A stretch of 41,779 nt of DNA, taken from the IMG/VR virus record IMGVR_UViG_3300022217_000261, positions 1 to 41,779 of that record, one strand, 5' to 3'. Numbering within the stretch: position 1 is the first letter of the stretch; the number at the start of each line of letters is the position of its first letter. Shown piece after piece: positions 1 to 41,779 of this stretch. This DNA is from a virus (taxonomy: Duplodnaviria; Caudoviricetes). Both the position numbers and the translations under genes were made by a program. The notes below the pieces were generated by a model, which was not told the origin of the DNA, ran no database searches, and saw only the letters and a program-made list of their open reading frames with translations.

Positions 1-75
1 AAAGATAAAGAAAAACAAGATTTCATCAAAGGATGGAATAAATTCTATAAAAAATTGGAGTGGAATAATATTTAA
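1..75 (+). CDS. 3' end of a gene truncated by the window edge (...KDKEKQDFIKGWNKFYKKLEWNNI*)
   Basis: Frame 1 is open from base 1 to TAA 73-75, followed directly by the ATG of the next ORF. Confidence 0.5.
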   Translation, partial: KDKEKQDFIKGWNKFYKKLEWNNI

Positions 76-228
76 ATGAAACAATTTTTAGAAATTTCGG
101 TAGTAACTTTAATTTTAGGATTTTGTTATTTAGGATCATTACCCTTAATTATGATCGATGTACTTGGTAAAAGTTATTTGAAAATCAAAGAAAAAATGAA
201 ACGTCTTACCTTTTTTAAATCTTATTAA
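76..228 (+). CDS. small putative membrane protein, 50 aa
   Basis: MKQFLEISVVTLILGFCYLGSLPLIMIDVLGK...; hydrophobic N-half, basic tail; abuts upstream stop; below the ORF-track cutoff. Confidence 0.5.
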   Translation: MKQFLEISVVTLILGFCYLGSLPLIMIDVLGKSYLKIKEKMKRLTFFKSY

Positions 229-398
229 AAAATATTCTTACCATTTAAATTTTATTATTTACTTGACATTAGATATATGATATACAACAACATTAACTCC
301 CATAGTACTTATAATAAGTATCATTTATATGAAGCTATTAAATATACTATTGTAGAATTTATTATACCTTGTTTAAAGGGGGCAGATATTATAGATTC

Positions 399-427
399 TT
401 GACTTTTCTGATAAAATAATATATAAT
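399..427 (+). promoter_or_regulatory. sigma70-type promoter
   Basis: TTGACT(399-404)-17 bp-TATAAT(422-427). Confidence 0.8.
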
Positions 428-448
428 TATAACATAATAAGAAATTTG

Positions 449-490
449 AAAAAGCTAGATTGTAAATATTTACAATCTAGCTTTTTTATT
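449..490 (+). terminator. perfect 38-bp palindrome followed by T-tract (terminator/attenuator-like)
   Basis: AAAAAGCTAGATTGTAAAT|ATTTACAATCTAGCTTTTT at 449-486, then T-rich sequence. Confidence 0.65.
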
Positions 491-512
491 TTTTAAATAT
501 TAAGGAGAATGT

Positions 513-1037
513 ATGACATTATCAGACTATCAAAAATTAATTAAAGCTACTGCTTTGTACCCAAATGTAGGTAACAATATTATTTATCCTTCGTTGGGAT
601 TATGTGGAGAATGTGGGGAATTATTTGAAAAAATATTAATGACACCATATCAAGTGATTGAAATTCTTAAAGAACTTGGAGATATTATGTGGTATTGTGG
701 AAGATTATCTTCTGAAATAAATTGTAATTTAACAGAATTATATAATAAAAGTTTAGATTTTATTTTACATAATAATTTAAAATTTGAAGAAGAAATGATA
801 ATTAGAGCTGGTAATATTTCAGAAATTAGTAAAAAAGTTTTAAGAGACAAGAATGGTATAATAGATGAAAAGGATAAAGATAAATATTATCAAAATCTTA
901 TAGTAGTTTTATATTGTGTTGATGGATTATGTGAAGAATATGGGTCTACTATTGAAGAAATTGCTCAAATGAATATAGAAAAATTATTAGATCGTAAAAA
1001 TAGAGGAGTTCTTAAAGGATCAGGAGATGATAGATGA
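513..1037 (+). CDS. MazG-like nucleoside triphosphate pyrophosphohydrolase
   Basis: LGLCGECGE..KELGDIMWY motif and C-terminal NIEKLLDR..RGVLKGSGDDR typical of phage MazG-like proteins; AAGGAG RBS. Confidence 0.85.
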   Translation: MTLSDYQKLIKATALYPNVGNNIIYPSLGLCGECGELFEKILMTPYQVIEILKELGDIMWYCGRLSSEINCNLTELYNKSLDFILHNNLKFEEEMIIRAGNISEISKKVLRDKNGIIDEKDKDKYYQNLIVVLYCVDGLCEEYGSTIEEIAQMNIEKLLDRKNRGVLKGSGDDR

Positions 1038-1252
1038 AAGTATTAGTTTTTAATAGAGTAGTATTTTCATGTGATCATGATGATCATGAACATAAAGTAG
1101 CTTTTCTTTTAAATAATATAACTAGAATAACAGGTAGAAAAGATAAAGATACATGCTTTATCAATGATATAGAAGTAGATAAAAGCTTTGATGAAATAAT
1201 ACAAATGATTGAGTATTATGATAATGAGGATTATGATACTTTTGAAATATAA
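1034..1252 (+). CDS. hypothetical protein, 72 aa
   Basis: ATGA overlap with upstream gene; AGGAG RBS. Confidence 0.65.
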   Translation: MKVLVFNRVVFSCDHDDHEHKVAFLLNNITRITGRKDKDTCFINDIEVDKSFDEIIQMIEYYDNEDYDTFEI

Positions 1253-1263
1253 ATATTTATAAA

Positions 1264-3165
1264 ATGATTGGAGCAGTTCAATATATGAAAATGGATTTAT
1301 ATCAACAAGTTATACATAAATCAAGATATGCTAGATGGTTAGAAAGTGAAAGTAGGAGAGAGAATTGGGATGAAACTGTAGATAGATATATAAATTTTTT
1401 TAAAGAAAGAAATAATAATAATAATAGAGAAGACATTCCTTGGCAAGAATTAAGAAATGCTATATATAATATGGAAATAATGCCTTCTATGCGGGCATTA
1501 ATGACAGCAGGTAAAGCATTAGAAAGGGATAATGTAGCTGGATATAATTGTGCATATTCTGCTATAGATTCTACAAGGGTTTTTGATGAATGTATGTATA
1601 TATTAATGAATGGGGTAGGATTTGGGTTTTCTGTTGAAAGACAATATATAAATAAATTACCTGAAATTTCTGAAGAATTTTTTGAATCAGATACTATTAT
1701 TGTTGTGTCTGATTCAAAAATAGGGTGGGCCACATCTTTGAGAGAATTATTATCACTTCTATGGAATGGTAGAATACCAATATGGGATCTTTCAAAATTA
1801 AGACCAGCTGGTTCAAAATTAAAAACTTTTGGAGGAAGATCATCTGGACCAGGACCTCTAGATAGTTTATTTAAGTTTTTAGTACAGTTATTTAAAAATG
1901 CTAAGGGAAGAAAACTTACTTCAATTGAGTGTCATGATATAATATGTAAAATTTGTGAAGTAGTAGTAGTAGGAGGAGTTCGTAGATCTGCTTCTATTTC
2001 ATTATCAAATCTTTCTGATGATAGAATGAGAACTGCAAAACATGGTCAATGGTGGGTAGCACATCCCCAAAGATCTTTAGCCAATAATTCTGCAGTATAT
2101 TCAGATTTTCCAGAAATTGGTATATTTATGCAAGAGTGGATATCATTATATGATAGTAAAAGTGGTGAAAGAGGAATTGTAAATAGAAGATCGTTAAAAA
2201 AACAAACTGAAAGAACAGAAAGAAGAGATTGTTCATATGAATTTGGAGTAAATCCATGTGGAGAAATTATTCTTCGTTCAGCAGAATTTTGTAATTTAAC
2301 TGAAGTTGTAATTAAATATAATGATAGATTAGATGATCTTAAAAGAAAAGTAGAATTAGCTACTATTTTAGGTACTATACAGGCAACATTAACTGATTTT
2401 AGATATTTAAGAAAAGTATGGAGGGTTAATACTGAAGAAGAAGCATTATTAGGAGTTTCTTTAACTGGAATCATGGATAATAAATTAACATCTAATGCTA
2501 ATGGTGAAGAATTATTAATATTAAAAAATATTGCATATGAAACAAATAAAAAATTCTCTAATTTATTAAACATAAATCAATCAGTTTCTATACAAACAGT
2601 AAAACCCTCAGGTACAGTGTCGCAGCTTGTAGATTCTTCATCGGGTATTCATCCTAGATTTGCTCCTTATTATATTAGAAGAATTAGAATGGATAAAGCA
2701 GATCCTTTATCTAAAATTATGATAGAATCTAAAATATTATATGAAGAAGATGAAATCAATACTTCAGCTTATGTTTTTTCTTTTCCCAGAAAAAGTCCTA
2801 AAAATTCTATTTTTATAAAGGATTTAAATGCTATAGAACAATTAAATCACTGGTTAATTTATAAAAATAATTGGTGTGAACATAACCCTTCAGTTACGAT
2901 ATATGTTAGAGAATATGAATGGATGGAAGTGGGAGCTTGGGTATATAAAAATTTTGATGAAATAGGCGGTTTATCATTTTTACCATATACAGACCATATA
3001 TATAGACAAGCTCCTTATGAAGAAATTTCTAAAGTAGAGTTTGAAAAATTAGAAAAGGAAATGCCAAAATCTATTAAATGGCATTTATTAGATGAATTAG
3101 AAAAGGAAGATAATACAACAGCTACTCACGAATTCGCTTGTGCAGGTGGCTCTTGTGAAATATAG
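1264..3165 (+). CDS. nrdJ: class II (adenosylcobalamin-dependent) monomeric ribonucleoside-triphosphate reductase; start may be 1285 or 1291
   Basis: SRYARW, MPSMRALM, YNCAY, NPCGEI, CNLTEV, KPSGTVSQL, C-terminal CAGGSCEI; no small subunit gene nearby. Confidence 0.9.
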   Translation: MIGAVQYMKMDLYQQVIHKSRYARWLESESRRENWDETVDRYINFFKERNNNNNREDIPWQELRNAIYNMEIMPSMRALMTAGKALERDNVAGYNCAYSAIDSTRVFDECMYILMNGVGFGFSVERQYINKLPEISEEFFESDTIIVVSDSKIGWATSLRELLSLLWNGRIPIWDLSKLRPAGSKLKTFGGRSSGPGPLDSLFKFLVQLFKNAKGRKLTSIECHDIICKICEVVVVGGVRRSASISLSNLSDDRMRTAKHGQWWVAHPQRSLANNSAVYSDFPEIGIFMQEWISLYDSKSGERGIVNRRSLKKQTERTERRDCSYEFGVNPCGEIILRSAEFCNLTEVVIKYNDRLDDLKRKVELATILGTIQATLTDFRYLRKVWRVNTEEEALLGVSLTGIMDNKLTSNANGEELLILKNIAYETNKKFSNLLNINQSVSIQTVKPSGTVSQLVDSSSGIHPRFAPYYIRRIRMDKADPLSKIMIESKILYEEDEINTSAYVFSFPRKSPKNSIFIKDLNAIEQLNHWLIYKNNWCEHNPSVTIYVREYEWMEVGAWVYKNFDEIGGLSFLPYTDHIYRQAPYEEISKVEFEKLEKEMPKSIKWHLLDELEKEDNTTATHEFACAGGSCEI

Positions 3166-3173
3166 GAGGAAAT

Positions 3174-3569
3174 ATGGCTAAAAATAGAATAGCTAAAACT
3201 TATGAATTTGATGATGAATATGAACAACAATTATGGTATAAATGTTTAGATTCTAAATGTCCTTGCGATGAATGTTCACATGAAATATCATTAACTTATA
3301 TTAAAAATTCTAATATTATAGAATTTGAAATGTTTAAAAAATTCTATTATGAAGAATATTATTCTAGATATAATTGGTTTGAAAGAAAATGGATAAGATT
3401 AAAAGATGGATTAAAAATTATATTTGGAGGATTTATAAACCTTACAAGCGAATTTACATTTGAAGGTGAAGAGCAAATAAATGATTATTTAGAAGCTATA
3501 GAAGGAGGTCTAAAAATAATTAGGGAGAAAAAAGAAAATGCCAATAGAAAAGAAAAAGAAAAAAATTAA
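3174..3569 (+). CDS. hypothetical protein, 131 aa
   Basis: AGGAG RBS; CxCxxCxH cluster. Confidence 0.7.
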   Translation: MAKNRIAKTYEFDDEYEQQLWYKCLDSKCPCDECSHEISLTYIKNSNIIEFEMFKKFYYEEYYSRYNWFERKWIRLKDGLKIIFGGFINLTSEFTFEGEEQINDYLEAIEGGLKIIREKKENANRKEKEKN

Positions 3570-3849
3570 AAAAATAGATATAACTGGAGTGGTGGAAGGT
3601 GGATGCATATCACCATTTATTGATTGTGCACATATTAAAAGAGAAACGGTGTTAGTTAGAGATACTTATTTACCAGCTATTTTAGTTAAATCTGAATTAT
3701 GTCATTCTAATTCTGAGGCTAGAAGAATAATTAGAACACAAGGTATTATAATAAATGATCAAAAAATTACAGATTGTGATTATAAAAATAATTTAGATGA
3801 ATTTAATATAGATCATAATGATAGATTTTTAAAAATAGTTAAGGCTTAA
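3538..3849 (+). CDS. stand-alone S4-like RNA-binding domain protein (resembles TyrRS C-terminal domain)
   Basis: LPAILVKSELCHSNSEARRIIRTQGIIINDQKITD fits the S4 pattern SxSEARRxIxxGxxxINxxKI. Confidence 0.65.
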   Translation: MPIEKKKKKIKKIDITGVVEGGCISPFIDCAHIKRETVLVRDTYLPAILVKSELCHSNSEARRIIRTQGIIINDQKITDCDYKNNLDEFNIDHNDRFLKIVKA

Positions 3850-3852
3850 ATC

Positions 3853-3881
3853 TTGACTTTTGAATCTAAATTTTATATAAT
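3853..3881 (+). promoter_or_regulatory. sigma70-type promoter for queD-queE-folE
   Basis: TTGACT-17 bp-TATAAT. Confidence 0.8.
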
Positions 3882-3911
3882 ACAATTTTTTAAAATTAAA
3901 GGAGACTATAA

Positions 3912-4349
3912 ATGTACCAAATCAGAAAAGAATTTAAATTTGAATATGCTCATCAATTGACAAGTTCATTTTCTAAACCGTGTCAAACTTTACATGGGCA
4001 TAGTGCGGTCATAGAAGTATTTTTTAGATCCACTGAGTTATTAGAAGATTCTATGGTTGTCGATTTTGGAAAAATTAAATCTTTTATTAAGGAAGATATT
4101 ATTGATAACTTTGATCATTCTTTAATTCTCCATAATATTATGGATGAAGAATATATAGAAATGTTAAAAAAATATAATAGTAATGTTATAATGGTTCCTT
4201 ATAATCCTACCGCAGAAGAAATGGCTAAAGATATTTGCCAGCAAGTTCGAGCAAAGTTAGATTTATATTGGGATAAGTCAAGTAAAGTAGATATTTCAGT
4301 TAAATTTCACGAAACAGCTACTGGATGGGCTGAATACTCGGAGGCATAA
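3912..4349 (+). CDS. queD: 6-carboxy-5,6,7,8-tetrahydropterin synthase
   Basis: FEYAH, CQTLHGH, VVDFG, FDH, NPTAE, HET motifs. Confidence 0.93.
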   Translation: MYQIRKEFKFEYAHQLTSSFSKPCQTLHGHSAVIEVFFRSTELLEDSMVVDFGKIKSFIKEDIIDNFDHSLILHNIMDEEYIEMLKKYNSNVIMVPYNPTAEEMAKDICQQVRAKLDLYWDKSSKVDISVKFHETATGWAEYSEA

Positions 4350-5075
4350 ATGAAAATAACTTTAGCTGAGATTCCATTTGGGTCAATTCAAGGGGAAGGG
4401 AATACGACAGGTAAAATTTCTACTTTCATAAGATTTTCCAAGTGTAATTTTCGCTGTACTTGGTGTGACTCTAAACATACATGGAACGAAAATAAAGATA
4501 CAATTGTATATAGTGACGAGAATCATCTTATAGAAGATAATAAAAAATTATTAGGTCAAAATAATAATATAGTATTTACTGGAGGCGAGCCATTATTATT
4601 TCAAGAGCAGATTGTAGATATTAGTAATAAATTAGAGCAATTAGCAATAATACCATTTAAAACTACTTATGAAATTGAAACTAACTTAGCTATATCTATT
4701 GAATCTTTACCTTTTATAAAATGGTGTAGATATAAAGAAAACTCTATACAATTTAATATATCTCCTAAATTACAATTTGATTATTCTAAAGTAGTAGATA
4801 ATATTAAGTTATTGAATAAGTTTAATATTCCATTTATTTTAAAGTTTGTAGATGAAGGTTCAACTGAAACTAGGGAAGAAATTTTAAAATTTATAACTGA
4901 AATAAATTTTTCAAGAGAAATAAATAATGGTAAGATTTTCATAATGCCTGAATGTGTAACACGGGAAGAGCATATAAATAGATTTGAAAGAACAATTGAA
5001 TTTTGTAAAGAATATGGATTCAACTTCACAGCTAGAACTCATATTTTACTATGGGATAAGAAAAGGAGAGTATAA
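4350..5075 (+). CDS. queE: 7-carboxy-7-deazaguanine synthase (radical SAM)
   Basis: SIQGEG, CNFRCTWCD, FTGGEP, IETN, ISPK. Confidence 0.93.
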   Translation: MKITLAEIPFGSIQGEGNTTGKISTFIRFSKCNFRCTWCDSKHTWNENKDTIVYSDENHLIEDNKKLLGQNNNIVFTGGEPLLFQEQIVDISNKLEQLAIIPFKTTYEIETNLAISIESLPFIKWCRYKENSIQFNISPKLQFDYSKVVDNIKLLNKFNIPFILKFVDEGSTETREEILKFITEINFSREINNGKIFIMPECVTREEHINRFERTIEFCKEYGFNFTARTHILLWDKKRRV

Positions 5076-5080
5076 AGAAT

Positions 5081-5701
5081 ATGAAAATTGCCCCTAATTC
5101 TAATATGGTCTTATCTAAAGAAGATAAGAAATTAATAATAAATCAATTAGCTAAAAAGTATGAAGAAATTTTAGATATTATGAAATTTGATAGGTCAAAT
5201 CATAATATTGAAGATACCCCACATCGAATGGCTAAAATGTATATTAATGAAATTTTTAAAGGTTGTTATACTGAAGAGCCTAAAGTTACTGTATTTCCAG
5301 ATGTAAGTAAGGTAGACCAAATGATAACACTTGGTCCTATTGATTTAAAATCTACTTGTAGTCACCATTGGCAGAATTTTGTAGGAGAAGCATATGTATC
5401 ATATATTCCTAATGGAAAGGTATGTGGTGTAAGTAAATTAGCTAGGATAGTTGATTGGTATGCTAGACGTCCACAAATTCAAGAAGAGTTAACACAACAA
5501 ATTGCTGAACATATAGAGAGAAAATTAGAACCATTAGGTCTTGGCATTTTTATTACAGCTAAACACTTTTGTATGTCAGTTCGAGGAGTAGAACAATTTA
5601 ATTCTACGATGGATACTTGTGCTTTAAGAGGTAACTTTAAGGAATCTGCAACTAAAAATGAATTTCTTCAATTTGTTCAAATGAAAAGAAATAAATCTTG
5701 A
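5081..5701 (+). CDS. folE: GTP cyclohydrolase I
   Basis: TPHRMAK, STCSHH, GVSKLAR, RRPQIQE, HFCMSVRG. Confidence 0.95.
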   Translation: MKIAPNSNMVLSKEDKKLIINQLAKKYEEILDIMKFDRSNHNIEDTPHRMAKMYINEIFKGCYTEEPKVTVFPDVSKVDQMITLGPIDLKSTCSHHWQNFVGEAYVSYIPNGKVCGVSKLARIVDWYARRPQIQEELTQQIAEHIERKLEPLGLGIFITAKHFCMSVRGVEQFNSTMDTCALRGNFKESATKNEFLQFVQMKRNKS

Positions 5702-5726
5702 CTTTATAATCCTATTATTATATAAT
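5698..5726 (+). promoter_or_regulatory. sigma70-type promoter internal to the modification cluster
   Basis: TTGACT (overlapping folE stop)-17 bp-TATAAT. Confidence 0.8.
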
Positions 5727-5764
5727 ATATTTATAAATTAAATAATTAAAAAGGAGATTGTAAA

Positions 5765-6154
5765 ATGGCTAAAGCAAAAGAAGATAAATCACTAAGCGTT
5801 ATAGTTAATGGATTTGAGCAAGGGTGTGATAATCCAAATTCTGCATTTGCATATACTTTAAGTCTTTTTTCCGATCAGGTTCATTATATGTCAGATGATG
5901 CTATTAAAAAAATTATTTGCGAAATATGGGATATGATATATGATACTGAGGAAGAAGGTGGGCTTGGTATCAGAGTATATCATGGTAATAAAGATTTTAA
6001 ATATTACATCAATAAAGATTATTTAGTTGGAGATAAATTGAAAGCTACTTTTTATGAATTAATTCTTAAGAAAGAAGGTATGGCGGTTGGTAAAGAAGTA
6101 TATGTTAATAGACATGGTGATCCTGTAACAACTAAACCTAAAGTGGCTAGATGA
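5765..6154 (+). CDS. hypothetical protein, 129 aa
   Basis: AAAGGAG RBS; first gene after the promoter; no motif recognised. Confidence 0.75.
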   Translation: MAKAKEDKSLSVIVNGFEQGCDNPNSAFAYTLSLFSDQVHYMSDDAIKKIICEIWDMIYDTEEEGGLGIRVYHGNKDFKYYINKDYLVGDKLKATFYELILKKEGMAVGKEVYVNRHGDPVTTKPKVAR

Positions 6155-6576
6155 TAAAAAAACATATTATTGGGGTAGATATGGATGGTATTATATGTCC
6201 AGATCTACCCCATTGGTTAGAAAAAATATTAAATATATTTCCATGGAGCTATAGATTAGCTTTTTTTTGTTTACCTTTGATTATAGATAAATCCCTATTA
6301 CATAATATGATTATAGTTACTGGAAGATCGTATCAAGAATCTTCCTTTACTGAAATATGGTTGAAAATGAAGAAGATAAATAACCCTATATATTTCTCTT
6401 CTACAAATAGATTAAAAGAACCATGTACTGATATCACTTCTTCTTTACATAAAGTAAATATTATTCAAAAATTAAACATAACTAAATTTTATGAAAGTTC
6501 TGAAACACAAACACACATAATAGATAAATCTTTAAAAAAAATAAAGTATAATTGTGAGATAGTTCATTATGAATGA
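6151..6576 (+). CDS. HAD-superfamily phosphatase (small, probably capless)
   Basis: motif I IGVDMDG, motif II IVTGR, motif III Lys (HKVNII); motif IV degenerate (YESS). Confidence 0.7.
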   Translation: MIKKHIIGVDMDGIICPDLPHWLEKILNIFPWSYRLAFFCLPLIIDKSLLHNMIIVTGRSYQESSFTEIWLKMKKINNPIYFSSTNRLKEPCTDITSSLHKVNIIQKLNITKFYESSETQTHIIDKSLKKIKYNCEIVHYE

Positions 6577-7219
6577 ATATTTGGCTAAATTAATAGAAGT
6601 AGAGACGAATTTAGAAATCAAAAGGCAATTGAAATTAGTAATAGAAGAAAAAGATAGTGGAGAAAGAATTGGAGATGAAACGCCTAATGCTATAAAAAAG
6701 TTATGTCAAGATGGGTATGAATTCTTTAAAGGATTAGAAAAGCCTGTAGTTGATATAGCATGTGGAAATGGTTTTGGAATAGATATATTAGATGCTGATT
6801 ATGGTATAGATATTCATATAAATCATCCTAAAGCCATATATGGAGATTTATTTGATAAAATCTCAGATGTAGAAAAAGGTATAGAGTCAGGTATATTTTT
6901 TCAAGCTATAGAGCATTTTACTGAGGAAGAACAAAAGAAAATTTTAAAAGTCATAACTAGAGATTGTAAATGGTTAGCTATATCTACTAATAATAAAGAT
7001 GCTGATCCTTTTATAGATGGATGTTTTTTATTATCAGGAAAATATAACCCATACCATAAACATGAATTTGATGCTGAAAAGTTTGAAAAATTATCGGAAT
7101 ATTTTGATTCGTATATTTTCTATAATCAATTTTTTAAAGATGGTGAAAGTACTTTCACACAGGACGAATACCCACATCATGAAGCTATAAATTTTTATAT
7201 ATTTGGTAGATGTAAATAA
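6569..7219 (+). CDS. class I SAM-dependent methyltransferase
   Basis: VVDIACGNGFG, YGID, FQAIEH, ISTNN, NPYHKHEF. Confidence 0.8.
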   Translation: MNEYLAKLIEVETNLEIKRQLKLVIEEKDSGERIGDETPNAIKKLCQDGYEFFKGLEKPVVDIACGNGFGIDILDADYGIDIHINHPKAIYGDLFDKISDVEKGIESGIFFQAIEHFTEEEQKKILKVITRDCKWLAISTNNKDADPFIDGCFLLSGKYNPYHKHEFDAEKFEKLSEYFDSYIFYNQFFKDGESTFTQDEYPHHEAINFYIFGRCK

Positions 7220-7234
7220 GGGAGGAAAAATTAA

Positions 7235-8098
7235 ATGTCAGAATTATTAAAAAGATCTATAGAATTAACTCAGAAGGTATATGATTCACCGGATAATCCA
7301 TATAAAATAGAAAATCAGTTAGAACAAGATTTATTTCAAATATATTATCATCCAGATGCTCATGTTTTTCCACCTAATAATTCTTATCAAATTATGTTAC
7401 CATATTCTGGTGGGGTAGATAGTTATATTGGTTACTATTTTGCAAAAGTTAGATTTAAAAATGTTATACCATTATTTGTAAATTATGGACAACCTTATGC
7501 TAAAGAAGAAATAGAGTCAGTAAAAAATACTCCTTTCTTTGATGATATAGAATCTATAGATTTAACTCGACAATTACAATTTAATAGACAAGATATATGG
7601 GGAGAGCATTTTCCATCTAGGAATTGGCTATTTTGTGTATTAGCTGCTGAAAGAATAGATAATATGGGTTCTATTTGGTTATGTGCTCATGATGGAGAAA
7701 TTACTACTACATGGGGAGATAAGAGTCTATATTTTATTGAGAAAGGTTCGGATATTTTATCTACTTATTTCAATAAACTTATTAGAATAGAATTTCCATT
7801 TTTAAATAGAACTAAAGGAGAAATGATCAAGTGGTATTTAAATGAAGGATTATCTAAACAAGATATGTTGGATAGAGTTACTTGCCATAATTTTATTAAT
7901 GGACAAGCGTGTGGAGAATGTTTAGGGTGTTGTCCTAGATATGTATCTATGAAAATTAATGGAATAGATGAAGAATATATAGGAAACGTTCATGAAAATG
8001 CTAAAAAATATTTTAGAGATAGTCTACAAGGTCCTTTAAATATATATTCTAGACAACGTCTATTAGAGGCTGAAGAAATATTAGGAAACTTTTTTTAA
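7235..8098 (+). CDS. queC: QueC-family PP-loop ATPase (divergent 7-cyano-7-deazaguanine synthase-like)
   Basis: YSGGVDS, NYGQ, FPSRN, PFLNRTK, TCH...CGECLGC zinc site. Confidence 0.85.
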   Translation: MSELLKRSIELTQKVYDSPDNPYKIENQLEQDLFQIYYHPDAHVFPPNNSYQIMLPYSGGVDSYIGYYFAKVRFKNVIPLFVNYGQPYAKEEIESVKNTPFFDDIESIDLTRQLQFNRQDIWGEHFPSRNWLFCVLAAERIDNMGSIWLCAHDGEITTTWGDKSLYFIEKGSDILSTYFNKLIRIEFPFLNRTKGEMIKWYLNEGLSKQDMLDRVTCHNFINGQACGECLGCCPRYVSMKINGIDEEYIGNVHENAKKYFRDSLQGPLNIYSRQRLLEAEEILGNFF

Positions 8099-8133
8099 TT
8101 TATATTTAAATAGATACAAATAATGGAGTTAAG

Positions 8134-9357
8134 ATGTTTAAAAAAATTAAAGTAGCAATAATTGGTGTTGGTAATTGTGCAAAAAGTCTTATAGAAGGAG
8201 TATCATATTATAAAGATGATACATCAGATGATATTAATGGTATTATGTTAACAGATATAGGTGGATATCGATCAGGAGATATAGAATTTTGTGCAGCCTG
8301 GGATATAGATTATAGAAAAATAGGAATCCCTTTATACAAGGCTATAAATTCTAAACCTAATAATGCTAAAACTTTGAAAGAAGAAGTTGAAGATGTATGT
8401 GGATCAACTATAGTTCATCAAGGTCCTTTATTTGATGGGGTAGGACCTATGATGTTAAATGATATTGATGAGAATAATACTCATAGACCAGCAGATGATT
8501 CAAAGGCTATGACTACTATAGAAATAATAAAAGAATTAAAAGATAAAGAAATTGATATTATTTTAAATTATTTACCCGTAGGATCTCAAATAGCTACAGA
8601 ATATTGGATGAATATAGCATTAGAAGCTAAATGCCATGTTGTAAATTGTATTCCTATTTTTATAGCGTCTAATCCTAAATGGGAACAAAAATTTATAGAT
8701 TCTGAATTAACTATCATAGGAGATGATATGCGTTCTCAATTTGGAGCTAGTATTATATCAGCCGCTTTGCAAGAATTACTTTTTACTAGAGGACATGAAG
8801 TAATTATGCATTATCAAGATAATATAGGGGGGAATTGTGATTTTAAAAATATGCAAGATCCTGAAAGATTAGAATCAAAGAAAATTTCAAAAGAGAATGT
8901 AATTAAAAACCAGAATAATTTACATGAGAAAGAAATTTTACCTAATACAATTCATGCAGGCCCTGCTCAATATTTCTCTTGTTTAGGTGATAATAAAAGA
9001 GCACATTGGCTAATTAAAGCTGAAGGATTTTGTGGATCAAAGGTTGAATTTTTTGCTAATCTTAGTGTTGAAGATAGTCCTAATTCTGCTGGTGTTGTTA
9101 TTGATGCTATTAGATTATGTAAAGTAGCATCAGAATTAGGTATTGTAGGGGCTATTCATGGAGCTTCTGCCGCCACTCAAAAAACTCCCCCTATTGATAT
9201 GTCTATTAGCTTAGCTAAAGAAGAATGTATGTCACTTGCTAAACGTAAATTAACAGATTTTACTAAACATCAATTAAAAGAATTATCTCCATGTGCCAAA
9301 ACTTTAAATGAATCTTTTAAAGAATTGGTAATGGCAGCACATAAAAGAGCGATATAA
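8134..9357 (+). CDS. ino1: myo-inositol-1-phosphate synthase
   Basis: VAIIGVGNCA, NYLPVGS, IIGDDMRSQFGA, GGNCDF, RLESKKISK, DNK, EDSPNSAGVVIDAIR. Confidence 0.93.
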   Translation: MFKKIKVAIIGVGNCAKSLIEGVSYYKDDTSDDINGIMLTDIGGYRSGDIEFCAAWDIDYRKIGIPLYKAINSKPNNAKTLKEEVEDVCGSTIVHQGPLFDGVGPMMLNDIDENNTHRPADDSKAMTTIEIIKELKDKEIDIILNYLPVGSQIATEYWMNIALEAKCHVVNCIPIFIASNPKWEQKFIDSELTIIGDDMRSQFGASIISAALQELLFTRGHEVIMHYQDNIGGNCDFKNMQDPERLESKKISKENVIKNQNNLHEKEILPNTIHAGPAQYFSCLGDNKRAHWLIKAEGFCGSKVEFFANLSVEDSPNSAGVVIDAIRLCKVASELGIVGAIHGASAATQKTPPIDMSISLAKEECMSLAKRKLTDFTKHQLKELSPCAKTLNESFKELVMAAHKRAI

Positions 9358-9360
9358 TAT

Positions 9361-10512
9361 ATGAGATTTATATATTTTCCCGCATGCTCGGTAGGTCCGA
9401 TTGAGATTTCTTTTAGAAAAGATCCTAAATTCCGATTTTATAATAAAAAAGATAGTGAGTTTTTTCATTACCCTTATTTATTAACATCAGCCGGGCATAG
9501 TTATAAGAAAGATAACTATATTACTGATATAAATTTTGATTTTAAAAAGGGAATTTTATTTGGTGATTCAGGCGGTTATCAAATAGCTACTAAAAAATTA
9601 ACCTATTCTGACGATCTTAGAAAACAAATTTTTAATTGGTTAGAAAATAATTCAAATTTAGCAGCTAATTTGGATATACCACCTGTAGTATCTAATAAAA
9701 AAAATAATGTTAACATTTTTAATGAAGCTTTAGCTATTAGTGTAAAGAATTTTAAATATTTTTCAGATAATCAATCTGGTAAGACTAGATTTCTAAATGT
9801 TTTACATGGTAGAGATGTATCTAGTTGGGATATATGGTATAATTCTGTTAAAGATTTTAAATTTGATGGATGGTGTATAGGAGGAATTAGTGTAAATAAA
9901 AGCTTAACTATTCAATCTCTATTTTATTTATTGATGAAAGGAGAATTTGATAATCCTTCAAATAAATTCTTTCACCTTCTAGGTACTTCTAAACCCGATG
10001 TATTTATTTATTTAATTTATTTTTCTTATTTAGTAGAGAAGCTAAGAGGAAGTAAAGCATTTATTACTTCAGATTCAAGTTCACCTAGCAAGGCTACAGC
10101 ATTTGGTACTTTTTATATATCCCATGATTTTGTTAGTTTTAAATCCTTACAATATACAAATAAATTTAAAATGGATGAGCATATACATTCCTCTGCTAAA
10201 GTACCATGTTCTTGTATAATATGTAAAGATTTAAAAATTAAAGATTACTATCAATGGAATACCAATAGTTATACCTTAATGACATTACATAATCTTAATT
10301 TATTTATAGATTATATAGAAAATATTAAAAAAATTATGTCATGTGAATATGATGAAATGATTTATAGTTATTTTCCAGCAAAAATAGTTAAAAATTTAAA
10401 ATTAATAAGAAAATGTTTTGATTCTAAAAACCCGGTGGAATTATTAAGACAACAAGGGAAAAATTTTCAGGATACTAATATTAATTATTCTGAAATGAAT
10501 GAATTCTTCTAA
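9361..10512 (+). CDS. dpdA: TGT-fold guanine transglycosylase, most likely DNA-targeting DpdA/DpdA2-type
   Basis: DSGGYQ, LDIP, FHLLG, DSSS, CSCIIC...H zinc site; beside que genes and DNA polymerase; N-terminus unlike bacterial tRNA Tgt. Confidence 0.8.
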   Translation: MRFIYFPACSVGPIEISFRKDPKFRFYNKKDSEFFHYPYLLTSAGHSYKKDNYITDINFDFKKGILFGDSGGYQIATKKLTYSDDLRKQIFNWLENNSNLAANLDIPPVVSNKKNNVNIFNEALAISVKNFKYFSDNQSGKTRFLNVLHGRDVSSWDIWYNSVKDFKFDGWCIGGISVNKSLTIQSLFYLLMKGEFDNPSNKFFHLLGTSKPDVFIYLIYFSYLVEKLRGSKAFITSDSSSPSKATAFGTFYISHDFVSFKSLQYTNKFKMDEHIHSSAKVPCSCIICKDLKIKDYYQWNTNSYTLMTLHNLNLFIDYIENIKKIMSCEYDEMIYSYFPAKIVKNLKLIRKCFDSKNPVELLRQQGKNFQDTNINYSEMNEFF

Positions 10513-10558
10513 ATTAAAAATATAAATAATTAAAAAATTTTAGGAGAAATAGAAGTTA

Positions 10559-10780
10559 ATGAAAGATATAATAGAAAAGATAAATGCCAACTTAAATGAG
10601 AGAAAAGAAATTACAGTTAAAGATATAATGAAAGCTGAAGATTTTCATGATGATGTTATAGGAAATATGTGGTTAAAGCAACTTGCTATACATCAGAATT
10701 TAGATAAAGATTTAAAAGAACATATAAAAAATCTTAATAAAGCAATTTCATTTATATCAGATTTAGTAAAATCCGCATAA
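10559..10780 (+). CDS. hypothetical protein, 73 aa
   Basis: AGGAG RBS; TATAAATA at 10521-10528 upstream. Confidence 0.65.
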   Translation: MKDIIEKINANLNERKEITVKDIMKAEDFHDDVIGNMWLKQLAIHQNLDKDLKEHIKNLNKAISFISDLVKSA

Positions 10781-10829
10781 TAATTATCCCACTAATAATT
10801 TATAACAAATACTAGGAGGTATCTACTTT

Positions 10830-13382
10830 TTGTTTGCAAATATATTCTATAATTACAGTTCTAATAAAATTTCACTTTGGGAATACCATGATGGAAATAG
10901 ATTTTTTGTTCAAGAAGATTATACCCCTTATTGTTATATTCCAAATAAAAATGGTAAATTTAAAGATTTATATGGATCACGGTGTAAGTTAAAAAAATTT
11001 AAAAATTACCACGATCAAAAAGAATTTGTTCAAAATTATAATTCTTATGAAGGTGATATTACTCCCATAGATCGTACTCTTATTGATAGATATCATGATA
11101 TAGACCTTTTAAAAACCATACCTACCTTACATATACATATAACTGATATTGAAACAAAATGTGATGAAGGGTTTCCTGATGCACAAAGACCTAATGATGA
11201 AATTCTTTTAATATCAACTTATTCTAATAAAACTAAAAAAGTACATATATTTGGGCAATATAAATTTGATTTTTCTAAATTATCTAAAGATATTCAAGAA
11301 AAAATAAATATTAATGATATAATTTATACCTATTGTCAAAGTGAACGTGAACTTTTAAAAGAGTATTTTAGATTTCATAGGAGTGATTATCCGGATATTA
11401 TTTCTGGTTGGTATAGTCATATCTTTGACTTTCCATATATTTTAGATAGAGCAATATTAATTCTAGGTGATAAATTTGCAAGTAAATATTCCCCAGTTGG
11501 GGTTATAAAAGAATCTTATCATAAAGATAAAAAAGAATATGAAATAGCTGGAATTACTATATGCGATTACCAAGATATATATAAAAAATATAGTATTAAT
11601 GAGAGAGATTCATATTCTTTAAATAACATTGCGCATACTGAATTAAATGAAGAAAAGCTTGAATATGATGGAACTCTTAGAATATTATGGAAAACAGATT
11701 GGAATTTATATACTGCTTATAATATTCAAGACGTATTGCTTGTTAAGAAATTAGATGAAAAACTGGATTTTATAGGATTAATTCAAGTTCAAGCTTATAT
11801 TAGTAAAGTTCCTTTAAATAAAGTTCATTCTAGTATAAAGAAATTTGATAATTATTTAATGTCATTATTAAAATCTTCTAGTATAGTATTACCTACTGCA
11901 AAAAGAAGGCATTCTTCTAATATTCCAGGTGGATTTGTTTTAGAACCAACTAGAAAAGGATACCATCAAAATGCTGTTAGTTTTGACTTTACTTCACTAT
12001 ATCCAATAATAATGATGACACTTAATTTATCACCAGAAACTTTTGTAGGTAAAATAACTTCTGTGGAAGGTAATACTTATAGAGATATAGATTATATATG
12101 TCTTGAGAATGATAAAGAATATATGATATTGAATAAGATTAAAAAAGGTAGTGATATAAAAAAATTAATAGATAAGCATAAATTAATTCTTTCTCCTAAT
12201 GGATTATTATTTAAATCAGGAGAGGGGTTTATTCCTAAGATCGTTAATAATATTTTCAAAAACAGGAAAGATTTTCAAAAAACGATGAGGGATTATGATA
12301 AAAAATATGAAGAAACTAAAGAAGAAAAATATAAAAGGTTAGCTCAAAAATATAATTTATATCAACATGCACAAAAGATTACTATTAATGCTATGTATGG
12401 CATTCTAGCTAATCCTAATTTTAGATTATTTGATGCCGATTTTGCATCTGCTATCACGTTAACAGGTCAAAAACTTATAAAATATACTATATATAATACT
12501 AATGAATTTTTTAAAGAAAAATTCAAAATAGATAAAGACGTGGTATATTTTGCTTCCACAGATTCATGTTATTTAGATTATGATGAGATATTAAAAAAAT
12601 TAAAGGTTAATGATGAAAATAAAATAGTAAATATTATTAATAAAATAAATGAAAAAATAATTGGTCCTTATTTTAAAGAAATATTTAAGGTTTTCTCTTT
12701 AGATATGATGAAATCAGATAAGAATTTATTTGAATTTGAAAGAGAATTTATTATTAAGACCTCTATTCATATTGATAAAAGAAAATATGCAATGTTGATT
12801 TTAGATAAAGAAGGTACTACTTATAAAGAACCAAAATTTGTTGTAAAGGGAATTGAAATTGTTAGAAGTTCTACTCCTGAATATTGCAGAGATAAAATTA
12901 AAGATATTGTTATGATGATTTTAAATATGAAAGAGAAATCTCAAGTAATAGATTCATTGAAAAATATTCATAAAGATTTTATTATACAGCCTCCTCATAT
13001 TATAGCATTTCCTAGAGGCATTAAAGAGTTAACTAAATATATAGATTCTAAAGGAAATACTAATAAAGGGTGTCCTATTCATGTTAGAGCAGCACATAAT
13101 TATAATACTTTAGTTGAAAAATTAAGGTTAGAAGTAAAATATGATTATATAATGCCAGGTGAAAAATTAAAATTTTTATATTTAACTCCTAGCAAAATAT
13201 TACATACTCAAAATGTAATAGCGTTTCCTGAAATATTACCAGAAGAATTTGAATTGCATAAATTCATTGATGTAGAAACTCAATTTAATAAAACTTTTAT
13301 GTCTCCTATTAATACCATAACTAATAGCATTGGATGGGGTAATTTAGATTTATATACTTCAGATATAGATGAATTTTTCTAA
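10830..13382 (+). CDS. 43: family B DNA polymerase (T4 gp43-like), TTG start
   Basis: Exo DIET / FDFPY / YNIQD; motif A DFTSLYP, motif B KITINAMYG, motif C variant ASTDS, KRKY, KGIEIVRSSTP; AGGAGG RBS. Confidence 0.95.
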   Translation: MFANIFYNYSSNKISLWEYHDGNRFFVQEDYTPYCYIPNKNGKFKDLYGSRCKLKKFKNYHDQKEFVQNYNSYEGDITPIDRTLIDRYHDIDLLKTIPTLHIHITDIETKCDEGFPDAQRPNDEILLISTYSNKTKKVHIFGQYKFDFSKLSKDIQEKININDIIYTYCQSERELLKEYFRFHRSDYPDIISGWYSHIFDFPYILDRAILILGDKFASKYSPVGVIKESYHKDKKEYEIAGITICDYQDIYKKYSINERDSYSLNNIAHTELNEEKLEYDGTLRILWKTDWNLYTAYNIQDVLLVKKLDEKLDFIGLIQVQAYISKVPLNKVHSSIKKFDNYLMSLLKSSSIVLPTAKRRHSSNIPGGFVLEPTRKGYHQNAVSFDFTSLYPIIMMTLNLSPETFVGKITSVEGNTYRDIDYICLENDKEYMILNKIKKGSDIKKLIDKHKLILSPNGLLFKSGEGFIPKIVNNIFKNRKDFQKTMRDYDKKYEETKEEKYKRLAQKYNLYQHAQKITINAMYGILANPNFRLFDADFASAITLTGQKLIKYTIYNTNEFFKEKFKIDKDVVYFASTDSCYLDYDEILKKLKVNDENKIVNIINKINEKIIGPYFKEIFKVFSLDMMKSDKNLFEFEREFIIKTSIHIDKRKYAMLILDKEGTTYKEPKFVVKGIEIVRSSTPEYCRDKIKDIVMMILNMKEKSQVIDSLKNIHKDFIIQPPHIIAFPRGIKELTKYIDSKGNTNKGCPIHVRAAHNYNTLVEKLRLEVKYDYIMPGEKLKFLYLTPSKILHTQNVIAFPEILPEEFELHKFIDVETQFNKTFMSPINTITNSIGWGNLDLYTSDIDEFF

Positions 13383-13397
13383 AATAAAAATATTTAC

Positions 13398-13426
13398 TTG
13401 ACATCAAGAGTATGATATTATATAAT
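13398..13426 (+). promoter_or_regulatory. sigma70-type promoter
   Basis: TTGACA-17 bp-TATAAT, perfect consensus. Confidence 0.85.
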
Positions 13427-13454
13427 TTAAATAAAGAATAAAAGGAGATTGAAA

Positions 13455-13721
13455 ATGAAATATGGTAAAAAAAGAGGAGAAGCAGCAGTAATAATAGATA
13501 TTAAGGTTGATTTTCTTAATGAGACTTCATATGTTATATTAGATCCTTTATCAAAAGGAAGCCAAAATTTGATAGAGTATGGAATATTGTGCCCTATTCA
13601 GGTAACAAAAAAAGAAGCAATAGATATTATGGGGGAAGAAAAGGTGAAAGTTTTTGAAAATATGATAAATAATATTTCTTCTGGAGGACCTGATTATAGG
13701 CTAACTAGATATCAAAGTTGA
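13455..13721 (+). CDS. hypothetical protein
   Basis: AAAGGAG-ATTGAAA-ATG initiation region; ORF track 13449-13721. Confidence 0.7.
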   Translation: MKYGKKRGEAAVIIDIKVDFLNETSYVILDPLSKGSQNLIEYGILCPIQVTKKEAIDIMGEEKVKVFENMINNISSGGPDYRLTRYQS

Positions 13722-13850
13722 AATATTTGATATCTTAACTTTTTTAGTGTAGGATAAAATATAATATGATTTAAATTGACAATTAAATTTTTTGACATTG
13801 ATTATATAAAATTATCTATAACCCTTTATAATCAATGGAGAAAAATTAAT

Positions 13851-15134
13851 ATGTCAGATTTTATGAAAGAATTGAAGAAAATTAACCCAATGGCAGAAAT
13901 TTTAGATGAATCTACCTTGGGTAATATTAGCGAATATATATCTACAGGTTCACTTTCACTGAATGGGATTATATCAGGTAGTATATTTAAAGGTATTCCG
14001 GCTGGTCGAGTAACAGCAATTACCGGAGAATCTGGAACTGGAAAATCATATATTTGTGGTAGAATTGCTGCTAATGCTCAAAAAAATGGATATGATGTAA
14101 TTTATTTTGATTCTGAAAATGCTATCACTAAGAATTTTTTAGGTAATTTAGGAGTAGACACATCTAAACTTTTATATTTACCTGTTGAAACATTAGAGGA
14201 ATTTAAGAATCAAGCTTTTCAAATTCTTAAAACCTTTGAGGAAAAATATTTTGAGCAATCTGACAAAAAGATTATAATAATTTTAGACTCATTAGGAAAT
14301 CTACCTGCTGAAAAAGAATTAAGAGATGTAGACAATCAGCATAATGCATCTGATATGGGACTTAGAGCTAAAGTCATAAAAAGTATGACTAGAGTTCTTA
14401 CTACTAAATTAGCTAAATTAAATGTACCTTTAGTATTGACTAATCATACATATGCAGTAGCAGCGGCTAATCCAATGGCCGCTCCGACTGAAGTACCAAC
14501 AGGAGGTAGAGGGGTAATTTATTTATCTACAGTTATAGCTCATTTAAGTAAAACAAAAATTAAAGAAGTAAATGAGGAAGGCGGACCTAAAAAGACTACA
14601 GGAAATATTCTTAAAGCTGATACCACTAAAAATAGAATTGTTCCAGAAGGTCAAAGAGCTGAAATGAAAGTAAATCTAACTACAGGGCCATTAAAATATT
14701 TTGGTTTACTAAAGCCAGCAATACGATATGGTCTTATTAAGAAAGATGGTAGTAAATATGTTATTGGAGATTTAGAGAAAAAGTATTGGGAAGCTGAACT
14801 ATATGCAGGTGGAAGAGACGGTAAAAGTGTAGATGAATTATGGGGTCCAATTTTAAATAAATTAGATGATGAAATGATTGCTAATAATAAATTTTCTTCA
14901 ATAGCTGATGGTTATGACGATGAAGTTATTACTAGATATTATCTATATCACTCTGAATCTGAGTGTATTTGGATTGTATATAGTAAAGAAGAATTAGATA
15001 TTGCTTTAGAGAGTGACGGATTAGTATCTGAAATTTCTAAAGACGAATATGATAATATAAAATCTAAAGAAGAAAAGTTAATAGAGGAAGTTATAGAAGA
15101 TCACCCCGAAAGTAATATCATTAAAGGAGAATAA
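13851..15134 (+). CDS. uvsX: RecA-like recombinase UvsX with C-terminal extension
   Basis: GESGTGKS Walker A, YFDSE, ILDSLG, DMGLRAK, TNHTY, TTKNR; GGAG RBS places start at 13851. Confidence 0.92.
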   Translation: MSDFMKELKKINPMAEILDESTLGNISEYISTGSLSLNGIISGSIFKGIPAGRVTAITGESGTGKSYICGRIAANAQKNGYDVIYFDSENAITKNFLGNLGVDTSKLLYLPVETLEEFKNQAFQILKTFEEKYFEQSDKKIIIILDSLGNLPAEKELRDVDNQHNASDMGLRAKVIKSMTRVLTTKLAKLNVPLVLTNHTYAVAAANPMAAPTEVPTGGRGVIYLSTVIAHLSKTKIKEVNEEGGPKKTTGNILKADTTKNRIVPEGQRAEMKVNLTTGPLKYFGLLKPAIRYGLIKKDGSKYVIGDLEKKYWEAELYAGGRDGKSVDELWGPILNKLDDEMIANNKFSSIADGYDDEVITRYYLYHSESECIWIVYSKEELDIALESDGLVSEISKDEYDNIKSKEEKLIEEVIEDHPESNIIKGE

Positions 15135-15138
15135 AAAA

Positions 15139-16008
15139 TTGAAATGTTTTTATCACAAAGTAGATTTTGATGGAGAATGTTCAGGTGCTATAGTTAAAAG
15201 ATCTTATCCACAATGTGAAATGATCGGAATTAATTATGGGGATGAATTTCCTTGGGATTCTATAGAATTAGATGAAACTATTTTTATGGTAGATTTTGGT
15301 ATGCAACCATTTGACGATATGGTCAAACTAAAAGAAAAATGTGGAAAATTAATATGGATCGACCACCATTCTACTGCTTTAAATGACTTAAAAGAAAGTG
15401 GAGTAGAATTTGATGGAATTCAAAAAGAAGATAAAGCAGGGTGTGAATTAACTTGGGAATATTTGAATCCTGATACTCCTCTTCCAGATTCTGTATATTA
15501 TTTAGGCAGATATGATGTTTGGGATTTGAATGCTAATCCTAATATACTATCTTTTCAATATGGTATGAAACAATATGAAGATACTACACCTGAATCTAAT
15601 ATTTGGAATGAAATTTTACCTTCTAAATCATTTAAAGAATATCTTAATGGTAAAGTAAATCCTAATCATTTAGCTAAAATTATAGTTGATGGTAATCTAA
15701 TTCTTAAATATCAAAAGGCAGAAAATAAGAAGAGATGTGAAGCTATGTCATTTGAAACAGAATTTGAAGGGTTAAAAGCTATTGCTATGAATATGGGAAT
15801 GACTAGTTCTCAAATATTTGATTCAGTTTATGATGAAAATAAATATGATATTATGTTACCTTTCAGTAGAAAATTAGGTCAATGGACAGTTAGTATATAT
15901 ACTACTAAAGATAATATCCATGTAGGTAAAATAGCTAAAAAATATGGTGGAGGTGGACATAAAGGAGCTGCAGGATTTCAATGTTCTAAGCTTCCATTTA
16001 AAGCTTAA
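15139..16008 (+). CDS. DHH/DHHA1 phosphoesterase
   Basis: YHKVDFDG, MVDF, WIDHH, GGGGHKGAAGF; TTG start with AAAGGAG. Confidence 0.88.
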   Translation: MKCFYHKVDFDGECSGAIVKRSYPQCEMIGINYGDEFPWDSIELDETIFMVDFGMQPFDDMVKLKEKCGKLIWIDHHSTALNDLKESGVEFDGIQKEDKAGCELTWEYLNPDTPLPDSVYYLGRYDVWDLNANPNILSFQYGMKQYEDTTPESNIWNEILPSKSFKEYLNGKVNPNHLAKIIVDGNLILKYQKAENKKRCEAMSFETEFEGLKAIAMNMGMTSSQIFDSVYDENKYDIMLPFSRKLGQWTVSIYTTKDNIHVGKIAKKYGGGGHKGAAGFQCSKLPFKA

Positions 16009-16037
16009 TAATAAAAAAATAAAAATAAAATTTTATT

Positions 16038-16066
16038 TTGACTTTTAAAAATAAACATATTATAAT
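16038..16066 (+). promoter_or_regulatory. sigma70-type promoter
   Basis: TTGACT-17 bp-TATAAT. Confidence 0.8.
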
Positions 16067-16092
16067 TAATTTAAAAATTAGGAGGATTGAAA

Positions 16093-16680
16093 ATGGAATT
16101 AAGTAAAGATACATGGCATTACAGATTTTATAAATGGTGGTTGAATTTAAAATGTAATTTAAATATTTATAATTTTCCATATGATAAAGAATGGGATTTT
16201 TATAATTTTTACGATCGTAGAGATAGAACGATAGGTGAAAAAGTTACATTTGAAGAGGCATCTGATGAATTAAAATTATGTATAGCTACAAGTGGTAAGT
16301 ATAAATTTCATAATTTATGTTTATATATAAAAGTACTTTTCTTATATGCTCCAGTCAGGTATCTTTGGCATACTCCACTTATAAAATGGTCTATTATAAA
16401 TACTGTTATTTATTCTATAAATATTTTGATATTATTTAATGTAGATAGCATTTTTATTTCTGATGGTATATGGTATATATCTACATTATTAATTATAATA
16501 GCTATTATAATTTCATATTTGATATTATGGATTGAAATTTTGGTACCTGCTATATATAGAAAAATAAATGAGTATAAAAATAAGCCATCTGAAGAATCTA
16601 ATAATTTTTATTCATCTGTTATGAAACCATATTTTAGTGATATAAAAAATAAAATTTGTAGGAAAATTGATTTTAAATAA
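16093..16680 (+). CDS. hypothetical membrane protein (about 2 TM helices)
   Basis: AGGGAGG RBS; two hydrophobic stretches; ends KICRKIDFK. Confidence 0.7.
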   Translation: MELSKDTWHYRFYKWWLNLKCNLNIYNFPYDKEWDFYNFYDRRDRTIGEKVTFEEASDELKLCIATSGKYKFHNLCLYIKVLFLYAPVRYLWHTPLIKWSIINTVIYSINILILFNVDSIFISDGIWYISTLLIIIAIIISYLILWIEILVPAIYRKINEYKNKPSEESNNFYSSVMKPYFSDIKNKICRKIDFK

Positions 16681-16689
16681 TTAAAGGTA

Positions 16690-17895
16690 TTGAAAATGAA
16701 AATAATTAATTCAGAAAAATTAGTAATTAAATCTTGGTGTAATAATCCAGAAGAATCTGCTATAAATCAAGCTAAAAATTTAGCTAATCTACCATTTGCA
16801 TTTAAACAAATTGTTTTAGCTCCAGATACTCATCAAGGATATGGAATGCCAATTGGTGGCATATTAGCTACAGAAGGAGTAGTTATTCCAAATGCAGTGG
16901 GAGTAGATATTGGATGCGGAATGATTGCAGTAAAAACTTATATTAAATCTAAAGATCTAGATAATAATACTTTAAAAATAATTATGGGAGAAATTAGAAA
17001 GAAAGTCCCCGTTAGATTTAATAAACACGATAAAATGCAAGATTTAAAATATATGCCATATGAGGCTTCTATTAATTCAGAATTATTTTCAGGATTACCA
17101 ATAATTAAAAGAGAATATGATAATGCTAGATTATCTCTTGGAACTCTTGGTGGCGGTAATCACTTCATCGAAATTCAAAAAGGTGATGATGGTTACATCT
17201 GGATAATGGTTCATACTGGATCTAGGAATTTAGGTAAACAAGTAGCAGACCATTATAATAATTTAGCTAAAGAGTTAAATAAAAAATGGTATTCTCAAGT
17301 ACCTAAAGAATGGGATTTAGCTTTTTTATCTTTAGATTCTCAAGAGGGTCAAAATTATTTAAAAGAAATGAATTATGCTTTAGAATTTGCTACATGCAAT
17401 AGACATTTAATCATAGAAAGAATTAAAGAAGCTTTCTATAATGTTTGGAATACTAAAACATCATTTCCTTTAAATTTTATGGAACCTATTGAACTATCAC
17501 ATAATTATGCTAGAATGGAAAGTCACTTTGGTAAAAATGTAATGATTCATAGAAAAGGAGCTACATCTGCTAAGTTTAATGAATTAGGAATTATTCCTGG
17601 ATCTCAAGGATCAAATTCTTATATAGTTATAGGCAAAGGTAATAAAAATTCTTTTATGTCTTGTTCTCATGGAGCTGGTAGAAAAATAGGAAGAAAACAA
17701 GCTCAAAAAAATTTAAATTTAGATGAGGAAATTGAAAAATTAGATAAGTTAGGTGTTGTACATAATATAACAACTGAAAAAGATTTAGATGAAGCTAGTG
17801 GAGCATACAAAGATATTTCAGTTGTTATGAAAGAACAAGAAGATTTAGTTGATATTGCAGTTGAATTGACTCCAATGGGAGTTATAAAAGGATAA
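16690..17895 (+). CDS. rtcB: RtcB-family RNA 3'-phosphate/5'-OH ligase
   Basis: PDTHQGYGMPIG, VGVDIGCGM, GTLGGGNHFIE, HTGSR, HNYA, HRKGA, PGS, SCSHGAGR, DEASGAYK. Confidence 0.95.
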   Translation: MKMKIINSEKLVIKSWCNNPEESAINQAKNLANLPFAFKQIVLAPDTHQGYGMPIGGILATEGVVIPNAVGVDIGCGMIAVKTYIKSKDLDNNTLKIIMGEIRKKVPVRFNKHDKMQDLKYMPYEASINSELFSGLPIIKREYDNARLSLGTLGGGNHFIEIQKGDDGYIWIMVHTGSRNLGKQVADHYNNLAKELNKKWYSQVPKEWDLAFLSLDSQEGQNYLKEMNYALEFATCNRHLIIERIKEAFYNVWNTKTSFPLNFMEPIELSHNYARMESHFGKNVMIHRKGATSAKFNELGIIPGSQGSNSYIVIGKGNKNSFMSCSHGAGRKIGRKQAQKNLNLDEEIEKLDKLGVVHNITTEKDLDEASGAYKDISVVMKEQEDLVDIAVELTPMGVIKG

Positions 17896-17907
17896 AGGAG
17901 ATTGGAA

Positions 17908-18951
17908 ATGTTAAAAATGATATTGAATACTATATTTCTTTTAATATTATGTATTTCTATTGCACAAGCTAATACTCCTCATTATAAAGTTCTTGTTGAT
18001 ATAACTCCTCCTTTTGTTATGAAAGATGAAAGGAATAATTGGGAGGGTATAGAAATAGAGCTTCTAAAAGAAATATCTGACAGATCCAATTTTTCTTATG
18101 AAATTGAACAGGTACCCTTTAAAGATATTTTTAAAGAGATACAATCTGGAAATGGTGATATAGGATTATCTGCTATAACCATAACTTCTGATAGAGAAAA
18201 ATTATTTGATTACACACATCCATATTATACTTCTAATACAGGAGTATTGACTAAAACTGATAATATAGCAATAACCATAACAAAAAAGATTTTCTCTATC
18301 ACCTTTTTAAAAGCATTGATGCTATTACAATTAGCTACTTTTATAATAGCATTTCTAATATGGATTTTTGAGATTAGGAAAAAGCATGATTATTTCACTT
18401 GTAATAAAGAAGGGTTAGGGAATTCGTATTGGTTTTCTTTAGTAACTAGTATAACTCAAGGTTACGGCGATATGACTCCACAAACTTTGGCCGGTAGGAT
18501 AATAACAAGTGCTTGGATGTATATATCATTAATATTAGTTAGTGGATTTGTAGCTGTTTTAGCTGCCTCTACCACTATTGAAAATGAATCCGAGAATAAT
18601 TTTAGTATCAATTGGGTAAAGAAAAGAGACATAGGTGTCATTGAAAATACATCTAGTTCTAAATTGTTGGATAACATGTCCATTATTAATACAAAATATA
18701 AAACTTTGGAATTAGCAGAAAAAGATTTGACAACAAATAAAATTGATGCTATAATATATGACTATCCTATATTAAATCATTATATACAGGATAAGAGAAG
18801 TTTATCACTTAATAAAATAGATTTTAATGTAGAAAGCTACGGATTTTTATTTAAGCAAGGCAGTCCATTAAGAGAGGAGGTGAATTTTAGATTAATAGAC
18901 TTTATTAGTTGTTCAAAATGGCACAAAATTCAAAAATTATATTTAAATTAA
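17908..18951 (+). CDS. GluR0-like ligand-gated ion channel (split SBP family 3 domain around a 2-TM K+ pore)
   Basis: signal peptide, PPFV, ITITSDRE, FDYTHPYY, TM1, pore TSITQGYGD, TM2, DAIIYDYP, ESYGF. Confidence 0.85.
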   Translation: MLKMILNTIFLLILCISIAQANTPHYKVLVDITPPFVMKDERNNWEGIEIELLKEISDRSNFSYEIEQVPFKDIFKEIQSGNGDIGLSAITITSDREKLFDYTHPYYTSNTGVLTKTDNIAITITKKIFSITFLKALMLLQLATFIIAFLIWIFEIRKKHDYFTCNKEGLGNSYWFSLVTSITQGYGDMTPQTLAGRIITSAWMYISLILVSGFVAVLAASTTIENESENNFSINWVKKRDIGVIENTSSSKLLDNMSIINTKYKTLELAEKDLTTNKIDAIIYDYPILNHYIQDKRSLSLNKIDFNVESYGFLFKQGSPLREEVNFRLIDFISCSKWHKIQKLYLN

Positions 18952-18962
18952 GGAGAGTAAAA

Positions 18963-20561
18963 ATGAAATGTAATTGGAAAGTAACATCAATTATTTTGGC
19001 TGTACTAACAATATTTTTAGTAACAGAATATTCGGAAGCTAGAAGGGGAGGGTTCTCATCTTCAAGAAGTTTCTCATCTTCAAGAAGTGTTTCAAAGAGT
19101 AAAAGTTGGGGGTTTTCAAATTCAAAATCTCGTAATACTTCTTCTAAGAAAACAGTAAAACATTCTAAAAAACCTAAGAATGTAGTAAAATCTTCTACGA
19201 AGTCGACATCGAAATTTAATAAGCCAGCTTCTACTTTTTCAAGTAAGAAAGCCGCAAGTAAAAAGAAATCAGCTGCTTCTTATAAAAAATATAAATCAAA
19301 ATTTAAGAAACCTTCTGTTACAGCTAGTAAATCTAGTTTAAGAAAATCGTATAAAAATAATAATATAGTTAGAAATTCTTCAAATTATAATTCGTCTACA
19401 TATGATAGAAGAAGATCTACTTATTATGGTTCTTATCAACAACCTAATTATGTGTATGTAGGTTCTTCTAGTTATGGTATGTGGGATTCTCCGTTCTTGT
19501 GGTATATGCTGTTGAGTAATAATAATTCTAGTTTTGCATATAATCATTATAATGATCCTGGATATCAGCAATGGAGAAGGGAAGCTAATGAACTAGCTAG
19601 AAGCAATGAGAATCTTGAAAGAAAATTGAGAGAATTAGATCGAGAAGTAAGTCAAATATCTGGTGAAAGAAATCCTAATTATTTACCTGCTGGTGTTGAT
19701 GCTGATATAGCACTATCGAGAGATGTAGTAAATGCTAATAGGCCAATTTTGAGAGTATGTACAGGGCCAATTGATGGTATGTATGTTTATTCTGGGAAAA
19801 TTTTAAAGAAATCTTCTGATAGTGTAGATATTGAAATTGTTAAAACAAAAGGCACTATGGATAATTTTAAAAAGGTTGAGGCTGGCGTATGTGATGCCGC
19901 TTTTGTACAAAGAGATGGCTATTGGATTTATGCCCAATTTAATCAAAATACAAATCTTAATTATACCCGGGTGCCATCAGTTTATACAGAATATGTTCAT
20001 TTAATGTGTAAGAATGATAGTGATATTACTAATATTTCCGATATGAGTTCTAGGAATACTATATTAATAGGACATGATGATTCTGGATCAGCTCTTACTT
20101 GGACTAGTTTTGTATCTGAAAACAGTAAGTATAAAAAAGTTAATGCACAAAATGGTAAAAGTGCTAGTGGTGAAGCCTTAGAACTAATACAAAATAATAG
20201 TAAGGCTGATTGTATGCTACAAGTATCTGGGATAAAATCTAAAGGTATTAGAAATGCACTTGAAATGAACAACTATTCTAAAACAATAAGTCTTGCTAGT
20301 GTGAGTGATAACAAGCTTAATAAATTGAAAGACCCGGGTAATAATCCTATTTATAAAGTAGGAGTTATTAAATCTACTACTTATCCTAGTATGCAAGAGG
20401 GAATGATATATGGCCATAATGATATAGATACTTTAACCATAGAAACTGATTTTATAATTTCAAATGTATGGAAGAACAAAAACAAGCAAACTTTTGAACT
20501 TCTTAATGATGAGATTAATCTATCTATTCCTGAAATTAGGGCATACACAAATAGCCAATAA
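18963..20561 (+). CDS. exported Ser/Lys-rich protein fused to a TAXI-family solute-binding domain
   Basis: signal peptide ending SEA|RRGG, low-complexity S/K region, YGMWD, then CTG..GMY, TKGTMDN, CDAAFVQRD, YTEYVHL, SGSALTW; AAGGAG places start at 18963. Confidence 0.75.
   Translation: MKCNWKVTSIILAVLTIFLVTEYSEARRGGFSSSRSFSSSRSVSKSKSWGFSNSKSRNTSSKKTVKHSKKPKNVVKSSTKSTSKFNKPASTFSSKKAASKKKSAASYKKYKSKFKKPSVTASKSSLRKSYKNNNIVRNSSNYNSSTYDRRRSTYYGSYQQPNYVYVGSSSYGMWDSPFLWYMLLSNNNSSFAYNHYNDPGYQQWRREANELARSNENLERKLRELDREVSQISGERNPNYLPAGVDADIALSRDVVNANRPILRVCTGPIDGMYVYSGKILKKSSDSVDIEIVKTKGTMDNFKKVEAGVCDAAFVQRDGYWIYAQFNQNTNLNYTRVPSVYTEYVHLMCKNDSDITNISDMSSRNTILIGHDDSGSALTWTSFVSENSKYKKVNAQNGKSASGEALELIQNNSKADCMLQVSGIKSKGIRNALEMNNYSKTISLASVSDNKLNKLKDPGNNPIYKVGVIKSTTYPSMQEGMIYGHNDIDTLTIETDFIISNVWKNKNKQTFELLNDEINLSIPEIRAYTNSQ
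19053..19088 (+). repeat. 2x 18-bp tandem repeat (FSSSRS x2)
   Basis: TTCTCATCTTCAAGAAGT repeated exactly. Confidence 0.9.
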
Positions 20562-20584
20562 AATGGATTGAAAAGGAGCTTTAC

Positions 20585-21250
20585 ATGGGTATATTTAGTT
20601 TTTTAAAATCATATAAAAAGGTAAAGAAAAATAAGAAAGAGGGCGTACAACCAGATTATCCCTTTAATCTCAGAGTAGATGGTATTATTAAGTTGGATGA
20701 AACACCTTTTCTATTTAACTCTGATTTAAATTTTGATTTTCCTGGAGGATCTACTACAATACTAGCTATAGGAAAATTTAAATTTTATAATGACTCTTTT
20801 TATAGAGCTTATTTAAAATCTAGTGAAGGGAAAGAACCGTTTCTTCAATTTAATATTGATGGATCTGATGTTATATTATTTGATACCATTACTGAAATAT
20901 ATCCTCAATCAGAAAGTGAATGGAATGAGTGGTTAGAACCTGGTGAGGGATATATTGGGCAGCAAACTATTGAGGTTGAAGGTAAATCTACTAGAATTTA
21001 TAATAGAGTGTTTGGAGGTGATAATTATTGGACAGAACCGATCCAATATAATGAACACATAGAGGTTTCTAAAAAACAATCAAATGTTGAAAATTATGAA
21101 GCCCCTGCTCAAATGATGTTATATGAGTATAAACTTGAAAGTGGTGAATCTGAATATATTATGGTTAATTTTGAAGAAGACGAAAATGATATGGATATTC
21201 GTTTGTATATCGGGATTAATATTAAATTAGGTTCATTAGAAATTATTTAA
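20585..21250 (+). CDS. DUF2491/YjfK-like protein
   Basis: YRAYL...FLQ, EIYPQSESEWNEWL..G.IG, YNRVF, MMLY; adjacent to a PspA homologue as in yjfJ-yjfK. Confidence 0.65.
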   Translation: MGIFSFLKSYKKVKKNKKEGVQPDYPFNLRVDGIIKLDETPFLFNSDLNFDFPGGSTTILAIGKFKFYNDSFYRAYLKSSEGKEPFLQFNIDGSDVILFDTITEIYPQSESEWNEWLEPGEGYIGQQTIEVEGKSTRIYNRVFGGDNYWTEPIQYNEHIEVSKKQSNVENYEAPAQMMLYEYKLESGESEYIMVNFEEDENDMDIRLYIGINIKLGSLEII

Positions 21251-21278
21251 AAAAACAAAATAAAAAGGAGATATTAAA

Positions 21279-22052
21279 ATGCTAGGAAATTTTTTCAAAA
21301 ATTATGGTAAACAAAAAATAATGGATGCGGGTGAAGGTGCTATGAATCTTATTGTAAAAATGGATGCTGAAGGTGCTACAGAAGCTTCTATTCTACAATT
21401 AAATGAATATGTGAATGACCTTATAACCCAAGCAGCAGAAGCCAGACAGGAATATAATAAAGAAAAAGCTGAATATGATCACATTCAAGAATTGTTTGAT
21501 AAAAGGATGCAAGCGGCTGAAAACTTGCAGAATATGATTGCTTCAGAAGAAGATGACACTAGAAAGCAAGAACTTGAAGGAAAACTTGCTGATTTGCTAG
21601 ATAAACTGGAATCTATGTCTCCTGATATTGAAAAGGAAAAAGAAGATGCCGAACAAGCTAAAGTTATTTTAGATGATTTGGAAGAAATGGCTAAAGAGGC
21701 GTCTATTGAATTAAAAACAGCTAGACAAAGGGCATCCGAAGCTAAAAGAAATATGCAAAAAGCTTTACTTGATGAAAAGAGAGCTAAGAAAAATCAAGAG
21801 AGAGCTGAAGTAGCTGCTGGTCTAAAAAGGAAGATAGGAGGAATGGGGTCCGCATTAGATACTATGGAAAAAATGGCAGATGACTCTAAAAAGAAAACAA
21901 TGGCTGCTAAGATGAAAACGGATTTATTGAAACCAATTCCTAATATTGACGACGATCCCGATATTAAACTAGCTATGGGAGAAAGTAGCAATAGCAATGA
22001 AGGAAGCAGCATTTCAGATAGATTGAAAAATCTAAGAAGTTCTACCAAATAA
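21279..22052 (+). CDS. PspA/IM30-family coiled-coil protein (YjfJ-like)
   Basis: amphipathic N-terminus MLGNFFKNY, DAEGA, long coiled coil, C-terminal SISDRLKNLR. Confidence 0.65.
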   Translation: MLGNFFKNYGKQKIMDAGEGAMNLIVKMDAEGATEASILQLNEYVNDLITQAAEARQEYNKEKAEYDHIQELFDKRMQAAENLQNMIASEEDDTRKQELEGKLADLLDKLESMSPDIEKEKEDAEQAKVILDDLEEMAKEASIELKTARQRASEAKRNMQKALLDEKRAKKNQERAEVAAGLKRKIGGMGSALDTMEKMADDSKKKTMAAKMKTDLLKPIPNIDDDPDIKLAMGESSNSNEGSSISDRLKNLRSSTK

Positions 22053-22122
22053 TTTGTGTAAATCTTGCCTTACAAATTAACATGAAAATAAAAAATTAAG
22101 ATATGAAAGGAGGAGATATAAA

Positions 22123-22365
22123 GTGAAAAAAATTATGGGAGCACTAGCAGTTATATTGGGTATATTTTTAATGATTTATAATTATTTTTTTAAAGTATCA
22201 AATATAACTAAAAGTGCTGTTATGCAATTAGAAGACAGTGATGTTATGTATGGTATTGGTTCAAGATTAGCAACTACAAATACAAGTTTAATTTTTACAG
22301 TAATTAGTTTGTTGTTAATTATTTATGGAATTTATATTTTTAATAAATCTAAAAATGGAGAATAA
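22123..22365 (+). CDS. small membrane protein with 2 TM helices
   Basis: GTG start with AGGAGG; two hydrophobic helices. Confidence 0.75.
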   Translation: MKKIMGALAVILGIFLMIYNYFFKVSNITKSAVMQLEDSDVMYGIGSRLATTNTSLIFTVISLLLIIYGIYIFNKSKNGE

Positions 22366-22368
22366 AGG

Positions 22369-23158
22369 ATGAAAAATGTATTTTTACTTATAATTATAGC
22401 AGTATTAGCAAGTGCATGTGGCCCCGCTAGAATAGATGAATTTATTGAAGTTAAACCTAGTGAAACTGCTTTTGTAATTCCTTTAGAAGGCGATACAAAA
22501 GCTCAAGGTAAGTTTAATTCTGAAAAATACCTTATTGATAAAAAAGTTGCTGCTAAAAGAATTTATTTACCTTTAAGAAAAGTTGATACTGGAAGATTTT
22601 GGTGGCAATATGCATGGGTACCAACTGTTAAAGTAATTACTGTAGATAGAAAGCCTATTACTTTTGAATGGGAAGGGAAAAAAGGTATAGAATGGGACTC
22701 CTATGTTAAATGAAGAAGGATTACCAGTAGTTGTTCAAGGGGCCAGACAACAAAAAGGAATAATTGTGGATCAGGCTAAAGAAGAATTAATAGAATTCTT
22801 CTCCAAAACTGGATTAACAATTACAACTTTTGGTTTAACTGGTGGGTTAATGTATGATGATAAAGAAATTCAAAAAGCTATTAATGATAATTTTAGATCA
22901 GAATTAGAAATTAAAAATCAACGTAATGAGCGTTTAGCGCAAGAAGAAACTAATAATAAAGATATTGCTCAAGCAACAGCTAAAAAATTAGCGGCACAAC
23001 AATTTGCTTTAGCTGCTGAAGCACAAACTAAAATGATTAATTTAGAAATTGCTAAGATAAAGGCCGAAGCGGAAAAAATAAAGGCTGAAAAATGGAATGG
23101 TCAATTACCATCTAATATTATGCCTGAAGGTTCAAATTTTATTTTAGGAATGAAATAA
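22369..23158 (+). pseudogene. SPFH/band-7-like lipoprotein split into two frames (22369-22713 and 22703-23158)
   Basis: Lipobox-like ASAC and ETAFVIPL in the first part; GLTITTFG, IQKAI, coiled coil and EKWNGQLP (SPFH-like C-terminus) in the second; frame change near 22690. Confidence 0.6.
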
Positions 23159-23166
23159 ATAATATC

Positions 23167-23195
23167 TTGACTTTTTAAATGTAATATTATATAAT
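23167..23195 (+). promoter_or_regulatory. sigma70-type promoter
   Basis: TTGACT-17 bp-TATAAT. Confidence 0.8.
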
Positions 23196-23216
23196 ATAGT
23201 AAAAAATTAATAAATT

Positions 23217-23260
23217 GAAGAGGCTAATTGTAAATAATCAATTAGCCTCTTCTTATTTTT
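23217..23260 (+). terminator. 14-bp hairpin plus T-rich tract (terminator/attenuator-like)
   Basis: GAAGAGGCTAATTG-8 nt-CAATTAGCCTCTTC-TTATTTTT. Confidence 0.65.
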
Positions 23261-23269
23261 AGGAGTAAT

Positions 23270-24766
23270 ATGTCAGAAGAACAATCAGAAAATTTTGAAG
23301 CATTAATTCTGGCCCAGCTTATTCACAACCCGTATTATAGAGATAAAGTTTTAACTCAAATTAGACCTAATTTTTTTGATAATATAGAAAATCAGAAATT
23401 ATTTAAATCCTTACATTCTCTAGTAGTTAAAGATAAAATTAAATTATTAGATAGAAAAACAATAAACATAAAATATAAAGATAATGATCACATAGAAGAA
23501 ATATATGGTCTAGAATATCCCAATGAAAATATAGACTTTTTAATAAAAGAAACCGAAAAGTGGGGAAAAAATAATGCATTAATTGCAGCTATTTTAAAAT
23601 CTGCTGATATAGTAAAAGAAAAAAAAGATACAGGAATAATAGGTAATTTAATTAAAGAAGCATTAACATTTGGATTTGAAAAAGATTTAGGACATAATTA
23701 TTTTAAAGATATAGATAAAAGATTTGAATTCTATAATAAAAAAGAAGAAAAAATATCTACAGGTTATAAATTATTTGATTTATATACTAATGGTGGCTTA
23801 CCAAAGAAAACTTTAACAGTAGGAGCCGCTTCATCGGGTCTTGGTAAAACATTAGCGGCTTGTAATATTAGTGCTAATTTAATTCCTAACAGACTGGTAG
23901 GAGTATATTTAACTCTAGAATTAATGGAAGAATTAATAGCTAGAAGAGTAGATAGTATTTTAACTAAAATTCCTTATTATAAATTGCCACATGAAAAGAA
24001 AGAATTTTTGAAAAGAATATCTAAAATTGAAAATAGAAACAATTTTCATATTAAATATTACCCTCCATCAAAAGCATGCGCAAATAATATTAAAGTATAT
24101 CTTAAAGAACTGGAGATAGTAGAAAAAATAGTACCAGATTATTTAATAGTAGATTATTTACAATTGATGAAACCTAACCACGAAAGACCTGGAATTAATT
24201 CATATGAAAAATATAGAGAAATAGCTGAAGAATTAAGAGAATTATCATCTGAATTAGATATTCCCGTTATTACTTTTTCACAAGTACAACGAGAAGGATA
24301 TTCAAATTCTGAATTGAGTTTAACTCATATTGCCGACTCAATAGCTATTGTAAATGTTGCAGATTTAGTTATTGGATTAACTCAAACTAATGAAGAGGCA
24401 GAAGAAGGGCTACAAACTTGGAAAATTATTAAAAATCGTTTAGGTAGAAAAGGTGTAGCATTTAGAATGCAGCTTGATGATGAAATTCTAAAATTTAATG
24501 AAATACTTAATGATGAAGAATTAACAAAATTTGATACCTGGGATATAAGACGTAAAGAATATGAGGCTTTAACTGATTTGCAAAATAAAGAGAAAGTGAA
24601 TGTTAAAAAGCAGAAGAAAATTAATAAAGAAATAAATTCTTCTTTAGATTTATTGAAAAGGGAAGTTGAAACACAAGAAGATGATAAAGAAGATATAGCT
24701 GATTTTTTAAAAACTATGGTCAATAATAACGAAGAAAATAATGATATGTTTAAGGATTTTAAATAA
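23270..24766 (+). CDS. 41: replicative DnaB-like helicase (T4 gp41-like) with charged C-terminal extension
   Basis: SGLGKT, YLTLE, IVDYLQL, AEELR, SQVQR, ADS, KNRLG. Confidence 0.92.
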   Translation: MSEEQSENFEALILAQLIHNPYYRDKVLTQIRPNFFDNIENQKLFKSLHSLVVKDKIKLLDRKTINIKYKDNDHIEEIYGLEYPNENIDFLIKETEKWGKNNALIAAILKSADIVKEKKDTGIIGNLIKEALTFGFEKDLGHNYFKDIDKRFEFYNKKEEKISTGYKLFDLYTNGGLPKKTLTVGAASSGLGKTLAACNISANLIPNRLVGVYLTLELMEELIARRVDSILTKIPYYKLPHEKKEFLKRISKIENRNNFHIKYYPPSKACANNIKVYLKELEIVEKIVPDYLIVDYLQLMKPNHERPGINSYEKYREIAEELRELSSELDIPVITFSQVQREGYSNSELSLTHIADSIAIVNVADLVIGLTQTNEEAEEGLQTWKIIKNRLGRKGVAFRMQLDDEILKFNEILNDEELTKFDTWDIRRKEYEALTDLQNKEKVNVKKQKKINKEINSSLDLLKREVETQEDDKEDIADFLKTMVNNNEENNDMFKDFK

Positions 24767-24776
24767 GGAGAAATAA

Positions 24777-25145
24777 ATGGAAATAATATTAGCAATATCT
24801 AAAGAAACTGGTGAAGAAATAATAGGAAGACTAGTAGGAGAAATCCAAGAAGATTTAAATTATATTTGTATGCAAGATATTTTTAAAATTCAATGGGTAA
24901 ATAATCAAAATGGCCAAATACTTCCTGTTCCAGTTGACTATCCGTCCCCTAGTTTAGAAAGTTTACTGACTATTAAAGCATATGAAAATTTTGTTAGATA
25001 TTTTTCAATTTTAAAAGATAAATATTGGTATTTTAAGGAAGAAGATATTAAAGAAGAAGTTGTTAAATGGTATAATACTGCTATAGCTTCTAAAACAGGA
25101 ATTACGATGGCGAATGATATTCCACAAAGTACTATAATTACCTAA
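24777..25145 (+). CDS. hypothetical protein (TGEEIIG; possibly Sm-like fold seen in T4-like phages)
   Basis: AAGGAG RBS; N-terminal TGEEIIGRL and C-terminal YN...TGI pattern. Confidence 0.65.
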   Translation: MEIILAISKETGEEIIGRLVGEIQEDLNYICMQDIFKIQWVNNQNGQILPVPVDYPSPSLESLLTIKAYENFVRYFSILKDKYWYFKEEDIKEEVVKWYNTAIASKTGITMANDIPQSTIIT

Positions 25146-25149
25146 TATC

Positions 25150-25178
25150 TTGATTTTTATATAAATTTATTATATAAT
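25150..25178 (+). promoter_or_regulatory. sigma70-type promoter (possibly leaderless mRNA)
   Basis: TTGATT-17 bp-TATAAT; next ATG at 25183 has no RBS. Confidence 0.6.
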
Positions 25179-25182
25179 AATT

Positions 25183-25434
25183 ATGAGAAAAAGATTAAAG
25201 AAAAAGATTACTAAAAAAATAGGAATAGAATTTAATAAATGGTATATAGATGAATTTCTACCTTTGTTAAATAAAAAGAATAAAGAATTAAAGGAATTAA
25301 AAAATATGAAAATTTGTTTAGAATATGAATGCTCTTATTATAATGAAGAAGAAGAAAATAATTGTAGACTGGAAATAGACATAAGCAATTGTAATTTATT
25401 TCCAGTTTACATTGATGATAGTGATGATGTATGA
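25183..25434 (+). CDS. hypothetical protein, 83 aa
   Basis: ORF track; Cys cluster CLEYEC...C...C. Confidence 0.55.
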   Translation: MRKRLKKKITKKIGIEFNKWYIDEFLPLLNKKNKELKELKNMKICLEYECSYYNEEEENNCRLEIDISNCNLFPVYIDDSDDV

Positions 25435-26452
25435 AGATGGTTATTATAATGTAACTACAGAATGGGCTTCTGATTATATAGTAATTGAAAATAATGTTAT
25501 TATAAGAACTTCAAGACAATATAGATGGTTAAGAAATTGGGATATTAATATTTTAAAAAAATTTAAATTAAGAAAGCTAAAGATGGATAAAAAAATAATT
25601 AATATTACACATCGTGACATGGATGGTCTAGTTTGTTCTATTCTATTAAACGATTTTTGTAATGCTAAAGATATAGATTTTGAAAAAATTGAATGCACAT
25701 ATAGAAATATAGATTCAACTCTAAAAAAAGTTATTGATGAAAATTGTTATATTTTCATCACTGATATTTCTATTGTAGATGAATCACAATTCCCAGAATT
25801 AAAAAATATGAAAAATGTTTTCTTCATAGATCATCATCCTAGAGAAACTCCTTCAATTATTAAAAATCAATACCATGCAATTAATAAAGGAGCAGGATGT
25901 AAAATGACTATGGATTATATTGAGAAAAAATACAACTATAAATTTTCTAAAGATATCAAAAGATTAGTATTAATTGCTTCGGATTATGATACATGGACTC
26001 ATAAGTATCATATTTCAAAACAAATGAATAGATTGTTTTATTTTCATGGAGTTAATAAATTTTTTTATAGATTTGCCGCAGGATTTAATGGTAAATGGAC
26101 GGATGAAGAAAAGAAATTTTTTATTGCTAAAAATGCTGAGGTTCAGCATATTAAAGATACTTTGATGATTGAAGAAATATCAAATAATGTTAGATTAATT
26201 TGTGTTACTAAAGAAATAGATGAAATGGCAGAATATGTTCAACAAAAAGATAATGTAGATTATGTTATTGTTTATAATTCTTTTTTAAAATCATTAAGTT
26301 TTAGATCTACAGAAAAAGCAAAAATTCATATGGGAGAATTTTTAAATCAATATGGTGGTGGAGGTCATAAATGTGCAGCTGCTGTTAAAATTAAAGATGA
26401 AAATGAAATATTTCCAATATTAGAAATTTTAGTTACTACATTAGGAGAATAA
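25412..26452 (+). CDS. DHH/DHHA1 phosphoesterase (domain begins at ATG 25583)
   Basis: THRDMDG, ITD, FIDHH, SFRS, GGGGHKCAA. Confidence 0.85.
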   Translation: MMIVMMYEDGYYNVTTEWASDYIVIENNVIIRTSRQYRWLRNWDINILKKFKLRKLKMDKKIINITHRDMDGLVCSILLNDFCNAKDIDFEKIECTYRNIDSTLKKVIDENCYIFITDISIVDESQFPELKNMKNVFFIDHHPRETPSIIKNQYHAINKGAGCKMTMDYIEKKYNYKFSKDIKRLVLIASDYDTWTHKYHISKQMNRLFYFHGVNKFFYRFAAGFNGKWTDEEKKFFIAKNAEVQHIKDTLMIEEISNNVRLICVTKEIDEMAEYVQQKDNVDYVIVYNSFLKSLSFRSTEKAKIHMGEFLNQYGGGGHKCAAAVKIKDENEIFPILEILVTTLGE

Positions 26453-26456
26453 TTTT

Positions 26457-26798
26457 ATGTATGTGAATTCACAAAGACCATTACCTGATATGTTATTTAT
26501 ACAAAAATTAAAGAAAATTAGTTCTAATGAAGAAATTGAATATATAATAGATATTTTAGATGATGAAAATAAACATATTATAAATGATATAGATAAGCAG
26601 AAAATAGAACGTTTTTTTAAACGATTGCGGTATAATTCTAAAGGGTCTGTAAGTTCTTGGAAAGATACTATTGTAGAATTTTGTAATACTTATGATTGTG
26701 ATATATTATTTATATTACAAAAAAATAAAAGATTATTTGAAAAAATTAAAATTGAAATGAAAAATCTTAATAATGAAAATATGGAAGAATTTTTTTAA
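26457..26798 (+). CDS. 33: late transcription co-activator, T4 gp33-like
   Basis: 113 aa; DTIVEFCNTYDCD...LFEKIKIEMKNLN pattern; terminal MEEFF; directly precedes a gp59-like gene as in T4. Confidence 0.6.
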   Translation: MYVNSQRPLPDMLFIQKLKKISSNEEIEYIIDILDDENKHIINDIDKQKIERFFKRLRYNSKGSVSSWKDTIVEFCNTYDCDILFILQKNKRLFEKIKIEMKNLNNENMEEFF

Positions 26799-26853
26799 AA
26801 AAATGAGGAGATTTAAAAATGTATCAAAAAGAATCTGAGAGTGTTGGAAGAAG

Positions 26854-27450
26854 TTGAAGAATGAATATAGAAAAATAACTATTAGTCCAATTTATATATA
26901 TAATATATTTCTTAATACATATTATCGCTATTTTGAAAATAGATATAATAGACAAACTAAAAAAATAGAAGAAAGTTTAGAATCATTTTTAAAATGGTTT
27001 ATAAGTACATATTATTATAAATTTAAAGAGGATAAAGAGGAATTTGAAAATTATTTATTTTGGATATTTCAAACATATGGTAAAATATCTATTAGACAAA
27101 TACATAAATATATTGAACTTTGGGAAAAAAGTAAGAGTTTAGAAGAAGAACCTTTCTCATTAAAAATTTCAAAATATCTTAGAGATAATTATATAACATG
27201 GAATAATTATATAAAACCTAAAAAAGGATATTTTCCTATTATACTTCAACATTATATATCAGATAGAAATTTTCCATTTGAGCTATTATTATATCTTAAT
27301 ATTTTAGATAAAGTAGAAAATAAAAATAAAAATATATTAAAAATGTTAATTAGTAAAGAATTATATGATATTAAAAAATATAAAATAAAAGCAGAAGCTA
27401 ATGAAAAATTTATTCAAAATGAAATAGAAAATATTAAAAATTCAATATAG
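26854..27450 (+). CDS. 59: helicase loader, T4 gp59-like (TTG start)
   Basis: size, basic/aromatic composition, FPIILQHYIS..FPFELL..L.IL pattern, synteny after gp33-like gene. Confidence 0.5.
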   Translation: MKNEYRKITISPIYIYNIFLNTYYRYFENRYNRQTKKIEESLESFLKWFISTYYYKFKEDKEEFENYLFWIFQTYGKISIRQIHKYIELWEKSKSLEEEPFSLKISKYLRDNYITWNNYIKPKKGYFPIILQHYISDRNFPFELLLYLNILDKVENKNKNILKMLISKELYDIKKYKIKAEANEKFIQNEIENIKNSI

Positions 27451-27463
27451 AGGAGAAAATATT

Positions 27464-27793
27464 ATGATGGAAGATGACAATCAAACTCCTATTCCAACTC
27501 AAGGAGGACAAATATATGGTTATGAAGTGCAAATAAAAAGATCTAAAGATTCTTGGGAACCAGCTAATATGATAAAAGATAAGAGTGGGGTGCCATTACC
27601 TCTTATGCATAATGGTATATTAAATACTATGGGATTTTATGGTTATGCACAATCTAAATCATTGGCTTGGATGATAAAGGCAATTGCAGCATCTGAAGGT
27701 AAACAAATTGATGTTAGAATAGTACCATTTAAAATAATATATGATATAAAATGTTATATATTAGAAGATGAAGCTAAGATAATAGAGGAATAG
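27464..27793 (+). CDS. hypothetical protein, 109 aa
   Basis: GAGGAG RBS. Confidence 0.7.
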   Translation: MMEDDNQTPIPTQGGQIYGYEVQIKRSKDSWEPANMIKDKSGVPLPLMHNGILNTMGFYGYAQSKSLAWMIKAIAASEGKQIDVRIVPFKIIYDIKCYILEDEAKIIEE

Positions 27794-27797
27794 AGTT

Positions 27798-28019
27798 ATG
27801 ATATTTCTAGGTAAAATGTGGGATAATTGTTGGAAAGTTTTATTGGTATTAATATTATTTGGTCCAATTCCATTTATTATATGGTTAGATCTTCATTTTA
27901 ATTTTAAAGAAGCTATGCCTTTAATTATAATGCTAGTAATTTTCATAGATATATTATTGCTGATTGGATTTAATAAATGTCATGATGATTATTTATATAA
28001 ATCACGATATGATAGATAA
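27798..28019 (+). CDS. small membrane protein with 2 TM helices
   Basis: two hydrophobic stretches; GAGG RBS. Confidence 0.65.
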   Translation: MIFLGKMWDNCWKVLLVLILFGPIPFIIWLDLHFNFKEAMPLIIMLVIFIDILLLIGFNKCHDDYLYKSRYDR

Positions 28020-28031
28020 TAGAGGAATAGA

Positions 28032-28481
28032 ATGAAAATACTTAAATGGTATGAATATTGTGATGATATTCAACTATTAATTAAGAAAATAGAAAATTTA
28101 AACTTAAATATAAATAAAATATATGCTATTCCTAGAGGTGGATTAATTCCGGCTACCATTATCTCTCATTATTTTGATGATATTCCAATTGTTACCAAAA
28201 TTGAGGACTTTGATTTTGATACTTATAATAAAATATTAGTAATAGATGATTTATGTCATACTGGTTATACTATGAAAAATCTAATAAAAGTTAAGATGGA
28301 TAATGTATTTACAGCAGCATTATATGTAAAACGAAAATCTTCTTTTATTCCAGATTTATATATAGAGGGTGATATACCTGAAGACGAATGGATACTTTTT
28401 CCATATGATAATGAAATTAAAAGTGAAGATGAATTAACAGAGGATCATTATAATAAAGTTAATAGTCTAAAGAATGGATAG
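28032..28481 (+). CDS. purine phosphoribosyltransferase (xanthine-guanine PRTase-like)
   Basis: AIPRGGLIPA, LVIDDLCHTGYT PRPP loop, WILFPY. Confidence 0.88.
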   Translation: MKILKWYEYCDDIQLLIKKIENLNLNINKIYAIPRGGLIPATIISHYFDDIPIVTKIEDFDFDTYNKILVIDDLCHTGYTMKNLIKVKMDNVFTAALYVKRKSSFIPDLYIEGDIPEDEWILFPYDNEIKSEDELTEDHYNKVNSLKNG

Positions 28482-29451
28482 AATTACTGTTAGAACAATT
28501 TTAAATGAGATAGTACATGAGGGTAAGATAACTGAAAATAAAACTGGTTATAATTTTCGCTGTGTAATTTGCCATGATAGTAAAAAAAATAAATCTAAAA
28601 GAAGAGGATGGATTCTATTTAGAGGAGAGCAAATAACTTATTATTGTTTTAATTGTTTATATGATAGATCCTTTAAAAACTTTTTAAGAGATAAATATCC
28701 TAGTTTATTTGAAGAACATTATAAAACTACATTAAATAATTTAAAATTAAAAAAATCTCATTGTGAAATTGTAGCTAAAGAGATAAAATCTAATGAAATT
28801 AAAGACTTATCTAATGAAATTATACCTTATTCTTTTCAATTATTAGATAAAAATATTAAAGATAGAGAATTAAAAAAATTACAATTAAATGCTTTAAAAA
28901 TTATATTAGAACGAAGTATTCCTAAATTATATTATAGAGATTTTTTAGTTTGTTATGAGGGTAAGTTTAAGAATAGAATTATAATACCTTATTATAAAGA
29001 TAGAATTCTTTATGCTTTTCAAGGTAGAACTATAGATAATAATCCTTTAAAATATTTAACTTATTGTGAAGAAAATGAAAAAATATATAGATTTTATAGT
29101 TCTAATAAAGAAGAGATAGTTTATATAACAGAAGGCCCAATAGATAGTATGTTTATTGAAAATGCTATAGCTACATCAGGAACAATAGGTATTGATAGTA
29201 CTCAGTTTAAAATTATAAAAAATAAATTTATGAAAAGAGTTTGGCTATTTGATAACGATTCAGCTGGAATAGAAAGAGCTAAAAAGTTTGCAGAAAATAG
29301 TGAAAATATTTTTATATGGCCATCTCATTATAGAAATATAAAAGATATAAATGAATTAGTTTTATTTGATAATTCTATAGATATTGAAAAATTATTATTA
29401 GAAAATACATATAATGGATTCGAAGCAATAATAAAATTAAAATTATTATAG
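28474..29451 (+). CDS. 61: DNA primase (T4 gp61-like)
   Basis: NFRCVICHDS...YCFNC, RIIIP, FQGR, EGPIDSMF, FDND, KDINE. Confidence 0.93.
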   Translation: MDRITVRTILNEIVHEGKITENKTGYNFRCVICHDSKKNKSKRRGWILFRGEQITYYCFNCLYDRSFKNFLRDKYPSLFEEHYKTTLNNLKLKKSHCEIVAKEIKSNEIKDLSNEIIPYSFQLLDKNIKDRELKKLQLNALKIILERSIPKLYYRDFLVCYEGKFKNRIIIPYYKDRILYAFQGRTIDNNPLKYLTYCEENEKIYRFYSSNKEEIVYITEGPIDSMFIENAIATSGTIGIDSTQFKIIKNKFMKRVWLFDNDSAGIERAKKFAENSENIFIWPSHYRNIKDINELVLFDNSIDIEKLLLENTYNGFEAIIKLKLL

Positions 29452-29463
29452 TTTAAAAATAAC

Positions 29464-29492
29464 TTGACTTTATCTAGTAAAAATTATATAAT
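29464..29492 (+). promoter_or_regulatory. sigma70-type promoter
   Basis: TTGACT-17 bp-TATAAT. Confidence 0.8.
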
Positions 29493-29581
29493 ATTTATAA
29501 ATTAATTGATAAATTTATTCCGAAATTGATTATATAAAATATAATAAACTAAAAATATAATCAATGGAGGAGAAGTTTAGC

Positions 29582-30322
29582 ATGGCAGAAGCAATAATTG
29601 AAATTAAAGATAAATCAAAATTTGTAGCCCCACTTAGTAGTTTAAAAAATGGAATAACATCTATAGTATTTTCAGTTGAAAATAATACATTAAAAATAAA
29701 TGCACTATCAGAAGATAGATCACAAAGAGCTAATATTTGGTATAAATCTGATATTGTAGAAGTTTCCAAAATAGATGATGTTGAAAAATTAGGTATTTAT
29801 AATTTAAGTGAATTTTTAGGTGTATTATCTTTATGTGAATCAAAACTAAAAATAAAAGTTAAAGATAATAAATTAATGATAGGGTTAGGTAAGACATCTA
29901 AAGTTAATTATGTTCTTTCAGATATTGATTTAATTGAGGAAGGCCCTGAAAAAAGTAAACCAATTGATTTTGAAATAGAATTTGAAGTAGATGAAAATTT
30001 TATTTGTAAAGTGAATAGTATTTCAAAATCGCTTAATGTTAATATTTTGAAGTTTATTGTTAAAAAAGGTAAATTATTTTATAAAATTACTGATAAAAAT
30101 GAAGAATCCCATGATTTTACAGAAAAACTTTTAGATGATTGTGATTGTTCGGATATTTCTATATGTATATGTTTAAAGGATGAAAATAGAGATAATATTG
30201 GTATTTTGACAGATAAAATCCCTTATAAATTTTCATTACATAAAAAAATAGTGCAAATTGAATCTATTACTGAAGATTATGAAAAAATTAGATATTTTTT
30301 AGGTCCTTTAACAGAGGATTAA
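29582..30322 (+). CDS. 45: sliding clamp (T4 gp45-like)
   Basis: GIYNLSEFLGVLSL signature; C-terminal IRYFL; GGAGG RBS places start at 29582. Confidence 0.8.
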   Translation: MAEAIIEIKDKSKFVAPLSSLKNGITSIVFSVENNTLKINALSEDRSQRANIWYKSDIVEVSKIDDVEKLGIYNLSEFLGVLSLCESKLKIKVKDNKLMIGLGKTSKVNYVLSDIDLIEEGPEKSKPIDFEIEFEVDENFICKVNSISKSLNVNILKFIVKKGKLFYKITDKNEESHDFTEKLLDDCDCSDISICICLKDENRDNIGILTDKIPYKFSLHKKIVQIESITEDYEKIRYFLGPLTED

Positions 30323-30325
30323 AAG

Positions 30326-30480
30326 TTTTAATAGAGTGGCATTGGCATATGTCAGGTAAAACATAATTTAAAATGCCATTTAAGTTATGGAGGGTCAATA
30401 CCACAATTGTTTAAATTGAAATTTTAAACAATTGTGGTATTGACTACGGAGTTAGGTGTGGAAACTAGCCTCTATTAAAA
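30326..30480 (+). ncRNA. putative structured non-coding element
   Basis: 11-bp closing stem, 11-bp stem whose ATGCCA loop is complementary to upstream TGGCAT, perfect 22-bp hairpin 30394-30444. Confidence 0.45.
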
Positions 30481-30510
30481 AATATAATATAACTAAAAAT
30501 TTTCTTAATA

Positions 30511-30554
30511 AATTTTCTTAATAAATATTTAAAAATATATTTATTAAGGAGATT
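30511..30554 (+). promoter_or_regulatory. RBS-sequestering hairpin with late-promoter-like AATAAATA in its 5' arm
   Basis: AATTTTCTTAATAAATAT pairs with ATATTTATTAAGGAGATT (18 bp, 2 G-U). Confidence 0.55.
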
Positions 30555-30561
30555 TTAAAAA

Positions 30562-31119
30562 ATGATATTGTCACTTGATATTAGTTTAAGGTGTACTGGT
30601 ATTACTTTATTAGATCTTAATGGAAACTTAATAGATTTTACTATAATAGCAAATGAGGAAATAAAAAATGAACAACTACTGGACAAAAATCAAAAGGATA
30701 TATCGGAATTTGTTAATAAATATTCAAATGTTATATCTAAAATTGCAATTGAAGGTCTTTCATTTCAATCTGCGTCGAAAGTAAGAGATCTTATCGATGC
30801 TAATTTTTGGGGGATACGTTTATTACTTTGGAAAAAATTTAAAAATATTCCAATAGATATAGTTCCAGTTACACAATGGAGAAAATTAGTTATTCCAATT
30901 GAAAGATCTAGGGAACTTAAGAAGTTAATTAAATGGGGAATTGTTAAAAAAGTTAATTGGCAAAAAATAGAGTGTGTATGTAAATTACCAAAGAAAGTTA
31001 AATTAAGATTTGAAGAGTATTTAGGTAAAAAGAAAAATGGGTTATTCGATTTGACGGACTCTTATTTTTTAGGGCAATATATAATTTCACTTAAAATAAA
31101 AAAGGATGATTATGACTAA
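30562..31119 (+). CDS. RuvC-like Holliday junction resolvase
   Basis: ILSLDISLRCTG, IAIEG, PVTQWRK, DLTDSYFL. Confidence 0.8.
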   Translation: MILSLDISLRCTGITLLDLNGNLIDFTIIANEEIKNEQLLDKNQKDISEFVNKYSNVISKIAIEGLSFQSASKVRDLIDANFWGIRLLLWKKFKNIPIDIVPVTQWRKLVIPIERSRELKKLIKWGIVKKVNWQKIECVCKLPKKVKLRFEEYLGKKKNGLFDLTDSYFLGQYIISLKIKKDDYD

Positions 31120-31447
31120 AGAAAAATATCAACTATTGGCAGATTTTAAATACAAACCAGGTGATTATTTTGGATCTGAATTAACTAAATTAAATTCTGC
31201 AGATTCTGAAGAAATTTCACTCTATAAAACTCAATGTATTAATGAAGGAATTGGTTGTATAATAGCTGTAAAATTTCCCAATGTAAGTAAAGTGATATAT
31301 GCTGTATTAGAAGATAATGATTTAGATACCGATAAAGAAAATCCTAGATATATATTTAGTTATTTTGATATTGAATCAGATAAAATAGTCATCATAGATA
31401 CTTTATATGATAGAGGTTATGAGATAGTTAAAGGATTGGAGAGATAA
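31106..31447 (+). CDS. hypothetical protein, about 111-113 aa
   Basis: overlaps resolvase stop; AAGGA RBS. Confidence 0.65.
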   Translation: MIMTKEKYQLLADFKYKPGDYFGSELTKLNSADSEEISLYKTQCINEGIGCIIAVKFPNVSKVIYAVLEDNDLDTDKENPRYIFSYFDIESDKIVIIDTLYDRGYEIVKGLER

Positions 31448-31448
31448 T

Positions 31449-32387
31449 TTGACTGAACCGAACATTCCGTGGGTCGAAAAATTTAGACCCAAGATTTTAG
31501 ATAATGTTATTTTACATGTCTCTGATAAAAAAATCATTAAATCTATAATTGACATCGGCGCTGAAAATTTACCAAATTTGTTATTCTCGGGATCACCTGG
31601 GACAGGTAAAACTACTTTGGCTAAAGTTATAGCAAATGAATTAGATATGCCATGTTTACATATAAATGCTTCAGATGAATCAGGTATTGATACAATAAGA
31701 ACTAAAGTAAAGGGATTTGGTTCTTCTATGTCAGTTGATGGTAAAATCAAACTTATAATAATTGATGAGGCGGATGGATTAAGTTTTCAAGCCCAGAAAG
31801 CTTTTAAAGGGGTTATCGAAAGCTTTCATAAAAGTACAAGATTTGTATTTACTTGTAATTATTCTGAGCGAATAATGGATGCTCTTAAATCGAGATTGAA
31901 AGAAGTACAATTTAAAACAATTTCTATTAAGCCTATAAAGAAACGAATAATAGAAATTCTTAAAAATGAAAATATTAATGTTTCTAAATCTGAAGGGATT
32001 AAGCTAATTAATATGATTGAAAGACTTAGTCCAGATATTCGTAAAATTATTAATCATTTACAATATTTTTCTAGTACAGGTGATTTAGAGATTGAGGATG
32101 ATATAGATGCTGATGTGTTTGAAGAAATTATTACTATGATTAAAGAAAAGAAACTTAGTAATATTAGAGAAATATTAAGAAATAATAAATGTGATTATAA
32201 TTTATTAATAGCAAAAGTTTTTGATAGTGTTTTAGATGATAAAAATGATTTGCTAGGGAATCTAAATGAAACGCAAAGAGCTAAAATTATTTTACTTTGT
32301 AGTGAATCTCTATTTAGATCGTCATTTGCAGTAGATAAAGAAATTAGTTTTGCGTCTTTTACCATTGAATGTATGGCTATTTTATAA
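31449..32387 (+). CDS. 44: clamp loader AAA+ subunit (T4 gp44/RFC-like), TTG start
   Basis: PWVEKFRP, GSPGTGKTT, NASDESGID, IDEAD, FTCNY, LKSR, PDIR. Confidence 0.93.
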   Translation: MTEPNIPWVEKFRPKILDNVILHVSDKKIIKSIIDIGAENLPNLLFSGSPGTGKTTLAKVIANELDMPCLHINASDESGIDTIRTKVKGFGSSMSVDGKIKLIIIDEADGLSFQAQKAFKGVIESFHKSTRFVFTCNYSERIMDALKSRLKEVQFKTISIKPIKKRIIEILKNENINVSKSEGIKLINMIERLSPDIRKIINHLQYFSSTGDLEIEDDIDADVFEEIITMIKEKKLSNIREILRNNKCDYNLLIAKVFDSVLDDKNDLLGNLNETQRAKIILLCSESLFRSSFAVDKEISFASFTIECMAIL

Positions 32388-32449
32388 AGGAGAAAATGAA
32401 GGAAAGTACTATAGAATGGAAATATAGCAAGGATATATTAAAATAATAT

Positions 32450-32923
32450 ATGGATGAATTTTTTAGTTCTAAATATAAAAAAAAGAAAATTATAGAAGAT
32501 GAATTTGAAATTAAAGGAAAGAAAGTAGATTTATTTTCTTATCTTCATGATATATGTTATGCTAAAACCGGAACATTATCATTAAAAGATCCAGGATTAA
32601 AAGCTTTTAATTCATATATGATTTTAAAGTTTTTGTCATTAGAAGAAGCGTATTTGCCTTTTGTTAATATAATGAATAAATATCAAGGCAATATTACTAA
32701 AGAGCAAATGTATAGAGTTTTATTAAATTTAATTCCTAAAGGAAGAAAATTTTTAAAATATCCTAAAAAAATAGAAAAAAATGAAAAAGATATACAATTA
32801 TTAATAAAATATTTTAAATGCTCTAGTCATGAAGCACAAGAATACTTAAAATATGATTTTATTAGAGATATTGATATAAAAATTATAAAAGAAAAGTTCG
32901 GAGGCAAAAAAAGTGAAATATAA
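32450..32923 (+). CDS. 62: clamp loader small subunit (T4 gp62-like)
   Basis: LFSYLHDI, FNSYMILKFLS, MNKY, IPKGRKF.KY, YFKCS..EA.EYL, GG. Confidence 0.85.
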   Translation: MDEFFSSKYKKKKIIEDEFEIKGKKVDLFSYLHDICYAKTGTLSLKDPGLKAFNSYMILKFLSLEEAYLPFVNIMNKYQGNITKEQMYRVLLNLIPKGRKFLKYPKKIEKNEKDIQLLIKYFKCSSHEAQEYLKYDFIRDIDIKIIKEKFGGKKSEI

Positions 32924-33512
32924 AGTATATGAATGGGGTGGAGTAGATTTAAGAGAACATGAATGTGAAAATTATTTAGCTAATCCAGATGGATTCTTTG
33001 ATTTAGGTATAACAAACTGTGATTCCCATCCGACCAATGTAAATAATGCGCTTGTAAGAGAACCCGTTATTTATATTGAAAATTTAGAAAATAAAGAAAT
33101 TCATTTACAAGTGGATATACACCCACATGGTAAAATTACAGAAACTCTTCCAAAATATGAAAAAATAGGTGATTGGAAAATAACAGTAAATAAAGATAAT
33201 GTAATTAATGATATATTTAATTATTTGTTTTATGAAGTAGATATAAATTTAGTAGAAGATATTAAATGTAATTCATATAGATATTATAAAGAAACTATAT
33301 ATTCTGCTTTGAAACAATTATTTAAAGATGAAGGATTCAAAGAAATCCATTTTAATGACTTTATTAATTATTGGGCAAAAACAATAGATAAATACGAAAA
33401 TGAAATTAATTTTACAATTTTCAATAAAAATATGATTAATAAATATTTTCATACTGTATTTTCTCCATATCCTCCAATATCTTGGAAAAGATTATATATT
33501 GCATTTTGGTGA
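32913..33512 (+). CDS. hypothetical protein, 199 aa (EPVIY...TLP.Y...W...YLFYE...DFINYW pattern)
   Basis: GTG start with GGAGG; pattern recalls an uncharacterised bacterial 'KPVIYLY' family. Confidence 0.65.
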   Translation: MKYKVYEWGGVDLREHECENYLANPDGFFDLGITNCDSHPTNVNNALVREPVIYIENLENKEIHLQVDIHPHGKITETLPKYEKIGDWKITVNKDNVINDIFNYLFYEVDINLVEDIKCNSYRYYKETIYSALKQLFKDEGFKEIHFNDFINYWAKTIDKYENEINFTIFNKNMINKYFHTVFSPYPPISWKRLYIAFW

Positions 33513-33518
33513 TATTTT

Positions 33519-33845
33519 ATGAATAAAGAAAGAGATAAATTTTTAACTGAAATTATTGGAGATTGTTGGCATGAATTTCCTAAAAGAACTTACCCTTTAG
33601 TAACTATAATTGAACCACAAAGTGAAATATGTTTAAATTGTCAAAAATCTATTTATATTACTCATAATATAAATTTTAATAAATGGGAAGGTTTTGGTAA
33701 ATTATGGGAATGGGCTATTGAACAAGATTGGTGGCCCAAATTATGGAGATCTTATTTATCTAAATCAACTTATAAATCTGATATTATAAATCCTAATAAT
33801 TTTGCCGATTTTATATATAATTATTTAAAAAATGGAAAGAAATAA
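33519..33845 (+). CDS. hypothetical phage protein, 108 aa
   Basis: CWH...CxxC, WEGFGKLWEW. Confidence 0.7.
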   Translation: MNKERDKFLTEIIGDCWHEFPKRTYPLVTIIEPQSEICLNCQKSIYITHNINFNKWEGFGKLWEWAIEQDWWPKLWRSYLSKSTYKSDIINPNNFADFIYNYLKNGKK

Positions 33846-34191
33846 AATGGATATTAGTTTTTATGAAGATGGCGGTACAGCTAAAATAGTATTTGAAGAG
33901 TATTCTTTCTATATAGATTATAGAAAAAATTCTAAAAATAAAGGAGCTATATATAATATATATCCTAATGATAAAGGTGCTTATAGGGTTACTGGTTTAG
34001 ATATTCTTCAAGAATATAGAGAAATTTTAGAACAAGCTAGAAAAGAAATTAAAAATAATTTAACTATTATTTTTGGACTTCAATGGATTAATGAAAGAAT
34101 AGATATTAAGTTAAAAAATAAGCCTAAACCGAAACTAAAATCTAAACCGAAGATATCTAAAAAATCAAGGAGAATATACATACATGAGTAA
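33832..34191 (+). CDS. hypothetical protein, 119 aa
   Basis: overlapping start/stop; DGGT...IDYR...G.IY..YP. Confidence 0.65.
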   Translation: MERNKMDISFYEDGGTAKIVFEEYSFYIDYRKNSKNKGAIYNIYPNDKGAYRVTGLDILQEYREILEQARKEIKNNLTIIFGLQWINERIDIKLKNKPKPKLKSKPKISKKSRRIYIHE

Positions 34192-34477
34192 TGGTGCACA
34201 AGAATTAATATCGCAAGAATGTGATAAAATAAAAGAAATACTTTTAGAAAAAAATAGAAAATACGGAAATTCTGCTATTGCTCCAGTCAGAATATTTTCA
34301 AAAGCAGATCCTATAGAACAAATAAAAGTTAGATTAGATGATAAATTATCTAGAATAATTTCAGATCAATGTGATGAAGATGAAGATCCAGCGTTAGATA
34401 TAATAGGTTATCTAATTTTAGAAAGAGTAGCAAAAGAATATTATAAAAATGAAGATGTTAGTATTAAAAATGGTTAA
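34184..34477 (+). CDS. nucleotide-modification-associated domain 1 (Nmad1/DUF1599-like) all-alpha protein
   Basis: KNRKYGNS, RLDDKLSRI, ED...DIIGY. Confidence 0.75.
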   Translation: MSNGAQELISQECDKIKEILLEKNRKYGNSAIAPVRIFSKADPIEQIKVRLDDKLSRIISDQCDEDEDPALDIIGYLILERVAKEYYKNEDVSIKNG

Positions 34478-34507
34478 TAGAAAAGTGATTTACATAATAT
34501 AAAAACT

Positions 34508-34536
34508 TTGACTTTTTAATCAAAATATATTATAAT
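34508..34536 (+). promoter_or_regulatory. sigma70-type promoter
   Basis: TTGACT-17 bp-TATAAT. Confidence 0.8.
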
Positions 34537-34573
34537 ATAAAAATTGTAAAAGAAAGGAGATAGATAGTTTAAT

Positions 34574-35035
34574 ATGAATACAGCAATGAGAAAAGGAATA
34601 GAGGTAAAAATATTAGAAAGTTTTCCTATTATACAAGAGTCCTTATCTAGAATAGGAATTAGAAGCCAATATGAAAAAAAGTTATGGCCTTCTTGTTATA
34701 TCTATATGACTAGAGTAGATGGTAAAGTATATATAGCACATTTTAAAGAATTATTAAAAAATCCAAATATGTCTGAAGATGATGAAAAACGTAGAAATAC
34801 TATTCTTTGGGTTTTACATAATTGGGGATTTATTGAAATCGAAGATATCAAACTAAGAAATACATTGTTTGAAAATAAGCAGGAAAGAAAACTTTGTATT
34901 TTGTCTAAAAAGCAAATTGAAGAAGAATCATGGGAAATTATTCCAAAATGTCATGAAAATACTTTATATTATCATTCTATGAATGGTATGCCTAGAAAGG
35001 AAAAATCTGAGGATACTGAAGTAATAGAAAAATAA
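34574..35035 (+). CDS. regA: translational repressor RegA
   Basis: ESLSRIGI, LWPSCYI, YIAHFKEL, D..RRNTI..L..WG match T4 RegA. Confidence 0.88.
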   Translation: MNTAMRKGIEVKILESFPIIQESLSRIGIRSQYEKKLWPSCYIYMTRVDGKVYIAHFKELLKNPNMSEDDEKRRNTILWVLHNWGFIEIEDIKLRNTLFENKQERKLCILSKKQIEEESWEIIPKCHENTLYYHSMNGMPRKEKSEDTEVIEK

Positions 35036-35040
35036 TAAAT

Positions 35041-35274
35041 ATGAGTTATTTAATTAAAATTAATATATTGAAATTATTAACTGAAAAGAAAAATGAATTC
35101 AAATTTAAATATAATATAAATCCAAAAATATTAATATTAAGTGATGAATTCTATAATTTATTAAAAGAGGAGGGAGAAAAAAGTTTAAGATATACAACTG
35201 ATATTGATGAAAATAAAATAATGGGTGTCAGGATATTGAAGACTCCAGTAAAGGACATAATTAATTACTATTAA
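35041..35274 (+). CDS. hypothetical protein, 77 aa
   Basis: ORF fills the gap between regA and ssb. Confidence 0.55.
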   Translation: MSYLIKINILKLLTEKKNEFKFKYNINPKILILSDEFYNLLKEEGEKSLRYTTDIDENKIMGVRILKTPVKDIINYY

Positions 35275-35290
35275 GGAGTATTCAAAAAAA

Positions 35291-36244
35291 ATGAATTTAG
35301 ATAATGATATTTTAATGAAGAGCTTAGGGAAAATGAAAGCTCATGAAAAAGAAGTAACATCAGGTGGTGGAGGAACTAACTTATTTTCTACTGAAAAATT
35401 TTGGAAACCAGAAGTACCAAAGAAGGGCAAAAATACTTTTAGAATTAGACCTTTACCTACATTAAAAGAAGATGGGGCACATTGGGTTCTTATTCTTATA
35501 CATACTGGTATTAAAACTACAACTGGTGGATGGATTAATGAACCTTGTCCTGAAACATTTCCTGAAAATAAAGGGCAATGTCCAATTTGTAATGAATCTA
35601 GAAGACTTTTTAATACTGGTGATCCAGCAGATGAAAAAAGAGCTAGACTTTTGTGGAGAAAAAAATCTTGGGTAGCTAATATTTTAGTTGTTAAAGATGG
35701 TAGAAATGATGGTTCCAATGAAAATAAAGTATTTATGTATAAATTTGGACAAAAAGTGTATAATAAATTTGACAATGCACTTTTTCCAGATCCAGAAAGT
35801 GGAGATAAACCATTAATTTTTCTTAATCCTACAAAAGGATATGATTTTAAATTAGTTACTAAGATGGTTAAAGATGGCCAAAATGAGTTTCCTAATTATG
35901 ATGATTCAGAATTTTATAGAGAATCAACACCAATTGATGAAAAAGATAAAAAAATTGAAGAAATTCTAGAAAATGCATTTGATTTAGAATCTGAATTATT
36001 AGCTCCTACAAATTTTAAAACTATTGAGGAACTAGAAAAGATTTTAAGTATTCAAATTTTAGGATCTACGAAACCTAGTAAACCAAATGAGTCTAATGTA
36101 CAAAATTCCATTGAGGAAGAAGATGAGGAAGAAGATTTTGAAGTAGAAACAGAGTCAGGTGAAGAATATGAAGAGGATGATTCATCCTCTGATGATGACG
36201 ATTTTTTATCTGAATTAGAAAAAGATTTAGATGACGATGATTGA
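35291..36244 (+). CDS. 32: single-stranded DNA-binding protein (T4 gp32-like)
   Basis: FWKP, H...CP...CPIC zinc site, RK.SW.ANILV.KD, KFGQK, G.DFKL, PNYDDSEF, acidic tail. Confidence 0.93.
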   Translation: MNLDNDILMKSLGKMKAHEKEVTSGGGGTNLFSTEKFWKPEVPKKGKNTFRIRPLPTLKEDGAHWVLILIHTGIKTTTGGWINEPCPETFPENKGQCPICNESRRLFNTGDPADEKRARLLWRKKSWVANILVVKDGRNDGSNENKVFMYKFGQKVYNKFDNALFPDPESGDKPLIFLNPTKGYDFKLVTKMVKDGQNEFPNYDDSEFYRESTPIDEKDKKIEEILENAFDLESELLAPTNFKTIEELEKILSIQILGSTKPSKPNESNVQNSIEEEDEEEDFEVETESGEEYEEDDSSSDDDDFLSELEKDLDDDD

Positions 36245-36270
36245 TAAAATAATATAAAAAATTAATTATG

Positions 36271-36305
36271 AGCCGACTAAAATAAGTTAGTCGGCTTTAT
36301 TTTTA
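36271..36305 (+). terminator. intrinsic terminator after ssb
   Basis: AGCCGACTAA-6 nt-TTAGTCGGCT then TTATTTTT. Confidence 0.8.
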
Positions 36306-36307
36306 TC

Positions 36308-36336
36308 TTGACTTTTATAACATAATATTTTATAAT
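36308..36336 (+). promoter_or_regulatory. sigma70-type promoter
   Basis: TTGACT-17 bp-TATAAT. Confidence 0.8.
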
Positions 36337-36367
36337 ATTTTAAAAATATTATTTGAGGAGGATTAAA

Positions 36368-36712
36368 ATGAGATTGTCTAAAAGAAAGGCATTAGAAATC
36401 TGTATTGAGCTATGGTCATGGCTAGCTAAAAGTGAAGATTTTAGGAAAGGCAATTGGCCAGGATGGAAAAGAAACGGTGGTAAATATATTAGAGTAGAAA
36501 ATGATTGTTCATTATGTGAATATGATGAATATAGAAGAGGGCAGAATAAAATATATAAACCAAATTGTTATTATTGTCCTTTGAAAGAAGAATTAGATTA
36601 TTGTGATAAAAATAGTTTATATACAAAATGGCGTATGTTTTCAGGTGATAAATCTAAATATGCTAGCCAGATTAGGGATGTAGCTATTAAAGCCTTAAAC
36701 GAATTAAAATAA
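36368..36712 (+). CDS. hypothetical Cys-rich phage protein
   Basis: GAGGAGG RBS; W.WLA, CSLCEY, CYYCPL...C. Confidence 0.75.
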   Translation: MRLSKRKALEICIELWSWLAKSEDFRKGNWPGWKRNGGKYIRVENDCSLCEYDEYRRGQNKIYKPNCYYCPLKEELDYCDKNSLYTKWRMFSGDKSKYASQIRDVAIKALNELK

Positions 36713-36724
36713 AGGAGATTGAAA

Positions 36725-36898
36725 ATGGATAATAGATTTCGTCATGAAAATGATTTTGAAGCAGTAGATACTATAGATGCTATGTTGTTCAGTGGATGCC
36801 CTACAGATAATGAAATAGAAGCATTGGAAGAATATATTAAAAGATGGGGAAATCAAATAGAAGAATGTAAAAAATTTAATGAAGAAGAAGAGTTTTAA
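36725..36898 (+). CDS. hypothetical acidic protein, 57 aa (not in ORF track)
   Basis: AAAGGAG-ATTGAAA-ATG; MDNRFRHENDFEAVDTIDAMLFSG...EEEEF*. Confidence 0.7.
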   Translation: MDNRFRHENDFEAVDTIDAMLFSGCPTDNEIEALEEYIKRWGNQIEECKKFNEEEEF

Positions 36899-36929
36899 AA
36901 AAATTTAAATAAATAAAGGAGAAAGAATA

Positions 36930-38096
36930 ATGAACAATGGAAGAAAAGAAATAGCAAAAACTTTAAAAACTGTATTAGATCATCACATTATGGGTGATAT
37001 CATTGATAGATCTAATCCTATAATGTCTGAAGATATTGATGAAGTTTTAAATTATTGGAAATATGATTTATTTAAAAGAAATCCTGCACCTGCTTATATT
37101 AATGATAATGGTGATATCATTTGTTCTGATCTTGATTTAGCCACATTTTTATATACTCTTGCAGATAGAGGGGCAGTTATTTCAATTCCAAGTTATAAAT
37201 CTATGAGAGCTACTACTGTTAAAGAAGGACAGTTGCTTACATCAAAAGAAAATAGGCATGGTAAACTTATTGGATTAAACGCAAATAAGGAAACTTTTTC
37301 TTTTGGAATTAAAATATTTGATAATAATGTTATTACTACAGATTCTGTAGGAGATTTTCGAAATTTTAATCTAACAAATTTAAAAGGATCTTTTTATAGT
37401 GGGTGGAATACTATTCAATTCTTACCAACTGCAAAAGAAAATAATTTTATAAATGAATCTGGTATAGCTTCTGATAATAAAATTTATTTTAAGAATTTTG
37501 TGCATCCTCTGAGATGGGTATCATTTTTTGGTCATAAATATTTTGTAACAAAAGCTCTTATTGATAGATTAACTGAAGAATCATCATTTTATTATTCATG
37601 TATTAAAGAAATGTTAGCTGAAGGTATTAATTACCCAGAAAGTGGCCAAGAAGGAGCTAAAAAAGAATACCCAAAAACTGAAAAATTTGAAGGTAAAAAA
37701 ATAAAAATAAATTGCTTTGAAATAGAATTAGATATTCCATGGAAAGAGGAATTTATTAAACCAGAATATAATCAACAAACTCTTATTAATTTAACAGAAA
37801 AAAGAAAGAAATTTATTTATACAATAATTCCACAATTAAGATTTGCTACTAGAGCAACAGAATTAGCATATTTTAATATGAAAAATTCACTAGATTATGA
37901 ACCATTTCCATCATGGATTCTAAACGCTAAATGGGAAAAAAATTATATAGTAGTTAATCCAAAAACGGGTCGAAAAGGTAGAAAAAAATGGGATAGATTA
38001 ATTCTTTTTCAACCAAGTGTTGGTGAACAAGGGGTTGCGATTAGAAGAAGAGTTTATGAGAAAACTGAAGAAGTATCAAAAGACTATGAAGATTAA
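36930..38096 (+). CDS. hypothetical protein, 388 aa
   Basis: long ORF, AAAGGAG RBS; no family recognised. Confidence 0.85.
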   Translation: MNNGRKEIAKTLKTVLDHHIMGDIIDRSNPIMSEDIDEVLNYWKYDLFKRNPAPAYINDNGDIICSDLDLATFLYTLADRGAVISIPSYKSMRATTVKEGQLLTSKENRHGKLIGLNANKETFSFGIKIFDNNVITTDSVGDFRNFNLTNLKGSFYSGWNTIQFLPTAKENNFINESGIASDNKIYFKNFVHPLRWVSFFGHKYFVTKALIDRLTEESSFYYSCIKEMLAEGINYPESGQEGAKKEYPKTEKFEGKKIKINCFEIELDIPWKEEFIKPEYNQQTLINLTEKRKKFIYTIIPQLRFATRATELAYFNMKNSLDYEPFPSWILNAKWEKNYIVVNPKTGRKGRKKWDRLILFQPSVGEQGVAIRRRVYEKTEEVSKDYED

Positions 38097-38114
38097 ATGG
38101 AGGAGAATTGAAAA

Positions 38115-38678
38115 ATGGATAAACTGATTAAACCAATTAAAGCTTATTATTTCGCCAAAGAAGATCGTCAATTGCGATATAAAGACAATAGACACATCAG
38201 AATAGGTAGGACTCATAAAGTTGACGGACCGCCTATTTTATGTGAACATGGTCTCCATGGTTCCATAAAAGCCCTAGATGCCTTGCACTACGCTCCAGGA
38301 CCAATCCTCTATCAAGTCGAATTGAGTGGTCAACTAGACATCGGTGACGACAAAATAGCGGCCACCGAACGCAAATATCTCAAGTCCTTCGATGCCACCG
38401 ATTTGCTTCGAGAGTTTGCTCGCCGACAGGCTATGATCAACATCACCAAAATCAAGCCCTATTGCTCTGCTAAAGACTATGATCTGATAGTTGATTGGCT
38501 GGAGACTGGAAATGAAGAGATTAGAGAGGCAGCAAGGTCAGCAGCAGAGGCAGCATACTCAGCAGCAGAGGCAGCAGCAAGGGCAGCAGCAGATGCAGCA
38601 GCATGGGTAGCAGCAGAGGCAGCAGCAAATGAAATGCTGGAAGAAATGATAGAGAATCACTTTAAAGAAAGGGATTGA
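38115..38678 (+). CDS. hypothetical phage protein with LCEHGLHGS motif and Ala-rich repeat tail
   Basis: GGAGGAG RBS; visibly higher GC than flanks; paralogue starts at 41672. Confidence 0.8.
   Translation: MDKLIKPIKAYYFAKEDRQLRYKDNRHIRIGRTHKVDGPPILCEHGLHGSIKALDALHYAPGPILYQVELSGQLDIGDDKIAATERKYLKSFDATDLLREFARRQAMINITKIKPYCSAKDYDLIVDWLETGNEEIREAARSAAEAAYSAAEAAARAAADAAAWVAAEAAANEMLEEMIENHFKERD
38526..38627 (+). repeat. imperfect GCA-rich coding repeat (EAARSAAEAAYSAAEAAARAAA...)
   Basis: recurring GCAGCAGAGGCAGCA units. Confidence 0.85.
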
Positions 38679-38681
38679 AAA

Positions 38682-40487
38682 ATGGATATAAAAAAATTAA
38701 AATCTGAAATAACTAAACATGATAAATTATATTGGGAGCAAAACTCGCCGGAAATTTCAGATGAAGAATATGATCTCTTGAAGTTGCAATTAAAATCTAT
38801 AAATCCTACAGATGAATTTTTTGATGATGTAGATACTCAAAAATCTTTACATCCTCAAAGGAAATATAGACATAAAATCCCTATGCTTTCTTTAGAAAAG
38901 TTTACATCTAAAGAGAAAGTTATTAAATGGATGAAAGGAATTTCTAGAACATCAGATGAAAAATTTAGATTTGAATTAAAACTTGATGGAATATCTGGTA
39001 AAATAGAAGATGGTCATCTTGCTACTAGAGGAGATGGGAAATTAGGAGAAGACCATACTCCAAAATTGCCATATTTAAGTTATTTTACTAATGAAACTAT
39101 AGACCCTTTTAATCCTTCAGACTGTATTGGGGAAATTATTATCACTGATAAATTCTTTAAAAACAATTTAAAGAATGAATTCAAAAATTCTCGTAATGCA
39201 ACTTCTGGATTAATGGGTAGAAAACATGCTAAAGAAGTTGAAGGAAAAGGTTTAGTATTTGTAGATTATGATTGGTCTAAAATCACTAAAACTACTAATC
39301 TAGATGAAATTGATAAAAACTGGGATAAATGGATAGATGAATTCACAAATCTAGGTCTACCATATGATGGAATTGTTATTAAATTAGCTGATAAAGATTA
39401 CTATAAAGATCTAGGCAATAAAACAAATTGTCCTAAAGGTGCAATTGCTTATAAATTTGCTAATAAAAGAACTATTACTGAAGTTCGATATATTAGACCA
39501 CAAGTGAGTAGAAATGGTAATTTAATTCCGGTAGCTGAATTAGAACCTGTTGAATTGGCAGGAGTGACAATATCAAAAGCCACTTGTCACAATTATGATT
39601 TTATTAAAAATAAAGAAATTTCATCTGATTCTCATGTAATATTAGAAAGAGCAGGTGATGTTATTCCTAAAATAACAGAAATTATTAAAAAAGGAAAAGA
39701 AGTTCATTTACCTAAAAATTGTCCATGCTGCAAAACAATTACTATTTCTAAAGGTGTACATATAGTTTGTCCTAATAAAAAATGTGAAGAACAGATCATA
39801 CAAAATATGTTATTTATTGGAAAAATTTTAAATATTGAAGAAATGGGTAGACCAACAGTAGAAAAAATTTATCGTTATAAGTATTTTGAATTTACAGATG
39901 TGACTTCATTTAATGATTTAACATATCATGACATTTTATCATTTGATGGATTTGCGGAAAGTAGCGCGAAAACTCTATATAGAAATATTCAAAATGCTTT
40001 AATTAATATTACCGAAACTCAATTTTTAGCTAGTTTTGGAATTGAAGGATGTGGGAGAAGAGTAATAGATAAATTACTAACTAAAGCTAAAAATATTGAG
40101 AATCTTTTGAATTTTTCAATATCTAAATTGACTGAAGTAGAAGGTGTTGGAATTATTTTAGCTACTAATTTTATAAATTCTATTAAAGAATATGATATAG
40201 AAAGAGTACATAGAAAATATTGTAATGGTATATCTACTCCTAAACAAGAACACTATAATGTTACTAAAGAAGTTAAAGAAACAATTTGCTTCACGGGGAA
40301 AGGTGAATATACAAGAAATGAATATAATAAAATGGCAAAAAATAAAGGATATATTCCTAGCAACTCTATAGATAAAAAATTAAACATACTGGTAACTAAT
40401 AATATAACTAGTCAATCTTCTAAAATGAAAAAGGCTAATAAATATGGAATAAAAATAATTACATATGAAGAATTTTATAAATTATAA
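38682..40487 (+). CDS. ligA: NAD+-dependent DNA ligase
   Basis: Y...PEISDEEYD, PMLSL, ELKLDG, TRGDG, RNA, DGIVIK, IAYKF, RAGDVIP, C4 zinc, HhH, BRCT. Confidence 0.95.
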   Translation: MDIKKLKSEITKHDKLYWEQNSPEISDEEYDLLKLQLKSINPTDEFFDDVDTQKSLHPQRKYRHKIPMLSLEKFTSKEKVIKWMKGISRTSDEKFRFELKLDGISGKIEDGHLATRGDGKLGEDHTPKLPYLSYFTNETIDPFNPSDCIGEIIITDKFFKNNLKNEFKNSRNATSGLMGRKHAKEVEGKGLVFVDYDWSKITKTTNLDEIDKNWDKWIDEFTNLGLPYDGIVIKLADKDYYKDLGNKTNCPKGAIAYKFANKRTITEVRYIRPQVSRNGNLIPVAELEPVELAGVTISKATCHNYDFIKNKEISSDSHVILERAGDVIPKITEIIKKGKEVHLPKNCPCCKTITISKGVHIVCPNKKCEEQIIQNMLFIGKILNIEEMGRPTVEKIYRYKYFEFTDVTSFNDLTYHDILSFDGFAESSAKTLYRNIQNALINITETQFLASFGIEGCGRRVIDKLLTKAKNIENLLNFSISKLTEVEGVGIILATNFINSIKEYDIERVHRKYCNGISTPKQEHYNVTKEVKETICFTGKGEYTRNEYNKMAKNKGYIPSNSIDKKLNILVTNNITSQSSKMKKANKYGIKIITYEEFYKL

Positions 40488-41321
40488 TTATTTTTTATTT
40501 TTATTCCTCCAGTGATTTTTACCACTTCTAGAAGCATATTTAATATCTTTTTCCTTATCAGTATATTTTATTTTATTTTTATTGGGTCCTCGTTTAGTAC
40601 CTTTTTGTCTTTCTCCATTTTTTCTTCCAATTTCTTTAGCCTTTTGTTTTCCTTCTTCAGTTTGATAGAATTTTTTGACTCCCCTGCTTGTTTTTTCTCT
40701 TTCTTCAGGATTTTCCCATCTTTTCTGCGAGGATTTCTTCTTATTTATATTAGGACCTGAACAATTTCCGTCAATAGATCTATATATTTCATTTTTGTAT
40801 TCTTCTGTATGAATTATATCTTTATTCCATGGATTTCCAGAAAATGCACTATTTTCTTCTTTCATTCTATTACTTTGTACTTTTCTTCTCTCGTCAGACC
40901 AAATTGCTCCACTAACACCTTCGCCTCCCCATGTTCTATTTAATAATGGTCCCATATTTAAATCATTGCGACCAATTACCCATATTAATCTTATTTCTTC
41001 ATCAAATGCTTCTTGTTCATTTACATTTTCTAGAACTTTAATTATAATTGGATTATGCCTTTTATTATATAGCGATTTAAGTTTGCTAAGAAATGGAGTA
41101 ACTTTATTTAATTTTTTATTATTATCGCATTTTCTTTTAACATAATTCCAATGATCGTACATTCTATTTCCTACTCCTTTACCAACATAAATAGGTTCAT
41201 AATTGAATATATCTCTCCCTTCATTATAAGAATAATATCCTAGTTTTCTTTGATCTAAATAAACATAGGTATAAAATTTTTTATCTTCAATTAATAAAAT
41301 TTTATTATGGACTTGTTGCAC
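40488..41321 (-). mobile_element. free-standing GIY-YIG (LEM-3-like) homing endonuclease with NUMOD3-like C-terminal region; GTG start
   Basis: FYTYVY, IYVGKG..NR..H, EAF..E..LI..IGR, GPLLN.T.GGEG, PWNK...HTEE.K; the only gene on the opposite strand; AAAGGAG RBS. Confidence 0.8.
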
Positions 41322-41338
41322 TTTGACTAGATCTCCTT

Positions 41339-41436
41339 TATAAATAATTGTAGTAGAGGGACAGCGGATAATTAATCTTCGTCCGTTGCTGAGAGTGTAT
41401 CAGACTCTCAGCTTACCTCTATTTTAATTATTTATA
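41339..41436. promoter_or_regulatory. structured leader of the endonuclease bounded by inward-facing TATAAATA boxes
   Basis: about 21-bp outer stem enclosing two hairpins; TATAAATA at 41339-41346 (+) and 41436-41429 (-). Confidence 0.55.
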
Positions 41437-41459
41437 TAAACTAATTTTTTATAAATATC

Positions 41460-41488
41460 TTGACTTTCATATCGCTTTATAATATAAT
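41460..41488 (+). promoter_or_regulatory. sigma70-type promoter
   Basis: TTGACT-17 bp-TATAAT. Confidence 0.8.
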
Positions 41489-41523
41489 CATATAAAATAA
41501 ATAATTAAAAAGGGGTAAAGAAA

Positions 41524-41658
41524 ATGAATGATGTATTTAAATGGAAATTTTGGATATTTGCTAAAAATGTTTCATCTAAAGAAAAATTAATAAAAATAAA
41601 AAATAATATTTGGTATCTTAGAATATTTAATACCAAATATTATATTCAATTTATTTAA
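41524..41658 (+). CDS. hypothetical protein, 44 aa
   Basis: AAGGGG RBS after promoter; stop runs into the next RBS. Confidence 0.5.
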   Translation: MNDVFKWKFWIFAKNVSSKEKLIKIKNNIWYLRIFNTKYYIQFI

Positions 41659-41671
41659 AGGAGATTGAAAA

Positions 41672-41779
41672 ATGAACAAACCGATTAAACCAATTAAAGC
41701 CTATTATTTCGCTAATAAAAACCGCCAATTAAACTATGGCGACAATAGACACATCAGAATAGGTAGGACTCATAAAGTT
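41672..41779 (+). CDS. truncated paralogue of the 38115 gene (MNKPIKPIKAYYFANKNRQLNYGDNRHIRIGRTHKV...)
   Basis: near-identical to 38115-38222; runs off the window. Confidence 0.85.
   Translation, partial: MNKPIKPIKAYYFANKNRQLNYGDNRHIRIGRTHKV

What the first reader, a model, noticed from the sequence alone, without database searches (positions are those of the whole stretch)
8081..32464. Shared terminal 'xx-FF' peptide links DpdA and QueC to the sliding clamp
Seen: polymerase ends IDEFF* (13365-13382), gp33-like ends MEEFF* (26781-26798), gp62-like begins MDEFF (32450-32464), DpdA ends MNEFF* (10495-10512) and QueC ends LGNFF* (8081-8098). QueD, QueE, FolE, Ino1, HAD and the MTase lack it. 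Known: T4 gp43, gp33 and gp55 bind gp45 through C-terminal LDFL-type tails, and gp62 has a related N-terminal motif. Inference: [ILM]-x-[EN]-F-F is this phage's clamp-binding motif, so DpdA rides the clamp and modifies DNA behind the fork. QueC having it suggests it acts on CDG already in DNA rather than on the free base. The QueC match is the weakest.
Basis: partly seen in the sequence, partly recalled or inferred. Interest (0 to 1): 0.85.

Follow-up and report, generated by a model that had tools for sequence, protein, structure and literature searches.

The report
Clamp-docking tail on DpdA, not QueC
In this T4-like phage, the enzyme predicted to swap guanine in DNA for a 7-deazaguanine ends in the same short peptide as the DNA polymerase, and the two peptides match in many related phages, so it likely rides the replication sliding clamp (binding not measured), whereas the similar ending on QueC is not conserved and is probably chance.

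Summary
All five FF peptides are at the stated coordinates; 4 of 56 proteins end in FF (p about 1e-5). The DpdA-like enzyme's tail holds up: predicted TGT barrel with an unanchored last 12 residues; hydrophobic-F tail in 63 of 87 DpdA hits and 56 of 61 polymerases, 0 in clamp, gp44, FolE, QueD, QueE. DpdA tails resemble their own phage's polymerase tail more than other phages' (16 lineages, p 1e-5), also in cultured DpdA2 phages Moby, BUDD and ACP17. QueC's FF fails: 0 of 151 homologues end in FF, including the 76% and 61% identical ones, and it follows a confidently modelled helix with no linker; it gives no support for QueC acting on DNA. Against overreach: the three DpdA3 enzymes known to replace 100% of guanines have no such tail, and 7 of 21 lineages lack a core by my rule. 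Precedent: T4 alpha-glucosyltransferase binds gp45. My literature searches found no DpdA-clamp report; this scan noted the DpdA tail before (16 findings on other genomes), and the neighbouring inositol/QueC cassette too.

The parts
9361..10512 (+). DpdA-like guanine transglycosylase, 383 aa, long Zn-site form, distantly related to DpdA2
   Evidence: Pfam TGT E 6.5e-8; AlphaFold2 mean pLDDT 90.4; Foldseek top hits all TGTs, E about 3e-10; profile A1 hits nt-1 DpdA2 at 5.5e-9 and ACP17 DpdA2 at 2.3e-16
10474..10512 (+). DpdA C-terminal tail (residues 372-383, ends SEMNEFF): predicted clamp-binding peptide
   Evidence: pLDDT under 50 for 372-383; F383 conserved in 90% or more of 54 aligned sequences at 34% mean identity
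10830..13382 (+). Family B DNA polymerase (gp43-like), ends SDIDEFF; reference clamp client
   Evidence: Pfam DNA_pol_B, phrog_262; tail in 56 of 61 polymerase ORFs of related loci
29582..30322 (+). gp45-like sliding clamp (longest ORF starts 29564)
   Evidence: phrog_223 processivity factor E 1.3e-16; profile A2 hits RB69 gp45 1b77 at E 0.0027 and T4 gp45 at 0.014
26457..26798 (+). Probable gp33-like late coactivator, ends NMEEFF
   Evidence: No Pfam/PHROG hit; ESM Atlas top three hits PF16805 Trans_coact, score 0.78-0.79, lead only
31449..32387 (+). Clamp loader large subunit (gp44-like)
   Evidence: phrog_168 E 2.2e-73; no tail in 0 of 58 relatives
32450..32923 (+). Clamp loader small subunit (gp62-like), begins MDEFF
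   Evidence: PF16790 and phrog_225; a loose hydrophobic-F-D/E or FF motif lies in the first 35 residues of 48 of 52 gp62 ORFs versus 2 of 58 gp44 and 1 of 56 clamp ORFs (pattern written after seeing the sequences)
7235..8098 (+). Divergent QueC paralogue, 287 aa; terminal LGNFF not conserved
   Evidence: Pfam QueC E 1e-13; SGGxDS and four Zn cysteines invariant; 0 of 151 homologues end in FF; helix 273-283, last block pLDDT 88
8134..9357 (+). Myo-inositol-1-phosphate synthase (Ino1)
   Evidence: PF01658 E 3e-23; homologues in Cr30, Menderavirus phages, RP13
6151..6576 (+). HAD-like phosphatase, partner of Ino1; fused to the QueC paralogue in P0057
   Evidence: phmmer to Moby CPT_Moby_040 E 8.4e-9; P0057 alignment; homologue beside Ino1 in 7 of 8 Ino1 loci
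6569..7219 (+).
   Evidence: No Pfam or PHROG hit
3912..5701 (+). QueD (3912-4349), QueE (4350-5075), FolE (5081-5701): route from GTP to CDG
   Evidence: Pfam and PHROG hits

Best explanation
The DpdA-like transglycosylase ends in the same short hydrophobic peptide as the phage's polymerase, and that peptide likely docks in the phage's gp45-type sliding clamp, which would hold the enzyme on newly replicated DNA while it is predicted to exchange guanine for a 7-deazaguanine; QueC's FF is probably a coincidence. Shown: the peptides, their conservation, the match between each phage's DpdA and polymerase tails, and the gene neighbourhood. Predicted: TGT fold with a free tail. Known from T4/RB69: polymerase, gp33 and gp55 tails bind the clamp. 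Inferred: that DpdA binds the clamp, that its substrate is DNA, and that tethering raises the level or speed of modification before packaging. FolE, QueD and QueE would supply CDG as a free base; the QueC paralogue would most simply act on that free base.
For: Tail [FLIMW]F within the last 6 residues: 63 of 87 DpdA hits versus 122 of 1671 other ORFs, 56 of which are polymerases; 0 of 56 clamps, 0 of 58 gp44, 0 of 43 FolE, 0 of 34 QueE, 0 of 27 QueD. Independent protein search: 32 of 48 homologues. F383 ranks with catalytic residues in conservation. Of 56 loci with both genes, 16 lineages under 55% identity: own-polymerase tail score 19.2 versus 12.4 +/- 1.3 shuffled, 0 of 100,000 shuffles as high. 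With five cultured DpdA2 phages added, 14 of 21 lineages have a core in both proteins and in 14 of 14 the first residue of the pair is the same (6 F/F, 7 L/L, 1 I/I), the label changing several times on the tree. Cultured pairs DpdA2/polymerase: Moby SLDDLFG/SLEDLFGW, BUDD SLEELFG/SLESLFG, ACP17 TLDELFE/SLDDLFE. AlphaFold2: 372-383 pLDDT under 50 after a confident barrel. Polymerase in 57 and clamp in 69 of 86 DpdA loci. Literature: interchangeable C-terminal clamp motifs of gp43, gp33, gp55 (PMC2988020); T4 alpha-GT co-purifies with gp45 (PMC13216743).
Against: No binding measurement exists. The DpdA3 enzymes of CP220, phiST and immuto_2-6A, reported to replace all guanines, are about 260 aa and show no polymerase-like tail by eye, so a tail is not required for complete replacement. 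7 of 21 lineages have no core by my rule; five (L005 Paride, L077, L089, pf16, nt-1) look truly tail-less although their polymerases have one. Against the nearest relative's polymerase the own tail scored higher in only 11 of 16, so shared ancestry explains part of the match; the core-finding rule was written after seeing the tails. Many of the 87 hits are near-copies. In T4, clamp binding by alpha-GT was found not to be the main determinant of its share of modification. No close homologue of this DpdA has been assayed in the papers I read.
Confidence: 0.74

Rival explanations
1. One reading: both DpdA and the QueC paralogue ride the clamp; DpdA inserts CDG and QueC then activates the carboxyl group of CDG already in DNA. 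The FF on QueC would be a recent gain in this lineage.
For: LGNFF fits hydrophobic-x-x-F-F at the very end; the 76% identical homologue ends LGKF; other putative DNA-decorating enzymes in related phages end in similar peptides (L117 glycosyltransferase VSDLFV, BUCT-ZZ01 glycosyltransferase SLEDFFND, L114 5-hmdU kinase-domain protein LMEFFE); the paralogue has helical extensions at both ends.
Against: 0 of 151 homologues end in FF and 8 of 151 match the loose tail pattern, about background; QueC paralogues in the same cassette in Moby, L117, L121, L055 and L064 lack a tail while the DpdA beside them has one; the leucine is the last residue of a confidently modelled helix and there is no linker; G-N replaces the acidic residues of the other four peptides.
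Confidence: 0.1
2. The shared tail is a docking peptide for some other partner common to polymerase, gp33, gp62 and DpdA (another replisome protein, a host clamp or a protease adaptor), not the phage clamp.
For: No direct binding data; the window clamp is only 14-21% identical to most clamps of the related loci and its pocket was not modelled.
Against: The set polymerase C-end, gp33 C-end and clamp loader is the known ligand set of gp45; a gp45-like gene and loader are in the window; tails track the phage's own polymerase.
Confidence: 0.08
3. The enzyme is a tRNA-modifying TGT and the tail is unrelated to DNA replication.
For: Fold and profile hits in the PDB are tRNA TGTs; it keeps the CxCxxC...H zinc-site pattern; the Ps15 paper reads the Menderavirus homologue as a tRNA enzyme (PMC9025141).
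Against: Identity to tRNA TGTs is 12-16%; the profile links it to DpdA2 of nt-1, whose DNA carries 7-deazaguanines; the PA5oct homologue QCG76197 is listed as a DpdA3 by Cui et al.; it sits among polymerase and clamp genes and beside DpdL in 45 of 86 loci.
Confidence: 0.04
4. All the FF ends are compositional chance in an AT-rich (26.5% GC) genome rich in phenylalanine codons.
For: GC 26.5%; an unconstrained post-hoc test gave 0.057.
Against: p 1e-5 to 1e-7 against the window's own frequencies; family-specific conservation; the same match in cultured phages of unrelated hosts.
Confidence: 0.04

Closest known systems
T4/RB69 gp45 clients with C-terminal clamp-binding motifs (gp43, gp33, gp55; ligase loop LDFLF) - PMC2988020, PMC6212786
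   Same: Short hydrophobic and acidic peptide at a free C-terminus, shared with the phage's own polymerase; gp45-like clamp and gp44/62 loader in the same genome.
   Different: The client is a base-exchange enzyme, not a replication or transcription protein; core reads x-x-F-F as in a PIP box rather than LDFL; binding is unmeasured here.
T4 alpha-glucosyltransferase, a DNA-modifying enzyme that binds gp45 (PMC13216743; Sommer 2004 seen only as cited there)
   Same: A post-replicative DNA modifier associated with the clamp and proposed to act during replication.
   Different: Different chemistry and fold; the passages read name no polymerase-like tail; there clamp binding was not the main determinant of modification share.
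DpdA2 of Vibrio nt-1/VH7D, ACP17, BUDD (Hutinet 2019 PMC6884629; Cui 2023 PMC10516641)
   Same: DSGG motif and length class; profile hits 1e-8 to 1e-16; FolE/QueD/QueE neighbours; Moby, BUDD, ACP17 and BUCT-ZZ01 members carry the tail.
   Different: Separate, well supported branch on the tree; keeps a cysteine zinc site not seen in the DpdA2 rows of the alignment; nt-1 DpdA2 has no tail.
DpdA3 of phiST, CP220, immuto_2-6A (Cui 2023)
   Same: Phage TGT-fold enzyme with a CDG pathway; one homologue of the window protein (PA5oct QCG76197) is listed under DpdA3 in that paper's table DS1.
   Different: The three assayed enzymes are about 260 aa; phiST and CP220 are not detected by profile A1; no tail.

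Membership tests
gp45 clamp client with gp43-type tail (DpdA) | Hydrophobic motif at a free C-terminus resembling the polymerase's | tested here: met
   SEMNEFF vs SDIDEFF; pLDDT under 50 for 372-383
gp45 clamp client with gp43-type tail (DpdA) | Motif conserved in homologues and tracking the cognate polymerase | tested here: met
   63 of 87; p 1e-5 on 16 lineages; 14 of 14 concordant among those with cores, 7 of 21 without
gp45 clamp client with gp43-type tail (DpdA) | Cognate gp45-type clamp and loader encoded | tested here: met
gp45 clamp client with gp43-type tail (DpdA) | Physical binding to the clamp | not tested
gp45 clamp client with gp43-type tail (QueC) | Motif conserved in homologues | tested here: not met
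   0 of 151 end in FF; closest two lack it
gp45 clamp client with gp43-type tail (QueC) | Motif on a flexible linker | tested here: not met
   Helix 273-283, last block pLDDT 88
TGT/DpdA transglycosylase | TIM-barrel TGT fold with invariant aspartates | tested here: met
   Foldseek; D69, D105, D238 invariant; their equivalence to TGT catalytic residues is recalled
TGT/DpdA transglycosylase | Inserts a 7-deazaguanine into DNA | not testable with these tools
   Inferred from DpdA2 relatives and gene context
DpdA2 | Clusters with nt-1 DpdA2 | tested here: inconclusive
   Profile hit 5.5e-9 but no direct tblastn hit to nt-1 at E 0.01 and a separate branch
DpdA3 (phiST/CP220 type) | Homology to CGPG_00065 or CP220 YP_009169190, about 260 aa | tested here: not met
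   Profile A1 scores -1.4 and 0.3 bits; but PA5oct homologue is tabulated as DpdA3
Canonical QueC (preQ0 synthase) | SGGxDS ATP loop and four-cysteine zinc site | tested here: met
Canonical QueC (preQ0 synthase) | YPDC substrate motif (recalled) | tested here: not met
   The aligned region reads WGDKS; family consensus DKS

The most novel reading that the evidence does not exclude
This phage runs a clamp-borne assembly line behind the fork: clamp-tethered DpdA inserts CDG into new DNA, and the divergent QueC, with a newly gained FF tail, then couples the CDG carboxyl to an inositol made by the neighbouring Ino1 and HAD genes, giving an undescribed inositol-bearing guanine analogue.
Probability: 0.08. 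Interest if true: 0.85.

Novelty: new variant of a known kind. Interest (0 to 1): 0.58.

Why it matters
If the tail binds the clamp, 7-deazaguanine insertion, described as post-replicative, would be physically coupled to replication in a wide range of T4-like phages, including cultured ones (Moby, BUDD, ACP17). It gives a simple test (peptide binding, tail deletion) and a practical hint: such enzymes may need their cognate clamp and loader to work well in E. coli reconstitutions. It does not explain the 100% replacement by the assayed DpdA3 enzymes, which lack the tail. A phage's polymerase tail can also serve as a search key for other DNA-acting enzymes in the same genome, provided conservation is checked, as the QueC case shows.

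Tried and rejected
QueC as clamp client: rejected on conservation and modelled structure. Clamp tethering as the explanation of complete guanine replacement by DpdA3: rejected, the three assayed enzymes show no tail. Filing the protein as phiST-type DpdA3: profile does not detect phiST or CP220. gp55 check: no gp55 in the held contig. Metagenome scan for QueC relatives returned only the window itself, L092. Clamp homologue search gave only 3 other proteins. A broad QueC alignment (A4) had no stretch conserved enough for a locus search; a 5-sequence alignment gave 4 loci. CP21 and F355 regions and the end of immuto_2-6A held no DpdA. DpdL and the family-1 glycosyltransferase found beside most relatives (45 and 64 of 86 loci) were not detected among window ORFs of 70 aa or more. 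Look-ups of earlier findings by place and by sequence were empty.
Full report
Observation. The window is a 41,779-base, 26.5% GC fragment of a T4-like phage; the held genome is this contig alone. Pfam and PHROGs scans of 55 ORFs identify QueD, QueE, FolE, a QueC, Ino1, a TGT-family protein, a family B polymerase, UvsX, helicase, primase, a gp45-type processivity factor, gp44, gp62, RegA and gp32. Four of 56 ORFs end in FF (p 1.05e-5 from the window's own dipeptide frequency; 1.2e-7 for [ILMV]xxFF; 5e-5 in a post-hoc-corrected simulation; 0.057 if any dipeptide is allowed). The gp33 label rests on a sub-threshold Atlas lead to PF16805 (0.79). The clamp label is backed by phrog_223 and by a profile hit to RB69 gp45 (E 0.0027).

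The DpdA-like protein. AlphaFold2 on a 38-sequence alignment gives a confident model (mean pLDDT 90.4) in which only residues 372-383 fall under 50; Foldseek returns tRNA-guanine transglycosylases at 12-16% identity. Its profile detects DpdA2 of ACP17, pf16, Moby, BUCT-ZZ01, nt-1 and BUDD (2e-16 to 3e-8) but not DpdA3 of phiST or CP220, although the PA5oct homologue QCG76197 (tblastn 5e-15) is tabulated as DpdA3 by Cui et al.. It is best called a long DpdA outside the assayed groups; DNA as substrate is inferred.

Conservation of the tail. Of 48 homologues from the protein search, 17 end in FF and 32 have [FLIMW]F within the last six residues. In 90 sequences examined (89 loci plus the window), 87 complete ORFs in 86 loci matched the profile; four loci whose gene runs off the contig gave none. 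63 of 87 carry the tail, against 122 of 1671 other ORFs, 56 of which are polymerases (56 of 61); clamp, gp44, FolE, QueE and QueD families score 0 of 56, 58, 43, 34 and 27. Many of these loci are near-copies. In a 54-sequence alignment the last phenylalanine is among the columns conserved at 90% or more. gp62 relatives carry a similar motif near the N-terminus (48 of 52, controls 2 of 58 and 1 of 56, loose pattern written after inspection).

The tail follows the phage's own polymerase. From 56 loci with both genes I kept 16 lineages under 55% identity. The mean best ungapped 8-residue score between a DpdA tail and its own polymerase tail was 19.2, against 12.4 +/- 1.3 in 100,000 shuffles, none as high; against the nearest relative's polymerase the own tail won 11 of 16, which alone is weak. 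Examples: L067 KKINNLFKF and KKINSLFKF; L055 KMDALFD and KMDGLFW; Vibrio phage 2.275.O NNDLFGW and NTDLFDW. The DpdA2 branch repeats this in cultured phages: Moby, BUDD and ACP17. Over 21 lineages, 14 have a core in both proteins and all 14 share the first residue of the hydrophobic pair; the F and L states each need several changes on the tree. The rule was post hoc, and 7 of 21 had no core: two are near variants (L012, L065), five look tail-less (Paride, L077, L089, pf16, nt-1).

QueC. The two closest homologues (76% and 61%) end TVLGKF and ILYKEAV. Among 151 homologues (the best 150 of 1066 hits, less overlap, plus P0052) none ends in FF and 8 match the loose pattern. QueC paralogues in cassettes with a tailed DpdA (Moby, L055, L064, L117, L121) have no tail. 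In the model, residues 273-283 form a helix and the last block has pLDDT 88, the opposite of the DpdA tail. The FF on QueC is therefore most likely chance, and it gives no ground for saying QueC acts on CDG in DNA. A recent gain cannot be excluded.

Mechanism. Most likely FolE, QueD and QueE make CDG from GTP; the QueC paralogue modifies the free base; DpdA, held by its tail on a clamp at or behind the fork, exchanges it for guanine in new DNA. The peptides, their conservation and their match are shown; the fold and free tail are predicted; binding, DNA substrate and any gain in efficiency are inferred. Limits: CP220, phiST and immuto_2-6A replace all guanines with short enzymes that show no such tail, so tethering is not needed for that. 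nt-1 has a tailed polymerase (TLESFFG), a tail-less DpdA2 and about 0.11% dPreQ0, which fits a role in efficiency but is one case. For T4 alpha-glucosyltransferase, gp45 binding was confirmed yet was not the main determinant of modification share.

Comparison with print. What I saw: passages of PMC2988020, PMC6212786, PMC13216743, PMC6884629, PMC3201878, PMC7824862, PMC9025141, PMC13326640 and preprint 10.1101/2023.12.21.572611 (119); passages and the Discussion of 10.1101/2023.04.13.536721 (13, 28) and part 1 of 19 plus search rows of the supplement of PMC10516641; Sommer 2004 only as a citation. 'Clamp' does not occur in the main text of the Hutinet and Cui papers. Searches (listings only, top 20 each, DpdA2 plus clamp, returned 0) showed no report of a DpdA-clamp link; searches showed no inositol-bearing phage base. 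The library lacks most subscription papers, and unread supplement parts may bear on family assignment. A DNA modifier on a phage clamp is known, so this is a new variant of a known kind.

Earlier notes of this scan. Sixteen findings on other genomes report the same DpdA tail and several report the inositol/QueC cassette. I reached both readings before those look-ups; they are unchecked AI notes and not counted as support.

Verdict. Observation confirmed; interpretation right for DpdA (about 0.74 together with QueC being chance), unsupported for QueC. Interest 0.58.

Noticed in passing
window 6151-10512: HAD-like, QueC paralogue, Ino1 and DpdA form a cassette also seen in Moby (L093), L117 and L121, and P0057 is a HAD-QueC fusion; the QueC lacks the usual substrate motif. 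Suggests an inositol-bearing 7-deazaguanine. Ino1 plus HAD also occur without detected deazaguanine genes in five of the eight Ino1 loci, one beside a 5-hmdU kinase-domain gene.
   Followed up: partly
L117:10896-12287, L099:7650-8993, L114:1881-2957 and 2954-3970, L094:12946-13872: Other putative DNA-decorating enzymes of T4-like phages (GT1-like glycosyltransferases, a 5-hmdU kinase-domain protein, the Cr30 TAGT-like protein) end in polymerase-like peptides (VSDLFV, SLEDFFND, LMEFFE, LSNFFNGA, LSKLF); clamp tethering of DNA modifiers may be general.
   Followed up: no
L097:2492-3886 and L102:6963-9515: Vibrio phage nt-1 DpdA2 has no tail while its polymerase does; nt-1 DNA is modified at only about 0.1% of guanines.
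   Followed up: partly
L010-L089, family 1 and family 6 ORFs: Most relatives carry DpdL (45 of 86 loci) and a weakly GT1-like 365-aa protein (64 of 86) next to DpdA; the window has neither and has the Ino1/HAD/QueC set instead.
   Followed up: partly
window 17902-23158: Block of membrane genes between recombination and helicase genes: a solute-binding protein/ion-channel fusion, an NMT1-like binding protein, DUF2491, a 257-aa ORF with no hit, and an SPFH/lipoprotein-like gene in two ORFs (22369-22713, 22703-23158) with stop and gap.
   Followed up: no
window 38682-40487 and 1264-3165: NAD-dependent DNA ligase and a class II (B12) ribonucleotide reductase, unlike T4's ATP ligase and class I/III enzymes (T4 comparison recalled).
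   Followed up: no
window 15139-16008, 25412-26452, 16690-17895: Two DHH phosphoesterases, one upstream of the gp33-like gene where T4 has RNase H (recalled), and an RtcB ligase.
   Followed up: no
window 35041-35274: A 77-aa ORF without family hit ends INYY, an aromatic pair like the FF tails.
   Followed up: no
L104:2402-4024 (PA5oct QCG76197): A 540-aa class protein tabulated as DpdA3 by Cui et al. belongs by sequence with the window's long family rather than with the 260-aa phiST/CP220 enzymes, so the DpdA3 label may cover two families.
   Followed up: partly
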